Positions 1 to 64,000 of a stretch of DNA of 64,000 bases are shown here, one piece after another. The translations under genes and the position numbers were made by a program. The DNA comes from Myxococcota bacterium (GTDB taxonomy: Bacteria > Myxococcota_A > Bradymonadia > UBA7976 > UBA1532), in contig JAYZEG010000011.1 in the NCBI GenBank assembly GCA_036337435.1, positions 32,001 to 96,000 on the forward strand. Direction: 5' to 3'. The notes under the pieces are model-generated. The model had not been told where the DNA came from and did no database searches. It was given only the letters and a program-made list of their open reading frames with translations. Positions within the stretch are counted from its first letter, which is position 1, and every line of letters starts with the position of its first letter.

Positions 1-148
1 CTGCGACGCCAGTGACGCCGTCATTGGGTGCAGCCTGTAAGCCGGACGCCGATTGGGGATTGACCCCCCGTGCCTCAGTCCCGTTTTGCTCAATCGTGGG
101 TGGTGCGGTCGCTGTCAGTGCGCCACCGAGTTGGTTTATTCCTGGCAT
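1..148 (-). CDS. 5' end of a hypothetical protein running off the left edge (MPGINQLGGALTATAPPTIEQ...)
   Basis: Manual translation: ATG at 148 with GGAG 8 nt upstream, frame open to position 1; not in the ORF track. Confidence 0.5.
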   Translation of the reverse strand, partial: MPGINQLGGALTATAPPTIEQNGTEARGVNPQSASGLQAAPNDGVTGVA

Positions 149-543
149 CTGCTTGACTCCGTGTCTGTGCCGCGATCCACGTCTTATGTAGACCGTTATG
201 TTGCCAGTATACCGATCAAAACCTTCAAGATCTCCAAGAATTAGCTCAAAGACGCCTGCCAAAAGCTGTTTTCGGTTTTTAAGTATCCGTAAATAGGACT
301 CTTTATTCTTTTCTGACTGTTCGAATTAGTTTTCTTCTGCGCGGTCTTCTGGAGAAAAAATTGGCCCACGGAGGATCATTTATCCCCATCACGATGACTC
401 AGGTCGCCCCTTTTTTGTCAGCCAATCAATGCCATTGAAGGCCTGTTTTCGCAGGAAATTCGGCTGGAAAAGGTTTTCATGATACCCTGACCCATTCGGT
501 GGGTGAGCCCTCGTTTACGCCCATTTTTTTCAGGTCGAATCGG

Positions 544-1638
544 ATGTCTGATAGTCCAGAAATAGACGATAAAAAAGCTACATTGGCCGGTTTTAATCCG
601 GGTACACAATTGGCGATTAGGCTCTCGAGTCGGCTCCTTGTGTTCGTCTTGATCGGAGTCATTTTAGTGACTCTGAAGACGGTCTTGATTCCCTTTGTGC
701 TTGCGGTATTTTTGGCATTCTTACTGCGTCCAATCTCAGAAGAATTGACCAGACGCAAGGTACCGGCTGGCTTGGCCATCACCGTAGCTGAGTTGGTTGC
801 GATGATGCCCGTTATGGCATTGATTACGATCTTTCTCTCAACAGCGGGCCCGTTGAGTGAGCAGTTACCAAAATACCAGGACCAGATTGTTCATCAATTA
901 GGGCGGGCCATCGATGGTGCGTTGACGCGAGTCGGCTCGCCCAGTCGACGTGAAGCAATTCGCAAAGAGATTTCTCAGAATGTCGTGCCAGGGGTTTTGA
1001 ACAAGAGTGCTGAATACATTCAGCGAGGGATCCAGGCTGTAACCACAGCGCTCGGTACCTTTCTCCTCGCCCTGGTCTTCAGTGCATTTATGTTGCTAGA
1101 AATTGGACGGATTCGTGAAAAGTTTGTGTCGATTTTTGGTCGAAGTGAAAACCTCGCCGATGACTTAGAAGGTATCTCCAGTGATGTGAGGCGTTATGTG
1201 GTCGCGAAGACCTTCATCAGTGCAGTTACGGCAATCGCCGTTTGGATCTTTCTTGAATTAGTCGATGTCGATTTTGCCCCCTTCTGGGGATTGATTGCCT
1301 TTCCGCTGAACTTTATTCCGACGGTCGGTGCTTTCGTCGCATCGATTCCCCCGATTCTGCTGGCATCCATCGATCCCTCGCATTCTGGCTTCTCCGTTGT
1401 TGGCGTTGCCCTTGGACTCGTGATTTTAAATGGCTTTATCGGTGCCGTCCTCGACCCCCGCTATGTTGGAAACGCCGTCCGTGTGTCGCCTCTTGTCGTC
1501 TTCTTGTCCGTTCTGGTCTGGGGTGTTCTCTGGGGTCCAATCGGCATGATATTGGCGGTGCCCATCATGGTTTGTTTAAAAGTTGTTTGTGGCCGCGTAC
1601 CCGCGCTCAGTCCAGTCGCTCGTTTTCTCGAAGGATAA
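544..1638 (+). CDS. AI-2E (PerM) family transporter
   Basis: Multiple TM helices; family motifs LNFIPTVG and LxPLVVFLSVLVWGVLWGPIGMILAVP; start moved to ATG 544. Confidence 0.9.
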   Translation: MSDSPEIDDKKATLAGFNPGTQLAIRLSSRLLVFVLIGVILVTLKTVLIPFVLAVFLAFLLRPISEELTRRKVPAGLAITVAELVAMMPVMALITIFLSTAGPLSEQLPKYQDQIVHQLGRAIDGALTRVGSPSRREAIRKEISQNVVPGVLNKSAEYIQRGIQAVTTALGTFLLALVFSAFMLLEIGRIREKFVSIFGRSENLADDLEGISSDVRRYVVAKTFISAVTAIAVWIFLELVDVDFAPFWGLIAFPLNFIPTVGAFVASIPPILLASIDPSHSGFSVVGVALGLVILNGFIGAVLDPRYVGNAVRVSPLVVFLSVLVWGVLWGPIGMILAVPIMVCLKVVCGRVPALSPVARFLEG

Positions 1639-1648
1639 CGGTCGGGCC

Positions 1649-2716
1649 ATGTCAAATCGAGCATTCAAGACAGTTTTTTTGGGTGGCTTGAGTGGGGCTC
1701 TTGCAGCCCTCACCGTTCTGTGGTTTTCCAACACCTTTATGGCTGTCGAATTGGACCGGGACGACTTTCTGGTTCGAGTTTTTTCCGACGCCGCGCCGTC
1801 GGTCGTATCCGTGAAAGCGATTCAGGTCGAACGCGCCTATTTGAATCTGAACGTGAACGCGATTGAGCGTGGGTCTGGCACTGGTTTTTTTTGGGACAAG
1901 TCAGGTCATATCGTCACCAATTTACACGTCATCGTCGATGCCGATGCGATTCAGGTCACGACCAATGACCAGTCAACTTATGTCGCGCAGCTCGTTGGTG
2001 CAGCCCCATCCATGGACTTGGCAGTCTTGCGCATTAAGCCTGCGTCCGACAAAGCGCAGCCGATTCAGTTGGGACAGTCCCTGGGGCTTCAAGTCGGTCA
2101 GCAGGTTTTGGCCATCGGAAATCCATTTGGCCTGGACCAATCACTGACGACAGGTGTTGTCAGTGCTTTGGGTCGGTCTATCGAATCTCTTGTCGGAACC
2201 GAGATTGCTGATGTGATCCAGACAGATGCTGCCATTAATCCTGGAAATTCTGGCGGGCCACTCCTGGACATTCGCGGTCGACTCATCGGGATCAATACCG
2301 CGATTCGGAGCCCCAGTGGAGCGAGTGCCGGTGTGGGTTTTGCCGTTCCTGTCAATACAATCAAACGGGCGATCCCAGACTTGATCGCCTATGGCCGCAT
2401 TCGAAGACCGACCCTTGGTCTTCGGCTCGCGCCCCGTCATATTGCCAATCGTTTACGGCTAGAGGGTGTTCTCGTGTGGACTGTCAACCGCGGCGGCCCA
2501 GCGGACAAGGCGGGGATTCAGCCCACTGGGTATGATCGGCTCGGTCGATTGAAATTTGGTGATTTGATCGTTCAAGTGGATGACGTTCGAATTCGGACAG
2601 AGGAGGAATTGATCGCGACCCTTGAAAAATACAGGCCAGGCGATGTTCTTCAAATCCGCTTACTCAATGGATCGCGCACTCGCACCGTAGCCATCAAACT
2701 CTCCAGTTTGAAGTAA
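1649..2716 (+). CDS. HtrA/DegP-like trypsin serine protease with one PDZ domain
   Basis: GSGTGF, VTNLHV, IQTDAAINPGNSGGPL catalytic motifs; C-terminal PDZ (GPADKAGI); N-terminal TM anchor. Confidence 0.95.
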   Translation: MSNRAFKTVFLGGLSGALAALTVLWFSNTFMAVELDRDDFLVRVFSDAAPSVVSVKAIQVERAYLNLNVNAIERGSGTGFFWDKSGHIVTNLHVIVDADAIQVTTNDQSTYVAQLVGAAPSMDLAVLRIKPASDKAQPIQLGQSLGLQVGQQVLAIGNPFGLDQSLTTGVVSALGRSIESLVGTEIADVIQTDAAINPGNSGGPLLDIRGRLIGINTAIRSPSGASAGVGFAVPVNTIKRAIPDLIAYGRIRRPTLGLRLAPRHIANRLRLEGVLVWTVNRGGPADKAGIQPTGYDRLGRLKFGDLIVQVDDVRIRTEEELIATLEKYRPGDVLQIRLLNGSRTRTVAIKLSSLK

Positions 2717-2717
2717 T

Positions 2718-3539
2718 TCACTTCGCAGGGCTTCTAAAAATGACCCTGAGTGAAAATTGGCAACCTTGGTCCAGTGGGCGAATTGCGGTCATGCGCTCCA
2801 TGATGCAGTTTCGTGGTCCACTGTGTCCGAACATGGATTCTTCCAGAACGATTCGCGGACTTGGTGGACTCGCATCAACGGCGAATAGAAGCCGCCCCGT
2901 ATGTCGATTTTGGAGTCCAAACTCTCGATGGCAACTTCGAAAGATTTTGGTTTTGTCAAGCCAACGCTTGAGGCGTTTTTGCCTGCATGTCTCACTGAAT
3001 TCAGAGGCACGCACGTTGGCGACAATTTGATTTTGGACGTGTCTAGCGACGGGGTCAGTGGGTCCGTCAGCTTTAGATGCCACTCGAATCCGCCGAGACG
3101 GTGGGCTGTTTCGAAGAATGGGTGTTGAAAACCGTTTTGGGATGTTGGACAGACGACTCCGGTCATGGGTCATGTCGACAATGGGTTTAAGTGTGGGCTC
3201 CCAGCCGGCGATCAGCCACCCAAGAGCCTGTTTTTCACACCAGATGGTCATGATGAACTGCCCATTACCAGAGACCATAAAGTCTCCGACCATACGATTG
3301 TCGACTCGTCTTAGACGGACCAAGGTCGGGTTACGCCATACACTTTCAGGTCCGATGGGGAAACTGGCTGAATCGAGCTCGGGTATGAACCACTTCGACC
3401 GCTTTTCTTTGGGGGTTTTTGCCGCGTTATAGACGACATCAGCCACGCGCTCAAAGATGTTTTCGGGTTGACTATGGTCACTGGGCGTTACGCAGCTGAA
3501 CAGCGCGAGAGCTGCAATGATGAGTGCTCGACGATTCAT
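2718..3539 (-). CDS. Hypothetical lipoprotein with possible AgmX/PglI-like (TonB-C-like) C-terminal domain
   Basis: Lipobox MNRRALIIAALALFSC; ATGA overlap with upstream gene; C-terminal RSCH...GRLLFAV...ESMFG...NCIM...VIF pattern. Confidence 0.6.
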   Translation of the reverse strand: MNRRALIIAALALFSCVTPSDHSQPENIFERVADVVYNAAKTPKEKRSKWFIPELDSASFPIGPESVWRNPTLVRLRRVDNRMVGDFMVSGNGQFIMTIWCEKQALGWLIAGWEPTLKPIVDMTHDRSRLSNIPKRFSTPILRNSPPSRRIRVASKADGPTDPVARHVQNQIVANVRASEFSETCRQKRLKRWLDKTKIFRSCHREFGLQNRHTGRLLFAVDASPPSPRIVLEESMFGHSGPRNCIMERMTAIRPLDQGCQFSLRVIFRSPAK

Positions 3540-4597
3540 CGAGTCGACCCTGCAAGGCCGATGCGTAGATCGGGTCGCTGCCGATGAACAAGTGCCATCC
3601 AGTCCAGGAAGGCGCGATACTCGATCGTACTCTGACTTTCGATAATGACTCCCTTGCGCATCGCCCCACGGGATTGCCCTATTTTTAGCGCATTTAGAAG
3701 GGGTCTGACCTGCTTGAGCGACCCACCAATCTTCGCGCCTTTCGAATGAGTGCCATCCCGCAAATGAAGTGCTTCCGAAGAGAGTGATAGATGCCAATTG
3801 GAATGGTCTCCTTCAGCGAGCTCGATCACGGCCAACGGAAGCCAAATAGGCCCGTTCTTGGACCGCGCAAGCAGTTGTATGCTCTCAGCCCCAGCCTGAG
3901 TAGACCAGCTGACCAGTTTGTGCAGCAGGCTCATGGGCGCGTGGCTGGACAGGCCGAGGGCGGTGTGTGGTCTATACGTCGCGAAGGCTTTTGTAGACGC
4001 TCTTCTACGGGCTGTGATTTCTTTTTTTATGAGCTTGATCGCTTGGGCTTCAGTGTATGATCGAAATGGGCGGCCATCGATCGAGATCGAGTCGCCATCG
4101 GCACAGATCAACACCGCAGAATTCGGTCGGCCTTGGTCGTCGCGGCCCATGAGACCACCGGCCCAAGACTGACCTGAACTCAATCGAGGAAGACCGGAGT
4201 CACTGAGCAAACGCAAGCTATTCCGTAGGGCCTGTCGGTTGAGAAAATCTGTGATTGACCAGCCATGGGTTAATCGGCGAATTTGAACGTCTATTTCGAG
4301 CGGCCAATGGTCTAATTTGGCTGCATACGTTGCCCGTCGATGGGTGGCGTCTACGACAACAAAGTCTGAGATGTGGTCAACGACAAAACGGTCCATCGGG
4401 AGCGTTCGAAAAAACTGAAGGTCGTCAGACAGGGCGTCATCGTAAATGCGACTGTCGCCAACAACTTTCTGCTTTAATTCGTCGAGCCCAACTTCTGCGG
4501 CGAGCCAAGCATTGGTTATATTGATTTTTTTTTCGCATCCGAAAAGGAGACATGAACAAGCGATTAGGCTCATACCAAGGTCAATCCACCTACTCAC
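3536..4597 (-). CDS. Hypothetical lipoprotein with two ExbD/TolR-like periplasmic modules
   Basis: Lipobox LLFGC; segments ALGLSSHAPMSLLHKLVSWSTQAGAESIQL and VIIESQSTIEYRAFLDWMALV resemble the ExbD C-domain. Confidence 0.55.
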   Translation of the reverse strand: MSRWIDLGMSLIACSCLLFGCEKKINITNAWLAAEVGLDELKQKVVGDSRIYDDALSDDLQFFRTLPMDRFVVDHISDFVVVDATHRRATYAAKLDHWPLEIDVQIRRLTHGWSITDFLNRQALRNSLRLLSDSGLPRLSSGQSWAGGLMGRDDQGRPNSAVLICADGDSISIDGRPFRSYTEAQAIKLIKKEITARRRASTKAFATYRPHTALGLSSHAPMSLLHKLVSWSTQAGAESIQLLARSKNGPIWLPLAVIELAEGDHSNWHLSLSSEALHLRDGTHSKGAKIGGSLKQVRPLLNALKIGQSRGAMRKGVIIESQSTIEYRAFLDWMALVHRQRPDLRIGLAGSTR

Positions 4598-5781
4598 GGC
4601 TCGGTGTTGCCTTGTCCAGATATGCTGTTTGTCAGCGTTCCATCTTCAGCCAAGAATTCGCACCGGCTGTCCTTGCCAAGGCGCTCGCGTTGACCGATGG
4701 CTCGACTCTTAGAAAAGGCGATTAAATCGTATCGGTATATTTTTGAGAAAGCGCGATTTTCTGGCGTTCGGTCACGTTTCTGAAGCTCAAGGGTCTTGAG
4801 CCCAGTGGCGGTACATACTTTAGCGTGGACTCGCCCTTTTTCCTTGAATTGTTCGCTGATGACTCGAGCGGGTGTGAGTGGGCTGGTGAGTTGACTTTCC
4901 GTCTTTTTGAACAAAAACCAGGTTGCCTTGAGTGTCTCTCGTCGCGTGCCCACCTGCGCATCAACGAGTTCCATGAATTCAGGCCGTTCAAACCCCCAGG
5001 TATCGTGGCACCAGTCTGTATCATGCTGCAGCATGGGGCAACCCTCGTCGTGTGGACAAGGGGCAGCGATGTGCCAGCCTTGCTCTACGCATGCATCGCG
5101 AAATTGAATGATATGTCGACTTGGCACCTGGGCCGCCGGCTCGATGACCAGAATTTGCCCTTCCTTTGTGAGTAGACCCTTGAGTTCGCGAGACATGAGT
5201 CGAAGCCGGTCCTCATTCAACTCATTGAGTACGTTCATGCAGAGGACTAAGTCGAAGGGCGGCGGATCATCTAACTGACGCGCGATTCCTCGCGATAAAT
5301 CAACCAGTTTGTAGTCTACATGGTCCAGCTTCAGTGCATCTGACAGACGTCGAGCTGCGTCCAGTGCTTCAGGGACACGGTCGGTGGCGATATGTTCGAT
5401 TTCAACGCCCTGGGTCTCAGCCAGACATCCAAGGGAGGCAATACCCGTTCCTGGACCGCATCCAAGCTCGAGGACACGCAAGGGTCGATCGAGCTTTGGC
5501 AATGGCCCAAGACGCTCAACGATTGCATCCAGCTTTGGTGCTTGTGCACAAACCATATAGGTTGCATATGCAAGACACACGTCTCTGTCTTTTAAATACC
5601 GGGATTTGATAAAGCGCTTTCGGTCGCGAGTCAGTCCGCGATGAAGTTTTTCGAGCCCCCGGGATACTTGGGCCACATGGCGTGAGTCGCATAGCGGCCC
5701 GTAGAGAGCATCGAGTGCGCTTAAAATCTTTGTCGGTACGCTCCGATACGACTCTTTTGATTGGTAGATCCGCCGACTCAT
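4594..5781 (-). CDS. Rsm22/METTL17-family SAM-dependent methyltransferase
   Basis: VLELGCGPG motif I; LVIEP; signature IAAPCPHDEGCPM...WCH Cys cluster. Confidence 0.85.
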   Translation of the reverse strand: MSRRIYQSKESYRSVPTKILSALDALYGPLCDSRHVAQVSRGLEKLHRGLTRDRKRFIKSRYLKDRDVCLAYATYMVCAQAPKLDAIVERLGPLPKLDRPLRVLELGCGPGTGIASLGCLAETQGVEIEHIATDRVPEALDAARRLSDALKLDHVDYKLVDLSRGIARQLDDPPPFDLVLCMNVLNELNEDRLRLMSRELKGLLTKEGQILVIEPAAQVPSRHIIQFRDACVEQGWHIAAPCPHDEGCPMLQHDTDWCHDTWGFERPEFMELVDAQVGTRRETLKATWFLFKKTESQLTSPLTPARVISEQFKEKGRVHAKVCTATGLKTLELQKRDRTPENRAFSKIYRYDLIAFSKSRAIGQRERLGKDSRCEFLAEDGTLTNSISGQGNTEP

Positions 5782-7232
5782 CTTCGTCGCAATTCCTGAA
5801 TCAAACTGCGAAGCGCAGTCTTCAGTTTTCGGGCCTTCTTTGTTTTCAGTTCGCCCCGTTCAGTCAGGACATCATATTCGTTCGTTGCAACCTCTAAAGC
5901 GCGCTTTTTATCTGGGCGAGGCGTAGCCCGCAGGAGTCGGGCTAAACGGAGTCCAGAGCTGGCGACATCCAGTCGCAAAGACCAGGTCTTCGCTGATTCG
6001 TCCGACAGTGAATTTGCAAATAAGTATGCCTTTTCAGCGATCTTGCGTGCGTCAATTATTCGGTCCAAACGACCCAGAAGTTGGGCATAGTTTCCCATGG
6101 ATATCAGCTTGGCACGACGTCCCTTTTCCGTCAGAGACTCTGCGGCTTGATAAGCTGATTCATAAGCCGCCAAGGCGCGTTTGTTTTTTTTCGTTTCTGA
6201 ATAAAACGCGCCTTGATGATTGAGTGCGCGCACCCAGGATAGCCGTAATTTTTGCCGCTTCGGGTACTGGGTGACAGTGGCTGCCAGCGTCTTGACAGCG
6301 AGTTGATGAAGACGTTCAGCTTCATCCACATTACCTTTCTTTTGGAACAGGTCAGCCAATCGGGCTCGTCGCGCTGCCAGCATGCCCTGAATTGTAGCAC
6401 TTTTGTCGTCTAATCGAGCACTCACTGCCAGAGCGACCAGCGTTTCTTTTTCGAATTCAATTTGACGTTCTGTGTCATTTTTTTCGCGCGCGAGCTGACT
6501 GGCCGCTTCTGCAATTTGATAGGGCAGTGAATTCAGTCGCCGGTTTTGTTCATCGGCGGTGGTGCCGCTTCGTGACCACGTCAACCCTTTTCGGCTCGCT
6601 GCATAGGATGCATCAAAGTCGTCTTCCAAGCCCGCAGCTTTAGCCACCTGCGCCCAGCCGCGCGCAAGCATCTCTCTGACACTCGCTGATGGCGGAACTG
6701 TTTCCGTTGTCTTGGACACAGCTTCGATCGCTCCCTGTAAAATTGCTCTGGCATCTGGTTCGGCCAGTGCCCCGGCTTCGGCATAGGCCACCGCAGTAGA
6801 AATCCGATCCCGTCGTGCTCTTGTATCCGTCGGTTGTGATTCCAAAAGCATCGTTGCCAGTTTTACGGCCTCGTCAGACCATCGGTATGCTGCCTTAAAA
6901 TCTTTGCGGTGCTTTGTCCAGTGGCTCAACTGTTTCAAAATGACCAGTTTGCTTCGTTTGAGCTTGATGCTGTCCGGACGCTCAAGGATCGCTTCGTCTA
7001 TGGCTTCATACGCAGTCTTATATTCATCTTCCGCATGTCGAAACTGTTTGTTTATGGTGGCTCGCTGTGCTCTCTCCAAAGCTCTGTCGACTCGTGCTTT
7101 TGGACTTTGCTCCCTCTCTTTCATCGCTTCGATGCGTCTAAACTCGCTCCATTTATAGAAGCCGATAGATGCTGCGATAACCACGAAGATCGCCAGTAAC
7201 AGTTTTGCTTGGGTCGGGATTTTTTGTGACAT
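5778..7232 (-). CDS. Membrane-anchored TPR-like helical repeat protein
   Basis: N-terminal TM segment; Ala/Leu-rich helical repeats (LADLFQKKGNVDEAERLHQLA, GNYAQLLGRLDRIIDA). Confidence 0.75.
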   Translation of the reverse strand: MSQKIPTQAKLLLAIFVVIAASIGFYKWSEFRRIEAMKEREQSPKARVDRALERAQRATINKQFRHAEDEYKTAYEAIDEAILERPDSIKLKRSKLVILKQLSHWTKHRKDFKAAYRWSDEAVKLATMLLESQPTDTRARRDRISTAVAYAEAGALAEPDARAILQGAIEAVSKTTETVPPSASVREMLARGWAQVAKAAGLEDDFDASYAASRKGLTWSRSGTTADEQNRRLNSLPYQIAEAASQLAREKNDTERQIEFEKETLVALAVSARLDDKSATIQGMLAARRARLADLFQKKGNVDEAERLHQLAVKTLAATVTQYPKRQKLRLSWVRALNHQGAFYSETKKNKRALAAYESAYQAAESLTEKGRRAKLISMGNYAQLLGRLDRIIDARKIAEKAYLFANSLSDESAKTWSLRLDVASSGLRLARLLRATPRPDKKRALEVATNEYDVLTERGELKTKKARKLKTALRSLIQELRRR

Positions 7233-7247
7233 ATTGAGCAGTCTAAC

Positions 7248-8762
7248 CTAGCCGCGGTCGTGCGGCCATCTCCAAACGAATGTCTTTTGATTTGAGGGCC
7301 CTGCGCAGGGGAAGTCAATGGCGGGCGGACAGACTCTCTCCAATTTCAGAGAGGAGGCCCCTTTTTGGACCAGCTTCGCAAATTGCAGGGGTTTGAGTCC
7401 GCGATGATTGGTCGATGTCCACAGGAGTCCATTTGGCGCGAGAAGCTGCGTTGCGAGCCGAACCAGTTCTGGGTAATCATTACGTGCAGACCATCGTTTC
7501 TTTTTTGAGCCAACACTTGTACTCGGTGGGTCGAGAATCACAAGGTCGAACCGAGCCCCGCGCTTTGCCAATTTCGGTAGCCATTGGAAAACATCGCCGT
7601 AAATCCAGTCGTGTCGGTCTGTATCGATCCCAAGATGAGCCATTTGCTTCGGGATGAATCCGGTCCAAAATTTTGACAGATCGATGCTCACGGTCTCGGC
7701 ACCGCCGATGGCTGCGGCAATGCTGAACGCGCCTGCGTGACCAAAGGTGTTCAACACCCGCATCCCTTTTGCATGCTCCGCTAACCAGGCCCGCTGAGGT
7801 CTCTGATCCAAAAACAAACCCGTCGACAGTTGTTGTCCTAAGGTGACACAGTACGGAACGCCATGCTCTAGTACTTGTATCGTTTGAGCTGCGGGCGTTC
7901 CATGGATCAAGGTGGGCTTACTCTGGCCGCCATGTGATCGATCTTTCTGTCCTTTGGTTAAGTAGACACCTTTTGATTGGCTCAACGGGAATTCTTTCGC
8001 ATCAGCGTCTTGCTGAACCCAAAGAAAATCGCCGAAGCGGTCTACATACCAACCAGGCTGTCCGTCGGCAGCACCATGTATTTCTCTAAAACATGTGGTC
8101 GTTTCATCGGTTCGTAAGTCATGCCTCAACGCCGCAGGGTCTGCTCGAAGACCTGTGGCGAAATCTGCTGGAGGCGGGCTTACCCACTTGGGTCCATCGG
8201 GAAGTTGCAACGAATGGCAGTGCAAAAGTGTTCTTGGAGCCCGTCTATCCAGTGGGTCACCGTATCGTCCGTCTCCTCGTATTGGATGACCATTGGCTGC
8301 TAGATGAATCCTGATTTGGTGTCGCCGACCCGTCACAGGTTCGCACTCAACTACAATCCCAGCGGGTGACTTTGAGACGACATGGAACCGAGTTAATGCT
8401 GTCTTATGTCCCGGTCCTGGCATAGGGCTGTCCATAGACCCGTTATTTGGTAAGTCCCAGGCATCAACAATGGCCAAATACCGTTTCTTTAACGTTCGCC
8501 GTTCCAGCGTCTCTTGTAGTTTTTTTGCGCCGGTTGAGCTGACAGAGAGAATCAACAACCCAGTGGTGTCGACATCGAGTCGCTGATGAACGCCGACTGG
8601 GATCGTGCACCACTCGGTGACACTGGGCCGTTGGCTCTGCCCGTCGGGGTGGGTCAGCCAGCCTGCTGGCTTTGAAACCACCCACAGGTCATCGTCGCGG
8701 TGCACGGTGACTGGCGTCTGGCCCGGGATTGGCAGCGAGTCAGGGTATTTGGGCTTCAACAT
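7248..8762 (-). CDS. Fusion of RluA-family pseudouridine synthase and RlmI/RlmK-type class I SAM methyltransferase
   Basis: N-terminal KPAG, HQRLDVDTTG, TGRRHQIRIH, GDGRYG; C-terminal TGLFLDQR, VLNTFGHAGAFS, FDLVILDPP. Confidence 0.92.
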   Translation of the reverse strand: MLKPKYPDSLPIPGQTPVTVHRDDDLWVVSKPAGWLTHPDGQSQRPSVTEWCTIPVGVHQRLDVDTTGLLILSVSSTGAKKLQETLERRTLKKRYLAIVDAWDLPNNGSMDSPMPGPGHKTALTRFHVVSKSPAGIVVECEPVTGRRHQIRIHLAANGHPIRGDGRYGDPLDRRAPRTLLHCHSLQLPDGPKWVSPPPADFATGLRADPAALRHDLRTDETTTCFREIHGAADGQPGWYVDRFGDFLWVQQDADAKEFPLSQSKGVYLTKGQKDRSHGGQSKPTLIHGTPAAQTIQVLEHGVPYCVTLGQQLSTGLFLDQRPQRAWLAEHAKGMRVLNTFGHAGAFSIAAAIGGAETVSIDLSKFWTGFIPKQMAHLGIDTDRHDWIYGDVFQWLPKLAKRGARFDLVILDPPSTSVGSKKKRWSARNDYPELVRLATQLLAPNGLLWTSTNHRGLKPLQFAKLVQKGASSLKLERVCPPAIDFPCAGPSNQKTFVWRWPHDRG

Positions 8763-8776
8763 GGGTCAGCTCAGCT

Positions 8777-9349
8777 TCAGCGTTCTACACACTCTCCATC
8801 CACGCAAGAGCGCAGAAGGCCACAGGTGTCCATCGTCTCATCGCAGGCGACATCTGTCTGGTTGGACACACAAATACCCGTGCTGGCACAGAAAGGTCTT
8901 GGCTGAACACATTCACCGTCGTCACGGCATTCCACACAGGTTCCAATTTGACTGTCGCCAAGAACCAGGCACTGCGCTCGATTTGGATCTTGGCAGTCGA
9001 GTGGGTCGCGACAAATATCCTGTGATTCAGTAGTGCACAGGCTATCTATGCCGCAGAATGGTCGTTCCATTGGGCAATAGGTATTGTCAAGACACTCGGC
9101 GCATACCCCACCGAGACCATCGTCGCCCACCAGGCAAATCAAGCTCGGGTCGCCGCAGTCATCATCGTTCATGCAGCCTGACATCATCACGGCATCTACA
9201 TCACCTCGGTCGGCTTCGATACCGGCATCCTCGACGGATAGATCCAGCTCGAATGTTGCGTCTGTACCACCCAGAAAGTCATCATCGGGCTCGCAACCCG
9301 TGCAGATCCAGATGCTCAGCAGCATAATGATTGGTCGTTGAAGATTCAT
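8777..9349 (-). CDS. Cys-rich lipoprotein with EGF/Dickkopf-like CxxDxDC repeats
   Basis: AAGGAGG RBS before ATG 9349; lipobox ICTGC; repeated CxxDxxC...PFC...C units. Confidence 0.75.
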   Translation of the reverse strand: MNLQRPIIMLLSIWICTGCEPDDDFLGGTDATFELDLSVEDAGIEADRGDVDAVMMSGCMNDDDCGDPSLICLVGDDGLGGVCAECLDNTYCPMERPFCGIDSLCTTESQDICRDPLDCQDPNRAQCLVLGDSQIGTCVECRDDGECVQPRPFCASTGICVSNQTDVACDETMDTCGLLRSCVDGECVER

Positions 9350-9394
9350 GGCACCTCCTTTAGTTTTGGTTCTTAGGTCAGAGTTCAATTGCAT

Positions 9395-10282
9395 TCAAGT
9401 ATTGATTATGTGATCGACCACGGCGTCGGCCGCCTCCAGTGGCAAAAAGTGACCTGCTGATTGAAGTCTGCTCACCGGATAGGCAACCGAATCGAATAAG
9501 GATTGATGAATGCATCGGTCATCTGTTCCTACCAAACAGCTGACGGCGTGCTGAGGTGCCTTATTCATCAGGCTCCACGTGGCTTTACCGTGGGGACCGA
9601 GGAATGGGACGTTGTGCCGGTAATAAGAAAGAGCCGCCTCCAATCGACCTCTTTCTCTCAAGGTCGATTTGACCTGTTCGATTCGGTCTCTCGGTGGGGT
9701 CCAGCTGGGACTCCATCTTGTCCAAAGGTCATCAATGAGGCGGAGGCCACGCTTACGAATAAACCAATCAGCCCAAGACCCAGCTTGAAAAAAAAGCATG
9801 TAACGGCTGCGAAAGAGTTGGGCTGAAACGGGCAGCGTTGATCTCAGGAAAATCGGTATCGGTGGTACGGATAAGGCAACAACTTGAGAGATCCGTTCGC
9901 AGCCAAGTGCGCTTACGGCGTATGCGATCACAGCACCCCAGTCGTGACCCACCAAGGTGCACTCTCTCGCATCGATCACCTCGAGTAGCTCAATCAGGTC
10001 AGCGGCCAGTACAGAGAGGTCATAGCGGCCGTCCCAAGCGAGTGCTGATGGCGCATATCCCCGCAAAAAAGGAGCCCAAACAGTGTGGCCCAGATGGGCA
10101 AGCCGGGTGGCCATGATCTGCATCGACCAGGCGTTGTCAGGAAATCCATGCAAGAGCACGATGTGTCGAGGCCCATCTCCCCAGCGGAGGACATGCAAGT
10201 GTTGCTTACGGCAATTGAAATCGAGTTCGACAGGCCGGTGCCCACGCGAGTTGATTATTGGATTTGAATCGGGGGGGGTCAC
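9395..10282 (-). CDS. Alpha/beta hydrolase, epoxide hydrolase-like
   Basis: HGFPD, LRGY, GHDWGA (Asp nucleophile), AGHFL. Confidence 0.9.
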   Translation of the reverse strand: MTPPDSNPIINSRGHRPVELDFNCRKQHLHVLRWGDGPRHIVLLHGFPDNAWSMQIMATRLAHLGHTVWAPFLRGYAPSALAWDGRYDLSVLAADLIELLEVIDARECTLVGHDWGAVIAYAVSALGCERISQVVALSVPPIPIFLRSTLPVSAQLFRSRYMLFFQAGSWADWFIRKRGLRLIDDLWTRWSPSWTPPRDRIEQVKSTLRERGRLEAALSYYRHNVPFLGPHGKATWSLMNKAPQHAVSCLVGTDDRCIHQSLFDSVAYPVSRLQSAGHFLPLEAADAVVDHIINT

Positions 10283-10359
10283 TCAAAATTCCTTTAACGA
10301 AAACGTTTCAATGTGTTCTGGTCAGCCGGGTCTATCCGTGGCTCAAAGCATTGTGGAGA

Positions 10360-11073
10360 CTAAGCCTTTGGACGTCCGTCAGCGAAACAGAGCTGTTCAA
10401 GTGCAATGCTGGCTGTCGTTCGCAAGGTCAGATCATACAGCGCAGATAAGGGCGTCACCTCCGGATTAATTTCTATACAGAGCGCACCCGCGTCTTTGGC
10501 GAGTAATGGCAGTTGTGCGGCTGGATAGACGACAGCTGACGTGCCAATACTGACGAATAGATCACAATCGGAAATCGCTGTGACTGCACTGGTGATCGTC
10601 GTTTCGTTGAGCATGTCTCCAAACCACACAATGTCGGGTCGCCAAAAAGACCCATCGGATTGCTTCGCGTCGAAAGGAGTGTCTCGGGTCATTTTTGATC
10701 GACCGGTTCGGTCGTCTCTTACTCGCCATAGACTTCCGTGGAGTTCTATGACCGATTTGGATCCCGCCAGTTGATGAAGTCCGTCGATGTTTTGCGTGAC
10801 AACCGTTACGGAGGGACATTTTTTTTCGCAAGCGGCGATTGCAAAATGACCCCGATTTGGTTCGCATTCGCTCACCAGCTTTCGACGGTAGTTGTGGAAG
10901 TCCCATACTGCGCCGGGATCTCTATCAAAAGCGTCCTGGCATGCGTAGCTCAAGTAGTCGTATTCTTTCCAAATGCCTCCAGCACCTCGATAGGTTGGAA
11001 CGCCACTTTCAGCGGACATCCCTGCTCCTGTAAAAAAGACGATTCGGTCGAAATCAGCGGTGTTGACGTCCAT
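10360..11073 (-). CDS. cobB: NAD-dependent protein deacylase (class III sirtuin, CobB/SIRT5-like)
   Basis: GAGMSAESGVPTYRG, TQNIDGLH, HGS, RPDIVWFG, GTSAVVYPAA, EINPE. Confidence 0.93.
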   Translation of the reverse strand: MDVNTADFDRIVFFTGAGMSAESGVPTYRGAGGIWKEYDYLSYACQDAFDRDPGAVWDFHNYRRKLVSECEPNRGHFAIAACEKKCPSVTVVTQNIDGLHQLAGSKSVIELHGSLWRVRDDRTGRSKMTRDTPFDAKQSDGSFWRPDIVWFGDMLNETTITSAVTAISDCDLFVSIGTSAVVYPAAQLPLLAKDAGALCIEINPEVTPLSALYDLTLRTTASIALEQLCFADGRPKA

Positions 11074-11140
11074 CAATCAGCCACTCCCTAAGTTTTTATG
11101 CAGCAAAGGTCCACTTCAAGTCGAAGTGTTGCTATCATCC

Positions 11141-12736
11141 ATGGCAATGGAGAACCTATCAAGCCCCCAATCGAAAGGTGTCGTGTCCGCTGGTGATGCC
11201 CAGACGGCCGAAGCCGGTAAAATCATCTTGGAGCAAGGTGGGAACGCCTTCGATGCGGTTGTTGCATCTGGTTTTGCTGCATTCGTCTGTGAAGTTGCTC
11301 TATGCGGCCCACTTGGCGGTGGGGTTATGCTGGCAAAAACAGCTCAGGGGACAACCCAATCGGTCGAGTTTTTTGGACGAACGCCAGGCCTCGGGGGGCC
11401 TCAGCCGAGCCAGCTTGATTTTGGCGAAGAGACCATTGATTTTGGGGTGACAACCCAAAGTTTTAAAGTCGGCAAGGGGGCTGCAGCTCTGGGCCTTGCG
11501 CTACCTGGCTTGGTCGATATCCATAAGAAATGGGGACGGTTACCCTTACATCGGGTGGCTGAACCCGCCGTTCGTCTCGGCCGAGATGGATTTGTTGTCG
11601 GTGCGCCAATGGCCTATATCCTCGAGTTGATCTCGCCGATTTTTTCTTGGACACCAGAGTCGAAGGCCTTGGTCCATATCGATGGACGGCTCCCCACCGC
11701 GGGCGAGCGCATGTTTAACGCAGACCTTGCAACCGTGTTGGAGGATATCGCTGATAATCCATCTGAGCTTCAGGGGCTATACGCGGATTTTGCGCGTCAT
11801 TTCGGGCCATCGCAGGGTGGACTCATCACGGCCCGTGATTTAACGAGTTATGAAATTGAATACGCAGACCCGATCGCTGTGAGAATGCGAGATTGGAGCC
11901 TGGCTACGATGCCATCACCCTCAAGCGGTGGTTCATTGATCGCGTTGGGCCTACGTTTACTCGAAGGCCTCGGTGATGACACTCGGTTCCTATCGTTAGA
12001 TCACCTCGTTCAAGTCGCTTTGACACAGAGGATGCTGCTCGATGTTCGGACGCCAGAATTCGATGAACAACTGCGAGACCCCGCATTTATCAAGTCGTTG
12101 TTGTCGAGGTCGAATGTCAACCGCTTGCGGGAGTGCCTTGCTCGACCACCCATCGCGAGGCCCGACAATCATCTCGGTTCGACGACTCAGATTAGCGTGA
12201 TCGATAAAGAGGGCGGTGTGGCGGCGATGACCTTGACCAATGGTGAAGGCTGCGGCTGTGTCATTCCTGGCACAGGTATTGAAGTGAACAATCTACTTGG
12301 TGAAGCCGATATCAACCCACGGGGCTTTCATTGTGACCCGCCCGGAACTCGTATGTCGACAATGATGGCACCGACGGTTGGCCTCAATGGTCAGGGAGAC
12401 TTAATCGCCTTGGGCAGTGGTGGTTCAAATCGACTCCGCAATGCCATCATGATGACCCTTTGCAATCTCATCGAATACGGCTGTAGTCCGGCCGACGCGG
12501 TGTCAGCGCCCCGTTTGCACCTTGATGCGTCCGATGGTGACTTTGAACTAAACGTTGAAGTTGCAGAGCACCATGACGACATGTTGGATGGTCTGAGAGA
12601 AGTTTTTCCAAAGTTGGTCCGCTTTCCGGGACGAAACATGTTTTTTGGCGGCGTACACACAGCCCTATCACTCAATGGCCAACTCAGTGGCATAGGGGAC
12701 GCTCGTCGTGGAGGCTGTTCTGCCATTGCTCGCTGA
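11141..12736 (+). CDS. ggt: Gamma-glutamyltransferase family (Ntn hydrolase)
   Basis: GGNAFDA, GPLGGG, PSPSSGG, autoprocessing STTQISVID, GSGG, APRLH, DARRGG. Confidence 0.9.
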   Translation: MAMENLSSPQSKGVVSAGDAQTAEAGKIILEQGGNAFDAVVASGFAAFVCEVALCGPLGGGVMLAKTAQGTTQSVEFFGRTPGLGGPQPSQLDFGEETIDFGVTTQSFKVGKGAAALGLALPGLVDIHKKWGRLPLHRVAEPAVRLGRDGFVVGAPMAYILELISPIFSWTPESKALVHIDGRLPTAGERMFNADLATVLEDIADNPSELQGLYADFARHFGPSQGGLITARDLTSYEIEYADPIAVRMRDWSLATMPSPSSGGSLIALGLRLLEGLGDDTRFLSLDHLVQVALTQRMLLDVRTPEFDEQLRDPAFIKSLLSRSNVNRLRECLARPPIARPDNHLGSTTQISVIDKEGGVAAMTLTNGEGCGCVIPGTGIEVNNLLGEADINPRGFHCDPPGTRMSTMMAPTVGLNGQGDLIALGSGGSNRLRNAIMMTLCNLIEYGCSPADAVSAPRLHLDASDGDFELNVEVAEHHDDMLDGLREVFPKLVRFPGRNMFFGGVHTALSLNGQLSGIGDARRGGCSAIAR

Positions 12737-12996
12737 GTTTCTTGGCGAACCGTCGGCCGGATAGCCCACTCTCGTACCTTTAGAGGGCCTGTTCATCTCG
12801 AGTTGATAGGCGGTCTGAATCGAGTCCTATCCTCAGAGTAATCTCAAGTGGGTCATCTCCGTCACACCTTTCCATCAAGACGAGTCCTCCGAGTCTCGCT
12901 CCAAGGCTGTTTAACTCGGTATTCGAACTCAGCGGGTTTCTGGCATAGGCGTTGCAATCCTTGGATTCCATCCGCAGCTCATTCAGAAGGAACACC

Positions 12997-14148
12997 ATGA
13001 TGATGCGCCAACTCTGGTTCTCCCCTATGATTTTATTCATGTCGGTGGGTTGCTCTGACCCGTATCACGACTTCAACTCGCATCCAGACGGGCAGTTTGC
13101 CAACGGATCCCGATTCGTCGACAAGAGTCGCCTTGGGCAAGGGCATGCCTACATCGGCGATGCGTGCTCAATGGGCTGTGTCTGGTCTAAGTATGCCATC
13201 GATGTAGGTGCTCAAAGTCCCACGCACGATTGTTTTGGCGACCGATGTGCTTGTGTGGAATTCGGCAACGTCTATTCAGCGTGCGTCGCCGATGTCGATA
13301 CCGAAGGCCAGCCAAACCCCGACTCTGAGCCGGTCTCGTGGTTTGGAGATGATAACGGACACCAGCCGGGGGTCGGAGATACGTGTGCGATGGGTTGTCT
13401 TTGGTCTGCCTACGCAGTGTCTATGGGTGCTCAATCGCCAACTGAACAATGTGATATAGGGCCGTGTGCCTGTGTTCTCCAGGGTAATATTTGGTTTGAC
13501 TGTCAGTCGTCGGAATCCGGCGGTGCTTGGCGCCCAGACGACGCTGAACCGGCCCCTCCGGCAGCTTCGCCACAGGCAGACTCTCAAGCTGGGCCAGAGT
13601 CCTATTCGAGTCCATCATCTGGTCGGGCCCATGTGCCGTATTTTTGTCAATATCGTAATCAATTACAGGGGTGGGCCACCTGCCAAAATACATCCATTGC
13701 AATGATTTTAGCCAAGCATGGCTGGAGGGGCGTTCCTGATGATATCACTCGGATTTACGGCCGCTTCACCGCACAAAGCCCGAGCGGCCTGGCCAATGTT
13801 TTTAATTTGATGGCCTCGGATGCAGGGCTATCGGTGCGAGCTACACCCGTAACAAATGGACGTTTATCGGAGCTACGTGCAGAGTTATCCGCGGGTCGGC
13901 CAGTGATTATTCACGGCTATTTCACAGCTGGGCATGTGATCGTTGTTACAGGATTTGATTCAAATGGATACTATGTCAATGACCCAGCGGGTCGCTGGAA
14001 CGAGGTTTTTATGGGCGGATATCCGTCGTGGTGTTCTGCGACCGAGGGACAGGGTCTCTATTACTCGAAAGCCGCATTCGAAACCGCTGTGTCCAGAGCG
14101 GAAGATGGCCATACTCAACTCCCCCTGTGGTTTCATAAATTTCGTTAG
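12997..14148 (+). CDS. Lipoprotein with two six-Cys modules and a C-terminal C39-like (papain-fold) peptidase
   Basis: PYFCQ...TCQNTSIAMIL (Cys), GHVIVVTGFD (His), YVNDP (Asp); lipobox SVGC. Confidence 0.85.
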   Translation: MMMRQLWFSPMILFMSVGCSDPYHDFNSHPDGQFANGSRFVDKSRLGQGHAYIGDACSMGCVWSKYAIDVGAQSPTHDCFGDRCACVEFGNVYSACVADVDTEGQPNPDSEPVSWFGDDNGHQPGVGDTCAMGCLWSAYAVSMGAQSPTEQCDIGPCACVLQGNIWFDCQSSESGGAWRPDDAEPAPPAASPQADSQAGPESYSSPSSGRAHVPYFCQYRNQLQGWATCQNTSIAMILAKHGWRGVPDDITRIYGRFTAQSPSGLANVFNLMASDAGLSVRATPVTNGRLSELRAELSAGRPVIIHGYFTAGHVIVVTGFDSNGYYVNDPAGRWNEVFMGGYPSWCSATEGQGLYYSKAAFETAVSRAEDGHTQLPLWFHKFR

Positions 14149-15305
14149 GTCGTCTTGACGTGTCGGTCTGGTGCATGAATGACGCAGCCCCCGATCATCT
14201 CTCCGTTCCATTTGGCCAACAGTGCCTCACGGAGATTTACCAGTGGGAAGCGATGGGATATGTATGGCCTAATCAGACCTTGTTCCGCCCAGCGACGCAA
14301 GTCACGTTGTCGTGTTCCACGTAACGATGGGTCATGTTTGGTAGAGATCACGGCTGGGCAACCAAGCACATCCAAGCTCTTCATCAGGATCAGATTTGTT
14401 GGAATCCGATTGGCATTCGGAGCGCCTCTGCGGCCACGCCCCCGTGCCACATCAGGGGTCGATGCCCAACCAACGATGAGGAATCGAGCACCAAAGCGAG
14501 TACACCGGATCGCTTCCAGTGAGGTGGGACCCCCCACGCCGTCATAGACGCAGTCAACACCTCGAGACCTTGTCAGTGATTTTACCTCGTTCCTAAATTG
14601 TGTAACCCCTGCGTCTGGACTCCCGTGAGTGCAGATGACGTGGTCAGCACCGAGTTCTTTGAGCTTTTCGACTTTAAGTGGGTTACGAGTCGTGGCTATC
14701 ACCTGTGCGCCCATGCATTTTGCAACTTGAATCGCGGCAATGCCGGTGGCGCCCGACGCACCGAGGATCAGCAGGTGTTCACCGGCTTTGAGCTGGCCGC
14801 GAGTGACCAGGCAATGGTAAGCGGTCTCGTAATTACCTGCAAAATTACAGGCTTCATCGTAGGTCCAGTTATGCGGGATTGGTCGGAGAACCGACGCTGG
14901 AACCACAGCATATGAGGCAAATCCACCGGCATGTTGATACGCGCCATCAGACCGTGGCCCCACGGAAAAACAATCGACGAACACCGGCCGATTCAGCCAT
15001 GTCGAGTTCGAGTCTGACCCGACTGCAATGACATCGCCAGCGAATTCCATGCCCGGTGTGTAGGGCAGCGTTGGCATGTGCTGGTACTGTCCGCTCGTCA
15101 TCAGCAGATCGACCCAACTAAGCCCCGCGCTGCGGATGGCGATCAGCACTTCGTTTTGGGCTAATTCATCTGGGTTGGGTGCAGCCTGCACCTCGATAGA
15201 AAGACTGTCTTTGATTCCTTGGAGAGGTGAGTCCGCTAGAGAAGAGACAAGGGCTTTCAATCCATTTTCTAAAGTCGACATCGGAAAAATCCTCAGATGT
15301 TTCAT
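14145..15305 (-). CDS. NADPH:quinone oxidoreductase family (MDR, zeta-crystallin-like)
   Basis: GQYQ..P.LPYTPGMEFAG, LILGASGATG, GVDCVYDGVGG; start uncertain (15281/15305/15371). Confidence 0.9.
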   Translation of the reverse strand: MKHLRIFPMSTLENGLKALVSSLADSPLQGIKDSLSIEVQAAPNPDELAQNEVLIAIRSAGLSWVDLLMTSGQYQHMPTLPYTPGMEFAGDVIAVGSDSNSTWLNRPVFVDCFSVGPRSDGAYQHAGGFASYAVVPASVLRPIPHNWTYDEACNFAGNYETAYHCLVTRGQLKAGEHLLILGASGATGIAAIQVAKCMGAQVIATTRNPLKVEKLKELGADHVICTHGSPDAGVTQFRNEVKSLTRSRGVDCVYDGVGGPTSLEAIRCTRFGARFLIVGWASTPDVARGRGRRGAPNANRIPTNLILMKSLDVLGCPAVISTKHDPSLRGTRQRDLRRWAEQGLIRPYISHRFPLVNLREALLAKWNGEMIGGCVIHAPDRHVKTT

Positions 15306-15743
15306 CGGTTTATTTGAGTCTGTCTTGAACGCTTGTGGCAGAACGGTACCGTTGCTGAGGTGCTTTGTCATCGGTTCACCGGGCGGGCAGCCTGCCTCAG
15401 GTGCGTCACGTGTCAACGACCCGGGTGACCACACCCCCATTTGAGCCTGTTTCAGCCCGCGTGGGTTGCGTCTGGTCAGCAGGTGAACGCGAGTTTTCCC
15501 TGACCGACAACCATCATCTCATGTCCTTTGGGGCCTTATCTTGAGCCGATGTCGAGATTGGACCTTCAGACGGTTTTTTGATTTTTGATTTGGCGTTTTT
15601 GTCCGATGGGCATTTCGGATATATTGCAATCTGTTTGGGATTAAACTATCGTCCGGTAGTTTTATGCCGTATGGGCGTCGTAGAGACGTTAGGGGACTTG
15701 AACGATGACAAGACCCAAGACCAGTTGACCAGGAGTATGGACC

Positions 15744-18700
15744 GTGACCCGGGGATGCGCTCTTACCGCTTCGTTCGTAATTGTAATGGCTGGGATGCTG
15801 CATGGCTGCTTATCCGACGCAGGCAACGGGTTGGCCGAAGCACCACCCGCCGCAACCACAGTCAAAATGGACTTCGAAGCACGCCCTCTACCGGAGATCC
15901 CACTGCCCAATGATTTGGCGACCATCTACGATGAGAGTGCTGCGACGAAAAGGCGCATTAATGCTTCGATGCTCGCACCGACTGCACTTGAACGGCGCGT
16001 TCGAGAGAAAGTCGATCAATTGGATGGCTGGGGTATCAACCAGCCAATCACCATTCCATTCACTGGACCCATTGGCATTGAATCTGTTCTCGCAGGCCAC
16101 CGAGATGTTGATTATGACCTGACCAACGACGTGATTTATCTCATTGACGTTGATCCAACATCGCCCGAATTCGGCGAGAAAAAATACCTTGATGTCGGCA
16201 ATGGTAATTATCCTTTCGTGGTCGAGGACTTTGACATTTATGGACCCCATGACCCGCGGGGACAAACGCTGACACTTTTGTTTGAGGAAACCAATGAAGA
16301 TATCAACGGCAATGGTCAGCTCGATCCAGGCGAAGATACCGATATGGATGGTGTCTTAGACAAGCCAAACTATTTTCCAGGTTTAAATCCAGCAGCCGAT
16401 GACTTGAGTGGTCGAGCTGATGCGACCATGACCTTCTATGAGCGCGAGACCGACACGCTGATCGTGCGCCCGATGATGCCACTGCGTGAGCGGACCACGT
16501 ATGCTGTTGTGGTGACCCGCCGGCTTCTCGACCAAGACGGACAGCCCGTTGGATCACCGTTCAAGTTCGTAAATCATACCGGGCAAACGGAGGCTTTGAA
16601 GCGTCTGCCTGACGTTCTGGGACCCGAGTTAGACATCGCAGATGTTGCCTTTGCTTGGAGTTTTACGACGCAGACGGTCGAATCGGGCTGGGTCGCTGTG
16701 CGCGAAGGCTTATATGGACATGGCATTCAGGGGCATTTGGGACGAGATTTTCCGCCCAAGCTTGACTTGGCTGAGCTTAGAGATGTGGCCTATTTTGAGG
16801 GCAGCACGAACCCATTCGTTCTCTACACAGAAAACTGGCTGAATGTATTTAAAACATTCGGACCACAATTGTTTAGCTTCGACGAGTCAGATGACCTCTT
16901 TCAGCGCTTGGCAGAGTCACAGCAATACATTGATTATCATGTCATGGGGAGTTTTGATTCGCCTCAATTATTCGAGCGAGATTATACGTCTCACACACCA
17001 CCGGACTGCGCTGCCTTGTGTTCCCATTTAGCCGAGTGCGCAACACAACGTGAGCTCCCTGCTATCGCCGCCGACTGTGACGCACGTTGTGTCGATTGGA
17101 ATCCCGCTCAACGCGCCTGCCGGGCGGACCGCTGTCAAGCTTTCGAGGACTGCGAGGACGAGTTACCCAGGCTCCCTTATGATGCCCAATCATGGCCCGA
17201 GGACCTTCATTCCAAAGCGGCATCAGCACGACGGGAAAAAGTACACTTTTGGATGGCTGTCCCTCGTAAAGAAGTCTCTCCGCGAAAAGATGGCAAACCA
17301 GCCGGTGTTGTCATCGTGAGTCATGGCTACACCCTAAATCGCGTCGACACGATGATTCCCTTTGCTGGTGAACTGGCCCGTCGAGGCAATGCCGTGATCG
17401 CCATCGACTGTGTCTCCCATGGGCCAATTCCCCTTGAACCAGACGTCGAGACCTTGGCTTCGTCACTCCTGGAGGGCTTTGGCTTGGCCCCACTCATTGA
17501 CGTACTCCTGAACACAAGAGCGGCAGATTTGAATCGAGACGGATCCATCGATTCGGGCGCTGATTTTTGGACATCGTATCTGTTTCACACACGTGATGTT
17601 GTGCGCCAATGCAACCTAGACCATATGCAATTGGTCCGTATTTTAAGGTCTTTCGATGGACTCTTGAAAGATGTCGACTTGGATGGTGATGGCGAGCCTG
17701 AATTGGCCGGTGATTTCGATGGCGATGGTGTTGTGGATGTCGGCGGCCCTGACGTATCCATTGGCATGATCGGCACATCTCTCGGCGGCATCATGTCCGC
17801 CATGCTGGCGGGAACTGAACCTGGCTTGACCGCGTCGGTTCCAGTGGCGGGCGGCGGTATTTTGACCGACATTGGCGTTCGCTCGAATCAGGGCGGCGTC
17901 GTCGAAGCTGTTGTGCTTCGTTTGATGTCGTCCATCTTCATTGGGCAGAGAGACGAAGAAGCCGGCACGACCCGCATACAAACTCTGGTGCCCAATCTCA
18001 ATGATCGGTCATTGTTGGAGCTAGGCGATTGGGATGACCTCGCCCCCGGTCATATCGTACTTGCCGTCAATGTCGACAACGACGAGCGGGTGTGCGCACG
18101 TGTGGATGAGGGCGGAAATTTTCGACTTCAACTAGCTACTGATCTCGATGACCGGATTATTCTGTCTGCTTTTGAACAGGAAATTCCTTGTTTGTGCGAT
18201 ACAGACTGCGTCCCCGACGGAGAGACAGCACTGTCGATTTCGGTGTTTGATACATTGGGCACTGACGTGGTTTTCCAGGGCCAGTCTTTTACACAGGGTC
18301 AGCCGCTGCGGGCTTTTGCAGAAGGCTTGGGCCTTCGCAGAGCATCGCCTGCCCTGCGGCGATTTATGGGCCTTGGTCAGCTGGTCCTCGACCCAGCCGA
18401 CCCGGCGTCGGTTGCACCACACTTCACCGAGCGGCCCATGGTCTTTCCCAATGTGGGTGACCAGACGTCAACGCACACCATCGTTGTGACGACCATGGGC
18501 GATATGAACGTGCCTGCCAGTTCAGGTGTGAGTTTGTCCCGTGCAGCCGGTTACGTGAATTTCCTCGACCCCGACACCGACTATGAAGACACGGTCTTCG
18601 CGGGCAGTCCGCCTAACCAAATTCTGATCGATACTTACGTCGCCGAAGCTGTCCATACCCTGGCTCGTTTTGAAGATGTTGATGGAAATCCAGTGCATTA

Positions 18701-19130
18701 TGACGTTGAAAACTTCAGCCAAGGAGAAGACATCTATGCATCTCGCGAGATTCCACGATTGGATCCACCGCTGAGACTGAAGTTAGATGAAACGGACCCA
18801 ACGGGTGGGGTTTCCGGCGCCATGTTCCTTTTTGTTCATCCCTCTGGTTGGCATGGTTTTGCACTCCCAGGAACCGAACGCGCCCAGGCTCTCTCTGCCT
18901 GCCAAGCCACATGCGCGGATGACGATGATCCGTGCCAAGCGAATTGCCTGACCTATGCCGCCGAGGTCTTTGATGGTGGTGATTTTATGTCTGGTATGAT
19001 CGCCAACTACTTTGCCTCAGGTGGGACTAATTTTCGCACCGATGTGTGCTTGGGTAGAGATAATTGTGAAGGTGATAAACCACCAGTTCCACCCGAACGA
19101 GACATTCCCGAAATGTATGAGATGCCCTGA
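15744..19130 (+). CDS. Giant lipoprotein with alpha/beta-hydrolase (lipase-like) core
   Basis: Lipobox LHGC; SHGY oxyanion motif, GTSLGG nucleophile elbow, GDMNVP, WHGF; several DxNxDG Ca-binding loops. Confidence 0.8.
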   Translation: MTRGCALTASFVIVMAGMLHGCLSDAGNGLAEAPPAATTVKMDFEARPLPEIPLPNDLATIYDESAATKRRINASMLAPTALERRVREKVDQLDGWGINQPITIPFTGPIGIESVLAGHRDVDYDLTNDVIYLIDVDPTSPEFGEKKYLDVGNGNYPFVVEDFDIYGPHDPRGQTLTLLFEETNEDINGNGQLDPGEDTDMDGVLDKPNYFPGLNPAADDLSGRADATMTFYERETDTLIVRPMMPLRERTTYAVVVTRRLLDQDGQPVGSPFKFVNHTGQTEALKRLPDVLGPELDIADVAFAWSFTTQTVESGWVAVREGLYGHGIQGHLGRDFPPKLDLAELRDVAYFEGSTNPFVLYTENWLNVFKTFGPQLFSFDESDDLFQRLAESQQYIDYHVMGSFDSPQLFERDYTSHTPPDCAALCSHLAECATQRELPAIAADCDARCVDWNPAQRACRADRCQAFEDCEDELPRLPYDAQSWPEDLHSKAASARREKVHFWMAVPRKEVSPRKDGKPAGVVIVSHGYTLNRVDTMIPFAGELARRGNAVIAIDCVSHGPIPLEPDVETLASSLLEGFGLAPLIDVLLNTRAADLNRDGSIDSGADFWTSYLFHTRDVVRQCNLDHMQLVRILRSFDGLLKDVDLDGDGEPELAGDFDGDGVVDVGGPDVSIGMIGTSLGGIMSAMLAGTEPGLTASVPVAGGGILTDIGVRSNQGGVVEAVVLRLMSSIFIGQRDEEAGTTRIQTLVPNLNDRSLLELGDWDDLAPGHIVLAVNVDNDERVCARVDEGGNFRLQLATDLDDRIILSAFEQEIPCLCDTDCVPDGETALSISVFDTLGTDVVFQGQSFTQGQPLRAFAEGLGLRRASPALRRFMGLGQLVLDPADPASVAPHFTERPMVFPNVGDQTSTHTIVVTTMGDMNVPASSGVSLSRAAGYVNFLDPDTDYEDTVFAGSPPNQILIDTYVAEAVHTLARFEDVDGNPVHYDVENFSQGEDIYASREIPRLDPPLRLKLDETDPTGGVSGAMFLFVHPSGWHGFALPGTERAQALSACQATCADDDDPCQANCLTYAAEVFDGGDFMSGMIANYFASGGTNFRTDVCLGRDNCEGDKPPVPPERDIPEMYEMP

Positions 19131-19186
19131 AAAAAACTTCAAAAAGACCGTTCAAAGGTGACCGTCAGTCGATACAGCGAGACGAT

Positions 19187-20695
19187 ATGAAACGAATACA
19201 CGCACTCTGCATAGCCCTCTTATTGGTTTGGCCACAGGTCTCTTTCGCCGAAGAACGTGATGCGAACGATCCCTGGCAGGGGCATCTTAGCCTCGAGAGC
19301 GTTCACCAAACGATGGGACCAATTGTTGCCGATGATACAGGGATCCAAGCTGAGTCTGATCGTTGGCTGAGTACGCGTATCATGCTCTCGACTCAGTATC
19401 GTCCCACAAGGAATATTACGCTCCTCGCGGAGGGAGAGCTGCGCGTGTATCGGGCCTTTGATCAAGGCATGGAATTCGGCCTCGACTACGGACACGACAC
19501 CTTTGAATTCGGTCGGCATCAAGATGCGCGAGCAGCCTATTGGATCCCTCGGCAGTTAAGCGTCGAATGGGTTACATCCATCGGACTGTTTCGTTGTGGA
19601 CACCAAAGTGCACACTGTGGAACAGGTTTGCTGGTTCACGATGGCAAGGCAACGCGAATATTTGGCGACGGCTGGACTGGAAATCGTGTTGAGCGATGTG
19701 TTTATGGCGCCAAGGTTGGTGACAATTTGACGTTCTTCGCAGGCGGCGATTATGTTTTTCGAGATGATAATGCTGAACATCTGGAAGGAGACAGAGCGTT
19801 TGGTTGGACACTCGGTTTACGCTACCTCATCACTCAGACCCCATCAAAAGCCAAGCAAAGTGTGGTCTCGCTCTTGTTTGCCCAGCGGTTCCAGGAAGAT
19901 CGGCTTGATCCCAGGCAGCCAGATGGCAAACGGACACAGCTGGATGTCAATTCAATCGATTTTTATCTGAAGTGGGTCTTTCCGTTGACGTCCGGTGCGT
20001 CGTTTCTTCTGGAGTCTGAAATGGCTCTCCTCTTTGGGGAGACGACGCGTCCCTACTTAGAGGAGACATTTGAAGACGGTGCGGAGGTGCTCGCCGCCGG
20101 TGGGGTCATGCGACTCGGCTATCAAGGATCGGGTATCAATGCCACATTAGAGGCCGGGTTCGCATCCGGTGACAATGACCCGCAGGATGCGACCATTCGG
20201 CAATTTACGTTTAATCGTTCGTACACCGTAGGCTTGATTCTGTTCGAGCATGTTCTGCCGGTGGTGACAGCGCGCTCCGTTGATCGCGTAACCGATCCGG
20301 GACTCCTGGACGTGCCACCATCCGGACTTCGGTATACGGTCAATCAGGGCGCAGTGCGCAATGCGCTGTTCCTGTACCCGACATTGTCTTGGAGGCCCGA
20401 TGACCGTTGGTCACTGCGATTTGCCTACCTATTTGCTCAGCGGGCGTCTGATGCGCTGGATGTATATCAATCGGCAATAAATGGCGGTTACAATACATCT
20501 TTGGGAGGTGAACAGCCCGGTGGTCGCATCTTGGGTCAAGAGGTCGACCTTGGCGTCGACTTTGAGCATCGACTCGGTTCACTTGCATACCGCTTGAGTG
20601 TCGATGGAGGCGTCTTCCTCGCAGGCGATGCCTTCTCCGGTCTCATCAATGACCCTGTGTACACGACACGCGTGTCAGTGGGCATCCAATGGTAA
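19187..20695 (+). CDS. Outer-membrane beta-barrel protein (porin/alginate-export-like)
   Basis: Sec signal peptide; alternating beta strands; EAGFASGD and GQEVDL motifs; C-terminal VSVGIQW. Confidence 0.75.
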   Translation: MKRIHALCIALLLVWPQVSFAEERDANDPWQGHLSLESVHQTMGPIVADDTGIQAESDRWLSTRIMLSTQYRPTRNITLLAEGELRVYRAFDQGMEFGLDYGHDTFEFGRHQDARAAYWIPRQLSVEWVTSIGLFRCGHQSAHCGTGLLVHDGKATRIFGDGWTGNRVERCVYGAKVGDNLTFFAGGDYVFRDDNAEHLEGDRAFGWTLGLRYLITQTPSKAKQSVVSLLFAQRFQEDRLDPRQPDGKRTQLDVNSIDFYLKWVFPLTSGASFLLESEMALLFGETTRPYLEETFEDGAEVLAAGGVMRLGYQGSGINATLEAGFASGDNDPQDATIRQFTFNRSYTVGLILFEHVLPVVTARSVDRVTDPGLLDVPPSGLRYTVNQGAVRNALFLYPTLSWRPDDRWSLRFAYLFAQRASDALDVYQSAINGGYNTSLGGEQPGGRILGQEVDLGVDFEHRLGSLAYRLSVDGGVFLAGDAFSGLINDPVYTTRVSVGIQW

Positions 20696-20706
20696 TGGGA
20701 GCCATT

Positions 20707-23700
20707 ATGAAGTTGTTTTATCTGTTGGGACTACTCGTCCTGAGCTTTGGCTGTGGCGACGTGAGTTTTCTGAGCGGAGAAAGAAGCGTTGGTTTGAGCA
20801 AAACAACTCAGGCTGGCGGACCCGTGGTCATTTATGATGTTCTCGCGAAGCCGTTACCGGAAATCCCACTGCCGAATGACCAAGCGACCCGACTGGATCC
20901 AAACTCCATTACCGGACGCCGTCTCAACGTCAGTCAGGATGCACCGACCGCTTATGAACGGCGGGCCAGAGCTGAATTTAATAGCATGGATGGCTTCGGC
21001 ACATACAGCCCCATTACCGTCAGTTTCGATTCGAAGTTAGACATTGTCAAACTCCAGGAGAGACACCTGGACACAGACTTCACAAACGATGCTGTCTATG
21101 TCTTGAACGTCAGTCCTGAATGCCAACGCTTCGGCGAAGAAGTTGGGCTGGACATGGGGCGAGGACGCTTCCCGATTACTCTGTTTAAACGCGAGCGAAT
21201 GAAATTCGACCCCGATGCACCTCATGGCTTTATCATGCAGGGCGGAAACCTATTATTCGACTTTGACAATCAAGGCTTCCTCAACAATTTAATGTACGCG
21301 GAGCTCAATGAACCGGACACCAATGGTGATGGTGTTCTTCAGGTTGATGAGGACCTCGATCAAGACGGTGTAAGAGACAGAGCCAATTTCATTAATCCTG
21401 GCGCGTGTGATTCGAACACGCCCTTTGCGTGCGCTGAGACATGTTCTGACGACAGCTGTTTTCAGGCCTGTCTCTTGGAGCACGACCGCTGTGTAGCGGA
21501 TAATTTAATCAACTTCTATGAATACGAGACGAACACGCTTGTGCTGCGACCGATTTGGCCGCTCGAACAGAAATGCACCTATGCGGTTGTCTTGACCAAG
21601 CGGTTGACAGACGAAGATGACAGACCCGTTGAGTCCCCATTCCCAGGAGTCAACCCTCGGAACCAAACTCAGGCTCTCGAGCCCTTGGCAGGTCTCCTTC
21701 CCAAATACGGATTAGGCCTATCAGATATTGCCTTTGCTTGGACATTTACAACGGGGGACATGACAGGTGACATAGAGGCCATTCGCGCTGGACTCTATGG
21801 CAGCGGTCCATTCGCCCAGTTACAAGCCGATTTCCCAACGGAGACATCCATGACCCTCTGGCCCCTAAACGACTTAACCGAGCTGGAGTATTCTGGGACG
21901 ATGATGGATGGTGCATGCGGAGGTGGCGCGGTCAGTCTCTACTGGAATATCGGTATGGGAGAGTGGGAAGCAAACCTCTGTGCGTTAGAAGCCGACTTAA
22001 GTGGGATGTCCGGTATTTTTGGTGGGACATTTGATGCACCCTATCTCCTGAACGACAAAGATGGTCATGCCACTGAGACCTATCCCGCTGACAACGACGA
22101 AGTATGGCGGATAGACCCCCATAACGGCACCATTGAATACGGGCGCGCTGAGGTCTCATTCTGGTGTAGCCTGCCCATTGAAGCCGATGATTGCCAATCG
22201 GGAAATCCAGAAAATAAGCCGTTTTGTAAACCCTTCCCAACCATTCTTTATGCTCATGGTTATGGCGGAAGTCGTGCTGAAATTGCCAGCCACATGGGTC
22301 GGCACAATTCCATGGGCTACGCCATCTGCGCATTGGATGGACCCGGGCATGGCGGAAACGCGTTAATTCTGAATCCAGATGCCGCCGCCACCTTCGCTGC
22401 AGGCATTGGCTTTTTTGAACAATATTATTCGACGCCGCTCATCGGGATGCTGACTAGAGGACGGGACCGAGACCTCAATAACGATGGGATTCCAGACCCC
22501 GGTGGTGACATGTGGACATCCGACTTGTTCCACACCCGCGACATGGTTCGACAGGCTGCGGTAGAATATATCCAATTCATTCGCATTCTCAGGTCATTTG
22601 GCGAGGGCGGTAATTTGGGGGATTTTACCGGGGATGGAAAAACGGACATTGGTGGACGTGACGGGACCATAGGCATGTGGGGTATTTCTCTCGGTGGCGT
22701 CATTTCAGGTGTCATGGCCGGTGCTGAACCGGGTCTCGACAGCGTGTCTCCGAACGCCGGTGGGGCCGGCCTTTCGGACATCGCGTCTCGCGCCTCTCAG
22801 TCCGGCGTTCCGGAGGCTGTTCTTCTCCCGATTGTTGGGCCATTGATCGCGGGTTGTCTGCCGGTTGACGAACACCAACAACCCTTGGCAGCAGACGTTG
22901 CCACGGAGGCTGATTGTCTCGGCGTTGGTGCGTCAGCAGGTCAGGGCGGCACAATGACCTTCGGTTTTATGGCCAACGACGTTGCCCGGCTGCGCAAGGT
23001 GAAGATCGGTCAGGTTTCTGGTGTGAAACCAGGTGATCGAATCGTCATCAGGAATCTGGTTAATGACGAACATGTCGCGGGTTGGGTGAACGAGCGTGGA
23101 CGAGTCAGACTCGGCATTCCTGCTGATGCGATAGACGCGGTCTCGAGACGGTCCTTGTTGGGATTCGAGGACGGTTCCACCGAGCCACGTCGAGCTGACG
23201 ACCCGACCCAGCTTGGTGATGCGCTTACCATTACAGTTTACGAGGGCGATACGGAGACGGTTCGAGGTGTTGTTGACACCTGGCAGACCGATGTGACGTT
23301 TCAAGGCACCATATACACGGAAGGGACACCCTTGGTCGCTCTGTACGAAGGGTATGGTCTGCCGCGAAATTCGCCACGGTTTAGACGTTTTCTCGGTCTG
23401 GCTCAATCAGGGATTAGTAAAGCCGATCCAGCCATCTGGGGTGTTCACACATTCATGGAACCACTTCAGTTTCCTTATGATCCCAACGGCCGTACACGAG
23501 GCGGTGATACAAAAGTGCTGATGATGCCCACTGCAGGAGATAAGAATGTTCCGGCCAGTGCTGGCATTGCCATGGGGCGGGTCTCTGGTGTCCTCGGATC
23601 ATGGAAACATGATCCGTCCATTCCCAAGGAGCATGGCTGGCGTGAGATCTTCAAGCCTGACCCCCGGTATGGAAAGTCTCCCGATGAGCACTTGATCGAT

Positions 23701-24366
23701 GTATACGCCATCGAAGGAGACGGGAGACTACAGCGTTATTCCGATAATCCCAACAACCCGAATGTCATTTTTGATGTTGATAATGTCAGTGATGGGCGGG
23801 CCTTGTTCTCATGTGGAGACAGTGATTGGAGTGGCCGGAATGGAGAGAATAAATGTCCTGCAGCAGTCAAAGGGTCTGGTCCGGATTGCGCTGCGGATAC
23901 CGATTGCGAAGCCGATGGCGCACGCTGTATCAACGGGTTGTGTGAAGTGTTTTTTCCAATCCCGCGTCCAGAAAGTGGTGGACTTCGCCTGAATTGGGCT
24001 CATCCCGATGGTCGCTTCAATGCCTTTCGACTGCCTCTTCTGCGACCGGCGGGCCAGCATGGGATCTACAACGCCCAATCCTTTCGTGAATTTGATGCAG
24101 ATGCGTACATGGTTAATTTCACAATTCGCTTTCTAGGGACGCGCGGAGCGAAAGTCGATCATGTTGACGGCTGCGATTGCAGCGCGTCAGCACTCCCCAA
24201 TATTACTGTTGATGGACGAGCTGTAAATCCAGCCCTCTTTCTCAAACGCACTGACCAAGTTGATCAGTCGTGTCAAACCTCGGATTTGAAAGTGTGTTCG
24301 TCTGAATGTGCAGCGATTTGGGGGATTAAGACGCCGGTTGAGTCCGCTTGCATCATGCCCAATTAA
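20707..24366 (+). CDS. Giant lipoprotein with alpha/beta-hydrolase core, paralog of 15744..19130
   Basis: Shares PLPEIPLPND, FHTRD.VRQ, GISLGG, GDKNVP and QHG with the first copy; lipobox-like SFGC. Confidence 0.8.
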   Translation: MKLFYLLGLLVLSFGCGDVSFLSGERSVGLSKTTQAGGPVVIYDVLAKPLPEIPLPNDQATRLDPNSITGRRLNVSQDAPTAYERRARAEFNSMDGFGTYSPITVSFDSKLDIVKLQERHLDTDFTNDAVYVLNVSPECQRFGEEVGLDMGRGRFPITLFKRERMKFDPDAPHGFIMQGGNLLFDFDNQGFLNNLMYAELNEPDTNGDGVLQVDEDLDQDGVRDRANFINPGACDSNTPFACAETCSDDSCFQACLLEHDRCVADNLINFYEYETNTLVLRPIWPLEQKCTYAVVLTKRLTDEDDRPVESPFPGVNPRNQTQALEPLAGLLPKYGLGLSDIAFAWTFTTGDMTGDIEAIRAGLYGSGPFAQLQADFPTETSMTLWPLNDLTELEYSGTMMDGACGGGAVSLYWNIGMGEWEANLCALEADLSGMSGIFGGTFDAPYLLNDKDGHATETYPADNDEVWRIDPHNGTIEYGRAEVSFWCSLPIEADDCQSGNPENKPFCKPFPTILYAHGYGGSRAEIASHMGRHNSMGYAICALDGPGHGGNALILNPDAAATFAAGIGFFEQYYSTPLIGMLTRGRDRDLNNDGIPDPGGDMWTSDLFHTRDMVRQAAVEYIQFIRILRSFGEGGNLGDFTGDGKTDIGGRDGTIGMWGISLGGVISGVMAGAEPGLDSVSPNAGGAGLSDIASRASQSGVPEAVLLPIVGPLIAGCLPVDEHQQPLAADVATEADCLGVGASAGQGGTMTFGFMANDVARLRKVKIGQVSGVKPGDRIVIRNLVNDEHVAGWVNERGRVRLGIPADAIDAVSRRSLLGFEDGSTEPRRADDPTQLGDALTITVYEGDTETVRGVVDTWQTDVTFQGTIYTEGTPLVALYEGYGLPRNSPRFRRFLGLAQSGISKADPAIWGVHTFMEPLQFPYDPNGRTRGGDTKVLMMPTAGDKNVPASAGIAMGRVSGVLGSWKHDPSIPKEHGWREIFKPDPRYGKSPDEHLIDVYAIEGDGRLQRYSDNPNNPNVIFDVDNVSDGRALFSCGDSDWSGRNGENKCPAAVKGSGPDCAADTDCEADGARCINGLCEVFFPIPRPESGGLRLNWAHPDGRFNAFRLPLLRPAGQHGIYNAQSFREFDADAYMVNFTIRFLGTRGAKVDHVDGCDCSASALPNITVDGRAVNPALFLKRTDQVDQSCQTSDLKVCSSECAAIWGIKTPVESACIMPN

Positions 24367-24480
24367 GACATCCTTTGACCGGCTGAACGTGTCCGTCTAA
24401 ACTCTGTTGAGGCGATCTGAGTTAACCGCTCAACTAAATGCGTGTAACGAGATGAGTCCGTTAGTCGAATAGGGGTCGTT

Positions 24481-25422
24481 TTGCGAGGTCAATTTATCGT
24501 TTGTATCATCTGTGCCTGGGCCTGTGCCTGTACTGGAAACACTCAGCCTGATTTGTCGAACCACCCCGTTGCTGAAGCGGTGCCATCGCCCTCGTCAGCT
24601 GCCGCTGTGACGAACAAATCAATCGCTGCAGAGGGTCTCCAAAACGAAGTACTTGCCGTCTTGGATCTGCGTACGCTCGAGGAAGCAGGCCGCTTTAGAG
24701 ACTTGGAAAGCCGGCGCGCAGCACCGGTGTCGGATCCTTTTTACAAGCGGGAAAAACCGACGTTCGAAGGCTATGGACTCGCTGATATCTTGGCTTTGTC
24801 CCCGACGTTTCAAACACTCGATCCAAGACGCCATAGCCTGCGTTTCGTTTGTCTTGATGGGTATAAAACGACCTTTTCTTTGGATAGTATACGCGGCGGA
24901 AGGGGCGTGATTGCGACAAAAATTCTGGGGGATGCCCATGTTCCTTGGCCGACTCAGACTCGTGGTAAACAGAAACAAACAGCCGGGCCCTACTACTTGG
25001 TTTGGGATGCTGAAAACTACGATGAAAAGCGTCCATGGCCTTATCAGTTGACTCAAATTGAGTTCATTTCTAATGACGTGGTTGATCGTCGTTTGGGTGG
25101 TCACCTCACGAATATCAATCGTGCGGGGGAGACCCTCTTTCGCACCTATTGCTTGGCGTGTCACTCGGTCAATCTTCAAGGTGGTCAATTAGGCCCTGAA
25201 TTGAATGTTCCAAAAAACATTACCGAGTATCGTTCCCAAGATTATCTCCTCGCATTCATCAAGAACCCGCAGGATTTTAGGGCCGGTAGTGTGATGCCTC
25301 CAAGTCCTTTGAAGACCGATGAGATCAAATCTGTTCTCGCGTATCTCGGTCAGTTAAAGCAATCGAAAGTCTGCGCCAGTGCGTCCCAGTGCAACGATTA
25401 CATGGACTCGTTGAAACAATAG
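24481..25422 (+). CDS. Lipoprotein: molybdopterin-oxidoreductase-like N-domain plus c-type cytochrome
   Basis: CLDGY, GPYYLVW, WPYQL; heme motif CLACH, GPELN, distal Met (SVMP). Confidence 0.8.
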   Translation: MRGQFIVCIICAWACACTGNTQPDLSNHPVAEAVPSPSSAAAVTNKSIAAEGLQNEVLAVLDLRTLEEAGRFRDLESRRAAPVSDPFYKREKPTFEGYGLADILALSPTFQTLDPRRHSLRFVCLDGYKTTFSLDSIRGGRGVIATKILGDAHVPWPTQTRGKQKQTAGPYYLVWDAENYDEKRPWPYQLTQIEFISNDVVDRRLGGHLTNINRAGETLFRTYCLACHSVNLQGGQLGPELNVPKNITEYRSQDYLLAFIKNPQDFRAGSVMPPSPLKTDEIKSVLAYLGQLKQSKVCASASQCNDYMDSLKQ

Positions 25423-25569
25423 CGGTGCGGCCTTACCCCTCACAATCGGCGGGTCCAAGTGCGCTGTAAATTCGGTGTGGTGCCAGGTTCGTTCGGACAA
25501 TGAACCGTAACCTGAAAAACCGCTGTAGCATCTAGGCACCGAGAGGGATGGAACAGGGAGGAGCGGACC

Positions 25570-28500
25570 ATGAGACGACTGTATGCGTGTATCTTAGTGC
25601 TGGGTTTGTGTGCGTGCACATCAGACAACCCGGACTTGTCTTTCGATGACCCGAGACAAACCGGGGTAGATGCGATTCTCATGTCGACGGATGGTGCCAT
25701 TCAAACCGATGGGATGAATTCTGCGGTCGGTGATGCTGCTGGACTCGACTTAGATGGCTCCGTCGGTCCGGGAAGCGATGGGTCACAAAGCGAACAGAAC
25801 GACGGCGGTATTCGGGCCGCTGACGGCCGCCCGGCGGACGGGTCCAGCGACAGCACTACACTGGATTCGCAGCTCGCGATTGACATGTCAACCGGCCCGG
25901 ACGGTTCACCGGCCGATGGTCGTGTTGCCCCAGACGGTGTGGTGCCAGTCCTCGACGCCGATGGTGACGGATTCGATGTTGAGAGCGATTGCAATGACGC
26001 GGACGCCACGGTAAATCCGGCCGCCGTGGAGAGCTGCGATGGAATTGATAATGACTGCGATACCATTGTTGATGAGGGGTGGCCTGAGCTTGGGAATGAC
26101 TGTAGCAAAGGCGTAGGGGCGTGCATCAGTGAGGGGCAATTCCAGTGTGCACAAGATGGTAATTCACTGATTTGTGATGCGGTGGTCATCGAACCCGCAG
26201 CCGATATCTGTGACGGAATCGATAACGATTGTGATGGCGTCGTCGACGAAAATGCAGCCAATTGTTGTGAGCCGGGACAGGCCCGTCCATGCGGACAAGA
26301 GGTTGGTCAGTGTCGGCTTGGACGTCAACGCTGTCTGCCTAATGGGCAGTTTGGTGCATGCGTTGGTGCGGAACAAGCTCAAGCCGAGAGCTGTAATGGA
26401 CTCGACGATGATTGTGATGGGGAGAGTGACGAAGGCGTTTTGAATGCGTGTGGAGGTTGTGGTCCTGTTCCCAAGGACATTTGCAACGGGCGTGACGATG
26501 ATTGTGATGGTTCCATCGACGAAGGCGTTCTCAATGCTTGCGGTGGCTGCGGACTTGATCCATCTGAAATATGCGACGACTTGGATAACGACTGTGATGG
26601 CGAGGTCGACGAGGGTGTCATTAACGCATGCGGGTCGTGTGGCGCGGTGCCCACTGAGGTATGCAATCGCCTGGACGATGATTGTGATGGTTCCATCGAC
26701 GAAGGGTTCGCAGTGGATTGTGATGAATGCGAACAGCGGCAACCGGAACGTTGCGATGGGTTAGATAATGATTGCGATGGTGCCATCGATGAAGGTGTTT
26801 TGAATGCGTGTGGAATTTGCGGCGATCTCGCTGACGAAGCATGCAACGGCAATGACGATGATTGCGACGGTGCCACAGATGAAGGTGTCCTCAACGCTTG
26901 TGGCCGATGTGGCCTTGTTCCTGTTGAAACTTGCAATAACCAAGACGACGACTGCGACGGTCAAGTGGATGAGGGTTTCGAGCCTGGCTGCGGTGATTGT
27001 GTTCGCAGCGAACCTGAGCGTTGTGACCGGGTAGACAACGATTGTGATGGCGATATCGACGAAGGTGTTCTGAATGCGTGCGGTGCATGCGGCGATGTGC
27101 CAGCGGAGGTCTGCGACGGTGCAGATAATGATTGCGATGACGATATCGACGAAGGCGTTTTGAATGCGTGCGGTGCGTGCGGCGATGTGCCAGCGGAGGT
27201 CTGCGACGGCGTCGATAATGATTGCGATGACGATATTGACGAAGGCGTTTTGAACGCCTGCGGTGCGTGCGGCGATGTGCCAGCCGAGGTCTGCGACGGT
27301 GCAGATAATGATTGCGACGGCACCATCGACGAAGGCGTTTTGAACGACTGCGGTGCGTGCGGCGATGTGCCAGCGGAGGTCTGCGACGGTGTAGACGATG
27401 ATTGCGACGGCACCATCGACGAAGGCGTTTTGAATGCGTGCGGTGCGTGCGGCGAGGTGCCTGCAGAAGAATGTAATGGGCTTGATGATGACTGTGATGG
27501 TCAGACCGATGAATCTCTCGACTTCTGTGTCGCTTATCTCGGCGTCATCGACGGGCCCGACGGAGGTCTAAGACTCGGTCGAGAACTTCAAGTTATCGGT
27601 GACTTAGATGACGATGGCAACGATGATGTAATCGCTCACGGTCAGCGCAACGGTCAAGGGGTTATCTCCGCTTTGAGTGGGGCATCGAGAGCAGCCATCT
27701 GGACGAGGCGAGGTGATGGACCACTCGGAAACAGTTTGGCTTTGACCGGACCTGACGTACAGGCAGCAGACTTGTTGGCCGGCGCGCCGACAGGGTTTAA
27801 TGGTGCCATTCGTCAATTCGATCGGGCCGGACAACCCGGTGAAATTTTCCGAGGCGACAATGGATTTCGTCTCGGTGATGTCATGACCTCAACACCCGGA
27901 TTATCGGGCCTCGTTTTGGCCGCGCCCGACGTTTCGGGCCGAACGGGGGGACTGCTACATATCCTAAATGATGTGAATACGTATATCGCCGGGGAAACCT
28001 TTGGCCAGCGTTTTGGTGAGAGGGTGTATCTCATACCCGATTTGGATGACGACGGTCGAGCCGACATCATCGCCACTGTCCGTTATCGTCTTAACTTCAG
28101 AAGCGAAAGAGCCACGGTTTACATCGGGAGTTCTAACTGGAATCAACGCAGCGAACAGCTCAGAGCTGGGGATACGGATGCCAGTTTTGGTGAGAGCATC
28201 GCTTGGGGGTCATTTGTACGGCCCAACGAGCTGGTATTTGTCTATGGTGCCCCAGATTATGATGCACCTGGCGTCTCGAATGCGGGTGCTCTATTTGTGG
28301 TCGACCGCCAAGGGCGCTTTTTGACCAGCGCGATTCGTGGTGCTGATGCCGATGGGCGTATCGGACGCAGGATGGCGACCTATCGCCGTCGCGGCGATGG
28401 TCGGGACCGCTTGATCGTTGGCGGCCAAAGCATGGGTCGTATTGAAATCATGCGTTTTGCTGATGTGGGTGGTGTACCCAGTGTTGTCGAGAGAACTCGA

Positions 28501-28641
28501 TTTGCACCCGATGGTGTTGGTCGCTCCTTTGGATTTTCGGTGGCGGTGACGCGCAAGGGACCAGATGGCCGAGCCTGGATGTATGTCGGAGAACCCGATC
28601 GTGGTGACAATGGGGCCGTGCACATCTATTCGATTCGATAG
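25570..28641 (+). CDS. Surface lipoprotein with 15 MopE-like Cys/Asp repeats and a C-terminal FG-GAP/integrin-alpha-like propeller
   Basis: 15 copies of CxxxD(N/D)DCDxxxDE; GDLDDDGNDD, DLDDDGRAD, YGAP...GALFV. Confidence 0.88.
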   Translation: MRRLYACILVLGLCACTSDNPDLSFDDPRQTGVDAILMSTDGAIQTDGMNSAVGDAAGLDLDGSVGPGSDGSQSEQNDGGIRAADGRPADGSSDSTTLDSQLAIDMSTGPDGSPADGRVAPDGVVPVLDADGDGFDVESDCNDADATVNPAAVESCDGIDNDCDTIVDEGWPELGNDCSKGVGACISEGQFQCAQDGNSLICDAVVIEPAADICDGIDNDCDGVVDENAANCCEPGQARPCGQEVGQCRLGRQRCLPNGQFGACVGAEQAQAESCNGLDDDCDGESDEGVLNACGGCGPVPKDICNGRDDDCDGSIDEGVLNACGGCGLDPSEICDDLDNDCDGEVDEGVINACGSCGAVPTEVCNRLDDDCDGSIDEGFAVDCDECEQRQPERCDGLDNDCDGAIDEGVLNACGICGDLADEACNGNDDDCDGATDEGVLNACGRCGLVPVETCNNQDDDCDGQVDEGFEPGCGDCVRSEPERCDRVDNDCDGDIDEGVLNACGACGDVPAEVCDGADNDCDDDIDEGVLNACGACGDVPAEVCDGVDNDCDDDIDEGVLNACGACGDVPAEVCDGADNDCDGTIDEGVLNDCGACGDVPAEVCDGVDDDCDGTIDEGVLNACGACGEVPAEECNGLDDDCDGQTDESLDFCVAYLGVIDGPDGGLRLGRELQVIGDLDDDGNDDVIAHGQRNGQGVISALSGASRAAIWTRRGDGPLGNSLALTGPDVQAADLLAGAPTGFNGAIRQFDRAGQPGEIFRGDNGFRLGDVMTSTPGLSGLVLAAPDVSGRTGGLLHILNDVNTYIAGETFGQRFGERVYLIPDLDDDGRADIIATVRYRLNFRSERATVYIGSSNWNQRSEQLRAGDTDASFGESIAWGSFVRPNELVFVYGAPDYDAPGVSNAGALFVVDRQGRFLTSAIRGADADGRIGRRMATYRRRGDGRDRLIVGGQSMGRIEIMRFADVGGVPSVVERTRFAPDGVGRSFGFSVAVTRKGPDGRAWMYVGEPDRGDNGAVHIYSIR
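27043..27465 (+). repeat. Near-identical 90-bp coding tandem repeat (about 4.5 copies)
   Basis: Units begin gaagg(t/c)gtt at 27061, 27151, 27241, 27331 and 27421. Confidence 0.9.
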
Positions 28642-28643
28642 GT

Positions 28644-31196
28644 CTAGAATGTTCCGTGGGCACCAATGGTGGGTAAGATATATTTCACTGGACTCTCACC
28701 CGCTTCGATTTGCTCGCCTTGATAGGTTAGGTTGATGATGTCGACATAAAAATCAACCTGATATGTGTCTTCTACCCAAAGGAAGTCGAAACGGAGATCT
28801 GCCTGAAAATAGCCATCCAGGCGGGTGTTTGATGACAGATCGAATCGTCCGGAATTGTAGTGTAAGCGCGTCCCCAGTATATAATCCTGACCAAGACGAT
28901 ACGAGATCACCAGGTTTGCTATGTGAGTTTGGTCTAGGGGGTCGATGACCCATTGGTTCCCGACACGGCGCTCAATGCGTTGGAGCGTATAGGCTAACCA
29001 TCCAAACACGCGCGATGTACGCTGTTTGCGAAGCATGATTTCTGTTCCGAATGCCCGGCCCGCCTGTAAGGGAATGCGAAATGTTTCCGAGCTCTCGCCC
29101 AAGTCCATGGTGTCTTCACGTTCATCTCCATCGTCATCTTCAAATCGAGTTGAAATGAGATTCTTTCGATAGGCAAAGTAGCTGGTGATGTCCATCGAGT
29201 AGCCGCTTTCAAATCCCTGCTCGACGCCTATGGCCACCTGCCGAGATTGTTGGAGCGGACTCGAGAGTTCAAGATCCCCCAACCCGGGGACGGGTAAAAA
29301 AAATCGCTGCTGAGCGTGCGCGACGCCAACGTGTGCTTTAAGAGCCCGGTTTGGCGTCTGCTGAAATCGGAGGCCTACCCGTGGGTCGATGCCAGTTCTA
29401 TCGACGTTTCGATAGTAGTCGAAGCGTGCGCTCGGATTGAGTTGCCATCGATCTTGGGTGAAGGTTATGGAATGGTAGCCACCCACGATATATTTTGGTT
29501 CGTTGGGGCTGATAAAGTTGAATGCCTCAAAACCGTCATTCTGGTCAGCTGTGGTACTGGCTTGATTCACCGTCGGCCGAACTTCTAAATCTACACCCGT
29601 CTCGATGGACAGCGATTCGGACACATCCGATGACCAGCTGATTCGAGGTCGAATGCTATATTCTCTCAGGCCGTCAATCTGGGTGTCCCCCTCTTCATCT
29701 GCCTCAACATCGGCCTCGTCAGCAGGTGTAATCATCCGGTCTGCACCGAGGTCAAGCCCGAAGGAAACTCGATGACGACCGACCGGGATGGTGTATTGAA
29801 CATTAAACCGATGGAAGTCGACCATGAATCGATTCTTTGCATCGCGTCCATCACCAATTTCATCTTGGGCACCAAAGACGGTCAGTTTGAGTTGATGTCG
29901 GTTCTTGAAGCGATGGTCGATTCGCGCCAGATAGTCCCAGAAGTTTAGGTAGGCATCCGATGAAACGAGCGTCAATAAAAGGCCAGTATAGCTATACCGA
30001 CCACCAAGAGTAATCCGCGTAGACCCGTCATTGACTGGAATCGATAAGAGTGCACCTGTTTGGAATAGATTGATATCCAGGTCTCCAACCCAATAATCCT
30101 TTTCGGCGACACGGGTTTTCGCTTCCACAATTCCGCCCAGAAAACGTCCGTTGCGCACTGGGGCAACACCTGGATAAAAGTCGACTTGGTCGACGAGTTG
30201 CGGGTGGATCACGCTGGTTCCGATCCCAAGATGGAACAAAAGTGGAATCGACGTCCCATCCACAAAGTAGCCCGTATCTCCAGGGGGGGCACCGCGTACG
30301 ATGGGAAATGGAAGAAAATTTGTAAAACTGCCCACGCCGGGGAGTGACTGAATGACCCGGAGTGGATCCCCCATCGTGCCTGCAACATGGGTTAATTCGA
30401 ATCGATCGAGACTCACACGTTGAGTTTCCCGTTGTTGTCTGCCAAACACGACCATTGAAGAGGCATCCAGGTTCTCTGGTGTAATCAGCCAATCAGGTAG
30501 ACTTAAAGGCTCATCACTTACTTCAATGGCTCGAGTGACGTTTAAGTATGCGTCGTCCTCGATAAACGCTTTATAGGCACCGGGTGGTAAGCTGACCGTG
30601 AAACGCCCGTCGAGACCTGAAAAGGCTTCAAAGTTGCCTGGCTCAAACCGAATCACTATGCCGGCCAAGACCCTTCGAATTCCGCGACTCATGATGCGTC
30701 CATCAACTTGGCTTAAGCGGACTTTGTTCTCGGTATTTTTCTTTGCTGGCTCGTCTTGGACGACTGGAGCATTAAAAATCCAAGTCACCTTCATTTTGGT
30801 GGTGATCGCTTTACCGGACTGCGTTGCAGGTTCAAATCGCCAGAATGGTAAAGTTTCTCGAAAGGCTGTGAAAAACTCAACGGGATCGGAGCCAACATGT
30901 TCCGCGTTTGACACATGGCCACTCTCATCGATGGTCAGCATCACAATTGTACGGCCCTTGACGATGCCTGAAGCCTGTAAAGTCGATGGGAACGCAGGTT
31001 CCCTATGCTCAATCAATTTCGGAGGTTCGATACTTTGACTGAGTGGTTTATCTGACGCCAGCGGCTTGACTTTTGATGAGTCATTTTCGTGTTTGCTAGG
31101 TTTTGTGGGCTGCTGACTGGGCTTGCCATGCGCGACGGACAGAAGAACCATCCCGGCCATCACGAGTCGTGCGTTGAATTCCGATCTTAGCAACAT
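28644..31196 (-). CDS. TonB-dependent receptor with N-terminal TonB C-terminal domain and carboxypeptidase-regulatory-like domain
   Basis: P.FP...G...V.LTIDESG.V...WRFEPA; plug GDPLRVIQSLPGV, VRGAPPGDT; barrel ending LPTIGAHGTF; start uncertain. Confidence 0.88.
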   Translation of the reverse strand: MLLRSEFNARLVMAGMVLLSVAHGKPSQQPTKPSKHENDSSKVKPLASDKPLSQSIEPPKLIEHREPAFPSTLQASGIVKGRTIVMLTIDESGHVSNAEHVGSDPVEFFTAFRETLPFWRFEPATQSGKAITTKMKVTWIFNAPVVQDEPAKKNTENKVRLSQVDGRIMSRGIRRVLAGIVIRFEPGNFEAFSGLDGRFTVSLPPGAYKAFIEDDAYLNVTRAIEVSDEPLSLPDWLITPENLDASSMVVFGRQQRETQRVSLDRFELTHVAGTMGDPLRVIQSLPGVGSFTNFLPFPIVRGAPPGDTGYFVDGTSIPLLFHLGIGTSVIHPQLVDQVDFYPGVAPVRNGRFLGGIVEAKTRVAEKDYWVGDLDINLFQTGALLSIPVNDGSTRITLGGRYSYTGLLLTLVSSDAYLNFWDYLARIDHRFKNRHQLKLTVFGAQDEIGDGRDAKNRFMVDFHRFNVQYTIPVGRHRVSFGLDLGADRMITPADEADVEADEEGDTQIDGLREYSIRPRISWSSDVSESLSIETGVDLEVRPTVNQASTTADQNDGFEAFNFISPNEPKYIVGGYHSITFTQDRWQLNPSARFDYYRNVDRTGIDPRVGLRFQQTPNRALKAHVGVAHAQQRFFLPVPGLGDLELSSPLQQSRQVAIGVEQGFESGYSMDITSYFAYRKNLISTRFEDDDGDEREDTMDLGESSETFRIPLQAGRAFGTEIMLRKQRTSRVFGWLAYTLQRIERRVGNQWVIDPLDQTHIANLVISYRLGQDYILGTRLHYNSGRFDLSSNTRLDGYFQADLRFDFLWVEDTYQVDFYVDIINLTYQGEQIEAGESPVKYILPTIGAHGTF

Positions 31197-31429
31197 GAAT
31201 GGTGGCGTCCAGTCGACAAATAACAGAGATGAAGTACATTGTGTTTCGATGAGGAGACAACTCAAAACGTCTCTGGAAGACCGATTACAAGGCCACGGAC
31301 GCGTCACTTCGCATTGTCATACCCTTGCTCATTAAAGCAAACGTCTATATTCCGTGTCTGAGATCGTATAGACCAAGACAGGCGTTATGCCCTAGGTTGA
31401 CAGACACCCCCATTGGTGGAGACGACGGG

Positions 31430-31999
31430 ATGAAAAGGCTTTTCAATCCAGACCGCAGCATGATGACCCTCGTCAGGTATGGCTGCATTCTCGTCATCAG
31501 TATCATGGTCGTCTCGGCTTGTCAGACGGCAACGATTAAGGCGTACCATATCCTGCCTCGCTATCAAGGTGAGGAGTTGGGTCCTCGAGCGACGATCCGT
31601 TATATTACCGACGAAAATGAACGTGCTGCAATGAAGCTGTACGTACACAATGGCTTACTGACAGACCAGCAGGGACGTTTGCTTGACCCGGCTACGGATC
31701 AATTTCCGAGGCGTGATGGTCTTGCCATCTATGTGATGGATTTACAAAAGCAGATTTTCATCTCATTTGACCACGAGCAGAATCGATTTCACCATTCGTC
31801 AATCCTTGCGGGTCAACCGGTACTCGCCGCAGGCGATATGACCATTGTCCAGGGCAGATTACTGGAACTGAGCAATTCCAGCGGTCATTATCGGCCAGCA
31901 CCGCAAAGCCTTGATTTGGTCATCCATCAGTTGCGATCGCTGGGGGTCGCCATGGAAAGCGTTAAGATCGTTGCCATTGACGGCAGCGACAAACATTAG
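31430..31999 (+). CDS. Lipoprotein with HHSS...AAG...SGHYxP domain (IQM-like)
   Basis: Lipobox VSAC; IYVMD...FHHSSILAGQPVLAAGDMTIVQG..L.SNSSGHYRP. Confidence 0.75.
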   Translation: MKRLFNPDRSMMTLVRYGCILVISIMVVSACQTATIKAYHILPRYQGEELGPRATIRYITDENERAAMKLYVHNGLLTDQQGRLLDPATDQFPRRDGLAIYVMDLQKQIFISFDHEQNRFHHSSILAGQPVLAAGDMTIVQGRLLELSNSSGHYRPAPQSLDLVIHQLRSLGVAMESVKIVAIDGSDKH

Positions 32000-32234
32000 A
32001 AAAAATGAAATGAAGTCAAGAACTACTTGAATTTCTAGGGTCCGCATTTTTGTAAACACCTGAAGGCAATCAGTAAAAAAGTTCGAAAAAAGTTGTAACC
32101 AATCTTCAATCCCTGTTCTCCTCCATCGTACAACTTTACCGCGGGCGTCAAATCTCGAGGAGGCGCGCCCTTTCAAAAAACAGTACTGGCAACGAACTAC
32201 GGGTCTGATGAGCCAGTCCAACCGGGAGTATTTC

Positions 32235-33341
32235 ATGAAGCTTCTTAAGAATTTGAGTGTTTGCATGCTCGCCCTTGCCGTCGCGCTGACGCTGGGATGT
32301 GGTGATGACGACGACAGCGGTGCTGGTGGCACAGGCGGCGTAGGTGCCGCTGGTGGTGCTGGTGGTGCTGGTGGTGCTGGTGGTGCTGGTGCCGAGGGCG
32401 GTGCTGGTGGCGCGGGCGCCGAAGGTGGTGCTGGTGGTGCTGGTGCCGAGGGCGGCGCTGGTGGCGCGGGTGCCGAAGGTGGTGCTGGTGGTGCTGGTGC
32501 CGAAGGGGGTGCTGGCGGTGCGGGTGGTACTGAGCCATTGCCGACCATCGCTGAGATCGCATCCGGTGACGAACGCTTTTCGACATTGGTGAGCTTGGTC
32601 GAAAGTGCTGACCTGCTCGGTCTTTTCACTGGCACGGATGAGTACACTGTCTTTGCACCAACAAACGCAGCTTTTGAAGCACTACCACAGGCCACGTTGG
32701 ATGCTGTGCAGGCTGATCCAGCGTTGCTTCAACGCGTCTTGTCGCTCCATGCGGTAGCGGGACGGGTCAATGCTGAAAGCGTCGTTGCTGGCACGCTGGT
32801 CCAAACACTCGGCGGATATGTGTCCGTCGCCGTGGACGGTGACAATGTGTCCGTCGGAGGCGCACCTGTATCCGCGACCGATATTCAGGCGTCAAATGGT
32901 GTAGTGCACGTCATCGACAGTGTCATCACAGACAACGCAAGCATTGTTGAAATCGCCTCCGGCATCTCTGACTTCGAGACACTCGTCAGCTTGGTTGTGC
33001 AAGCCAATCTCGTCGACGCACTGTCCGCCGAGGGGCCGTTGACTGTCTTCGCGCCGACCAACGACGCATTCGCAGCCCTCCCTCAAGAGACGCTGGACGC
33101 TGTCATGGCAGACGCTGACTTATTGACGAGCGTTCTCACGCATCATGTCATCGACGGCGCAGTATTGGCTGCGGATGTCGCCGCGGGTGAGGTTGCTACT
33201 CTTGGTGGTAACGTCACAATCGCCGGAGATGCGGAGTCCGGATGGACCATCAATGGCGCACCGATTGTCACGACTGACATTCGCGCATCCAATGGGTGGA
33301 TCCACATCATGGGTGGTGTCATCGTACCAGCCGCCGAATAA
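32235..33341 (+). CDS. Lipoprotein with Gly-rich linker and two fasciclin (FAS1) domains
   Basis: TVFAPTNAAF and TVFAPTNDAF; DIQASNGVVHVID; lipobox LGC. Confidence 0.93.
   Translation: MKLLKNLSVCMLALAVALTLGCGDDDDSGAGGTGGVGAAGGAGGAGGAGGAGAEGGAGGAGAEGGAGGAGAEGGAGGAGAEGGAGGAGAEGGAGGAGGTEPLPTIAEIASGDERFSTLVSLVESADLLGLFTGTDEYTVFAPTNAAFEALPQATLDAVQADPALLQRVLSLHAVAGRVNAESVVAGTLVQTLGGYVSVAVDGDNVSVGGAPVSATDIQASNGVVHVIDSVITDNASIVEIASGISDFETLVSLVVQANLVDALSAEGPLTVFAPTNDAFAALPQETLDAVMADADLLTSVLTHHVIDGAVLAADVAAGEVATLGGNVTIAGDAESGWTINGAPIVTTDIRASNGWIHIMGGVIVPAAE
32318..32530 (+). repeat. Coding Gly/Ala-rich repeat (GAGGAGAEG units, 27-bp period)
   Basis: ggtgctggt-rich tandem array. Confidence 0.9.
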
Positions 33342-33363
33342 TCCCCCAGACGATTATTGCATC

Positions 33364-33395
33364 AAACCCCGCGCTGATTCAGCGCGGGGTTTTTT
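33364..33395 (+). terminator. Intrinsic terminator (possibly bidirectional) after the fasciclin gene
   Basis: Perfect inverted repeat AAACCCCGCGCTG / CAGCGCGGGGTTT followed by a T-run; lies between convergent genes. Confidence 0.88.
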
Positions 33396-33525
33396 GTTTG
33401 GTAGACCGTACAACGTCATTTCACCCATTGACCTGCTTCGACGGCTCTCATATTCGCTGTGCGCGCAGCATCCTTGGCCAAGACCTCTGTCTCGGGCATG
33501 GTTTCATGTACGCTAAAAAGCGACG

Positions 33526-34239
33526 TTAGCCGAACTGCATCGATTTCAACCATGCCTTTGCCTCTGCCGTACACACGCCAACCATTTCGAGTCCAGGCGA
33601 GATCACATCTCCAAAGGTGTCACAGAAGAGTCGACGGCGTGTCTCGCCACTGACTTCACCGTAGGCTTCAAGTTCATCGCTTGTCTCATCTGCAAGGATT
33701 TGTATGGCACCACTCGTCTTCAACATTGGCACAATGTCGCGTGACAACCAGCTCAGTGAGCTGGCTGCCGAGATGGTATTGAGATAGGCCCAGCCAAGCC
33801 GGCTGTGCCAGATTTCGTCTCCTAAAAGCCGCCGCGCTGCCGCTTTGATGGATGGCCACTCCGACCGCTGGTAAATATAACCAAGTAAGGTCGAATTCCA
33901 TGTTTCGTTAAGGCAGCATGTTTGTGTCATTTCACCGATGAGCTGCTCTTGAGAGTACTCGGGCAGCATCGCTGGATCTGCCTCGACCATACGCATGGAA
34001 TCCATCGGTCGACCTAGGAATTCTTGCGCTAACTCCAGACATAACCTGGCATGCCTGGCCTCATCTTGTGCCGAGCGCAGACAGAGTTCGATTAGGTCAT
34101 TGGGCGCCTGGTGGGCGGCTAATGAGCGTGCCAGCGTCGCGTAGCGTGAGGATGCTTTTTCTTCCTCTTCCGCCCGATGTAGCCAAGTTGAGCCAATACG
34201 GGCTCTCTGTCGGTCAGTCAGTTGAGTTGGTCGCAGCAT
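33526..34239 (-). CDS. Ferritin-like (diiron) domain protein
   Basis: E...DEARH and NE...DEIWH ExxH pairs typical of myxobacterial ferritin-like proteins. Confidence 0.82.
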   Translation of the reverse strand: MLRPTQLTDRQRARIGSTWLHRAEEEEKASSRYATLARSLAAHQAPNDLIELCLRSAQDEARHARLCLELAQEFLGRPMDSMRMVEADPAMLPEYSQEQLIGEMTQTCCLNETWNSTLLGYIYQRSEWPSIKAAARRLLGDEIWHSRLGWAYLNTISAASSLSWLSRDIVPMLKTSGAIQILADETSDELEAYGEVSGETRRRLFCDTFGDVISPGLEMVGVCTAEAKAWLKSMQFG

Positions 34240-34532
34240 GGATGTCTTGGTTCTGGCATGAGCCAGCAACAGTTCGTTTGTTTCGACTCGAGAGATTCCG
34301 GACAGAATTTCTCAGTCGCACTTCCACGCGTACATATTTCCGAGCAGTTCAGTGTTTTGCCCTCAGCTGCCACATCATTAGCTGCTTTTTCTGTTGGCCG
34401 GTCCGCCTCTTTTGGTTGGCTCGTCGGTGTTGGTTTTGCTGCTGACGTTGTGTCCGCTGGCGTAGCACCGCATCCATTGCTGAATACAAATCCGCCCATC
34501 ACGAGGATTTGGTAATACCGTTCCAACTTCAT
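34218..34532 (-). CDS. Small Cys-rich secreted protein or lipoprotein
   Basis: GAGGGGG RBS, MKLERYYQILVMGGFVFSNGC signal, low-complexity linker, C-terminal C-C-C-CCW-CC core. Confidence 0.7.
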   Translation of the reverse strand: MKLERYYQILVMGGFVFSNGCGATPADTTSAAKPTPTSQPKEADRPTEKAANDVAAEGKTLNCSEICTRGSATEKFCPESLESKQTNCCWLMPEPRHPCCDQLN

Positions 34533-34762
34533 CAAGTCGCCCCCTCGAATCGCACGTCTGACGGCAGAACATATCAATAGTCGTTACGACTATTTGGCTG
34601 ACCTCCAACGCGCACGTGTAGATCTTGTAGCACGCTGCCATCTTGAAGCCAATTAACAGCCTATGTATCCGGGGGCTAATCGGTAAAAACTACCAAATGG
34701 TAGATTTTGCCGATTAGACTTGTTAGAGTGCCCCGAATCGAATTGGGGGATTAGATTTAAGT

Positions 34763-35548
34763 ATGACACCTAAAATGACATTGATTTTTTGTGCAGGTTT
34801 GTCCCTTCTGTCCATTGGTTGCGCGCGCTTATCAGAGATTGAAGCTCGGCCCTGTGCGACTCTTGCTCAGCACCTGACGACCTGCGGGGCGAGTGACACA
34901 ACCGAATTTTTTCAGATATGCGATGACAGGGCGGCTGAGGCCTTAGTCGGGAGCGACTGCACGCGACTGTTGTCGGCTGTTGAAAACCAGGAGCTAAACC
35001 TCATTCGGCCAAAAAATAGAGGCGGATCCATGCCATTCCTGTGCAGGCTTGGCTTCCTCGCCCATTGCCCATCCGCTGAATGTACCGTTGATGAATTGAT
35101 TGATACGCCGTCCGATGATGCCGATTGTATTGAATGGACTCGATTTTCCGGCTGCCAGGCGTGTGAGTACTATCGTTGCCGCGAGAGAGAATCCAACTGC
35201 GGATCCGATGGCTATCTGGTTGGCTACGTCGGAAAGTATTGCGAACGATTTTCAACAATTACCGAGAAAAGACTTAGCCCTGCCGGTGCGCGGTGGATGT
35301 CCGACGTACGCGCTTGTTTAATCGAGACGCTCGATCAGTGGACAGATTCGACGGACAGTTGTGAAACCATCGAGCGGGTCGGCGTTGATTCTCATTCAGG
35401 CTGTTATCTACAAGCCGGTTTTTGTTCACTGCCATTGACCGATTGGTTCGCGATCGTCCATACCATCGACGCCTTCGACATTCCTTTGCGTCAAATTTTC
35501 GCGACAGGACATGGCTGCATAAGACAATGGTTCCGCTTTGGTTATTGA
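34763..35548 (+). CDS. Cys-rich lipoprotein with stanniocalcin-like domain
   Basis: CEYYRC...CGSDGY..GY..KYC..F...W...V..CL...C......SH..CY...GFC pattern; lipobox SIGC. Confidence 0.65.
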   Translation: MTPKMTLIFCAGLSLLSIGCARLSEIEARPCATLAQHLTTCGASDTTEFFQICDDRAAEALVGSDCTRLLSAVENQELNLIRPKNRGGSMPFLCRLGFLAHCPSAECTVDELIDTPSDDADCIEWTRFSGCQACEYYRCRERESNCGSDGYLVGYVGKYCERFSTITEKRLSPAGARWMSDVRACLIETLDQWTDSTDSCETIERVGVDSHSGCYLQAGFCSLPLTDWFAIVHTIDAFDIPLRQIFATGHGCIRQWFRFGY

Positions 35549-35709
35549 ATATTGGAACCGGCGCATGTCCTCAGTTGGCCACATGAGAGTGGACCCCGAG
35601 TCCCCATATTTGTGACAAAATCGCTTCAAATCATGGCCGATATAAACCTTCTGTCCGGTAGGTTTTTGGCACGTGCCTTGCAAAGATGTTGGCACAGAGG
35701 AGATCGTCC

Positions 35710-38100
35710 ATGACGCGAGCTGGATTTAACATTACGCTTATTTTGTCGGCGGTGCTGGGCTGTGCCGAGCTCCCTGAGCTTGCAGGATCCTCGCCGCAGT
35801 TAATCAAATCCATAGAACAGCTGCCTATTGGGGACGGTGTGGAGCTTGCTTTGGCTGACCTCAGCCGGGACATGCCTCACTATAGCTACGAGAACTTGCT
35901 CAGCAGTGGGGCTGTCATCGAGAATGGACGTCATTTTGGCACTCGGCAACTAGACACCCGGATCCGCTCTTTGCTTCTGGCCAGCTCCGAATATTCGACA
36001 GACCGTCTGGACCATATCGAAATTCATGTTCACCGAATTAAGCTCAACCACGCATTTAAACCGATGCGTTTGATTGGACGCTGGTCAGAACGAGTCTTAC
36101 CCTTCACAATAAGAACGGGTGGTGAAATTGAGTTTGCATATGCACATGACCCAGCAGCTCATCACGAGGTGCCTCGATTTTCCCTTATGGACGTACCGGC
36201 TGATGCAGAATCCGCTCTTGCGCTCCCGGTGGGAACTGTCGTGACGATCCCCATTGAGGGGCGGGTTTTGTTTGATGTGTCCGGACAATTTCTGACCAAG
36301 AGTCTCAGCCATGCCCTCGATTTCAGATCCTTGGTCTCTGCGTCTGCCTTTGGACATACATCCAGTGTGCGTACGGGCACTCTGATTGGGGATGGTCAGT
36401 TTGTGTTGCAGCTCGCTCGTTTGTCTGGCGACAGGGTTCGCTTGAGATTGGTGTCCTCGTCTCGGCAACAGGCGGCCGCTCGCTTGGGTTCTTACGCACA
36501 CGGTGTGGCCAATTATACCTTTCTACCCAGTGCGCCCCTAGACAAACTACGCAGCTTTCGCAGACGAATTGAACAGACACGACGACAGATGAGGCGATTG
36601 GGCCAAGTCGATGAACAGATTTCGAGCTTGAGAGATGCCGCACCCTTAATGATTAGAGGTGTTTTCGATGCGGTCCCATTCGTCGAAGAATCCGCTCAAC
36701 GCGCAATCGAAGATACGGTCTCCCGAAGAGCAGACCAAATTTTACAGCAAGCTGAACGAATGCTTGCGCCGCTCGAAGCCATTGAAAGTCATATTCGTAC
36801 GCGCGTTGGTGAAATCACATCGACTGTGACCTCGGGTTGGGCCGACCAGCTGGTTCCTGTTATCGAATCTATCCGTCGCTGGTCCAGTCGTGGCTACAGT
36901 CTCGCCAAAAGCATCACGTTGTCCGATGAATTATCGAGAACGCTCACATTGCTGGCCGATTATGAGTTTGATCTCAGATCCGACGAAGCGACCATCGCGT
37001 TTGATCGTGCTGTGAGTGGGCAGACGATATGGACGGGTCTGACTCAAGCTCTCTCTGTCCGCCAACTGGATGTTATTCCGTTCACCGACTTCACCTTGGC
37101 TGACACAATCGCAAATGTTGATTTAGGTCAGGACTCACCGCGTGTTCGTCGACTGGCCAGCGCGGGTCGGGATATGCGTGCTCGCAGATATCGAGTTGAT
37201 ATCGATGGTTTTGGACTCAGGGCCGGAGTGAACGGAGACTTCGACCGTCAGAGAATTCTGATGACCGACGAATCCGGTCGAACGCAAGAATGGAACAACA
37301 TAGCCTGGGAGCGAGGTCAACATTCTGATGCTTTCGGTCAAATTCGATCGGAATCTTTTGCGTCTGGCGCATTCACTCAAACCGATGGTGGCGACCTGGC
37401 GATGGGTGGTTATTGGTTTCGGTGGAAAAAGCAATTTGCCCCCAGTGTGCTTAAACCAGCAGCCCACTCATTTCTCCAAGCTCTAAATGACCTGGGCCCA
37501 TTTGGCGTGAGAATTGGTCTTGCAGATGCCTATGCTGGTGAGACGGCTGGGCTTGTCGATGCAAATCTTTCTGTCGTTATCAACGGAGCGTCCATAGACG
37601 CCCTTTTTGATGCAGACAGAACACCTGATGAGCTGTTGTGGCGCGTCTTGGGTAACATGATGTCCCGGTATCAACGCCCGAGGTTCTTACCGTATGCCCA
37701 TGCGCCAATCAGACCCGGCGAAGTTGATTCCAGTGACGTGATTCGAGAGGCCTGCGAGGCTGTTGCGCGCCGGTTAGGCGGACGGTATTGCTACAGCTTC
37801 ACGGACAGGATTTTTCCCGCGCTGAGGTCGGCTCAAGCCTCGGCTGACCCCGATGCAAGATTGGCTTTTTTCGAATCATTCTACCGAGTCCCCCTCGGGG
37901 GAGCGGTCTTATCCACCCGGTTCCTGGTTCGATATCTGGTCGAAGTACTTGACGAAATTGGCCAGACAGATGGCATTCATATCAATTTTCGAGTCAATAA
38001 CCGGTCCGATGATTCTGCAGCCGCGTCGCCAAGTTTTAGTCGCGGTGAGGATGCGGCCCACACACTGATGGATACAACGGACTTATCGGGCATCTTCTAG
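35710..38100 (+). CDS. Large hypothetical lipoprotein with central coiled coil
   Basis: AGAGGAG RBS, lipobox VLGC, long ORF, helical Arg/Gln/Glu-rich segment. Confidence 0.75.
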   Translation: MTRAGFNITLILSAVLGCAELPELAGSSPQLIKSIEQLPIGDGVELALADLSRDMPHYSYENLLSSGAVIENGRHFGTRQLDTRIRSLLLASSEYSTDRLDHIEIHVHRIKLNHAFKPMRLIGRWSERVLPFTIRTGGEIEFAYAHDPAAHHEVPRFSLMDVPADAESALALPVGTVVTIPIEGRVLFDVSGQFLTKSLSHALDFRSLVSASAFGHTSSVRTGTLIGDGQFVLQLARLSGDRVRLRLVSSSRQQAAARLGSYAHGVANYTFLPSAPLDKLRSFRRRIEQTRRQMRRLGQVDEQISSLRDAAPLMIRGVFDAVPFVEESAQRAIEDTVSRRADQILQQAERMLAPLEAIESHIRTRVGEITSTVTSGWADQLVPVIESIRRWSSRGYSLAKSITLSDELSRTLTLLADYEFDLRSDEATIAFDRAVSGQTIWTGLTQALSVRQLDVIPFTDFTLADTIANVDLGQDSPRVRRLASAGRDMRARRYRVDIDGFGLRAGVNGDFDRQRILMTDESGRTQEWNNIAWERGQHSDAFGQIRSESFASGAFTQTDGGDLAMGGYWFRWKKQFAPSVLKPAAHSFLQALNDLGPFGVRIGLADAYAGETAGLVDANLSVVINGASIDALFDADRTPDELLWRVLGNMMSRYQRPRFLPYAHAPIRPGEVDSSDVIREACEAVARRLGGRYCYSFTDRIFPALRSAQASADPDARLAFFESFYRVPLGGAVLSTRFLVRYLVEVLDEIGQTDGIHINFRVNNRSDDSAAASPSFSRGEDAAHTLMDTTDLSGIF

Positions 38101-38459
38101 ACCTACGTTCGTTCATCTGGACTTGTGGCTCACCGATCGGTGTGTCTCACGGTCATCTTGACCCCCCGCCATCCGACCGGCGATCGAAGGTCTTACCAAG
38201 ACCGACGGCTAACTGACCCCCGACCCACCTTTTGGAGACTATCGTAGACCGGCGGCTCACCGACCGGCCAGTTCTTACAGTCGCCCGGCCCAAGAGTATT
38301 GATGTTTGACCCATTGGCGGTCGTGTCGGGCCCGGGCATTGGATGGTTGCTTGGAATAATCCTAACCGGCTTTTTAGCCGATGGTGGTCTTGCAATGACT
38401 GATTTTGAAACGCTCCATCGTGATGGAGTTAGATTCCGTCTTTGGCACTCACCATTGGT

Positions 38460-39689
38460 CTAGCGGCCGACCACGTCGACAGCGTGGTAGATGATTTGCT
38501 CTCCAGGACGTACGCAGACTGAATCATCTCGCCAAACGCGGCCATTGTTTGACTCAAAAAGTTTGAGGTTCAGGGCTTCAAAGCTTGGTGTCGGCACACT
38601 AAAGCGTCTAGAATCCATGGTGTAATGACAGCCCATGCAGGAGTTTGGTGCCACTCGAATGGCATCTTCATTGGGTCGACGAGTTGGAAAATACGCATAG
38701 CTGACTCGATGTCCGATTCGGTCAAAAACCCAGAAAATATTTTGCTGTCCTGGACGCGCTACGATCACCTCAGTCTCGCGGGTTTCGCAATTTTCATCGG
38801 TCGACTCCGCGATGCTAATCAACGTGCCATCATCCAAGTGTCGCCTGCTGATGCGGCGGCCTGCCTGCTTGGCTGGACTGATGGGGTGAAACTCCTTGGT
38901 CCATTCACCAGCGACCGAAAAGTCCCCATACTCAGACTTAAATTCAGCCAAATCTCGGGGTGCATGGGTCACAGCAGCACCACAGTACGCAAGCCAGCCC
39001 TTGATGCCAGATTGATTGAACGGCTGCACCTGATTACGGTCACCATCGGCGACCGCCTGAATTTGTTCATCGAGGAGTCGACGCGTCGCCGCTCTAAAGC
39101 TGTCGGCAGGTCTGTCAATTTGTTTACCCAGGGCTTCAAGCCAGCTGAGAGCTTGGCAGCAGCCACCAATATCGTTGTTCTCCGCAACACATAGCTCCAA
39201 CCTGATGGTGCCATCGACCACCGACTTTAGCTCTCTCGACAGAACACCGGGCTGCTGGACAGAGCGGGCGTCTCTCTCAACCTCTTCGGCAAAGGCTTGG
39301 TAGTCGGTCTCCGAGGCACCAACATTCTTGTATCGCAACAAAGCGCTGAACGAGAGTCCGGATGCATCTGCTTGCTCAGCCATTGCCATTGCAATCGGGA
39401 CAACCTCAGTTTCGAATCCAATTCGCGTGTCACCAGTTAATTCAACCGCGTATCGTGCATAGGCGACAGCGTTGAGAACCAGCGGCGTCTCAGATCTAGT
39501 TTGCGTCGATGTGGTATAATGGACGTCTGGAGATTGTGGATAAATCTCAGTGATGTGATTTCCATGTCCCTGTTGTTTGATTTGGGGGTCATCGTTTTGA
39601 ATCGGATCGAGCTGCCCGGCGCATGCCGAGACGTTGAGAGCAGTCGCGATCATGACGCGGTGTGAGATAGTTGAGCTGAAAAATCGCAT
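38460..39689 (-). CDS. Hypothetical lipoprotein with a single CxxCH heme motif
   Basis: SCMGCH near the C-terminus; lipobox-like SAC. Confidence 0.65.
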   Translation of the reverse strand: MRFFSSTISHRVMIATALNVSACAGQLDPIQNDDPQIKQQGHGNHITEIYPQSPDVHYTTSTQTRSETPLVLNAVAYARYAVELTGDTRIGFETEVVPIAMAMAEQADASGLSFSALLRYKNVGASETDYQAFAEEVERDARSVQQPGVLSRELKSVVDGTIRLELCVAENNDIGGCCQALSWLEALGKQIDRPADSFRAATRRLLDEQIQAVADGDRNQVQPFNQSGIKGWLAYCGAAVTHAPRDLAEFKSEYGDFSVAGEWTKEFHPISPAKQAGRRISRRHLDDGTLISIAESTDENCETRETEVIVARPGQQNIFWVFDRIGHRVSYAYFPTRRPNEDAIRVAPNSCMGCHYTMDSRRFSVPTPSFEALNLKLFESNNGRVWRDDSVCVRPGEQIIYHAVDVVGR

Positions 39690-39926
39690 CTTGGCTCCAG
39701 AGTCCGCTGGGTCGACCTAAGTGCCATGCAATCAATATACCAAATCTACCGAAGGGTTGGAATTGGCGTTGTAGCCCGAGAAAGCCATTGTGACGGACGG
39801 TGTGTTGCAACTCACTGGGGTGTTCCAACCCAACTTCGGTGCCGAGTTGGCCTGTGAGTGGTGTCTTTAGACCGCGGTCCGCCTATCAGTGATATTGGAC
39901 GAAGCGAAATTTCGGCAGGGTATCAT

Positions 39927-40895
39927 TTAGAGCGTGTCCAGGATCAGTTCGGCCATGTGTTGGCCACTGAGCCAAGCCCCTTCAACTTTTGGTGTCGAAA
40001 GCGCATCGCCACAGAGACCAAGGCCTGTCTTTTGGTCGAATAAGGCAGATTGTCCATCGATCTCCACGCTTAATGCGTATCGCCAGCGATGCAAGTAAAC
40101 ATGGCTCGGGTCGGTGTTGCAGAGTTCTCTAAAAAAACCAGTCAGCACTCTTTCGGCGTCAGTCGCATCGAGTTCCAAGTTGTTTTTACTCCAGTTCGGG
40201 TCAGCATGAAGAACCCAACGTTCACCCGGTGCTCGACCGGGTTTGCTGCTGTCGCGACAAGCCCACGAGAGAATACTGTCCTTTAAATGGAAGCCGTCAT
40301 AGTCGAGCGCCACCGGGTCTGTATAGCTGCACATAGCTGCCCAGCAGGGAAAGTATTGGAGCTGATTTGCGACGCTATGCAAGGCGGAATGCGCCGGAAG
40401 AAGTGCTGCAGCCTGTGGTCCAGGACATGTGACAATCACCATGTCATAAGGGCCGATGTTGTGCCGGCCGTCCGCGTCTAAGTACCAGCCATCTCGAGTT
40501 TGCCTCATGGCCACAATCCGATGGCTTAAATGGCAGGTTAATCCACCAGACAGAGTCCGTCCAATCGCACTCATGCGCGGCGTACCAACCCAACGAGTTG
40601 TCGTCAATTCTGTATCCTGAAATTGACCGCCATCGTAAATTCCGAATCGGCCATCCCATGCTGTGACGGCTTTAGCAGCCCGAAGGGTGTCGATAACTGA
40701 CTCAAATTTGGGGTCACGTGCGGTGATATATTGCGCACCGTGGTCAAACCGACCCGAATCAGTCCGTTTTGTACAAATACGCCCACCAAAACCTCTCGAC
40801 TTGTCGAATAGGGTGGGTGAGAGGCCACGGTCCAAGAGGGTTCTCGCACACGCCAGACCCGCGATGCCAGAACCAACAATCGCAATCTCTGCCAT
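39927..40895 (-). CDS. Renalase-like FAD/NAD(P)-dependent oxidoreductase
   Basis: IVGSGIAG, FDKSRGFGGR, FDHGAQY, HRWRYA, CGD...VEGAWLSG. Confidence 0.92.
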   Translation of the reverse strand: MAEIAIVGSGIAGLACARTLLDRGLSPTLFDKSRGFGGRICTKRTDSGRFDHGAQYITARDPKFESVIDTLRAAKAVTAWDGRFGIYDGGQFQDTELTTTRWVGTPRMSAIGRTLSGGLTCHLSHRIVAMRQTRDGWYLDADGRHNIGPYDMVIVTCPGPQAAALLPAHSALHSVANQLQYFPCWAAMCSYTDPVALDYDGFHLKDSILSWACRDSSKPGRAPGERWVLHADPNWSKNNLELDATDAERVLTGFFRELCNTDPSHVYLHRWRYALSVEIDGQSALFDQKTGLGLCGDALSTPKVEGAWLSGQHMAELILDTL

Positions 40896-42235
40896 TACTT
40901 TATTTCCTCCTCTCGCGCACCCTCGCTCGCCGACTCGTCAAAGACGGCCAGCAGAATGCCTTTGTCTCGTCCATCTCGAGGCATCTTTAGCTCGCGACCA
41001 TTATGGCTCAAGACGATCGTATCACCGTCCGCTGCGCTGATGGCACGATCGACGGCTGCTAAAAACGGGAACATGGAAAATAGCGGAGAAATGGCCCCAT
41101 CTTCCCCGTCATCATTCACATCGAAGACAAACAGGGCGATCGTTGTGTTGTCTGCTGAGGCCGTGTCTTCGTTCAGCAGTTCTTCGCCGTTGAGCGTGAG
41201 TGAGTCACGTCCAAATTGAAATGAGCTACTCGCGTTATAGATAACGATAATCGATTTGTTCGGTGAACGATGAAATTGGCTCAACAAGACCCCGGCCAAG
41301 GACGCTGGATCGGGCATTGTTCTTAAATAAAAGTGGGACTCGGTGGTTTTCGGTGCTGGGCGGAAATGCCGAACCGGTGGAATTTCTGGGTCCGGATGGT
41401 GGGCAACCAGTTCGATATTTTGTCCTGATGCTAGGGAAACTGGACCCCAACCCCCTTGAGGGCCGACTTCGATATCCCGTCCATCGGACAGCCGGCGTCC
41501 ATTTGTTTCATCGACTTCATACAGGGTGATTCGACTGTCAGCGACAACCCGATTTTCGGCGAATGTGAGATACTTCCCGCTCAAGTAAATATCAGACTCT
41601 GGTTCGGCTTCGAGGTGTGCTGGCTGTGTACCCTCTAAAAATGTAAATATGGTCTCGAAGGAGGTTGTGTTGGTCGCGAGTCGATAGTGGTCTACCTCTG
41701 GAATTTCGAGATTCATGGCCCCATCGATGTCTGCGCTTTCGACAATTTTATCGGCTGGCGACCAGATGTTGAGTGTGGGTATGGACGAGTTGGGCGGACC
41801 CGCGGGGCCATCGCTTGGAAAGGAACCGATATGGACATAGCGTCGGACGAGCGTCGCACCCGTGTCTGACGACAAGAGCTCATAGCCTAAGCCACCGCCA
41901 GCCGAGTGACCGATCAGGTCCACTTGGGCACTTTCATCTGTTTCCAAAACGCCCTCGATAAACGCTGCTAGGTCGCCTGTATGATCGATGTCACGGTCCA
42001 GAGTGTTCCAGTCAAATGTCCAATATCGGCGACGGCATTTGCCATTGGCGACAAATCGAGCCGTTTGTTGATTCCAGGTATCTCCAGACGCGAGGAAGCC
42101 GTGAACGTACACCACGGGTGGCGAGGTGTCATCACAGCGATTCAATTCGCCGGCTTGGGATCCACGTCCATCGCAGCTCCAGACTCCGCACAGAAGGCAA
42201 AGGTATAAGCCGGTTGCAAGTGCTCGGGAGTCCAT
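40895..42235 (-). CDS. Lipoprotein lipase/esterase (Archaeoglobus AFL-like, with C-terminal beta domain)
   Basis: VHGFLASG, GHSAGG nucleophile, D..V and VDH triad partners; start uncertain. Confidence 0.82.
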   Translation of the reverse strand: MDSRALATGLYLCLLCGVWSCDGRGSQAGELNRCDDTSPPVVYVHGFLASGDTWNQQTARFVANGKCRRRYWTFDWNTLDRDIDHTGDLAAFIEGVLETDESAQVDLIGHSAGGGLGYELLSSDTGATLVRRYVHIGSFPSDGPAGPPNSSIPTLNIWSPADKIVESADIDGAMNLEIPEVDHYRLATNTTSFETIFTFLEGTQPAHLEAEPESDIYLSGKYLTFAENRVVADSRITLYEVDETNGRRLSDGRDIEVGPQGGWGPVSLASGQNIELVAHHPDPEIPPVRHFRPAPKTTESHFYLRTMPDPASLAGVLLSQFHRSPNKSIIVIYNASSSFQFGRDSLTLNGEELLNEDTASADNTTIALFVFDVNDDGEDGAISPLFSMFPFLAAVDRAISAADGDTIVLSHNGRELKMPRDGRDKGILLAVFDESASEGAREEEIK

Positions 42236-42464
42236 AATGGGGAACAAATCAAAATTATTGTGCGAAAGCATGTATCTATCCCGGTTGTGTGACATCCTCT
42301 AGTGTCGGGTCTTAGAGGGGGACGTCGTTATGAATGCGCCGATAGAGACGCACTGTCGTGCGGTCGTGTTACACGTTTGCGCATACTATTGGACGTTTCG
42401 CCTCGGCCGGTCAAGCTGTCTACCAGCTCGTTGTGCGATGCTGATGGACTCCCGGCCAGCGTAA

Positions 42465-44519
42465 ATGAGTGATTTAGCGCCCCGGTCTCTGGTTTCTTTT
42501 ATTGCGTTTGTCGCACTGCTCGGCTGTTCCGGCGAGGGGGTGGACAAGGTCCAGTCGTCAGCCGGGCCAGTTCCTGTGGATCTGGACCGAGGTCATGTTC
42601 GACTCGTCGATGCGGGGGCAGCTGACCAAGCATTCCCATTCGACGTGGACTGGTCGGACTCAGGTGGGATGACCAGAGATGCCGGTTCTCGTGCGGTCAG
42701 AGACGCAGCTACCATCGCCGATGTATCGGACCATGTTTTTACGGACAGTGGCGCGATTTTGGATATGCAGCCGGTGGACGCTCTGGCCATTGAGCGTGGT
42801 TTTGACGCCTTGATGGGACCAGAGCCAATTGGAATCTGCGGTGACGGAGTTTTGCTTGGTGCTGAGCAATGTGATGATGGGAATGTCATCAGTGGTGATG
42901 GGTGCGACTCCCTGTGCACCGTGGAGAATTGGTCTGTCGATACTGGGCGATTTACCCAACGAGTTACCATCGCGCCCGATGCGTCTGAAATCTATGCTTT
43001 CACCGTCGATGGTGCGGGTACCCTAGACTTTACCATTGGCCTCGAGGGTCAATGTATTTGGCCAAACTGGTTGGAGGCCCACATCATTAGATTGGCGGAT
43101 GAGCATGTCGTCGCCCACTGGCCTGCACATGCCGGCGACCATTCGTGTACACACTCTTTACAGCCGCTGGAGCCCGGTCTACACGAACTCCGATTCAGTC
43201 CTGATGGACCGGAAGATTTAATCACTTTTCAACTGGAGATGTCTGTCTATCAATTCATCGGGGCTGCGGGGCTTTACCCCATCCGGATTGCAGACGGAGG
43301 AGACGAGCGTTTCGAATTTCTGATCGATGATGAACAGCGTTGGGAGTTCGTCACCACAGGCGTTTTCAGAGACTGCGAAGTTGACTCGTGGATGGACCTT
43401 TATCGGTTGGAAGACGATCGCGAGCGACGACTTGATTTCGATAACGATGGTGGACAAGGCACCTGTTCTCGGCTCACCGCTCGCTTCCTCCCCGGTCGCT
43501 ACGCAATCCAAGTGCGAGAAAGATTTAATCGGGCCATAGATGAACTCCATTTGCGGGCTCGGACGGAAGGCGTGTGCGGCGATGGAATTATCAATGTTGA
43601 AGAAGAATGTGATGAGGCTGAGTTAAACGGACGCAGCACGTGTTCGCAGGACTGCCGACGGGTTGCGGTCTGTGGAAATGGTGAGGTTGAGCTCGGGGAA
43701 ACATGTGACGACCAGAACCAGATTCCAGGCGATGGCTGTGATGAAAACTGTCAGCAAGAAATCCTGTGCGGGAACGCCGTTATCGATCCGGGCGAAGACT
43801 GTGACGATGGCAATTTTGAAAACGGAGATGGGTGCGATTTTTTCTGTACCTTTGAATTCACAGAACTGGTTCGAGGAAAAACATTGCGTCGAGGGCATTT
43901 TCCAAGGAACGGAGCCGACTGGTACGAATTCACCGCAGACGGACCAGGACGGTTAGAGACGTATACGTTTGTGCCGGTCGATGACAACTGGAATTGTCGA
44001 CCCAGTGCAGATACGTTGCTCTCAGTTTTCATCCGGACGCCCGATGGGGATGACCTCTTACTGCATGAAAACGACAATGATCCAAACAATGCGCCGTGCT
44101 CGTATCTCGACGTCGAAGTGGGGACTGGCCAACATTTTATTCGTGTGGCTGCAATTGATAATTTTGCAGCCATTAATGATTACTCTCTATCCTTTCGATT
44201 TTCGCGTGACATCACTGGTCTGCGCCAAGCTCAAGGCGGATTCGTTGCCAATGGCAGTGACCTTTACACGTTCCGAATGTTTGGAGGAGGGCGTGTGGAG
44301 GTAAGAATGATTCCATTTGGTGGGCCGTGCGAAGATGACGTAGAACTCACATTTTTCCGGCAGCGTTCCAGCTTAGTCATTCCAGCAGAATTGAATAGAA
44401 TAAATGGCTGTATGCGTGCTGCGGCCGAACTCGAACCGGGCCTGTACGACGTGTCGATCTCACGGAATGGTGGGGGCGCATTAGAGGCCTATACGTTGGA
44501 GATAACGTGGCCTGAGTAG
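42465..44519 (+). CDS. Lipoprotein with myxobacterial disulfide repeats (DUF4215-like) and PPC-like domains
   Basis: CG(D/N)G....E.CDD.N...GDGC...C repeats; D.Y.F...DT.L...NDD...CS PPC-type segments. Confidence 0.85.
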   Translation: MSDLAPRSLVSFIAFVALLGCSGEGVDKVQSSAGPVPVDLDRGHVRLVDAGAADQAFPFDVDWSDSGGMTRDAGSRAVRDAATIADVSDHVFTDSGAILDMQPVDALAIERGFDALMGPEPIGICGDGVLLGAEQCDDGNVISGDGCDSLCTVENWSVDTGRFTQRVTIAPDASEIYAFTVDGAGTLDFTIGLEGQCIWPNWLEAHIIRLADEHVVAHWPAHAGDHSCTHSLQPLEPGLHELRFSPDGPEDLITFQLEMSVYQFIGAAGLYPIRIADGGDERFEFLIDDEQRWEFVTTGVFRDCEVDSWMDLYRLEDDRERRLDFDNDGGQGTCSRLTARFLPGRYAIQVRERFNRAIDELHLRARTEGVCGDGIINVEEECDEAELNGRSTCSQDCRRVAVCGNGEVELGETCDDQNQIPGDGCDENCQQEILCGNAVIDPGEDCDDGNFENGDGCDFFCTFEFTELVRGKTLRRGHFPRNGADWYEFTADGPGRLETYTFVPVDDNWNCRPSADTLLSVFIRTPDGDDLLLHENDNDPNNAPCSYLDVEVGTGQHFIRVAAIDNFAAINDYSLSFRFSRDITGLRQAQGGFVANGSDLYTFRMFGGGRVEVRMIPFGGPCEDDVELTFFRQRSSLVIPAELNRINGCMRAAAELEPGLYDVSISRNGGGALEAYTLEITWPE

Positions 44520-44536
44520 TTTGTCTTTGACGATGA

Positions 44537-46036
44537 TTAGCCAAGCCCAGGTAAATTGTCTTGTTGAGGATGCTTGTTGTATTTAGCGAGATACTCTTTG
44601 ACCCGGAGTTTCCTGGCCGTGTTCGCACTGCTCATGAAACGAATTTTGCCGAAGATGGGCCGCTCAGGACCCCACGGTCGGTCAAATCGGCCGAAAGTCC
44701 AACAAATGCCTGACCAGGAATTTGGATTTCGGCCATCTAAGGCGTACCGATTATTCAGTTCGACAATATAGTTAAAGGCGTCTTGTGGACTGGCACTCCA
44801 CTCTATAATTTTTTTGCCCCAGAGCATTCTTAAATAGTTGTGTATATACCCTTCAGAGAGCAACTGGTGCTGCGCTGCATTCCACAGTGGGTCGTGTGTT
44901 GTTCCCTGATCAAATGTGTCAAAATCATAGACGAACTCTCGTTTGTCTGATGCATGCACCGAGAGCGTTTCGATGGCCCATGGGGGTAAGGATTCGTATT
45001 GAAAGTAGTCGGAGGGATGTCTATGGCAGTAGACGTAGCCGAGTTCCCGCCACGTGATGATCTGGTCCAGGTAGCCTTCTACGCCCGGACTCAGGTTCCA
45101 CCAGCCTGCGCGACTCCCTTTATTAACCCCTGAGGCGTCATCGATGGTCCAGTTTTCTCGGGTGAGAAGGTCTCTTACGATCCTGTGACTCGAAATATGC
45201 CCGAAATGCAGACGGGCTGACATGCGACTTGTACCGTTCTTCGATGGATGGTTCCGATCGGTATCGTACTGGTCTGCTCGGTTATCGAGAAAACGGGCCC
45301 AACTGGCCAAAGCGGCAGTTTCCCCACCGGGCTCGTCGACACATCCAATTTTGTATCTTAACCCGCCGGGGATCAGCCCATCGTTGCACGTATCAGTACT
45401 GGACAAGGGTGCGGCTGGCCATTTCGTCTGAATGGGCTCTGGAACAGTTGCCCGTTGTGCAAAGCGACAATTTTGAAGGGGGTCTTCAATTGGAAAATTG
45501 TCTAAGAATTCTCTCATATTTTGCTGTAAAAAACGCCTAAACGAATAAGCCGTTTGGAATGTTCGCGGTGCATAGGCCAGGGGACAGAGCCCATTGCCAT
45601 CGACCAACTCAAAGCGGGCATGCACTTGTGGCGCGCTGGCTTCGACCATTCTGCTCAAAAAGTAACTTGGAAAGTGGTCTGTCACGACGTGGACGGCCCT
45701 TTCCGAGAGAGATGACAAAAGGCCTTTTCCTGCATTTTTCTCGGGCTCGAGATAAGGGTAATAGGTGATATTGGCGGAGCGAAAACGCTCTGCATTGGAC
45801 CGCATCCCGTCGATCATATAGCTGGTGATACGGTCAGATGCCCAGGGATGGTCAAATCGTAGGGCTTCGAAAACCAAAAGGGGTTTGCTGTATTGGCGGC
45901 ACAAATCGAGCGCGTATTGCAGAGCAAAGTTGTCTCGGGTGCGGCGCGCCGTTGTCATCCAATACAGAACATAATCGCGTTCCAGATAAATCGGAGAGTC
46001 GTTGAGGGTTTTCAGTCGCAAAGACGGAATTGACAT
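44537..46036 (-). CDS. phrB: Class II CPD DNA photolyase
   Basis: YVLYWM..A.R..DN.AL; THDPLWNAAQ; GYIHNYLRMLWGKK; LDGRNPN; DRPW.ERPIFGKIRFM. Confidence 0.95.
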   Translation of the reverse strand: MSIPSLRLKTLNDSPIYLERDYVLYWMTTARRTRDNFALQYALDLCRQYSKPLLVFEALRFDHPWASDRITSYMIDGMRSNAERFRSANITYYPYLEPEKNAGKGLLSSLSERAVHVVTDHFPSYFLSRMVEASAPQVHARFELVDGNGLCPLAYAPRTFQTAYSFRRFLQQNMREFLDNFPIEDPLQNCRFAQRATVPEPIQTKWPAAPLSSTDTCNDGLIPGGLRYKIGCVDEPGGETAALASWARFLDNRADQYDTDRNHPSKNGTSRMSARLHFGHISSHRIVRDLLTRENWTIDDASGVNKGSRAGWWNLSPGVEGYLDQIITWRELGYVYCHRHPSDYFQYESLPPWAIETLSVHASDKREFVYDFDTFDQGTTHDPLWNAAQHQLLSEGYIHNYLRMLWGKKIIEWSASPQDAFNYIVELNNRYALDGRNPNSWSGICWTFGRFDRPWGPERPIFGKIRFMSSANTARKLRVKEYLAKYNKHPQQDNLPGLG

Positions 46037-46084
46037 GGGTACACATTGTCCTTGTTGTCTGCTTGTGGGCTGGAGTCGAGGCCG

Positions 46085-47020
46085 TCAGCTCGCGGTGGTT
46101 CTCATGGCCACGACGTCTCTAATGCGATTGGCCATTTCTTCAAGACCCAAGACCTCGCAGCCCGCGATGTCATTTCGCGCATCAGCACCACCAAGCCAAA
46201 TTTGGATTTGGTCCGGTAAGATCGTTCGTAGGCGTCTGACGTAGGCGCGCTGGGTGCCCAACGGCACGTTGACCATCGACAAAGCAAGTGCGAATGGATG
46301 CTGTTTTAAAACGGCTTGGGCTACGATGTCGGCGGGTAACTGAGGCCCCAGGTTGATGACTTCTGCGCCGGCATCCGCCGCCACTCCAGCGGCGATCAAG
46401 AGACCAAGTTCGTGCTGTTCATCGTCAGGCGTTGTGAAGACAACCTTGGGCGCATTTGCGGGCGTCGAAGATGAATCGAATGTCCGCAATAACAGGCTCT
46501 TTAACGCTGCCGAGAGCAGATGTTCGGTCGCCATTGATATCTCGCCCTGCTCCCACAATGTGCCGACGCGTGTGAGCAAGACCCGGCAAAAGTGTGTTCT
46601 GAACGTTGAGGGTCCAAGTAAGCGGTATTGTATGCCCAAGCAGCGCTCAACATTTGTCGCGTCTAATTCCTTAGCATACCCGATCGCCTCCGTCACACTT
46701 CGGGGATCGAGAGTGACGTATTCGCCCTTTCGGGAGCTGCTTGGTCGTTCAACCGCTTTCGTCCGGACCGTCCCAGCGAGCTGTGCCAAAATCGCTTGGT
46801 CAAGCTCAACCAAGTCACTGATACGATGTCCGGCATCGACGGCAGCACCGAGAAGCTGAAACCGCTTTAGATGCGACTCAGTGTATCGCCGTGTGCCTCC
46901 CTCGGATCGAAGGGGCGTCACAACGTTGTACCGTCGCTCCCACGCTCGGATCGTGTGCGCGCTCAAGTTTGCAAGTTGTGCGATCTTACCAATCGAGTAT
47001 GTTTTCTGCTGCTCTGCCAA
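46085..47020 (-). CDS. carH: MerR-family adenosylcobalamin-binding photoreceptor/repressor (CarH/LitR)
   Basis: MerR HTH (YSIGKIA...TIRAWERRY...RSEGGTRRY); W-x9-EH (WEQGEISMATEH); ExHxxG (EQHELG); TTG start. Confidence 0.92.
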   Translation of the reverse strand: MAEQQKTYSIGKIAQLANLSAHTIRAWERRYNVVTPLRSEGGTRRYTESHLKRFQLLGAAVDAGHRISDLVELDQAILAQLAGTVRTKAVERPSSSRKGEYVTLDPRSVTEAIGYAKELDATNVERCLGIQYRLLGPSTFRTHFCRVLLTRVGTLWEQGEISMATEHLLSAALKSLLLRTFDSSSTPANAPKVVFTTPDDEQHELGLLIAAGVAADAGAEVINLGPQLPADIVAQAVLKQHPFALALSMVNVPLGTQRAYVRRLRTILPDQIQIWLGGADARNDIAGCEVLGLEEMANRIRDVVAMRTTAS

Positions 47021-47053
47021 CGTCGAACCTGTTTCTGAAAGTGTTACAGTTTT

Positions 47054-47062
47054 AGTATAGCA
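47054..47062 (-). promoter_or_regulatory. Extended -10 promoter element for carH-phrB
   Basis: Minus strand TGcTATACT, 34 nt upstream of the carH start. Confidence 0.6.
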
Positions 47063-47063
47063 T

Positions 47064-47188
47064 ACTTTAGACAGAATGGAATAAGTCTATACAAAAATAT
47101 CGACAAAAGAATTTTTTGTATAGATTTAATGTTGACATGTCTAAGTTTGAACGGTAAAACCTAGACATGGTTAGCGTTTGTCTAAATA
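47064..47188. promoter_or_regulatory. Putative CarH operator field and sigma70 promoter of the ECF sigma gene
   Basis: Eight TnnACA half-sites on both strands; perfect 12-bp inverted repeat TCTATACAAAAA (47086-97) / TTTTTGTATAGA (47113-24); TTGACA(47132)-17-TAAAAC. Confidence 0.72.
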
Positions 47189-47326
47189 AACGACGCAAGC
47201 CAGTTGAGAAAGTCGCAGAACGCATTCGATGCCAACTGTTCCCATAGTGAACTGTAAGGCAGCGGTGTGGGCCACGTCCGGCTCATTTGTCGGGCACAGC
47301 CAGCCAAAAAGAAAGGGCACGTTGCC

Positions 47327-47917
47327 ATGGGACGTCAAGCAAAGCCAGTCGTTGACACAAGCATCGTCGAAGCCGCTCAAGCGGGTGACTCGCGAGCTCT
47401 CGAGAAGTTGATCGGAGCGCACTATCCGGCGATGTGTCGCCTCGCTCTCCGCTATACCAACGACCCAGACCTGGCCAAAGATGCAGTGCAAGACGCGTGC
47501 ATTCAGGTCATGCGGTATTTCCCGCAGCTGCGCGATACAAGCAGCTTCAAGTCTTGGATGAGCCGTATCGTCATTAACTGCGTCCGATTACACCAGCGTC
47601 GGAATAAGAGATTTGTCGCGTTTGGCGATGGTATTGAGCGGACCCAAGAAGTTTGCCAGCAACAACCCGACGAAGTGGTGATGACCCGTGAAGAACTCGT
47701 CATTGTAGACGATTTTCTAAAGAGTGCCCAAAATGACGAACGGGCCATCTTTCTACAGCTTTACGTTGGCGGTGATGCGGTCGCGACTGTAAGCGAAAAA
47801 ACGGGCATCTCCGTCGCAGCACTGAAGACGCGCGTTCATCGAGCTCGGCGTCGACTTAAAAAATATATGCACACCAAGCATGACACGGATCTTGGCTTTG
47901 GCCAAATGGGTCTCTAA
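47327..47917 (+). CDS. ECF RNA polymerase sigma factor (LitS-like context)
   Basis: GD.RAL..L; AKDAVQDA; SFKSWMSRIVIN; G.S.AALKTRVHRARRRL. Confidence 0.92.
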   Translation: MGRQAKPVVDTSIVEAAQAGDSRALEKLIGAHYPAMCRLALRYTNDPDLAKDAVQDACIQVMRYFPQLRDTSSFKSWMSRIVINCVRLHQRRNKRFVAFGDGIERTQEVCQQQPDEVVMTREELVIVDDFLKSAQNDERAIFLQLYVGGDAVATVSEKTGISVAALKTRVHRARRRLKKYMHTKHDTDLGFGQMGL

Positions 47918-47997
47918 GCGGGCGAGCAGTTACTGCTGGAGACGATAGAGCGCAACACGACGTATGCGCTGAGACCATATGTCAACCGGGGGGATTC

Positions 47998-48969
47998 ATG
48001 GCATATTCGACTCAATCGAGCCCGGATTACGATAAACCACTACTCGGAATCAGCCGTTGTCTCCTCGGAGACACTGTCCGCTTTGATGGCGGGCACAAAC
48101 GGTCTCGCTACGCCGAGCAAACCCTCAGCCAGTATTTTCGATGGTACCCAGTCTGTCCCGAGGTTGAGTCTGGCATGTCTTCGCCCCGGCCCTCCATTAG
48201 GCAGGTTCGCGATGGAGGCGAGCTTCGTGTCGTGAGCGCGACGGGGGTGGATGTAACAGACGCGCTCAGGAAAGCGTCCGACAGGCGATTAGAGCAGATG
48301 CGTACAAAGCCGCTGCGCGGCTTTATCGTTGTGAATGATTCGCCGTCGTGCGGCCTGGAGCGCGTTCGAGTGTACGAGGGTTCTCATCCCGTTCGCACCG
48401 GGGTTGGAGTGTTTACAGCAGCACTCAGGAATGCGTATCCCAATATGCCAGTCGAAGAAAGCGGTCGTCTCAACGATGCACGCCTCAGAGAGAACTTCAT
48501 CCTGCGGGTCTATACATACCACCGGTTCAAAGAAATGGTCGACGATGGTCCATCGGTTTCCGATTTAATGCGATTTCACGCAGAGCACAAATACCTGTTG
48601 CTGGCCCACAATCCGTCGATGGCACGTCATCTCGGCGGACTGGTCGCGCAATGTTGCCGAGCAAACCTGGCGGCGGTACTGGCCGAATACGAGTCGGGTA
48701 TGATGGATTCGCTGGCCAAACCTGCGAAAGTAGGAGGTCATGTCGACGCCCTTCAGCACATCGTTGGTTTCATATCCGACCAGTTCACTCCAGAGACAAG
48801 CCAGCACATGCAGGAAACCATCGCGGCCTACGGTTCTGGTGAAATACCGCTGATTACACCGATTACGTTAATCAATCACTATCTTGCGGTTGCCGGTACC
48901 GATTGGGTCCGGCGGCAGTGGTACCTCAAACCGTACCCAGCCGCGTTATCATTGCGAAGTCGGATCTGA
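47998..48969 (+). CDS. DUF523(TudS)-DUF1722 fusion (YbgA / RudS-like 4-thiouridine desulfidase)
   Basis: GISRCLLG..VRFDGGHK, VCPEVE, SPSCG, EESGRL.D..LRENF, FH..HKYLLLAH, YL.PYP. Confidence 0.92.
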   Translation: MAYSTQSSPDYDKPLLGISRCLLGDTVRFDGGHKRSRYAEQTLSQYFRWYPVCPEVESGMSSPRPSIRQVRDGGELRVVSATGVDVTDALRKASDRRLEQMRTKPLRGFIVVNDSPSCGLERVRVYEGSHPVRTGVGVFTAALRNAYPNMPVEESGRLNDARLRENFILRVYTYHRFKEMVDDGPSVSDLMRFHAEHKYLLLAHNPSMARHLGGLVAQCCRANLAAVLAEYESGMMDSLAKPAKVGGHVDALQHIVGFISDQFTPETSQHMQETIAAYGSGEIPLITPITLINHYLAVAGTDWVRRQWYLKPYPAALSLRSRI

Positions 48970-48970
48970 A

Positions 48971-50194
48971 TCAGGGCTGCATTGAGCCGAAGGTGAGCCT
49001 TACAGCACCACGGAGATTAGCCCGGAAACCGTGAACGATAACAAAATAGCGCGTCTGGGCTCGGGCGAAGTACTCCACGCGGCTCTGAAAACCATGGCCG
49101 CCATCATCGTCACAATACAGTTCCGTATCGATATCGCCACAGTTTGTCCGCACGGAGAGAACCGTATCGAACTCCGAGCCGCTGGTGTCGAGGAAAACCA
49201 TTGCGTCATCCCGAGCAACAAAAGAGAACACTTGTTCTGACCCTCTCCCAGATTGTCCGCAGTTCGCATCGAGTTCATCTGCTGAATCCGCATTTGAACC
49301 CCAGTAGACACCGAACGTGTCCATTTCTATCGCGTCGATACAATTGTTAACGGTCTGCATCTGGCCGTCTGCTGGATCTGACCTATGGATACTGCCGCTT
49401 GAATCCATCCGATTGTTTGCAACGCAAATGCGCTGTTGGCAGTCCGGTTGAGTTGTATGGCAGCCACACCTTTGAGTCGCTGGACAATCGGCGTCGAGAC
49501 TACATTGTGCTTGGCAGGCTGCGTTCAAACAGATTGAACCAACGGGACAATCGGTCACCGCCGAACAGGCTTGATTAAGGGAAGTCCGCGATACGCAGAG
49601 TCCATCTCGGCAATGCTCTGTAGGTCCGCAGTGTTCGTTAAGTGAACAGCAGAGTTCGTTGTCGAAGCCTTCGTCGCTTATGCCATCGCAATCGTTGTCG
49701 ATGCCGTCGCAAACTTCCACTGATGCTGTGGCTGTGCCTGTTTGGCATACCGCCCCTACTTGGTTTGTTGAACACACAAGTTCGCCCAATGCGGTGCACC
49801 TATTTGCAAGCTGTGCCGAGCAAAGGGAACCAAGATAAAAAGCCTCATCAGTCTGGCCATCACAATCATCATCGTGGTCGTTACAAAACTCAATTCCTTG
49901 CCCGCAGGCACTCCAAATACCATTTACACATTGTCTCACACCACACCTGTCCAAGCAGGGTATGCGGTCACCTGTCGCGCAGGTGGAATCCGAGGTGGCG
50001 CGGCCGCTGGGTGTGCTTCTTTCTGTTGGCGAATCAATGAAGGTCAAGCCAGTGCTCTCGAGACTCGCATCGCGTTCATTTTGAAGGGACGGGGCTCCTT
50101 GCCTCAACGAATTTTCATCGAGTCCTGAAAACTCAGCGCAACCGATTGATGCCAAAACGACTAGGGGTGACAATAACCGGCGCATCATTTCCAT
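48971..50194 (-). CDS. Cys-rich lipoprotein with MopE-like repeats and a PPC-like domain
   Basis: CNDHDDDCDG, CDGIDNDCDG; DTSGSEFDTVLSVR...CDDD...YFVIVHG. Confidence 0.82.
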   Translation of the reverse strand: MEMMRRLLSPLVVLASIGCAEFSGLDENSLRQGAPSLQNERDASLESTGLTFIDSPTERSTPSGRATSDSTCATGDRIPCLDRCGVRQCVNGIWSACGQGIEFCNDHDDDCDGQTDEAFYLGSLCSAQLANRCTALGELVCSTNQVGAVCQTGTATASVEVCDGIDNDCDGISDEGFDNELCCSLNEHCGPTEHCRDGLCVSRTSLNQACSAVTDCPVGSICLNAACQAQCSLDADCPATQRCGCHTTQPDCQQRICVANNRMDSSGSIHRSDPADGQMQTVNNCIDAIEMDTFGVYWGSNADSADELDANCGQSGRGSEQVFSFVARDDAMVFLDTSGSEFDTVLSVRTNCGDIDTELYCDDDGGHGFQSRVEYFARAQTRYFVIVHGFRANLRGAVRLTFGSMQP

Positions 50195-50486
50195 CCTCCA
50201 TGGGGGTCACTTCTTGTAGGTAAAGAGAGAAACCCAGTATCTCCCACTGGATGGCAATATTCTTACGATCGGTAGATTTGTCAAGCTGTAAACAGAGGTT
50301 TTCTATTTTGAAGGGGATTGCCCGCTGGAGTCTCCGATTGGGTTTTCCGCTTGCTTACGTTCAGTCATGGGTGTCGCATGAGCGATAATGGACATGTAAA
50401 GACCCTGCTACGGGAGTCTGGCTGCTCAAAAGCATATGATCATGGCAGAGGGTGCTGGGACACTTGTCATTAGAAATGGTCCGCCC

Positions 50487-51308
50487 TCACTGGAAGTGAC
50501 CGCGTGTTGGCTCGGGAAGCGAGTTCACATCGATTTCGATGAGAAGGCCTTGAATGCCGTCGAGAATAACCAACGAATTCGTCTGCCTATCAAACGTCAA
50601 ACCGGCAATGTCTTGGACGTTGAATGATGCCAGAGAGCTCAATGGGGTTAATGTGCCCTCATGAACTTTAAAAAGCGTGAGGCTATGACCGCTACCCATC
50701 AGTAAGTTACCCGTCGACAGGAGCAGCATGCCCCCCGCTTGAAAAGTCGGATTTGGAAGTGGTCTCCACTCGATATCCTCGCCACTTACGAGCGAATAGG
50801 TGGCAATTTCTGACCTCACGGGTTCATTGCCCTGAGTCACGTTCACTGTCTGCGGCTGTCCATAAATCATTCGCTTGGTCAGATCACATGCGACGGCGCG
50901 GTTTTGATGTCGCAGGGCATCATCAAAGTCGGGATCCCATCCAGGTTCTAAGCAGAAATGCTGTTTCGCACTCCCAAGTGCTAGATCGATGATGTACCCA
51001 TCGCCGTCCGCAGCCAAGACAAACCGACCACCACCGATGACACAGATATCTGTGAATCGCGGCAATTCGTTTGAGCGCACCCACAGTTGTTTCGCCGTGC
51101 CATCGGCTTGTAACTTAAAAATACCTGACTCGGCATCTAGAATGTATGTTGTGCCAGACGCCTCATCTATGGCGACGCCACTCGCATGGGCGAGTTGAAA
51201 TTGATCAAGTGTTCGATAGATGGTTTCCGTCGAGGTCTGTTCCAGGGAACAGCCAAGCTGAGCCCCACAGGCGGAAATCAAGCCGAAGTAGATGAAGATA
51301 AAGCGCAC
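50487..51308 (-). CDS. Hypothetical secreted beta-propeller-like protein
   Basis: Signal with Cys; repeats ASGVAID...YILD and IAGLTFD...LVILD. Confidence 0.65.
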   Translation of the reverse strand: MRFIFIYFGLISACGAQLGCSLEQTSTETIYRTLDQFQLAHASGVAIDEASGTTYILDAESGIFKLQADGTAKQLWVRSNELPRFTDICVIGGGRFVLAADGDGYIIDLALGSAKQHFCLEPGWDPDFDDALRHQNRAVACDLTKRMIYGQPQTVNVTQGNEPVRSEIATYSLVSGEDIEWRPLPNPTFQAGGMLLLSTGNLLMGSGHSLTLFKVHEGTLTPLSSLASFNVQDIAGLTFDRQTNSLVILDGIQGLLIEIDVNSLPEPTRGHFQ

Positions 51309-51376
51309 GTGGAGTCCCTCAGTATTCGTTACTACTGATAAACTCTACGTTTGGGTCGACGTTCCTTACCGCGTTT

Positions 51377-51967
51377 CTATTCGTCGTCGTTTGCAGGGAG
51401 GCTGATTACGGTTTCAAGCGCATGTAACCTGCCGTTTGTCGCAACGATGTCTGCTTCTAAAACTTTCGAATTCCCGATGAGAACCTCACCATCGGCCGAT
51501 GGAGAAATGTCCACCGCTCGACCAATCATTTCAACTTCGGTCACTTGTGCTAAGTCGCTCGTTGAGTAGTCGCCTTCTGCGACGTGAGTCAGAATGAACT
51601 CATGCAGGTAATTTTGGTCGGTTCGAATCTCTTCGAGCAGGGTTTCTGGCATTGCTTGCACCGCGGAATTAATCGGGACGAATACAGTAAATGGTCCAGG
51701 GCTGCGCATTGCATCGAGCAGACCGATTAAATTGACCAGCTCCAGGACCTCGGAAAAACGTGGATCGGTCTCCAAGATCTCAGCGATGGTTTGGGTTGGC
51801 TCCGTTGGGATTGTATCTGCATTGTTGGCCATATTGTCTAGTTGGGGACCCGAGCTGCTCATTTGCCCTTCATTCGTCGGTGCGTTCTCGGATGTTGATT
51901 CTTCTCCGCAGCCGGTCAGAAGGCCAGTGAACAAGACGGTGACCAAAAGGATTCTAGATGTCTTCAT
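51377..51967 (-). CDS. Fasciclin (FAS1) domain lipoprotein
   Basis: Lipobox LTGC; GPFTVFVP.N; ADIVATNGRLH. Confidence 0.9.
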   Translation of the reverse strand: MKTSRILLVTVLFTGLLTGCGEESTSENAPTNEGQMSSSGPQLDNMANNADTIPTEPTQTIAEILETDPRFSEVLELVNLIGLLDAMRSPGPFTVFVPINSAVQAMPETLLEEIRTDQNYLHEFILTHVAEGDYSTSDLAQVTEVEMIGRAVDISPSADGEVLIGNSKVLEADIVATNGRLHALETVISLPANDDE

Positions 51968-52001
51968 GTTTTAATCTCTCAAAATTGGGGGAATTGGGGA
52001 C

Positions 52002-53183
52002 CTAATTGGCCGTCGCGAGCTTTGCTTCGACAACCTGCGCAATGGAACGAGTTTTGTGAATCGCAACGAGTTCAAGACCAGCCGCATTGAGCAGGCTCTC
52101 AAATTCCGCTGGAGTACGCTCTTTACCCGCAAACATAGTCATCATCAGGAGGTCGATAGTCGTTCGTCCTCGTTCCATGTTTGACCGTTGTTTGTTAGCG
52201 GCACGACCCAGCTCGATCAAAATAATACGACTGTCTTGACTGGTCATTGCTGAAGCCAGGTTCGTTAAGATCTGCTCGCACTTTGAATCAGACCAATCGT
52301 GCAGAATGTTTCTCAGAACAAAGGCTGCACCGGCTCCGATTTTAGGAATTGTATCGTGATCGAAGAAGTCGCCACTCTGAAAGTTTAAGCGCCCTGACGA
52401 ATTTTCGCGATGATCGGATAGTGCACGCTTGCTCTCCTCAATGACTTTGGGGAGGTCAAAGATGGTTGCATTGAGTTTCGTATACTTGTCCATCAACGGG
52501 AGAATAAAGGACCCTTGCGACCCGCCAATATCGATCACGCTGTCAAAACGAGACCAGCTGAAGTCGTCCATGACCGCGCGATCTGTAAAGGCGCTGCTGG
52601 CTGTCATCGCATTCGCAAATTGAGCATGACTCGTGGGTCTCGCCTCCAGGTAATCAGAGAAGAAATCCATGCCGGGTTGCTCATGGTACAGCTCAAAAGC
52701 TGATGCTTGCGAATTTAAGGCGTCCAATAGACGTGTCGAAGGCCCGTAGCAATCTTCGACCCAGTGAAAGAGTAATGGACGAATCGTATTTGGATGACTC
52801 TGGATTAAGACTTCGGTTTTTGCTGTGTTCATCCACCGCGCAGTCCCCATAGACCGTACTATTTTGAAGTACCCCTGCTGACAAAGGGCGTGCATCAAAC
52901 GTTCGATCCGATCAGGACAGGCATCCACTGTGTTTGCGATCTCTGCACTGGTCAGGGCGCGGCGATGGAGCATCTCAGGGATATTTAACTTTGCGACGGC
53001 ATACATCCACTGTGGCAGCATGAACATAGATGCATCCATGAGAGCCTGAACGGGGGCGGGCCGAAATCCGAGCCAGTTTAAAAATCGAAACAGCCACTTC
53101 GGTGGTAACCAGCGTAACTGATCTCGGAACGCTAGCGGTTGGCTGTCGGACCCAGACGGATCGATTTTCGAGGTGGTTAACAC
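52002..53183 (-). CDS. Dimerisation-domain O-methyltransferase (ASMT/COMT/CrtF-like)
   Basis: IDIGGSQG, GDFF, LRNILHDWSD, DLLM...GKERT. Confidence 0.9.
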   Translation of the reverse strand: MLTTSKIDPSGSDSQPLAFRDQLRWLPPKWLFRFLNWLGFRPAPVQALMDASMFMLPQWMYAVAKLNIPEMLHRRALTSAEIANTVDACPDRIERLMHALCQQGYFKIVRSMGTARWMNTAKTEVLIQSHPNTIRPLLFHWVEDCYGPSTRLLDALNSQASAFELYHEQPGMDFFSDYLEARPTSHAQFANAMTASSAFTDRAVMDDFSWSRFDSVIDIGGSQGSFILPLMDKYTKLNATIFDLPKVIEESKRALSDHRENSSGRLNFQSGDFFDHDTIPKIGAGAAFVLRNILHDWSDSKCEQILTNLASAMTSQDSRIILIELGRAANKQRSNMERGRTTIDLLMMTMFAGKERTPAEFESLLNAAGLELVAIHKTRSIAQVVEAKLATAN

Positions 53184-53307
53184 TGGCTTGACTATCCTTG
53201 TGGGTCAGCATGAGGCCCGGGCGACGAATCTAATATTGGCCGTCAGCGGTGGCTGGTTTGTCGGTCACACCGCTGACATCCAATGGGTCTTTTTGGTCGC
53301 CGACCGC

Positions 53308-54039
53308 CTACTCTTGGGGTGGGCCATTCTCGCAGACATCAGCGAAGGTCGCGTCCACAGTCCGTGCCAGCCCGATAAGTATTCCGCACATGGTCTGTGT
53401 GCAGATAAGACCAGCTTGACCGCATTGGTCCTGAACGCAGCCTTCGTACAAAGGAATGTAACTGTCGTCTCCCAAGGGGTCGCATTGCTCGATAGCGCAG
53501 GCTGCAAAGAACGCACAAGCGGCGGCGCATTGTTCGTCACCGCCACCGGGACATTCAGGGCCGGCTGCTGGTGGAGCCGTATCGCATGCGACGCCGCATT
53601 CACCGTCGATGCACGTTGCTTCACAGCGAGGAACGGTCGAGCCAGCACAATCTGATGCAGCTACACATTCAGGCATTGGACCACCGGCCCCGCCTTCAGC
53701 ACCCGCACCACCGGCACCACCCTCGGCACCGGCACCACCCGTGCCACCGACTGCACCCGTTCCACCAGCACCGCCTTCAGCACCAGCACCGCCAGCACCA
53801 CCGATTGCACCAGTACCGCCAGCACCGCCCTCGGCACCAGCACCGCCAGCACCGCCAGCACCACCGGCACCACCGGCACCACCGGCACCACCGACCGCAC
53901 CGGCACCACCGGCACCACCTACTGCACCCGTACCACCAGCACCGCCGAAGTTATTGGTATCATCGGATGAACTGTCGCTCTCGCCGCCACAGGCAGCCAG
54001 AACTAAACTCAAAATAAAATAAACGCCTTGCTTCTTCAT
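53308..54039 (-). CDS. Lipoprotein with Gly-rich linker and Cys-rich C-terminus
   Basis: Lipobox LAAC; GAGGAGAEG repeats; many Cys in the C-terminal half. Confidence 0.8.
   Translation of the reverse strand: MKKQGVYFILSLVLAACGGESDSSSDDTNNFGGAGGTGAVGGAGGAGAVGGAGGAGGAGGAGGAGGAGAEGGAGGTGAIGGAGGAGAEGGAGGTGAVGGTGGAGAEGGAGGAGAEGGAGGPMPECVAASDCAGSTVPRCEATCIDGECGVACDTAPPAAGPECPGGGDEQCAAACAFFAACAIEQCDPLGDDSYIPLYEGCVQDQCGQAGLICTQTMCGILIGLARTVDATFADVCENGPPQE
53684..53948 (-). repeat. Coding Gly/Ala-rich repeat, same unit as 32318..32530
   Basis: gcaccacc/gcaccgcc arrays on the + strand. Confidence 0.88.
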
Positions 54040-54120
54040 TGCTTCCTTCTTTCAAACAGGCTTTCTGTGTTGCGATGTGTAACGCATCGATTATTCGTCG
54101 TCGGCGCTTGTAGCCGAAAT

Positions 54121-55419
54121 TTAACTTAAGTCCAAGGTTCTTGTTGCACCACTTTGCTCATGACCCAGCGCTCGCGCAGTGTTTTCGAGCCGATTTTGTC
54201 CTTGGCTGCGCAGCGGCATAACCAGTCCTGCTAAGAAAGCTGGGACATGCTGCAAAGGGAGTTTCCAGACTGCGCGTTTACCCATATTGGCTTCGAGAAA
54301 ATGAGTGAGCAGTCCCGGGCTACGTGATAACCCGCGGATCGCCAACCGTCTTAGGAGGGGCACTCTCGCCAACACGAGTGCCAGCTTGACCATGCGTACA
54401 CTTTTCCAGTAAATCCGAAAAATGCGCCGGCCAAGACCGCTTAGGTCATCCGCACCTAATCGATTGGTTCGCACCAATATTGGGAGCTCATGTGCTACAA
54501 CCTCTGCCTGCTGTAATGCCACGGAAAGGCCCTCTCCCGTGATGCCGTCCACGTAGCCCAGGGCATCACCCAACAGAATAGTTCGATCTTGGGTTGCAAC
54601 CTTTGCTTGGACTGCCAGTGGGCCCGTTGCTTGTTGATTAGATACGGTCTTACATCCGCTCACTCGTCTTTCTAGTTGGGGAAAGTTCTTTAACAGAACG
54701 GACATCAGATTTCGTCCAGCTCGGGCCGGTTTAAAACGTGATTTATCCCAAAGAAATGCGACTTCGACACGACTTTCAGACGAGGGTGTAACGTAAGCTT
54801 CTATTCCATTTGACCAATACACTTCGACGTGATTTGTCCACGGAGTAACCTGAAAGTGTTGGCGCGCGCCCCAACGCTTGTCCCTCACCGCTGGAGAACC
54901 GTCGAGTTTCAATAGTTTCCTGACTTTCGAATTTCGGCCGTCTGCACCGATCACGACAGCGGCTTTCATTCCGAACTGGCCGTCGATACCGCGAAGTTTT
55001 ATATCAACATGGGATTCGAATGATTCGATAGCCAGAAGCTGAGTCGACTCCATCAGGGTTACGTAAGGGCTGTCTTGGGCCGCCTTGTAAAGTGCATCGC
55101 TCAGTCCTGTTCTACGAATGCCATAACCAACCCCGCTGTCGAAGTTTGCTTGCGCGATCGCACCTTGGTCACAAATCCAGCGTATGCCATAAAATGCCCG
55201 GAGTGAATCATGATCGATCTGTTCGAAGATCCCCATTCGGTCTAGCGTTTCGACGCCACAAGGCATCAGGCCTTCGCCACAAACTTTATCGATTGGCCAT
55301 TGCTTCTTGTCGACAACCGTTACGAACAGCCGCCTTTTCGCGAGGGCTATCGCACAGGCGAGCCCGGCAGGACCGCCTCCGACGATGACAACATCCACTT
55401 TTCGTTGGGTAAGACTCAT
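54121..55419 (-). CDS. FAD-dependent monooxygenase (FtpE/SrsC-like)
   Basis: VGGGPAG, DKVCGEGLMP, IGADG, LGDA.GYVD.ITGEG. Confidence 0.88.
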   Translation of the reverse strand: MSLTQRKVDVVIVGGGPAGLACAIALAKRRLFVTVVDKKQWPIDKVCGEGLMPCGVETLDRMGIFEQIDHDSLRAFYGIRWICDQGAIAQANFDSGVGYGIRRTGLSDALYKAAQDSPYVTLMESTQLLAIESFESHVDIKLRGIDGQFGMKAAVVIGADGRNSKVRKLLKLDGSPAVRDKRWGARQHFQVTPWTNHVEVYWSNGIEAYVTPSSESRVEVAFLWDKSRFKPARAGRNLMSVLLKNFPQLERRVSGCKTVSNQQATGPLAVQAKVATQDRTILLGDALGYVDGITGEGLSVALQQAEVVAHELPILVRTNRLGADDLSGLGRRIFRIYWKSVRMVKLALVLARVPLLRRLAIRGLSRSPGLLTHFLEANMGKRAVWKLPLQHVPAFLAGLVMPLRSQGQNRLENTARALGHEQSGATRTLDLS

Positions 55420-55423
55420 GGAA

Positions 55424-57187
55424 TCACCGCGTTCGCTCGACAAGCCTGATGTGGCTTGCTCGATGTCGAATGTGTTGAACCAAACCACTGCCCATCTCTT
55501 TGAGGATGAGCCCACGGGTTACTTTTTTTCCAGCACTTAAGGTGCCGTTAAGCCAGCAACTTCGCGCTTCGCTGCGCCTAATTTTACCCGATGAGGTTCG
55601 TGGTAATGTGCCGGGGTCAAGTAATTCGAATTCGGATACGGACAGACCCACGCCGGCCTGAACCGCTGCAATGGCTTCATTGACCACGGCGTCTGCATCC
55701 ACATGCTCTCGCCCTTTTTCGGCCAGCAGAATCAATCGCTCACTACCGGCCTGCTCGTCATGAACTCCAAAAGCAGCGACACAACCAGGTCGAATTCCAT
55801 CAAGACCATCCAGGGATTGTTCGACGAGTGCGGGGTCATGATTTCGACCGTTTATGATGACGATGTCCTTTTCGCGACCGCACAGATACAGCTCGCCATT
55901 CAGAATGAAGCCTGTGTCTCCCGTATCGAGCCAGCCATCCTCGTCCAACGTCTCAGCGGTCGCATCCGGTCGGTTGAGGTAGCATTGCATGACGCCCGGA
56001 CTCTTCACGTGGACACGTCCGACTCGTGCGTCCGAGAGTTTGGCTCCGTCGCCGTTGCGAACTTCGATAGAGCAGCCGGCGAGTGGTTTACCGAGGGATG
56101 GAATTTGGCGACCGTCCGCCGTGATTTCCGCGATCCCTGATTGTTCCAACCGGTCTGCATCGAAATGGGTCCATTGTGGCTTCTGGTTGGGTTCTGAAAA
56201 GGTGACGGCCAGCGTCGCTTCCGCAAGGCCATAAACGGGCGTGATTGCGGTCGAGTCGAAGCCGACAGCCGAGAATCGACTTGAAAACTCCTCCAGGGTT
56301 CGCGGATGAACTGGCTCTGCTCCACACAGCGCCACTTTCCAGTTCGCTAGATCGAGGCCATCCAAATCGCAATCACGGGTCTTGTTCGCTGTGAGTCCGA
56401 AAGCAAAATTGGGAGCCACCGATATTGTCGCCTGGCTTTCAGACAGAGCTTGGAGCCAACGAACCGGTTTGGTCACAAACCGTTCTGGACCGAGCAGGGT
56501 CAGTGGCGATGAACTCACAACGGCCGAAATCATACAGCCAACGAGCCCCATGTCATGATAGAGCGGCAACCAACTGACACCGCTCCGTTCATCAGCGGCA
56601 ACCGGTAGGGCGTCTAAAATGGCGCGCGCGTTGTACAGGATGTTTTCATGGCTGAGAGCCACCGGTTTCGGATCACCGGTGCTGCCGGAGCTGAACTGGA
56701 TGGCTGCAATATCTGCGGCGGGTGCAGTCGGCGTGTATCCAACATGGCCATTTTTCTGCAGCTGCGCCACAGTGTGACAGCCGAGTTTTGGATCCGCCAT
56801 TCGCACAGGGGTCCCCAAAAGGGGCATCAACCGCTTATCGGTCAAAACGGCAGCGCACTCTACTGAAACCAGCATCTTTGCCGTGCGAATCTTCCACTCT
56901 TCGACTTTACCCAGTCGCGCTGGTGGATAGAGCGCCGTCGGCACCCCACCGGCAATGCAAACGCCGAAGAACGCTGCATAGAATTCTGGACCGGTGCCGA
57001 GAACAATGGCCACGGTGTCTTTAGGCTTTAGACCGCGATGGACCAAACTGTCTGCAACGGCGCGTGCGCTTTGCATTAAAATTTCGTAGCGATAAAACTG
57101 TGACCGGCCCGGATCAGACCAAAAGGTTACGCCGCTGACCCCCAGACTGGCTCGCTCTAAAGCTTGAATCAGCGTGTCAGCTTGCAT
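55424..57187 (-). CDS. Fatty acyl-AMP ligase (FtpD-like)
   Basis: QFSSGSTGDPK, SWLPLYHDMGL, PVYGLAEATL, WLDTGD, GR.KD, LPRTSSGK. Confidence 0.93.
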   Translation of the reverse strand: MQADTLIQALERASLGVSGVTFWSDPGRSQFYRYEILMQSARAVADSLVHRGLKPKDTVAIVLGTGPEFYAAFFGVCIAGGVPTALYPPARLGKVEEWKIRTAKMLVSVECAAVLTDKRLMPLLGTPVRMADPKLGCHTVAQLQKNGHVGYTPTAPAADIAAIQFSSGSTGDPKPVALSHENILYNARAILDALPVAADERSGVSWLPLYHDMGLVGCMISAVVSSSPLTLLGPERFVTKPVRWLQALSESQATISVAPNFAFGLTANKTRDCDLDGLDLANWKVALCGAEPVHPRTLEEFSSRFSAVGFDSTAITPVYGLAEATLAVTFSEPNQKPQWTHFDADRLEQSGIAEITADGRQIPSLGKPLAGCSIEVRNGDGAKLSDARVGRVHVKSPGVMQCYLNRPDATAETLDEDGWLDTGDTGFILNGELYLCGREKDIVIINGRNHDPALVEQSLDGLDGIRPGCVAAFGVHDEQAGSERLILLAEKGREHVDADAVVNEAIAAVQAGVGLSVSEFELLDPGTLPRTSSGKIRRSEARSCWLNGTLSAGKKVTRGLILKEMGSGLVQHIRHRASHIRLVERTR

Positions 57188-57440
57188 CTCGCATCTCCGA
57201 CTGTCGGTATAAAATAAGGCGCGCGATATCGTCGACAGTTTCGGGTGGATTATCTGCATCTTCACCCAGATACATTTCGAATTCGTTCTCTAATTCGAGG
57301 GCCAAACTCAGGAGACCGACACTATCCAATCCGAGATCAGCTTGTAGCCTCGCCTTTGGTCCCACCAAGCTTCGCTCCACCCCGCAGTGTTCTTCGAGTA
57401 TGTTTTTGATAACCATCAGGCAATCGGCATAGGTACTCAT
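57177..57440 (-). CDS. Acyl carrier protein (FtpC-like)
   Basis: DLGLDSV phosphopantetheine site; acidic; 87 aa; overlaps both neighbours. Confidence 0.92.
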   Translation of the reverse strand: MSTYADCLMVIKNILEEHCGVERSLVGPKARLQADLGLDSVGLLSLALELENEFEMYLGEDADNPPETVDDIARLILYRQSEMRDAS

Positions 57441-58015
57441 GACGTCCGTCCAATCGGTAAAAAGCGATTTTTATTTTCAAACGTTGCCTCATAATTATTA
57501 AGTCGGCTGAGTTCTCTCTCTTCCGTTCGGATGCGCACCAGTAGCAACCATGCGTTTGCGATGCTGAAAACAGCGGCCGTAATCCAGCCATTGAAAATAA
57601 GTGGAAGAGCCGCGATCTCGAGTACAACCCCTAAATAATTGGGGTGTCGGATGAATCGGAAGATGCCCTCGTTAACGACTCGAGCGTGAGGCAACACAAT
57701 GATCCGTGTGGTCCATCGAGGGCCTAGCGTTTTAATGGCGATCAGCCGCAGCGCTTGACCCGCAATGAGCAAAGCGAGTCCCGTGACAACGAGAAAGACC
57801 GGTGGGGTTTGATTTCGCCATAGTGCTTCACCAACGCAGGCGAAAAGCCAAATGGTATGAAGGCTTGCCATCACAGGGTAGTGTCCTGACCCGACCTCGA
57901 TTGCACCTTGTTCCAAAAGGCGCTTCGTATTGTGTTTTGACAAGCGCAGTTCAAGTAACCGCTGGACCGAAACGACCAGGACGAGTCCGATGTATAGTGT
58001 CGTGCTTGCAATCAT
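57437..58015 (-). CDS. Isoprenylcysteine carboxyl methyltransferase family protein (FtpB/SrsB/BpsB-like)
   Basis: QRLLEL..S..N, HY..M...H, LG.RWTTRI, RHPNY, RI..EE. Confidence 0.92.
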   Translation of the reverse strand: MIASTTLYIGLVLVVSVQRLLELRLSKHNTKRLLEQGAIEVGSGHYPVMASLHTIWLFACVGEALWRNQTPPVFLVVTGLALLIAGQALRLIAIKTLGPRWTTRIIVLPHARVVNEGIFRFIRHPNYLGVVLEIAALPLIFNGWITAAVFSIANAWLLLVRIRTEERELSRLNNYEATFENKNRFLPIGRTS

Positions 58016-59079
58016 CAGTGCACCGTTTCTAACAAATTAAGCTCTGCGCAAAAGGCCGGGCCCATCGCAGCCATCATGCCAACCGAGCCGGCCGGCGGTA
58101 GATTCTTCATGCGTTCTCTAAGTACGAATAAAACTGAGGACGAACTCATATTCCCGTACCGAGCCAAACTGTCCCAAGACAGCGCCAGCGCATCTTCATC
58201 CAGACCTAACGCAGTCTCCATCGCCTTCATCACTTTGGGGCCGCCTGGGTGGGCTACGAGGAAATCGGGTCTCGCTTGCTCTAGGCCGGAATCGGCCATC
58301 AGTGCCTCCACCTCGGATGGGAGTTCTTCCGCGACGATCTTGGGTACGTCGGGTGACAGGACGACTTTGAACCCGCTGTCAACAACGTCCCAGCCCATCA
58401 CCCGTTCAGTGTCCTGAAAGAACGCTGACCTTGGGTTAGACCATCTGAGCGGTGCTGTTGCAGCCAGTGGGTGTTCATCTCCAACCATCAAGACAGCCGC
58501 ACAGCCGTCACCAAACAGACCAGAGGCAACAATGTTGGCCACTGACAAATCCTGTTTCTGGAGTGTGAGCGAACACAGTTCCACGGAGACCAGCAACGCC
58601 GCTTGATCTGGATGCCCGTCCAGATAGTCACCGACGCGATTAATACCTGCGACACCGGCTAGACACCCTAAACCGAACAAGGGCATCCGCCGCGTGTCAC
58701 GCCGGAACGGGAGTTGATTCATGAGACGCGCATCTAAGCTGGGTACGGCGAGCCCCGTGACGGTGGTACTGACGATCGCGTCAATGTCACTTGCATCTAG
58801 GGCCGCTGCGTCAAGCACTTTAGCGACCGCTTCTGTTGCCATCGGAACGGCGGCTTTGACCCACGCGGTATTGAACGATCCAAAGCCGGATAGCTCCTGG
58901 TATGCTTCCAGGGGGATTGCCAAATGTCGGCCTCCGACGAGCACATTACGTTGGAAGTCAATGATGCGCTGCGGATTAAAATACCGTTCCCGCCAGTCCG
59001 CCATCAAAGCGTCTGTGAGTTGATCCTGATCATAATAGTGCGGTGCAAGGCTGCACTCGACGCTGTGTATGTACGGCAT
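58015..59079 (-). CDS. Type III polyketide synthase (FtpA/SrsA-like)
   Basis: Catalytic triad GLGCLAG, AHPGG, YGNMSS; VELCSL, LFGDG, MGP. Confidence 0.96.
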   Translation of the reverse strand: MPYIHSVECSLAPHYYDQDQLTDALMADWRERYFNPQRIIDFQRNVLVGGRHLAIPLEAYQELSGFGSFNTAWVKAAVPMATEAVAKVLDAAALDASDIDAIVSTTVTGLAVPSLDARLMNQLPFRRDTRRMPLFGLGCLAGVAGINRVGDYLDGHPDQAALLVSVELCSLTLQKQDLSVANIVASGLFGDGCAAVLMVGDEHPLAATAPLRWSNPRSAFFQDTERVMGWDVVDSGFKVVLSPDVPKIVAEELPSEVEALMADSGLEQARPDFLVAHPGGPKVMKAMETALGLDEDALALSWDSLARYGNMSSSSVLFVLRERMKNLPPAGSVGMMAAMGPAFCAELNLLETVH

Positions 59080-59162
59080 GGTCAGGATCTCCCCTCTTCA
59101 GTGGCAAAACCGAGAACGATGAAGCCGGACTGACCCCTGCTCCGAACCGATTTTCCGCATAT

Positions 59163-59229
59163 AATCTACCGTCCGGAAGATTAATTGTCAACATTTTGTC
59201 TAGGTTTAATGGATAAATCTATGCAAAAA
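59163..59229 (-). promoter_or_regulatory. sigma70 promoter of the PKS operon overlapped by CarH-type 11-bp direct repeats
   Basis: Minus strand TTGACA(59191-86)-17-TAGATT(59168-63); tandem AACCTAGACAA and AATGTTGACAA. Confidence 0.75.
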
Positions 59230-59316
59230 CCTGTTCGAAAAATTATTTAAGTTAGTTAACGCCGTGCCGTCCAACCCGACATCGGTTGGCAGGACGCATG
59301 CTCAAGTCATCGTATC

Positions 59317-60057
59317 TCAGCAACCGCCTTCGGTATTCAGCCTGAAAATTTTGGTTGCTATTCCTTGATACATGACAGAACTAAATGGTTGCTGCCCAAA
59401 TGTAAAACCGCCTTTCCATCCCACGGGACCAATTCCGGTTTTTCGTTCAATTTTTGCCCCATCTTTTCTGAGCCATGATTCTAACTCGTTGGGTTTAATA
59501 AACTTTTTCCAGTCATGGGTGCCTTTAGGAACCACCCCAATTAAATTTTCAGCAAGTGTAATCATGACAACTTTCGCTAAGAAAGTTCGGTTTATGCAGC
59601 TGAAGAAGAGCCGTCCGCCTGGTTTCAAAACGCGGAGTATTTCTGTCAGTACAACCCGTGGATCGTCGACATGGACGAGGACGTCTGTGCAGATGACCAG
59701 GTCGAACACCTCATCTCCGAAGGGGAGTTTTTCCGCTGCCCCAACTCGGTAGTCGACATGCAAACCATCCTGTTCAGCTTTGTTACGCGCTGCCTGAATG
59801 GCACCAGCTGCTGAATCGATACCGGTCACGTGGGCACCGGCCTTGGCGACCAGCGTGCTTAAAAAACCTCCGCCACAGCCGACATCCAATAGGTGCATGC
59901 CGAACGGGTCGACGAAACGCGACAGGTAGGCCATGCGAGGATGAGCCAGACGGCGTAAAGGGTCGAGTAGAGTGGCCTCTTCATCCCACCATGGATCCAC
60001 TTGATCGTAGATCGTGAGGTCATTTCGAATCACTTTTGGTTGGCGTATCATAGACAT
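59317..60057 (-). CDS. UbiG-like SAM-dependent O-methyltransferase
   Basis: NDL.IYD...WW, LDVGCGGG, GTHDWKKFIKP; start trimmed from the 409-aa ORF. Confidence 0.88.
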   Translation of the reverse strand: MSMIRQPKVIRNDLTIYDQVDPWWDEEATLLDPLRRLAHPRMAYLSRFVDPFGMHLLDVGCGGGFLSTLVAKAGAHVTGIDSAAGAIQAARNKAEQDGLHVDYRVGAAEKLPFGDEVFDLVICTDVLVHVDDPRVVLTEILRVLKPGGRLFFSCINRTFLAKVVMITLAENLIGVVPKGTHDWKKFIKPNELESWLRKDGAKIERKTGIGPVGWKGGFTFGQQPFSSVMYQGIATKIFRLNTEGGC

Positions 60058-60080
60058 CCGGTCGTGATAGAAAGTCGTGG

Positions 60081-60518
60081 TTAGTGAGTCGCGCGTCGGG
60101 CTAGGCTGGGTGCCCACAACCGCTCTGAGGTTTGTGCGGCAAGCCAGTTGCCCGTCGGTATAAAAGCGGCAAAGAATAATGTCATCGCGAGGGAGAAGTT
60201 TCGCTCTCCCAACAGCGTGTCGATGATGTTGCCCTGAAATGCAATCGATGTCTCGAAAGCGTATCCACAGATTTCCAGAAGGCCAAGTACCAGAAGTCCC
60301 CACAAATACTGGTCGAATGCGGGTTTCGTACGGCACACGATCGATGCAGGAATGAGGTAGAGACCGTAACACGTCAGAACCTGCCACCAGTTGGCAAACA
60401 TGGCTATTTCCGCGTATTGGCCAATGGCGTTCATTGTAAAGCCCAGGGGTATATAAACCACAACATAAGCCAGCAATAGTCGCTTGGGTACGTCTAGTCG
60501 GTCGATCACATTGCGCAT
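60081..60518 (-). CDS. Small integral membrane protein (about 4 TM)
   Basis: Hydrophobic segments; co-oriented and 23 nt upstream of the ubiG-like gene. Confidence 0.75.
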   Translation of the reverse strand: MRNVIDRLDVPKRLLLAYVVVYIPLGFTMNAIGQYAEIAMFANWWQVLTCYGLYLIPASIVCRTKPAFDQYLWGLLVLGLLEICGYAFETSIAFQGNIIDTLLGERNFSLAMTLFFAAFIPTGNWLAAQTSERLWAPSLARRATH

Positions 60519-60560
60519 GGGTCGCTCCACGAATCCGAAAGGACACACATTATACACATA

Positions 60561-60604
60561 AATCTACCAATTGGAAGGTTTTTGTTTACATTTTTGTCCA
60601 GATT
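60561..60604 (-). promoter_or_regulatory. Promoter/operator resembling the PKS promoter
   Basis: Minus strand AATCTGGACAA-A-AATGTAAACAA...CTTCC...GGTAGATT. Confidence 0.65.
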
Positions 60605-61249
60605 TCTTCATCAGTGAGTATTCGCCAACTGCGATCCAGGCAGTCAGAGGTCCGTTTGTGGTGGTCATCTTTGGGGTCTTGTTTGCCAACAAACAGTCAT
60701 ATCAGCGACGCGCTCGATTAAAGCCTACTGAAATTTAACACGGCCACGTAGTGACGTTTCGAAGACTGAAAGCGAAAAGACCCTCTCCAGGTCACTGGGC
60801 GGTGAATGAAAACCGTGCCAGCGTTCGTCGCTCTAGCTGAATCGCACAGCAGTCCGAACGAGTCGATGCACACTGGGGCCGCTCTTCGCAACCGTCCCAT
60901 TCGCACACCAGAACGATCGCAGCAGGCATAAACGCTGCGTGACGGCCCGCTGAGACGCTGTCGGTTTGCCCACACTCCATCGGGAACCTAAAGGCACTTC
61001 CCATCAGCAGATCCAATCATCGTTATCCGCCAGGTCTCAATCCAGGACGACATACAGTCTGTCTTCGATCTGTTACAGTTTCGATGTAGACCGAGATGGA
61101 GGGTCAGTTCAGTCGAACGATCCGCGGTGGCCCAGACGCATTCTGCAACAGAATGTCTGGTAACCTTGGCGCATTGGACCGCATCTGCACAGTGGACCAG
61201 CCGTAATGTATATATCCGGCGTGTTATTTTTGTCAGGACCAGCGTGCTT

Positions 61250-62143
61250 ATGAACAGTCTAGTGACCGGCGCAACCGGTTTAATCGGTCAGGCCCTTATC
61301 AAACGACTCGACGACCCGGTCCTCATGTCTCGTCGACCGGAGGCATTGGCATCTGGGTCTCGTCTGAAATGGCCTGTGGACGCCGGCACCGCGGCACCCG
61401 ATCGGGCTGTTGACGTGGTTTTTCACCTTGCGGGAGAACCGGTTGCCGGACGTCGCTGGACTCAACAGCGCATGGATGAAATACGAAACAGCCGTGTTGA
61501 TGGGACTCGGCAGTTGGTTTCCTGGATTGCCAACTGGCCGTCGGCGCCAAAGGTGCTTGTCTGCGCGTCGGCTATCGGATTTTACGGAGACCGGGGAGAC
61601 GAAATTCTCGTCGAGAACAGTCAGCCAGGGTCGAGTTTTCTCGCCGAGCTGTGCCAGGACTGGGAAGCAGAGGCGGCGAAAGCCGAGGCCCTTGGCGTGA
61701 GAGTTGTCTTTGCACGAATCGGGATCGTCCTAGCCAAAAACGGCGGCGCCCTAGAAAAAATGCTGCCGCCGTTTAAGATGGGCATAGGTGGGCCGCTCGG
61801 GAGCGGGCGCCAATGGATGTCGTGGATTCATCTGGATGACGTTGTCGGTCTTCTCCTCCATGCGGCACACGCCGATATATCGGGACCACTCAACACAGTC
61901 GCCCCCCAACCCAGCACAAATGCCGACTTCAGTCGAGTCTTAGCGGGCCACCTCAGTCGCCCGTCAGTACTGCGCGCCCCGGCATTCGCCCTAAGGCTGG
62001 CCTTAGGGAAAATGAGCGACATTGTCCTCGCGTCCCAAAAAGTGCTGCCGCGGGTTGCTGAAGAAACTGGCTACGTCTTTCAACAGCCCACACTCGATGG
62101 GGCGATTAAATCATGTCTAAGAATCAAGGGAGAACAGCCGTGA
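61250..62143 (+). CDS. TIGR01777-family NAD-dependent epimerase (YfcH/SDR39U1-like)
   Basis: TGATGLIG, HLAGEP...RWT, ASAIGFYG, RIGIVL...GGAL, GSGRQWMSWIH. Confidence 0.95.
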   Translation: MNSLVTGATGLIGQALIKRLDDPVLMSRRPEALASGSRLKWPVDAGTAAPDRAVDVVFHLAGEPVAGRRWTQQRMDEIRNSRVDGTRQLVSWIANWPSAPKVLVCASAIGFYGDRGDEILVENSQPGSSFLAELCQDWEAEAAKAEALGVRVVFARIGIVLAKNGGALEKMLPPFKMGIGGPLGSGRQWMSWIHLDDVVGLLLHAAHADISGPLNTVAPQPSTNADFSRVLAGHLSRPSVLRAPAFALRLALGKMSDIVLASQKVLPRVAEETGYVFQQPTLDGAIKSCLRIKGEQP

Positions 62144-62631
62144 CGATTGAGCCCAATGGAAACGAATATATCCTTCATCAGGAACAGTTCATCGCCCAAC
62201 CGCTGAGCGAGGTGTGGGCCTTTTTTTCGAACGCAGAAAACTTAGAACGTCTGACACCCGATTTCCTCAACTTCAAAATATTGACACCGACCCCAATCGA
62301 CATGTTCGAGGGCACTTTGATCGATTACCGCATTCGGCTTTTCGGTGTCCCCATGAATTGGCGTACCGAGATCATACATCTCGAACCTGAGGTGCGCTTC
62401 GTAGACCAGCAACTCAAGGGACCCTACGCAAAGTGGTACCATGAGCATCGATTTGAGGAGGTTGACGGTGGTACGCTGATGACCGACCGGGTCGAATATC
62501 GAGTTCCTTTTTCAGCCCTAGGACATCTGGCTCATTCGGTGATGGTAAAGCGCACTTTGCAGCGTATCTTTCAATATCGATATGACGCCGTGAGTGAGGT
62601 CTTCGGCGAGCCGTCCGAGCAAGCTGCCTAG
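62140..62631 (+). CDS. SRPBCC (START-like) family protein
   Basis: VWAFF...NL..LTP, FVD.Q..GPY..W.HEH.F, IF.YR; GTGA overlap (alternative ATG at 62113). Confidence 0.9.
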   Translation: MTIEPNGNEYILHQEQFIAQPLSEVWAFFSNAENLERLTPDFLNFKILTPTPIDMFEGTLIDYRIRLFGVPMNWRTEIIHLEPEVRFVDQQLKGPYAKWYHEHRFEEVDGGTLMTDRVEYRVPFSALGHLAHSVMVKRTLQRIFQYRYDAVSEVFGEPSEQAA

Positions 62632-63395
62632 GGGTCGGGGTGCATGATCAACTCGAGTCGCCGCAAGCACTCAAAACTCCATTGAGCGACCGTTTGGAAA
62701 TCACGCACTGTCGGAGACTCTGCATTCACGTCCAGCTTGCCTAACCACGCTTCATCAACAGCAATGGGCTCACCGAAAAGGACTCGCACCTGTTGACCAC
62801 GCTTGGGCACTGTGGTGCCGATGGGCAACAGTTCGTGCATACCATAATGGTAGAATGGAGCCAGCATAGGTTTTGCGTCGAGGATCAATTGGCCAATGCC
62901 CAATTTGAACGGTGTTTTCATCCTCGCATGTTCGTCTCGAGTTCGCCCACCTTCTGGAAAAATATGAACCCAATCTCCCAATTTCAGTCTCTCGGATAAA
63001 AAGGTTAAACCGGGCTGGTCGAGCCCTGCACCCCTGACGATGGGTACGCACTTTCCTGCAGCCGAGATGAAGCCCTTCAATGCGCTTCCGTAAAAGTTCT
63101 TATGGTCTGCTCCGATCCACCGGACATCCGAGAATTTCACTCGGCCCAAGTTAGAGACCAGTAGGGGATCATCAAAGAGAGAAACGTGATTACTAAACGA
63201 TAAGATGCCACGCTTTGTTGTTTGAAACGCGGAGTCCCAATTTTGCCGCTCAATAAACTCAAGATGATTTAATTTGGTCATCACAAATCGTGAATAGCCG
63301 ACGACAGCAGCACATAGAATTTTTTGATACGGGCGCGCTTTAGGATTCCAATGACGTAATTCAAAGTCCAAATCCAATGCATCTTTATCTGACAA
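62628..63395 (-). CDS. Tafazzin-like lysophospholipid acyltransferase/transacylase
   Basis: [10 protein letters not shown] (HxxxxD), [39 protein letters not shown]. Confidence 0.88.
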   Translation of the reverse strand: [255 protein letters not shown]

Positions 63396-63642
63396 GAGCC
63401 TGCCCTTTCGTCACCGGAGAACCATGTCGTTCTGGTATCGGTTCTCACCAGATAGAAGGTTATCACCGAAACCAGGGCAGTAACATGTGCATCGCAGAAC
63501 TATTTGTTTTTCTCTGGGAGTCATGGGATTTTGAAAAGCGGCCTCCACGGTAACTCCTGTCGGGTTTGGAGTATCCAGGTGGCTCGGGTCGCTTACAGAC
63601 TGATCTTGAAAATCACTGCGTGCGTGTCTAGGAGGGAGAGAT

Positions 63643-64000
63643 ATGGCCGCGGATAGAACGGCAGCGGTGCTGTACCTGCTCGGTTGCTTCGCCGTGATCG
63701 GATGTACATCCGAGTCCACAAATACAACAGACCAATGCGTAGAACCATGGGCATCGCACTACGGTGCCCGATTTTTGGCTGGTGAGACCTTCTACCTGCC
63801 CAAGGTGCGACCCGATGGGCCTTGCAGGTCTGCGCGTTGGACATTGGTTGACGCACCGGCAACAAATGCAGCCGATGTCCAGACAGCAGCTACCCTTACT
63901 CGCTTTAATCCAATGGTGCCGGGGCGATTCAAGTTTGACCTGACAGCCGGCGATGGAGCTCGAGTCCTCGCCGAAGTTATGCTGACGGTCATCGACCCCT
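63643..64000 (+). CDS. 5' part of a lipoprotein with PKD-like beta domain (runs off the right edge)
   Basis: Manual translation MAADRTAAVLYLLGCFAVIGC...WTLVDAP...F.P.VPGRFKFDL; AGGAGG RBS; not in the ORF track. Confidence 0.75.
   Translation, partial: MAADRTAAVLYLLGCFAVIGCTSESTNTTDQCVEPWASHYGARFLAGETFYLPKVRPDGPCRSARWTLVDAPATNAADVQTAATLTRFNPMVPGRFKFDLTAGDGARVLAEVMLTVIDP

Follow-up and report, generated by a model that had tools for sequence, protein, structure and literature searches.

Background

CarH/LitR proteins of class I are AdoCbl-dependent repressors, and the CarH operators that have been studied contain three or four repeats. In the accessible part of PMC9304148 such operators are described as tandem 11-bp nnnnTnnACAn repeats lying over the -35 or the -10 element, pseudo-repeats being allowed. 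A two-tier LitR-LitS model, in which an induced sigma factor transcribes the target genes, is described for Streptomyces in the available text of PMC11519972. RudS, a tRNA 4-thiouridine desulfidase, is frequent in LitR-controlled light operons according to an excerpt of PMC11417400.

Here we describe a locus of a marine bacterium, within a window comprising the whole analysed stretch of 64,000 nucleotides, in which membrane-lipid genes are seemingly placed under a B12 light sensor that adjoins carotenoid genes in relatives. The lipid genes surround a type III polyketide synthase (PKS). We consider direct derepression of this cassette by light through CarH to be the best reading of the sequence, and a fairly probable one. 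As the preliminary description of this DNA had anticipated, the literature searched gave no description of a native CarH-regulated type III PKS.

The light module

The light module consists of the following genes.

44537..46036, minus strand: photolyase (Pfam FAD_binding_7 and DNA_photolyase, both under the gathering score; NCBIfam TIGR00591 phr2 at 325 bits, below its cut-off of 550)
46085..47020, minus strand: CarH1, a CarH/LitR-type regulator (Pfam MerR_1, a MerR HTH, with B12-binding_2 and B12-binding)
47267..47917, plus strand: ECF sigma factor, ecf (Pfam Sigma70_r2, r4_2 and Sigma70_ECF; TIGR02937 above cut-off); translation may in fact begin at the ATG near 47327
47998..48969, plus strand, downstream of ecf: RudS-type gene, a TudS desulfidase fused to DUF1722 (Pfam 2-thiour_desulf and DUF1722)

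CarH1 aligns with T. thermophilus CarH in the PDB (5C8D/3WHP, E 1.6e-20), and the alignment shows W-x9-EH and E-x-H-x-x-G, stretches that we take to be CarH motifs; its score against the NCBIfam TransRegCarH equivalog model is 92.7 bits, under the cut-off of 400. The photolyase gene starts 49 nt downstream of carH and is probably co-transcribed with it. The ecf gene is divergent from carH, a pairing retained in the sister genome (G002), in the genus member G001 and at both loci of G003. This gene context agrees with LitR operons in which phrB, litR and rudS occur together, as described in the excerpt of PMC11417400. The genome encodes an IcmF-like AdoCbl enzyme (B12-binding plus MeaB), so the cell presumably handles AdoCbl; neither a PduO-type nor a CobA-type adenosyltransferase was found, which counts against light derepression by CarH1.

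The polyketide cassette and its limits

About 12 kb separate the carH-photolyase/ecf/rudS module from the PKS core. The cassette is listed below in the order of its reading.

60081..60518, minus strand: memX, a small hydrophobic membrane protein of about 145 aa, the first gene after promoter P2
59317..60051, minus strand: UbiG-family SAM methyltransferase, 244 aa (TIGR01983 UbiG at 175.3 bits, over its cut-off of 102.95; Pfam Methyltransf_11 and related families)
58015..59079, minus strand: type III PKS, FtpA/SrsA/Pks11-like (Pfam Chal_sti_synt_N/C and FAE1_CUT1_RppA)
57437..58015, minus strand: ICMT-family membrane methyltransferase, SrsB-like (Pfam ICMT, E 3e-31)
57177..57440, minus strand: stand-alone acyl carrier protein, ACP (Pfam PP-binding, E 1.6e-5; DSxG-type serine motif in the translation)
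55424..57187, minus strand: fatty acyl-AMP ligase, FAAL (Pfam AMP-binding); the frame is open back to 57265 and the start is likely the ATG at 57187
54121..55515, minus strand: FAD-dependent monooxygenase, SrsC/UbiH-like (Pfam FAD_binding_3); its start is uncertain and the frame overlaps the end of the FAAL gene

Against M. tuberculosis Pks11 (PDB 4JAO) the PKS gave E 2.5e-87, and its residues C139, H277 and N310 are invariant across seven orthologues. Of 160 PKS loci, 134 also have an ICMT gene. Three assignments draw on NCBIfam models below their cut-offs: the ACP (E 1e-10 against ACP models), the FAAL (best model NF006624, fatty acyl-AMP ligase, 454.5 bits, cut-off 600) and the monooxygenase (E 1e-20 to 1e-23 against UbiH/UbiF/COQ6 and related models). 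For memX, no Pfam or NCBIfam match was obtained, and Atlas gives unnamed clusters only.

A single 409-aa "UbiG-like" frame (59317-60546, minus strand) was rejected. Five stops interrupt this long frame in the sister genome, where the frame of the short membrane protein stays open and is conserved, so we read the 409-aa frame as memX followed by the UbiG-family methyltransferase.

On either side of the core lie further genes.

53308..54039, minus strand: Gly/Ala-rich and Cys-rich putative lipoprotein (no Pfam family)
52002..53183, minus strand, the same as the core: plant-type O-methyltransferase (Pfam Methyltransf_2 with a dimerisation domain)
51377..51967, minus strand, 34 nt downstream of the O-methyltransferase gene: fasciclin-domain protein (Pfam); membership in the unit is uncertain
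61127..62143, plus strand: TIGR01777 oxidoreductase (316.9 bits, over its cut-off of 207.35); the start is probably the ATG at 61250
62113..62631, plus strand: SRPBCC protein (assigned by Pfam/NCBIfam)

G001 helps to draw the limits. It has none of the genes from memX through the FAD monooxygenase, nor the O-methyltransferase and fasciclin genes, and carries a CAP-domain gene at this place; it keeps the flanking ecf, rudS, MopE-like gene, two uncharacterised genes, TIGR01777, SRPBCC and acyltransferase. The cassette is thus a presence/absence unit at a conserved locus. The O-methyltransferase, which occurs only where the cassette occurs and in one of the 160 PKS loci (L152), is a putative member of the light-controlled unit, and of the same 160 loci only L152 and L061 have a fasciclin gene next to the PKS. 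The putative lipoprotein has a homologue in G001 and belongs to the ancestral locus, not to the cassette. TIGR01777 and SRPBCC, found in G001 at the same locus with two interspersed uncharacterised genes, are likewise ancestral neighbours.

Much of the gene content had been foreseen. Pfam and NCBIfam bear out a carH-phrB pair that diverges from ECF sigma and DUF523/DUF1722 genes, the PKS-ICMT-ACP-FAAL-monooxygenase core with its ASMT-like methyltransferase, and the nearby fasciclin, TIGR01777 and SRPBCC genes. The proposed UbiG-like methyltransferase keeps its family (TIGR01983) but loses its gene model, the 409-aa frame being two genes.

Tandem operators shared by carH and the cassette

47064..47188, both strands: carH-ecf operator cluster, nine TnnACA half-sites with a tandem pair at 47084/47096
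59163..59228, minus strand: promoter/operator P1, -35 TTGACA (59186-59191), 17-nt spacer, -10 TAGATT (59163-59168)
60561..60604, minus strand: promoter/operator P2, -35-like TAAACA (60583-60588), -10 TAGATT (60561-60566)

The carH-ecf intergenic region holds nine half-sites in 246 bp, and the cluster overlaps a TTGACA-N17-TAAAAC promoter facing ecf. A 13-mer weight matrix trained on these nine half-sites only matches the 4.38 Mb genome 1104 times at 10 bits or more. Same-strand tandem pairs spaced 10-13 bp occur exactly three times genome-wide, at the training site, P1 and P2; outside these three regions, the remaining spacings give about 0.6 pairs per bin, close to the 0.56 of a uniform expectation. 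The carH-type tandem operator is therefore common to the PKS cassette and carH's own promoter region and is found nowhere else in the genome.

At P1 the 11-bp repeats AACCTAGACAA (59196-59206) and AATGTTGACAA (59185-59195) follow each other directly, the second overlying the -35 hexamer of a sigma-70-type promoter. The pseudo-repeat TTAATCTTCCG (59174-59184) forms a third 11-bp unit in the looser N4-T-N3-C form, and an inverted half-site lies at 59216-59228. P1 is one of eight genome-wide matches to ANNTNNACANNANNTNNACA and the strongest sigma-70-like match (TTGACA-17-TAGATT) within 44.4-63.8 kb. An RNA-library contig (X19, 58940-59251) spans P1, which fits upstream read-through or DNA carry-over rather than a transcript start at P1. 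The layout of P2 is the same, with a weaker -35-like hexamer and boxes AATCTGGACAA (60594-60604) and AATGTAAACAA (60582-60592) spaced 12 bp. A stretch of about 50 nt is alike in P1 and P2, which, judged by sequence, may both stem from the duplication of a single promoter and should not be counted as two independent events.

These boxes might be incidental or secondary if CarH1, as in the LitR-LitS cascade of Streptomyces (PMC11519972, available text), repressed only the carH and ecf promoters and the induced ECF sigma transcribed the cassette. Such a cascade would suit the ECF sigma found divergent from carH at every genus locus seen, the ECF homologue (38% identical) about 5 kb from the crt-linked CarH of G004, and the ECF sigma that accompanies a B12 module beside the PKS of L061. 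We nevertheless regard it as quite unlikely: P1 is of sigma-70 type, no shared ECF-type -35/-10 pair was recognised, upstream of ecf no motif was found besides a sigma-70-like promoter, and tandem boxes on a -35 hexamer have the geometry of direct repression.

Conservation in relatives

In L152, a second species whose PKS is 93% identical, P1 and P2 each retain two boxes. P2 is the sole island conserved with L152 in the 650-bp intergenic region, its boxes there scoring 12.7 and 13.4 bits; the second P1 repeat of L152 reads TnnACT. Orthologous carH-ecf regions contain nine (G002), four (G001) and, at the two G003 loci, five and four matrix matches of at least 9 bits.

G003 (PKS 79% identical) and the metagenome contig L156 (81%) carry a CarH paralogue between the methyltransferase and the PKS, directly upstream of the latter. 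The two paralogues are 67-69% identical mutually and 27% to CarH1, and that of G003 aligns with T. thermophilus CarH (E 1.2e-23 for 3WHP, 1.4e-23 for 5C8D). Upstream of the PKS, G003 has one weak CarH1-type box (10.6 bits) and L156 none. The embedded paralogue is an independent genetic link of CarH with the PKS. CarH2 was found in one of 28 family genomes.

It is improbable, in our view, that a different DNA-binding protein uses these boxes, or that they survive from the duplication of an AT-rich promoter, with CarH1 having no control over the cassette. The similarity of P1 and P2 does extend to the spacer CTTCC-N4-GGTAGATT, not needed in a CarH operator, and matrix clusters ranked by summed score also include AT-rich housekeeping promoters (thrS, an S1-domain protein gene, a RecN/SMC-family gene and prkA). 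Yet the tandem arrangement is unique to the carH region, P1 and P2, the TnnACA half-site is kept in five carH-ecf regions of four genomes and agrees with the published repeat (PMC9304148, accessible part), and relatives without boxes have a CarH paralogue at the same spot.

Farther out the link disappears. Except for L156, no MerR-type CarH was found at 160 PKS loci, the B12 module at L061 lacking a MerR domain, and no box is present upstream of nine PKS genes or PKS operons of remoter relatives. The carH-PKS link is thus lineage-restricted and not conserved across Myxococcota. Two expectations of the preliminary description are accordingly narrowed. Linkage or operators in related genomes hold for L152, G003 and L156, but no linkage was found at the rest of the 160 loci and no operator in the nine distant regions; CarH-type repeats stand where they had been proposed, at P1 (59185-59206, 59216-59228) and P2 (60582-60604), as a genome-specific tandem, but upstream of TIGR01777 and SRPBCC there is neither a box of at least 12 bits nor a conserved island.

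Carotenoid genes

No crt genes had been noted in the window, and a search of the genome (87% complete) agrees: there was no match to phytoene synthase PF00494 and none over cut-off to the CrtI-family model TIGR02734 (best 90.5 against 238.1 bits). Nor was crtB found in the cassette-bearing members of the genus (G000, G002 and G003). Of the 13 family genomes in which crtB is present, six have a CarH homologue some 1.6-1.9 kb away from it (G004, G007, G008, G016, G017 and G023); CarH1 shares no more than about 28-30% identity with the crt-linked homologues of sister genera. That the cassette stands "in place of carotenoid genes" holds in an evolutionary sense only, since the cassette-less G001 has a CAP-domain gene at this position and its crt genes elsewhere, in a rhodopsin/retinal cluster.

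Proposed mechanism

Direct light derepression starts from what was computed, namely the gene families, the genome-unique shared operator architecture, its conservation and the embedded paralogue in relatives. From these we infer CarH binding, its dependence on light and B12, and the operon extents. The assembly is 87% complete at 4.38 Mb, and binding to P1 and P2 is predicted from sequence. CarH1 (46085-47020) would be an AdoCbl-dependent photoreceptor repressor that in the dark occupies three groups of tandem TnnACA repeats: one in its own divergent promoter region, serving carH-photolyase and ecf-rudS; one at P2, driving memX and the UbiG-family methyltransferase; and one at P1, driving the type III PKS, ICMT methyltransferase, ACP, FAAL and FAD monooxygenase. 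With a repeat on the -35 at P1, and the same arrangement at P2, bound CarH would keep RNA polymerase away. Light would break the Co-C bond, release the oligomer and derepress all three units.

FAAL would then charge the ACP with a fatty acid for extension by the PKS to an alkylresorcinol or alkylpyrone, which the ICMT-type methyltransferase and the flavin hydroxylase could convert to an alkyl-methoxy-quinol or quinone, the UbiG-type and plant-type enzymes adding further methylation. On illumination the cell would make a phenolic or quinone membrane lipid, most likely serving as an antioxidant of the lipid phase; its lineage is one in which no carotenoid pathway was found.

CarH1 may instead control a cassette that makes an envelope lipid or a polyketide quinone used in respiration as an alternative electron carrier, light or B12 being only a cue for surface or oxic conditions. 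Homologous PKS/methyltransferase/oxidoreductase operons make respiratory polyketide quinones in mycobacteria and Streptomyces spores, according to the available parts of PMC9927152 and PMC10896814, and a ubiquinone-like head group is suggested by the UbiG-family and UbiH-like enzymes. The missing carotenoid genes and the co-regulation with photolyase and RudS fit photoprotection equally well, and we think the respiratory or envelope role unlikely.

Comparison with known systems

CarH1 resembles the class I AdoCbl repressors (T. thermophilus CarH, 5C8D/5C8E; Myxococcus xanthus and Bacillus megaterium CarH) in its MerR HTH and B12-binding module with W-x9-EH and E-x-H-x-x-G, in a tandem TnnACA operator over the -35 (PMC9304148, accessible part) and in a site in its own promoter region. 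It differs in its putative targets, a type III PKS lipid cassette, photolyase and ECF-rudS rather than crt genes, in having only two full repeats per cassette promoter with a P2 spacing of 12 bp, and in a protein below the NCBIfam equivalog cut-off.

As in Streptomyces LitR-LitS, regulator and ECF sigma share a bidirectional promoter region, bound by the regulator there (PMC11519972, available text) and carrying predicted sites here; the Streptomyces sigma drives crt promoters, whereas our cassette promoters look sigma-70-type with the regulator's own boxes. The phrB-litR-rudS operons of Pseudomonas similarly join photolyase, a MerR/B12-family regulator and RudS in one light module (PMC11417400, excerpt). 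The Pseudomonas regulators are of class II, unlike here, and one is the effector of a LOV photoreceptor (PMC9758184, in part); the portions of the literature examined mention no polyketide target for them.

The cassette shares a type III PKS, an ICMT-type methyltransferase and a flavin hydroxylase with M. xanthus ftp, S. griseus srsABC and mycobacterial pkqABC (PMC10896814 and PMC9927152, available parts). No light control of known alkylresorcinol/alkylquinone clusters is reported in the literature searched. With ftp (gene order ftpA-E) it also shares FAAL and ACP. Unlike these clusters, it has additional UbiG-family and plant-type methyltransferases and memX, CarH-type boxes in its promoters, and relatives with an embedded CarH paralogue. 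This placement of CarH hints at the purpose of a widespread, poorly understood polyketide-lipid pathway.

Gene content of the locus

The genome from which the window is taken (G000:C11:32001-96000) is a 4.38 Mb assembly of 95 contigs, 87% complete, with ~53% G+C. The gene list drawn up in the preliminary description was upheld by Pfam and NCBIfam scans, which give the following features; positions count from the window start.

Features of the locus (coordinates, strand, description)
44537-46036, minus, photolyase (Pfam/NCBIfam scans)
46085-47020, minus, CarH1, a MerR + B12-binding_2 + B12-binding regulator (Pfam/NCBIfam)
47267-47917, plus, ECF sigma, divergent from the CarH1 gene (Pfam/NCBIfam)
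47998-48969, plus, 2-thiouracil-desulfurase/DUF1722 fusion of RudS type (PF04463, E 4.7e-39; PF08349, E 1.8e-32)
between rudS and the fasciclin gene, minus, MopE-like protein and uncharacterised secreted protein (scans)
51377-51967, minus, fasciclin (scans)
52002-53183, minus, Methyltransf_2 O-methyltransferase (scans)
between the O-methyltransferase and FAD monooxygenase genes, minus, Gly/Ala-rich putative lipoprotein
54121-55515, minus, FAD monooxygenase (scans)
55424-57187/57265, minus, fatty acyl-AMP-ligase-like (FAAL-like) enzyme (NF006624 top model, 454.5 bits against a cut-off of 600)
57177-57440, minus, stand-alone ACP (PP-binding, E 1.6e-5)
57437-58015, minus, ICMT-family methyltransferase (Pfam)
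58015-59079, minus, type III PKS (Pfam chalcone/stilbene synthase domains)
59317-60051, minus, 244-aa UbiG-family methyltransferase (curated UbiG model, 175 bits against a cut-off of 103)
60081-60518, minus, memX, ~145 aa, hydrophobic, no assigned family (open conserved frame in the sister genome)

We refer to the genes from memX through the FAD monooxygenase, including the type III PKS core, as the cassette. One entry of the earlier list had to be split: the 'UbiG-like' ORF of 409 aa (59317-60546) does contain a UbiG-family methyltransferase, but it is not a single gene, being memX plus the 244-aa enzyme. In the sister genome the 409-aa frame has five stops within its N-terminal 170 codons and the overlapping hydrophobic frame of ~145 aa is open and conserved; on the evidence of these stops the long ORF was rejected as an artefact of two overlapping frames. 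An Atlas look-up of memX returned solely unnamed look-alike clusters, mostly from Bacteroidota. A screen for cassette genes found no memX match in any of 160 PKS loci, yet tblastn finds the gene in L152, a metagenome contig resembling sister genome G002. The nearest solved structure to the PKS is M. tuberculosis Pks11 (E 2.5e-87), and C139, H277 and N310, which we take to be the Cys-His-Asn triad, are invariant among the seven orthologues aligned.

The RudS-type gene joins 2-thiouracil desulfurase and DUF1722 domains in one protein, as is usual in that family. RudS is described in passages of PMC11417400 as a tRNA 4-thiouridine desulfidase that is found with photolyase in LitR-controlled light operons, and because the RudS-type gene and the photolyase mirror such operons we take their surroundings to be a true light module.

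Flanking the locus (25570-28641, 42465-44519 and 48971-50194) are several large, cysteine-rich secreted proteins that carry MopE-type metal-binding or DUF4215 repeats, and the MopE-like gene between rudS and the cassette has a promoter-like site of its own (TTGACA-17-AATATT). A hairpin-forming stretch at 59262-59285, reading CCAACCGATGTCGGGTTGG on the coding strand, lies just 3′ of the methyltransferase gene and is kept in L152 amid diverged surroundings; having no T-run, it is not a canonical terminator.

A CarH/LitR-family regulator

CarH1 combines a MerR-type HTH (Pfam MerR_1, residues 8-73, E 3.1e-14) with a B12 module of Pfam B12-binding_2 and B12-binding domains. It matches Thermus thermophilus CarH (3WHP/5C8D) at E ~2e-20, with W-x9-EH and E-x-H-x-x-G stretches in place; W-x9-EH and E/D-x-H-x-x-G are the motifs of the CarH B12-binding module, which consists of a four-helix bundle and a Rossmann domain. 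Against the CarH equivalog NCBIfam model NF052513 the protein scores 92.7 bits, below the cut-off of 400, and is therefore called a CarH/LitR-family protein and not an orthologue of a studied one. CarH/LitR repressors bind DNA in the dark as AdoCbl-dependent oligomers, which light releases. These photoreceptors are known chiefly for switching carotenoid genes; in Pseudomonas their targets include photolyase, RudS and a few others.

The source genome encodes an IcmF-like enzyme (B12-binding plus MeaB), and the cell therefore uses AdoCbl; neither the PduO-type nor the CobA-type adenosyltransferase family was found in this 87%-complete genome. A single CTAGACAAA half-site lies ~135 nt upstream of the gene for this enzyme (locus L233, G000:C1:31874) and may be there by chance, since it is one box only.

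CarH-type repeats at the cassette promoters

CarH operators, according to passages of PMC9304148, are tandem 11-bp nnnnTnnACAn repeats overlapping the -35 or -10, of which Thermus has three and Bacillus four, or three with a pseudo-repeat. The 246-bp intergenic region between carH and ecf holds nine TnnACA half-sites over both strands, of the type AAyCTAGACAAAA / AATCTATACAAAA. P1, the predicted promoter/operator 5′ of the PKS gene (59163-59228), reads AACCTAGACAA / AATGTTGACAA / TTAATCTTCCG ... GGTAGATT on the coding strand. Two full 11-bp repeats lie 11 bp apart, the second containing or coinciding with the -35 TTGACA, and are followed by a pseudo-repeat, a 17-nt spacer and the -10 TAGATT. 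P2, its counterpart 5′ of memX (60561-60604), reads AATCTGGACAA A AATGTAAACAA ... CTTCC-N4-GGTAGATT on the coding strand, with two repeats 12 bp apart. Both sites have the published arrangement of tandem 11-bp repeats over the -35/-10, at P2 with its 12-bp spacing.

A 13-mer matrix was trained solely on the nine carH-ecf half-sites, and both strands of the whole genome were scanned for matches (boxes). By summed matrix score P1 ranked 5th and P2 8th of 889 clusters; other top clusters were AT-rich promoters, namely those of thrS, an alpha-amylase/CBM-domain gene, a RecN/SMC-family gene, an S1-domain protein gene, prkA and a solute-binding protein gene. Because this ranking also took AT-rich promoters of unrelated genes, it was replaced by a count of tandem-pair geometry. 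Of the 1104 matches that reach 10 bits, exactly three pairs in the whole genome lie on one strand at a spacing of 10-13 bp: 47084/47096 in the training region, P1 and P2. Pairs outside those three regions average 0.6 per bin over twenty 4-bp spacing bins, against a uniform expectation of 0.56. The pattern ANNTNNACANNANNTNNACA, which does not depend on the matrix, has eight matches genome-wide, P1 among them. All matches of at least 12 bits within 39-64 kb fall in the carH-ecf region, P1 or P2. Two of the three tandem pairs lie at the cassette promoters, and the repeats that the preliminary description placed there are confirmed.

The TIGR01777, SRPBCC, fasciclin and lipase/amine-oxidase neighbours were also considered but could not be assigned to the regulon, having no box of at least 12 bits and no conserved upstream island.

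Control of the cassette might instead run through an ECF-sigma cascade of the LitR-LitS kind, as set out in part of PMC11519972, with an ECF sigma gene standing divergent from carH in this locus. P1 and P2 fit sigma-70 hexamers and no ECF-type motif was recognised at either site, but the partner sigma may have a specificity that such a comparison would miss.

Conservation in close relatives

The whole arrangement is kept in G002 and L152 (PKS 93% identical), and L152 retains two boxes in each of P1 and P2. In the comparison with L152, P2 is the sole conserved island across ~650 bp of otherwise unalignable spacer. P1 there has a nearly unchanged first repeat, spacer and pair of promoter hexamers, a second repeat that reads TnnACT, and diverged flanking DNA. 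The boxes could also belong to some other binding protein or stem from duplication of a promoter. The carH-ecf regions of the other genus members hold nine boxes in G002, four in G001, and five and four at two loci of G003, which makes the half-site a conserved trait of the promoter of the regulator itself.

The G002 assembly breaks on both sides of P1: of contigs C54 and C61 (L033, L055), one starts 36 nt before the PKS start and the other 81 nt beyond the methyltransferase stop, a gap that L152 bridges. A ~50-nt repeat common to P1 and P2 may have caused these breaks.

A second CarH-family gene, CarH2, lies between the methyltransferase and PKS genes in G003 (PKS 79%) and in the metagenome contig L156 (PKS 81%). 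The two copies are 67-69% identical mutually and 27% identical to CarH1, and form a well-supported clade of their own. CarH2 of G003 matches T. thermophilus CarH (3WHP, E 1.2e-23; 5C8D, E 1.4e-23), and the W-x9-EH and E-x-H-x-x-G stretches are readable in its translation and alignment. G003 and L156 retain a recognisable homologue of the PKS promoter, TTGATC-17-TAGAAA, in which CarH1-type boxes number one weak match (10.6 bits) and zero, respectively. Boxes are thus found in G000 and L152 and the paralogue in G003 and L156, so that at the loci examined the cassette has CarH1 boxes or its own CarH, never both.

The fourth genus member, G001 (100% complete), retains in order ecf, rudS, the MopE-like gene, two unknown genes, TIGR01777, SRPBCC and an acyltransferase gene. 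Its locus is without memX through the FAD monooxygenase, the O-methyltransferase and fasciclin, and has a CAP-domain gene instead. Since the flanks are kept without it, the cassette is a discrete gain or loss within a light-response locus, and the TIGR01777/SRPBCC pair, like the two unknown genes, belongs to the ancestral neighbourhood and not to the cassette.

Distant type III PKS loci

The wide synteny set comprised the 80 best PKS loci from genome contigs and the 80 best from metagenome contigs (2.03 Mb, 14,872 ORFs). With CarH1, CarH2 and photolyase as tblastn queries, the 80 genome-contig loci gave a single B12-domain match, in L061. An HMM built from 11 CarH/B12 proteins matched, over all 160 loci, only L156 and L061, both in its training set, and more weakly L127 (E 3.3e-4). 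CarH2 is present in one of 28 family genomes. The synteny check that had been proposed thus did not extend the linkage of carH and PKS to the wider set, its CarH/B12 matches being confined to these three loci. The PKS is accompanied by ICMT in 134 of the 160 loci, by FAAL in 96, by the FAD monooxygenase in 92 and by ACP in 76; UbiG-type and plant-type methyltransferases, fasciclin and SRPBCC hardly occur beside it outside the present lineage.

Boxes of at least 9 bits were absent upstream of the PKS genes of L153, L154, L155, G004, G021, G012, G018 and G024, as they were upstream of G001 crtE, a further control in the same nine-region set. The distant PKS orthologues compared are 45-73% identical, and nothing comparable lies upstream of them. 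The region upstream of the L154 orthologue (72% identity; L154:5600-5794) is free of CarH boxes and contains palindromes of another kind, GTAGTCAACTGACTAC and ACTAGTCAGT, which suggests that the PKS of that lineage may be under another type of regulator.

At L061:9995-15958, in an Acidobacteriota MAG, two operons are convergent: one comprises type III PKS, ICMT and SRPBCC genes, the other those for fasciclin, DUF1475, DUF1295, a 369-aa protein and an ECF sigma. B12-binding_2 and B12-binding domains are present in the 369-aa protein, but a MerR domain is not. The set has the look of another B12/sigma module, of different build, adjoining the same lipid genes in another phylum.

Carotenoid genes

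The genome-wide crt search called for in the preliminary description was run and agrees with it: phytoene synthase (crtB) was not found in the cassette-bearing G000, G002 or G003 (87, 81 and 89% complete), nor any CrtI-family match over cut-off in the 87%-complete G000. G001 has crtE-crtB-crtI-crtY (lycopene cyclase)-blh beside a bacteriorhodopsin-like gene, a retinal/rhodopsin cluster (L147:2535-9815, on G001:C42). In six of the 13 family genomes holding crtB, 1.6-1.9 kb separate this gene from a CarH homologue, so the classical pairing does occur in sister genera; the CarH1 and CarH2 clades are distinct from these crt-linked proteins. That the PKS cluster stands 'in place of carotenoid genes' is fair as an evolutionary reading, but there was no literal swap at one locus.

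Representation in sequencing runs

The stretch is present in seawater and marine metagenomes. Short contigs from two metatranscriptome runs cover the PKS, O-methyltransferase, FAD monooxygenase, lipoprotein, methyltransferase and SRPBCC genes, though they may reflect DNA carry-over; one contig crosses P1, and the contigs show neither starts nor levels. At 53458-54104, in the low-complexity Gly/Ala-rich part of the lipoprotein, contig depth reaches ~100x against ~5x elsewhere, with many loose ends in metagenome runs. The excess probably comes from unrelated organisms with similar repeats.

Discussion

The best-supported model, as read from the sequence, is direct repression by CarH1. In the dark, AdoCbl-CarH1 would sit on the tandem repeats over the -35 of P1, P2 and the divergent carH/ecf promoters; light would release it, and the cassette enzymes could then assemble a methoxy-quinol or quinone derived from an alkylresorcinol or pyrone. 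The product is proposed by analogy with what is reported for SrsABC, for Ftp and for the Pkq operons of mycobacteria and Streptomyces (PMC10896814 and PMC9927152). Such a lipid might alternatively be respiratory and not protective.

The regulator and the lipid cluster are each of a known kind; their proposed coupling is new. Searches of openly accessible full texts, supplements aside, turned up no native type III PKS described as controlled by CarH/LitR or by light, as the preliminary description had supposed, and no account of light-induced alkylresorcinol via a bacterial photoreceptor. RNA-seq of a CarH light regulon and the LitR regulon literature offered nothing relevant to PKS control, and the PKS in one CarH-related paper is a mere reporter. 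The coupling matters because a recent survey (PMC12766979) counts the alkylresorcinol/alkylpyrone type III PKS cluster among five gene clusters conserved across Myxococcota and singles it out as the sole one without an assigned ecological role.

A genome-unique CarH-type operator, together with a built-in CarH paralogue in relatives, yields a testable hypothesis of light-responsive lipid synthesis. P1 and P2 form a compact natural candidate pair of light/B12-responsive promoters, and the locus illustrates how a regulon may be rewired through movement of the operator or of the regulator. It is possible, if in our judgement rather less than probable, that, in a marine lineage whose genomes yielded no carotenoid pathway to our searches, the B12 light switch was rewired onto a polyketide phenolic/quinone-lipid cassette as an inducible membrane photoprotectant. 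On this tentative reading the wiring would have evolved twice in one genus, one branch using CarH1 boxes on the cassette promoters and another a CarH paralogue carried by the cassette, with a third, convergent link in the Acidobacteriota genome, where a MerR-less B12 module and ECF sigma lie beside PKS-ICMT-SRPBCC. If true, the widespread type III PKS alkyl-lipid clusters would gain an ecological role, defence against light stress.

In ftp-type clusters a FAAL and a stand-alone ACP supply the starter. Hayashi 2011 and Funabashi 2008 are cited in PMC10896814 and PMC9927152. The resemblance of the five-gene core to ftp and srsABC, proposed earlier, holds at the level of Pfam/NCBIfam families, with the FAAL model on top but under its cut-off. 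The traits found are a type III PKS, an adjacent ICMT methyltransferase, a flavin hydroxylase, the FAAL-like enzyme and an ACP. The cassette shares its core gene set with the ftp/srs/pkq alkylresorcinol-alkylquinone clusters.

Follow-up and report, generated by a model that had tools for sequence, protein, structure and literature searches.

The promoter of a five-gene type III polyketide synthase (PKS) cluster is probably a direct target of a CarH-type light repressor, which would act through conserved half-sites beside the −35 hexamer. Light likely switches on the cluster, probably together with a second regulator, for which a 22 bp palindrome over the spacer and −10 hexamer is the predicted site. 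The existence of a direct CarH operator was proposed in the preliminary description of this DNA and is supported by the rank of the promoter with an independently trained matrix, by its conservation, and by the single intact CarH in both genomes concerned, although the anatomy proposed there stands only in part.

The window, i.e. the whole 64,000 nt stretch analyzed, is part of contig C11 of the source genome G000 (4.38 Mb assembly, 87% complete). We compared it with the genus genomes G001, G002 (81% complete), and G003 within a set of 41 genomes, and with the metagenome contigs L064 and L068. Our own ORF calls gave 3274 genes and 1717 intergenic regions in G000. RNA runs containing parts of the window are seawater metatranscriptomes, and the host is an uncultured marine bacterium; three of the runs gave only short low-depth contigs over parts of the window, in which a start site was not found. 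The 44–63 kb island contains genes for a photolyase, the CarH-type repressor, an ECF sigma factor, a TudS-DUF1722 protein, a TIGR01777 oxidoreductase, an SRPBCC protein, and the PKS cluster (Table 1). Pairwise conserved blocks did not reveal an ECF-sigma promoter motif common to the island genes. An acyltransferase gene at 62628-63395 is convergent with the TIGR01777-SRPBCC pair, and this adjacency is retained in G001 and L064.

Table 1. Genes and predicted sites, given as window positions unless a contig is named
Feature	Position	Strand	Basis or remark
Photolyase (class II-like), downstream of carH	44537..46036	-	TIGR00591, 325 bits, below cut-off
CarH/LitR class I repressor, MerR HTH and B12-binding domains	46085..47020	-	profile match
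Inverted operator 1, TCGACA-N11-TGTATA, directly upstream of sigma-gene −35	47096..47126	.	predicted
ECF sigma-gene promoter, TTGACA-17-TAAAAC	47132..47160	+	predicted
Inverted operator 2, TAGACA-N11-TGTCTA, over −10 and predicted start of sigma promoter	47158..47188	.	predicted
ECF sigma factor, LitS-like position, divergent from carH	47327..47917	+	Pfam/NCBIfam profile matches
TudS-DUF1722 fusion, RudS-type tRNA 4-thiouridine desulfidase	47998..48969	+	PF04463 and PF08349; excerpts of PMC11417400
FAD-dependent monooxygenase	54121..55515	-	PF01494
Fatty acyl-AMP ligase	55424..57187	-	NF006624, 453 bits, below cut-off 600; PF00501
Acyl carrier protein	57177..57440	-	NCBIfam acyl carrier models, below cut-off
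ICMT-family methyltransferase	57437..58015	-	PF04140
Type III PKS, Pks11/SrsA/FtpA-like, first cluster gene	58015..59079	-	Pfam Chal_sti_synt
22 bp palindrome TAATCTACCG-TC-CGGAAGATTA, over spacer and −10 (TAGATT, 59163-59168, minus)	59162..59183	.	one mismatch
AATGTTGACAA, −35 TTGACA (59186-59191) doubling as in-phase repeat or pseudo-repeat	59185..59195	-	
CarH-type half-site AAACCTAGACAA, directly upstream of PKS −35	59196..59207	-	predicted; 12/12 identical in L064
Second CarH-type half-site AAATCTATGCAA, back-to-back with the first, 17 nt between hexamers	59215..59226	+	predicted
Second promoter module (half-site, half-site, palindrome) before orf60557-ubiG pair	60560..60605	-	layout retained in L064 and L068
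Further palindrome copy	15643-15662		intergenic
Further palindrome copy	34686-34707		intergenic
Further palindrome copy	35644-35665		intergenic
Further palindrome copy	39743-39762		intergenic
Further palindrome copy	50259-50278		intergenic
Further palindrome copy	60560-60581		intergenic
RPGRP-arm TetR family member (L352)	G000:C81:7040-7624		
RPGRP-arm TetR family member (L351)	G001:C53		
RPGRP-arm TetR family members (L350, L355)	G003:C426 and C307		

The window CarH, a protein of 311 residues with a MerR HTH (PF13411), carries RAWERRY at residue 25 as its RxWERRY recognition helix, the Wx9EH motif (WEQGEISMATEH), and a match to the full-length D/ExHx2G/Px41SxT/Vx22-27GG B12 motif; these three elements are the criteria for calling CarH in excerpts of PMC9304148. 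Its score with the NCBIfam CarH equivalog was 92.7 bits against a cut-off of 400. The Arg-Asp dimer pair is absent, as EQHELG and GPQLP align with ERHEIG and GPDTP of the Thermus protein, leaving Gln at both positions, and the residue after Trp is Glu, not His (WE versus WH). The dimer salt bridge and the His after Trp, to which these divergent positions correspond, are common but not universal in CarH. The protein is the sole CarH match in the G000 assembly, and G002 likewise has one. In a tree of 43 proteins, it groups with four other genus members in a clade distinct from that of most other family members and from a third, PKS-adjacent clade (G003 and L068). A PduO-type adenosyltransferase was not found in the assemblies of G000 or G002 (87% and 81% complete) and is present in G001 and G003. 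Other MerR-type arrangements were also seen: tandem paralogues of which only one has B12 motifs, in a Spirochaetales MAG and a deltaproteobacterial MAG (L148/L149); a motif-less MerR type beside a rudS-like gene, with tandem half-sites upstream (G003:C555, L056); and a MerR protein of 170 residues that carries CxxC-x9-CxxC at its C terminus and is encoded immediately before a gene that by eye is cysteine-desulfurase-like (iscS-like; L224:1240-1752, G000:C48).

The PKS contains the GLGC, AHPGG, and GNMSS motifs, and its best PDB match is Pks11 (E 2.5e-87). The ICMT-family methyltransferase at 57437..58015 is SrsB-like. The true start of the FAD monooxygenase probably lies ~30 codons inside the annotated frame. 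The set of type III PKS, methyltransferase, oxygenase, acyl carrier protein, and fatty acyl-AMP ligase known from the ftp/srs clusters is complete here. Gene content and comparison with the srs, ftp, and pks10 systems predict that the cluster makes methylated alkylresorcinols or alkylquinones. Clusters of the ftp/srs/pks10 type form alkylresorcinols first and then alkylquinones, with participation of the fatty acyl-AMP ligase (excerpts of PMC10896814 and PMC5916927). In Myxococcota, few biosynthetic clusters are as conserved as those for alkylpyrones and alkylquinones, which PMC12766979 describes as the sole conserved class without a characterized ecological role. We hypothesize that the product is photoprotective.

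The preliminary description had based its proposal on exact words shared by the PKS promoter and the carH-sigma intergenic region. These words are located as claimed: AAACCTAGACA occurs at 47157-67 (+) and 59197-207 (−), AATGTTGACA at 47128-37 (+) and 59186-95 (−), 59208-29 aligns with 47075-97 with two mismatches and one gap, and the two 11-mers at 59196-206 and 59185-95 adjoin directly. A rarer word, AAATCTAT[AG]CAAAAA, was overlooked; its two copies in the genome lie one each in the carH and PKS regions. Word sharing as such is nevertheless too common to prove a CarH operator. There are four copies of AAACCTAGACA and eight of AATGTTGACA in G000; an 11-mer or longer is common to the carH region and 47 of the 1716 other intergenic regions, and two blocks of at least 10 are common to it and 20 of them. 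When the motif was compared with an AT-matched intergenic background, a check that had been suggested with the claim, the exact words proved weak (6 of 72 AT- and length-matched regions share at least an 11-mer with the carH region and 4 share two blocks of at least 10). The 11 bp phase is not enriched, as the genome holds 8 strict nAnnTnnACAn pairs at 11 bp versus 5–11 at the other spacings of 8–15, and genome-wide counts of hexamer pairs by spacing and orientation were flat. The significance of the PKS-carH likeness derives from the independent matrix and from cross-species conservation, not from exact words.

The half-site matrix was built from 10 half-sites taken solely from the carH promoters of G001 and G003, and each region was scored by its best half-site pair within 35 bp. 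Among the 1717 intergenic regions of G000, the carH region ranked first and the PKS region second. The PKS region remained second after TTGACA and the palindrome were masked, whereas 12 column-shuffled matrices placed it 42nd to 1193rd. The best-scoring pair is 59196-207 with the oppositely oriented 59215-26, not the tandem pair of the preliminary description. AAACCTAGACAA is tied for the top single site of the genome with this matrix, which was trained on other species.

As the G002 PKS gene sits at a contig start, the sister-species promoter was read from L064, whose PKS is 93% identical. AAACCTAGACAAAA is identical at 14/14 positions in L064 between diverged flanks (4/24 and 6/29 identical), and 64/174 fourfold-degenerate PKS sites are identical in this one pairwise comparison. 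The counterpart of AAATCTATGCAA is 9/12 identical at unchanged spacing, a turnover to another near-consensus half-site, and the matrix score of the L064 promoter is 26.3 versus 24.3 in G000. CarH of Thermus and Bacillus binds tandem 11 bp direct repeats with a consensus of about nAnnTnnACAn that overlap the −35. The overlap is found here, with TTGACA (59186-59191) inside the second 11-mer. The second "direct repeat" is mostly the −35 itself: its L064 counterpart, AAACTTGACTA, is 8/11 identical and has lost ACA, retaining only TTGAC. The "degenerate third repeat" is the left arm of the separate palindrome, probably the site of another regulator. Two perfect repeats are present in G000 and one plus a pseudo-repeat in L064, with the palindrome arm as the next 11-mer, and the conserved partner of AAACCTAGACA is the oppositely oriented half-site 17 nt upstream. 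Three or four repeats are used by Thermus and Bacillus CarH, whereas in Sorangium and Haliangium binding also occurs at operators that have only one or two perfect repeats. Since such short operators are bound in other myxobacteria and the G003 locus beside the rudS-like gene carries tandem half-sites (score 21.7), the tandem model stays viable at the PKS promoter.

It is unlikely, though the best surviving of the alternatives, that AAACCTAGACA is kept as the site of a different AT-loving regulator or as ordinary −35-flanking promoter architecture, its likeness to the carH region being incidental. AA[ACT][CT]TA[GT]ACA is ~8-fold enriched in intergenic DNA genome-wide, with 19 intergenic copies, and strong single copies stand before housekeeping genes; half-sites of equal strength occur singly upstream of the unrelated GAPDH, mraZ, and multihaem cytochrome genes. 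TnnACA is also −35-like, and the palindrome is present in 3 of the 10 best matrix regions. The 12-mer pattern occurred 15, 8, 9, and 5 times in the four genus genomes versus 4, 2, 10, and 4 times for the reversed control, a clear enrichment only in G000 and G001. Against this explanation, the carH promoter holds a cluster of eight half-sites and the PKS promoter a strong pair, while copies elsewhere are mostly single. Moreover, TAGACA does not serve as a sigma-70 −35, as it lacks a −10-like hexamer 16–18 nt on and only the TTGACA promoter was found. This TTGACA-17-TAGATT promoter, noted earlier, is the sole sigma-70-type match in 58900-60800, which alone is not significant given a mean of 1.6 in shuffled sequences. 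Finally, CarH and PKS are linked independently in G003 and L068.

In those two lineages, an intact-motif CarH paralogue (G003, L049:2699-3562; L068:1886-2773) is encoded directly upstream of the orthologous PKS gene and after ubiG, a gene order that is an independent CarH-PKS link. The paralogue belongs to the separate clade and is 27% identical to the window CarH. The ubiG-PKS gap of G000 and L064 is only ~240–250 bp and holds no such paralogue. The PKS promoters of G003 and L068, both with the paralogue beside the PKS, scored poorly with the half-site matrix (9.7 and 9.2), and a comparable operator was not found at three other close PKS loci or nine class-level PKS homologues. Among 80 metagenome PKS loci searched for this adjacency in distant taxa, only L068, which is of the same group, had CarH beside the PKS, and two Bdellovibrionota loci near carH had only weak PKS-like matches. 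Phytoene synthase was not found in the incomplete assemblies of G000, G002, or G003; CarH and phytoene synthase matches share a contig, ~3 kb apart or less, in several other genera of the family. G001 has a retinal-type cluster of crtE-crtB-desaturase and beta-carotene dioxygenase (blh) genes (L272, G001:C42:3932-9815), and a strong CarH half-site was not found outside the reading frames of this crt cluster. The carotenoid genes of the genus seem to be uncoupled from CarH.

The carH-sigma region differs in geometry from the PKS promoter. A pair equivalent to inverted operator 1 is found in G002, G001, and G003 C133, and inverted operator 2 is the sole genome-wide match to the refined inverted pattern. 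In the sigma-gene promoter, TTGACA is invariant and the spacing retained in four of four aligned homologues. All five carH promoters of the clade carry face-to-face TnnACA-N11-TGTnnA (N12 once), and one of the five has a direct 11 bp pair; the PKS promoter lacks the face-to-face N11 layout. At 76 more distant CarH loci, direct 11 bp pairs were found at 20 (1.6 in shuffles) and the N11 face-to-face pair at one, in a distant set that includes many related Pedobacter genomes and has usable upstream DNA at 101 of 102 loci. We regard the inverted layout as a variant of a known one, because an inverted site with a 12 bp spacer is known for class II LitR of Pseudomonas (excerpts of PMC9758184).

Still less probable is an indirect light control, exerted only via the CarH-repressed ECF sigma factor or by read-through from orf60557-ubiG, with the words at 59 kb not a functional switch. 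The divergent litR-litS pair of Streptomyces acts through its sigma factor (excerpts of PMC11519972), the upstream orf60557-ubiG operon runs in the same direction as the PKS gene and has its own half-site pair, and one RNA-library contig, which may be DNA, covers 58940-59251 and extends past the predicted start. However, the PKS gene is preceded by a conserved sigma-70-type promoter of its own, next to which the half-sites are tightly conserved, and a conserved hairpin lies between ubiG and this promoter. The hairpin, CCAACC-N7-GGTTGG at 59271-59289 just after ubiG, is covered by a 19 bp stretch identical in L064 amid diverged DNA and may act as a terminator or a processing site. A perfect TATAAT on the plus strand (59160-59165) overlaps the palindrome edge, lacks an evident −35, and is absent from L064.

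The palindrome, also overlooked in the preliminary description, is 21/22 identical in L064 and recognizable at the PKS promoters of G003 and L068, where it is kept more widely than the CarH-type half-sites. Exact matches to its degenerate pattern number 15 across the four genus genomes, and the 37 others have none. When two mismatches were allowed, 29, 18, and 22 sites were found in G001, G002, and G003 versus 2, 7, and 8 for the reversed control. A matrix trained solely on sites of G001 and G003 gave 28 sites in G000 above score 14, of which 24 are intergenic and the PKS site is the best. At a low threshold, the shuffled-matrix control was not discriminating (23 palindrome sites versus 6–46); with a larger independent training set, 17 sites versus 0–5 scored above 18. 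Many genes beside the sites encode predicted lipoproteins, hydrolases, and lipid enzymes, and the six further copies in the window mostly precede predicted lipoprotein genes. A −35-like hexamer abuts the palindrome at 0–4 nt in 16 placements among 68 sites, which fits a repressor site. An extra half-site 13–15 nt upstream accompanies only 4 of the 68 palindromes, including two in this island, and so does not belong to the regular palindrome module. The palindrome may define a previously unnoticed regulon of ~20–30 promoters per genome in this uncultured marine genus.

A candidate for the palindrome binder comes from a TetR family that is enriched in the genus and marked by an N-terminal RPGRP arm and an invariant RKASLYHHF helix; in the source genome it is the protein at G000:C81:7040-7624. 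It stays only a candidate, because the site precedes both G003 paralogues (scores 19.9 and 15.6) but neither of the orthologues in G000 and G001. No member of the family was found in G002, and an unrelated TetR gene of G003 is also preceded by a palindrome site. Upstream of the seven TetR genes of G000, the best score was 8.5 and none was convincing, and the two other MerR proteins had no listed palindrome site at their genes. Among the papers listed in a search for the palindrome arms together with TetR, none was evidently relevant as judged from titles and the beginnings of abstracts. A gene with a TMEM189/CarF-family lipid desaturase domain (L339:1723-2466, G003:C515) has a palindrome just upstream. 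We rejected the palindrome as a LexA box, since the lexA upstream regions of four genomes (L292-L295) by eye show two conserved GTTCAG-containing boxes per promoter instead; these are probably the LexA sites of the genus and resemble the Myxococcus LexA box. Paired −10 boxes are an unlikely identity as well, given GGAAG on both arms at several exact sites.

That CarH alone reads both half-sites and palindrome, as a global regulator of 20–30 promoters, is the least probable explanation: both motifs begin AAWCTW and have AAA[TC]CT[AT] outer arms in common, the inverted operator exceeds the palindrome by one helical turn (33 versus 22 bp), the palindrome and the window CarH clade are both confined to the genus among the 41 genomes, and the motifs co-occur in 3 of the top 10 regions (p ~1e-4), but the palindrome lacks ACA, the defining triplet of CarH, is found in none of the four carH promoters scored (scores ≤3.8), mostly neighbors lipoprotein, hydrolase, and lipid-enzyme genes, not light-response genes, and co-occurs with the half-sites partly due to the −35 boxes abutting it (16 placements at 0–4 nt among 68 sites).

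By analogy with established CarH biology, AdoCbl-bound oligomers would sit on the DNA in the dark, covering the −35 until light sets them free. Under direct repression of the PKS promoter by CarH, the AdoCbl-bound repressor would in the dark occupy the two TnnACA half-sites beside the PKS −35, where two or three flexible DNA-binding domains of the oligomer would contact half-sites about two helical turns apart (59215-26, 59196-207, and perhaps the −35 repeat) and block RNA polymerase. Photolysis of AdoCbl would release CarH and derepress the alkylresorcinol/alkylquinone cluster. Through the inverted sites at 47096-47188, CarH would also repress its own carH-photolyase operon and the divergent ECF sigma-rudS operon. 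Full PKS expression would additionally need the release of the palindrome-binding repressor from the −10. A joint reading, which we offer tentatively, is that the CarH of this genus was rewired from carotenoids to polyketide-derived alkylquinone lipids as a light-induced membrane protectant. The link would have arisen twice, in one lineage by a dedicated paralogue beside the PKS gene and in the other by new half-sites read in trans by a different CarH clade. The promoter would then be a gate with two inputs, the second of them from an undescribed TetR-type lipid regulon found across the genus.

The CarH light switch itself is well known. The window CarH has the MerR HTH, RxWERRY, Wx9EH, and B12 motifs in common with CarH/class I LitR of Thermus thermophilus (PDB 5C8D/5C8E/5C8F, 3WHP), Bacillus megaterium, and Myxococcales, and TnnACA half-sites overlapping or flanking a TTGACA −35 are a further likeness (excerpts of PMC9304148). 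Unlike in class I systems, the predicted target is a type III PKS cluster instead of crt genes, only two tandem repeats are present at the PKS promoter, and the half-sites of the carH promoter are inverted. Class II LitR of Pseudomonas (PplR1, PmlR2) uses face-to-face T(G/A)TACA-N12-TGTA(C/T)A with two sites per promoter, as in the window carH region, and regulates non-carotenoid targets that include photolyase, RudS, and a lipid-modifying enzyme (excerpts of PMC9758184 and PMC11417400). However, class II LitR has no Rossmann B12 domain and depends on a LOV protein, whereas the window CarH has the full B12 motif; the spacer is mostly 11 here versus 12 in Pseudomonas, and the PKS pair is back-to-back. 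As in litR-litS of Streptomyces, the repressor gene is divergent from an ECF sigma gene with both promoters under one operator region (excerpts of PMC11519972), but crt genes as sigma targets were not found here.

The ftp cluster of Myxococcus xanthus, srsABC of Streptomyces griseus, and the pks10 operon of Mycobacterium smegmatis likewise combine a type III PKS with a methyltransferase and an oxygenase; in contrast to the window cluster, light or CarH control of them was not found in the literature searched. Among the papers listed in searches of the openly searchable literature, none gave an example of a type III polyketide or alkylresorcinol under natural CarH or LitR control, and in the available text of the one paper joining CarH/LitR and type III PKS terms, RppA is an engineered reporter. 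If the CarH operator is true, the outputs of CarH extend beyond carotenoids to a natural polyketide pathway, and a CarH with the B12 motif can use inverted half-sites like the B12-independent class II LitR. A light-repressor operator on an alkylquinone-type cluster would also give these lipids a testable role, membrane photoprotection.

Follow-up and report, generated by a model that had tools for sequence, protein, structure and literature searches.

We examined a 64,000-nucleotide stretch of DNA (hereafter, the window) for a gene that a preliminary description had read as a bacterial ortholog of tafazzin. The gene, its recognizable motifs, and its neighbors are arranged as follows.

61127..62143, plus strand: epimerase-family/DUF1731 gene (PF08338, PF01370)
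62113..62631, plus strand: gene for an SRPBCC/polyketide-cyclase-type lipid-binding protein (PF03364 at 8.8e-12), convergent with the tafazzin-like gene and overlapping it by 4 bases
62628..63395, minus strand: tafazzin-like gene, encoding a putative tafazzin-family acyltransferase; ORF of 255 aa with a TTG start (PF01553 at 1.9e-14)
62823..62858, minus strand: HxGM motif of the tafazzin type, codons 180 to 191
62949..62972, minus strand: acyltransferase motif III, here in the tafazzin version WVHIFPEG, codons 142 to 149, identical in rat tafazzin
63165..63194, minus strand: HX4D catalytic dyad (His70, Asp75) and, directly after it, Asp76-Pro77, which is specific to the family, codons 68 to 77
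63270..63332, minus strand: N-terminal helix, residues 22 to 42 in the model, predicted to lie at the membrane surface; its aligned counterpart in rat tafazzin is likewise N-terminal
63396..63642: intergenic region between divergent genes, where the promoter of the tafazzin-like gene presumably lies
from 63643, on the strand opposite to the tafazzin-like gene: next gene upstream, encoding a beta-propeller/Big_5 protein of 1027 aa

The ORF is intact at exactly 62628..63395. All the motifs quoted for it in the preliminary description were found in its translation, and the tafazzin motifs cited there were seen in rat tafazzin (P0502). The TTG start is backed by the two closest relatives (P0002, 88%, and P0003, 82%), both of which align from residue 1; a purine-rich GAAAGGG was read upstream of it.

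We then looked into the positions of these motifs. In the window protein, they occupy residues 68 to 79, 91 to 93 (VRW), 114 to 149, 163 to 171 (FKLGIGQLI), and 180 to 191. The motifs of rat tafazzin lie at residues 67 to 76, 116 to 124 (GKCVPVCRG), 144 to 151 (WVHIFPEG), and 166 to 171 (GIGRLI), and its residues 182 to 193, PLWHVGMNDVLP, align with residues 180 to 191 of the window protein. H70, D75, D76, and P77 were invariant in an alignment of 26 family members. D76 and P77 are common to eukaryotic tafazzins and occurred in fractions of only 0.00 and 0.08 of the outgroup rows; likewise, H183 and M186 reached 0.96 and 0.87 in eukaryotic tafazzins versus 0.00 and 0.08 in the outgroup. W142 and H144 were present in no outgroup rows and V143 in 0.17 of them, all three being common to the eukaryotes and to the two bacterial groups that we call clade A and clade B (see the trees below). 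Altogether, the bacterial clade and the eukaryotic tafazzins had 11 positions in common, none of which occurred in more than 0.2 of the outgroup rows. The rat residues aligned with H70 and D75 are the equivalents of H69 and D74 of human tafazzin, whose catalytic role is described in the accessible part of PMC4412953. Among 20 Barth-syndrome positions taken from that same part of the paper, 14 were identical in the window protein and one further was conservative; the positions were mapped via the rat protein on the assumption that rat and human numbering coincide, which was checked by the residue letters. As for the N-terminal helix, no stretch of 19 residues exceeded a Kyte-Doolittle mean of 0.97, so a classical transmembrane helix is not expected, and no signal peptide-like or transmembrane segment was found in the 255-aa protein.

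Eukaryotic tafazzin (human TAFAZZIN, yeast Taz1, and the Drosophila protein) is a phospholipid-lysophospholipid transacylase that remodels cardiolipin. It sets the final acyl chains of mitochondrial cardiolipin and is lost in Barth syndrome. By tafazzin family, we mean here the branch of PF01553 glycerolipid acyltransferases to which all eukaryotic tafazzins belong. BLASTP aligned the window protein with rat tafazzin over 199 aa at 34% identity (E 2e-29) and with a walnut "Tafazzin family protein" over 215 aa at 32% identity (E 8e-36). When 1.84 billion representative proteins were searched, the matches ranking next after the ∼12 closest bacterial-type clusters included eukaryote records from EukProt/MMETSP (37 to 39% identity, E 6e-32 to 1e-27). 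The reverse search, with a Bigelowiella tafazzin-family protein as the query, recovered the bacterial family at ∼1e-33 to 1e-24, and proteins named 1-acylglycerol-3-phosphate acyltransferase began only at 5e-9. As judged from these sequence comparisons, the resemblance to tafazzins is far above chance.

We built a profile from 26 bacterial family members. It scored all 21 named eukaryotic tafazzins at 115 to 189 bits, 24 AGPAT-like proteins at 33 to 70 bits, and 8 of the 10 other PF01553 proteins of the genome at 0 to 28 bits, two long multidomain ones being unscored. The highest scores (174 to 189 bits) came from plant and algal "Tafazzin family proteins" of ∼450 aa (Juglans, Gossypium, Coccomyxa), which share the FPEGxRxR form of motif III with the bacterial proteins but differ in being eukaryotic, in carrying long N- and C-terminal extensions, and in falling within the eukaryote clade. 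A sequence search of the PDB gave a single convincing match, 7zkq chain T, "Tafazzin family protein" (E 4e-6), and one other at E 0.59; no PlsC, including that of Thermotoga maritima (5kym), was matched up to E 10. The AlphaFold2 model of the window protein (pLDDT, 89.7) also had 7zkq chain T as its best Foldseek match (1.4e-11), with PlsC behind at 8.8e-10, and the VIA-align Z scores were 21.5 for this tafazzin, 17.7 for PlsC, and ∼16 for GPATs. Chain T is the tafazzin of Yarrowia lipolytica, seen in a complex I assembly intermediate, and is thus the best solved-structure match by both sequence and fold; it aligned with the model over 226 residues (rmsd, 3.4) at an identity of only 18 to 22%, and it is ∼100 residues longer, with insertions.

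General annotation was less specific and leaves room for another reading, namely an ordinary PlsC paralog that came to resemble tafazzins in its motifs by convergence. Pfam gave the general PF01553 domain only, no NCBIfam model matched the window protein above its cut-off (the best, acyl-[ACP]--phospholipid O-acyltransferase, reached 28.7 bits, far below it), the ESM Atlas yielded only generic "acyltransferase" clusters, and PlsC was the second-best fold match. Bacterial PlsC (5kym; TIGR00530) indeed belongs to the same PF01553 superfamily, has HX4D and FPEG, and is of similar size. We nevertheless consider convergence exceedingly improbable: the family profile separates tafazzins from PlsC/AGPAT-like proteins (70 bits or less), the similarity spans ∼200 residues rather than isolated motifs, and T. 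maritima PlsC matches in fold without matching in sequence. Moreover, the PlsC model TIGR00530 scored the window protein at only 19.6 bits against a cut-off of 102.95, versus 94 to 100 bits for four paralogs in the genome, which are better PlsC candidates. The profile scores, the sequence and fold matches in the PDB, the 11 signature residues, and the trees thus bear out the earlier view that the match goes beyond generic PlsC motifs, and the window protein is very probably a bacterial member of the tafazzin family. It resembles eukaryotic tafazzin in fold, in the HX4D dyad, DDP, Q127, WVHxFPEG, and HxGM, in length (255 versus 263 aa), and in a homologous N-terminal helix; it differs in being bacterial, in belonging to a separate clade, and in having no mitochondrial context.

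In a FastTree phylogeny of 260 rows, all 137 representative matches of at least 200 aa grouped with the tafazzins and were separated from the outgroup with a support of 69, bacterial clade A had a support of 99, and the eukaryote-containing clade had a support of 95. An IQ-TREE analysis (LG+C20) of 98 rows gave SH-aLRT values of 85 for the split between ingroup and outgroup, 92 for clade A, and 98 for the eukaryote clade. Support for the ingroup/outgroup split is therefore moderate in both, and the outgroup branches are long. The window protein was placed in clade A, grouped with the eukaryotic tafazzins apart from PlsC-type enzymes but outside the eukaryote clade, and neither tree put it inside ordinary bacterial PlsC. 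The purity of the "eukaryote" clade is assumed, as most of its rows are unlabelled metagenome or transcriptome proteins; among 20 unlabelled tree rows that we looked up, 7 were eukaryotes or eukaryote derived, 6 had JGI labels, and the rest were nameless. Clade B, another bacterial group, branches near the base of the family, as probably does a second bacterial group, whose bacterial label is to be taken as a lead only. A constraint meant to join clade A with the outgroup had the sole effect of shifting this clade to the base of the ingroup, and the comparison bears on the order within the ingroup, not on a nesting of clade A within PlsC. The constrained tree fitted no worse than the free one (PMSF lnL, −45479.4 versus −45481.6; AU p, 0.68 versus 0.32 [LG+F+G4]), so the trees fit either order of branching between the bacteria and the eukaryotes. 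Since bacteria and eukaryotes form separate clades and either order fits, the gene may be ancestral or transferred, as the preliminary description had it.

Clade A was found at 60 loci, all in uncultured genomes (bacterial MAGs); uncultured genomes are likewise the source of all 69 loci that the analysis recovered. Chloroflexota account for 21 of them and Myxococcota for 18, which makes the preliminary framing in terms of myxobacteria too narrow. Within the phylum of the window, the gene was present in 16 of 401 genomes; at the family level, 2 of 17 genomes carried it, both from the window's own genus. The sequencing runs that contain this DNA are seawater and marine metagenomes. The gene is bacterial and not a contamination, since it lies among bacterial genes on a contig of 127,885 bases and has its relatives at the 60 loci in bacterial MAGs. 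One might still suppose that a marine bacterium captured a eukaryotic tafazzin gene, which then spread across phyla, and the very patchy occurrence, the scatter of the carrier phyla, the restriction of all records to MAGs, and the marine source of the DNA would suit such a course of events. We regard it as quite unlikely, because the bacterial clade is not nested in the eukaryotes, the eukaryote-containing clade is monophyletic in the IQ-TREE analysis, and at least one further bacterial group, and probably a second, branches near the family base. A 2026 preprint, in its accessible text, also reads the signal in the opposite direction, as a Myxococcota donation to early eukaryotes.

This preprint, "Origins of eukaryotic metabolism" (bioRxiv 10.64898/2026.05.08.723234), names TAZ in a list of what eukaryotes may have received from Myxococcota, giving it a single word in the part accessible to us. 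A link between bacteria and tafazzin is thus already visible there and in automatic annotation, the JGI/IMG name "monolysocardiolipin acyltransferase" being attached, as an automatic label, to 18 of the 120 relatives listed. Our literature search found no account of this bacterial family, of where it occurs, or of its activity or biochemistry, nor the phrases "bacterial tafazzin" and "prokaryotic tafazzin"; the supplements of the preprint may hold a TAZ tree. According to the accessible portion of a 2012 phylogenetic study, bacterial matches were dismissed as too dissimilar (PMC3378450), and a 2025 review, in the text available, states that alphaproteobacteria and other prokaryotes lack the cardiolipin remodeling enzymes, whose origin it would like to see studied (PMC12136173). 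As the closest relatives of the window protein outside its own bacterial family are eukaryotic tafazzins, a family often called absent from prokaryotes would have bacterial members. With 32 to 34% identity to animal and plant tafazzins and shared signature residues, this family alters the picture of prokaryotes without tafazzin.

We next considered function. Besides the tafazzin-like gene, the genome encodes four separate PlsC-type enzymes, those with TIGR00530 scores of 94 to 100 bits, and a YihG-like paralog. With four PlsC-type enzymes present, the tafazzin-like protein would be accessory rather than the housekeeping lysophosphatidate acyltransferase. The genome also contains four patatin-like lipase matches, which make a supply of lysolipids plausible. 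The explanation that best joins these elements, and one that we favor with modest confidence, is that the protein is a tafazzin-family accessory acyltransferase that re-acylates lysophospholipids of the inner membrane. We propose that the N-terminal helix would hold the enzyme at the cytoplasmic face of this membrane, that the four patatin-like lipases could yield lysophospholipids, and that the enzyme would return an acyl chain to them, so that the acyl chains of the membrane phospholipids might be adjusted or repaired.

To our knowledge, no sequence marker exists for the choice of acyl donor, and neither sequence nor fold tells whether an enzyme works without CoA. The donor could well be another phospholipid, in a CoA-independent transacylation as in tafazzin, although we would not call this probable; it might also be acyl-CoA or acyl-ACP, the donors used by PlsC. 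The second option corresponds to a reading that we entertain tentatively, in which the bacterial proteins belong to the tafazzin family yet depend on acyl-CoA or acyl-ACP to acylate lysophospholipids, CoA independence having arisen only in the eukaryotic branch. The bacterial proteins have FPEGGRTR, thus keeping after FPEG the arginine that is typical of PlsC-type enzymes and missing in animal tafazzins (FPEGKV), but this arginine is also found in plant and algal proteins that bear the tafazzin name and therefore has no diagnostic value. At1g78690, a tafazzin-family protein of plants, reportedly uses acyl-CoA, the best (if subthreshold) NCBIfam match is to an acyl-[ACP]-dependent name, and the bacterial clade being separate from the eukaryotes, function need not carry over from them. 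Against this, the residues that separate tafazzins from PlsC are all present, and the four PlsC-type paralogs and the YihG-like one are already available for donor-dependent acylation.

The preliminary description went further and proposed an ortholog that remodels cardiolipin, a claim that fares less well. A ClsA-type cardiolipin synthase (TIGR04265) had no match in the window's genome, which is 87% complete, and none in 10 of 15 other Myxococcota carrier genomes, one of these 10 being a 100%-complete genome from the window's genus; a strong match was found in only 2 of these 15. The genome does contain two-HKD PLD-type proteins, whose specificity is unassigned. Cardiolipin is an improbable main substrate for the re-acylation that we propose, and phosphatidylethanolamine or phosphatidylglycerol is more likely here. 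Of the four residues that a model proposes to bind the cardiolipin phosphates (accessible part of PMC4412953), three were checked; R123 is kept, and K106 and K152 are not.

A bolder combination of these elements would be that the bacterial proteins are true CoA-independent transacylases, that energy-free remodeling was invented in bacteria with little or no cardiolipin, and that eukaryotes took over tafazzin from a lineage of this kind (Myxococcota, Chloroflexota, or a relative) instead of inheriting it from the alphaproteobacterial ancestor of mitochondria; we consider this rather unlikely. The identity and the signature residues recommend these small, soluble-sized, intron-free bacterial proteins as test material, and they would allow direct tests of donor choice, of membrane binding, and of whether transacylation predates mitochondria. 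They also provide a concrete case for the debate on nonalphaproteobacterial sources of eukaryotic lipid metabolism, with the caution that the gene is at least as frequent in Chloroflexota as in Myxococcota.

Finally, we analyzed the genetic neighborhood of the gene. Clustering and annotation of the neighbors at 58 loci revealed no lipid-metabolism gene as a conserved neighbor and no recurrent cardiolipin synthase or phospholipase; an alpha/beta hydrolase recurred in 3 loci, and no conserved partnership of the SRPBCC neighbor was found across the family. The epimerase/DUF1731 gene is the sole neighbor also present in the closest relatives, a homologue being convergent in loci L012 and L013, and synteny was limited to the two closest relatives. 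The conserved neighborhood was therefore set aside as a clue to function, the neighbors not being kept across the family. Gene fusions were likewise set aside: six frames of 394 to 1212 aa contained no Pfam domain besides PF01553, and these are stop-to-stop frames in GC-rich genomes whose extensions may be unreal.

The immediate surroundings could still suggest a substrate outside the standard phospholipids, such as an acylated head group, an aminolipid, or the phenolic lipids of a nearby type III PKS cluster. A type III PKS, an ICMT-like methyltransferase, an AMP-binding enzyme, a flavin monooxygenase, and an O-methyltransferase lie at 3.5 to 10 kb, the convergent neighbor is a lipid-binding SRPBCC protein, and a DUF1295 membrane protein is next on the same strand in 8 to 9 Dehalococcoidia loci. 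We find such a substrate very doubtful, as even the largest common neighbor, DUF1295, occurs in just 9 of the 58 loci, all from Chloroflexota, and the tafazzin-like gene stands alone between one convergent and one divergent neighbor. The suggestion that the gene adjoins a photo-oxidative stress island is not supported either: the CarH-like regulator, the ECF sigma factor, and the DUF523/DUF1722 gene are 13.7 to 15.6 kb away, and the separate phenolic-lipid-type cluster sits between them and the tafazzin-like gene. With regard to transcription, contigs from RNA libraries carry no strand information and may include carried-over DNA, so they hint at expression at most; those from four runs covered 62100-62352, 62466-62710, and 62614-62773, which amounts to the SRPBCC gene plus the final ∼150 bases of the tafazzin-like one.

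The tafazzin-like gene is solitary, with a convergent neighbor on one side and a divergent neighbor on the other.

62628..63395, minus strand: tafazzin-like gene, a single ORF of 255 aa with a TTG start
62113..62631: SRPBCC gene (PF03364), convergent with the tafazzin-like gene, the 3' ends overlapping by 4 bases
63643 (start): gene for a 1027-aa beta-propeller/Big_5 protein, divergent, facing the 5' side of the tafazzin-like gene

Its GC content (0.47 to 0.52) lies inside the range of the surroundings (0.46 to 0.60), and the TTG start is supported by alignments with its nearest two relatives, one 88% and the other 82% identical, which begin at residue 1. The five motifs quoted in the preliminary description were all found in the translation.

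We then analyzed the sequence of the protein. Pfam recognized the general acyltransferase domain only (PF01553, 1.9e-14), and none of the NCBIfam models was reached. Each comparison more specific than these pointed to tafazzin, and the resemblance is real. BLASTP aligned the protein with rat tafazzin over 199 residues at 34% identity (E 2e-29) and with a walnut tafazzin-family protein over 215 residues at 32% identity (E 8e-36); the motifs given in the preliminary description for the human enzyme are also seen in the rat sequence. In a sequence search of all PDB chains, the sole convincing match was chain T of 7zkq, a Yarrowia "Tafazzin family protein" (E 4e-6); a single further match had an E value of 0.59, and Thermotoga PlsC was absent even at E 10. 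We compared the protein with named tafazzins drawn from the searches (plants, green algae, chlorarachniophytes, mammals, birds, frog, amphioxus, insects, and nematodes). A profile was built from 26 proteins of the bacterial family; against it, each of the 21 named eukaryotic tafazzins scored 115 to 189 bits, 24 proteins labeled 1-acylglycerol-3-phosphate acyltransferase (AGPAT) scored 33 to 70 bits, and 8 of the 10 other PF01553 proteins of the genome scored 0 to 28 bits, two long multidomain ones being left unscored. In the reverse direction, a search with a Bigelowiella tafazzin-family protein gave E values of about 1e-33 to 1e-24 for members of the bacterial family, and AGPAT-labeled proteins appeared only from 5e-9. 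The BLASTP, profile, and PDB results bear out the earlier claim of a likeness that extends beyond PlsC motifs, and membership of the tafazzin family is well supported.

The phylogeny that had been suggested as a check placed the window protein on the tafazzin side, apart from an outgroup of the genome's PlsC-type paralogs and AGPAT-like proteins. In a FastTree phylogeny of 260 rows rooted on this outgroup, 137/137 representative matches of at least 200 aa fell on the tafazzin side (support 69); the bacterial clade holding the window protein (clade A) had a support of 99, and the clade with all 21 named eukaryotes had 95. IQ-TREE with a site-heterogeneous model (98 rows) gave SH-aLRT values of 85 for ingroup versus outgroup, 92 for clade A, 100 for a second, more distant bacterial clade (clade B), and 98 for the eukaryote clade, in which a eukaryote name was carried by only 21/140 rows (FastTree) or 14/45 rows (IQ-TREE); the others were unlabeled, and of 20 that were looked up only some could be given a name. 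The window protein belonged to a Myxococcota/Bradymonadia subclade (99), in which it adjoined the protein of L012, one of the two closest relatives' loci. A tree with clade A basal in the ingroup was as likely as the free tree, and the trees did not settle how clades A and B, a small unlabeled basal group, and the eukaryotes branch relative to one another. Within the limits of these data, the bacterial proteins are not nested in the eukaryotes, nor the eukaryotes in the bacterial proteins.

Eleven positions are common to the bacterial and eukaryote clades and occur in at most one fifth of the outgroup rows. Among them are the pair Asp76-Pro77, which immediately follows the HX4D dyad, as well as Gln127, Trp142-Val143-His144 before FPEG, His183, and Met186. 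The catalytic dyad is intact and tafazzin-type pocket residues are present. Of 20 Barth-syndrome positions named in PMC4412953, 14 are identical in the bacterial protein and one more is conservative, as mapped through the rat protein. An AlphaFold2 model on the family alignment (mean pLDDT, 89.7) had Yarrowia tafazzin as its best solved-structure match (Foldseek, 1.4e-11 versus 8.8e-10 for PlsC); with VIA-align, the Z score of this predicted fold was 21.5 against Yarrowia tafazzin (226 residues aligned), higher than against PlsC (17.7) or glycerol-3-phosphate acyltransferases (about 16). In the alignment with rat tafazzin, helix 22-42 of the model falls on the N-terminal segment. Hydrophobicity over 19-residue windows of the whole protein peaked at 0.97, too low for a transmembrane helix, and no export signal was found.

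A search of 5.8 billion proteins returned 311 relatives, the best 120 of which had 214 to 329 aa and were 44 to 100% identical. Scanning one genome per prokaryotic species yielded 69 loci, all from metagenome-assembled genomes (MAGs). By submitter label, the 60 clade A loci came from Chloroflexota (21), Myxococcota (18), Pseudomonadota (9), Acidobacteriota (4), Spirochaetota (2), and Bdellovibrionota (1), with 5 unplaced. The more distant clade B comprises 320- to 465-aa proteins from 8 loci (L072 to L079, e.g., L074:5505-6815), 7 of them labeled Myxococcota; it retains HX4D-DP, Q, and WxHxFPEG, with Trp replacing the conserved Arg92 and Phe replacing His183. In a profile search, the gene was present in 16/401 genomes of the window's phylum and in 2/17 of its family, both of the window's own genus. 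One Myxococcota MAG carries a tandem pair (L018:4234-6301; also G249:C31:55135-57171, possibly the same record), which pairs in the tree with a support of 99.

Among the best 120 of the 311 relatives, JGI names included "monolysocardiolipin acyltransferase" (18) and "1-acyl-sn-glycerol-3-phosphate acyltransferase" (3), and the NCBI label was "lysophospholipid acyltransferase family protein." TAZ appears in the preprint "Origins of eukaryotic metabolism" (bioRxiv 10.64898/2026.05.08.723234) as one of about 20 putative contributions by Myxococcota to the lipid metabolism of early eukaryotes. By contrast, Tian et al. (2012) dropped bacterial matches as too dissimilar (PMC3378450), and a 2025 review describes the remodeling enzymes as absent from prokaryotes (PMC12136173). 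A targeted literature search for bacterial tafazzin found no paper. Automatic annotation had picked up the homology before, as had the preprint in a single word; the window gene is a new, uncharacterized bacterial member of a known family.

Since the genome encodes four PlsC-type paralogs (94 to 100 bits to the PlsC model TIGR00530) and a YihG-like one, housekeeping acylation of lysophosphatidate is not the role of the tafazzin-like enzyme. We propose that it would act at the membrane surface, re-acylating lysophospholipids and so remodeling or repairing membrane acyl chains; the four patatin-like lipases of the genome could supply the lysolipids. The PlsC-like arginine of FPEGGRTR is kept by bacterial and plant tafazzin-family proteins but is missing in animal tafazzins; because the plant proteins keep it too, it does not discriminate between the two possible acyl donors, a phospholipid (the donor used by tafazzin) and acyl-CoA/ACP.

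Remodeling of cardiolipin, as advanced in the preliminary description, was not supported. The curated ClsA model (TIGR04265) had no match in the window's genome (87% complete), which contains one PgsA-like CDP-alcohol transferase and two-HKD PLD-type proteins matching no cardiolipin synthase model. Of 15 other carrier genomes of the phylum, 5 had a ClsA-type match at 1e-10 and only 2 a strong one; a 100%-complete genome of the same genus was among those with none. Of three residues that a homology model proposes as contacts of the cardiolipin phosphates, the bacterial protein keeps one. The window's genome (G000; L086:1255-2781) also carries a bifunctional inositol-1-phosphate cytidylyltransferase/CDP-inositol transferase-like gene (246 bits to NF041135, below cutoff) and a second inositol-phosphate-type CDP-alcohol transferase. 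The inositol-type transferases, with no ClsA-type synthase found, hint at an unusual head-group repertoire.

The link to photo-oxidative stress fared no better. Light-response genes exist in the window, at 13.7 to 15.6 kb from the tafazzin-like gene, and a phenolic-lipid-type cluster (52002..59079), by appearance a pathway to alkylresorcinols or alkylquinones, separates the two.

46085..47020: MerR/B12-binding CarH-like regulator (light response)
47267..47917: ECF sigma factor, divergent from the CarH-like regulator (light response)
47998..48969: DUF523/DUF1722 gene, 2-thiouracil desulfurase family (light response)
52002..53183, minus strand: O-methyltransferase (phenolic-lipid-type cluster)
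54121..55515, minus strand: flavin monooxygenase (same cluster)
55424..57265, minus strand: AMP-binding enzyme (same cluster)
57437..58015, minus strand: ICMT-like methyltransferase (same cluster)
58015..59079, minus strand: type III polyketide synthase (same cluster)

Given this distance, and since the neighborhoods of 58 related loci have almost nothing in common, the context lends no support to repair of oxidized lipids. In 8 to 9 Chloroflexota (Dehalococcoidia-type) loci (L025:6795-7385, L027:6750-7580, and 6 to 7 others), the next gene after the tafazzin-like one, in the same orientation, encodes a DUF1295 membrane protein (steroid-reductase/ICMT-like superfamily), a possible functional partner in Chloroflexota only. 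An epimerase-family/DUF1731 gene and the SRPBCC gene (61127..62631), which overlap each other by ∼30 bases, converge on the tafazzin-like gene, and the position of the DUF1731 epimerase gene is retained in L012 and L013, the loci of the two closest relatives. The window DNA is present in seawater and marine metagenomes, and seawater metatranscriptome contigs from two studies, unstranded and representing RNA or carried-over DNA, span the region where the SRPBCC and tafazzin-like genes meet tail to tail (62466..62773) at 95 to 99% or higher identity.
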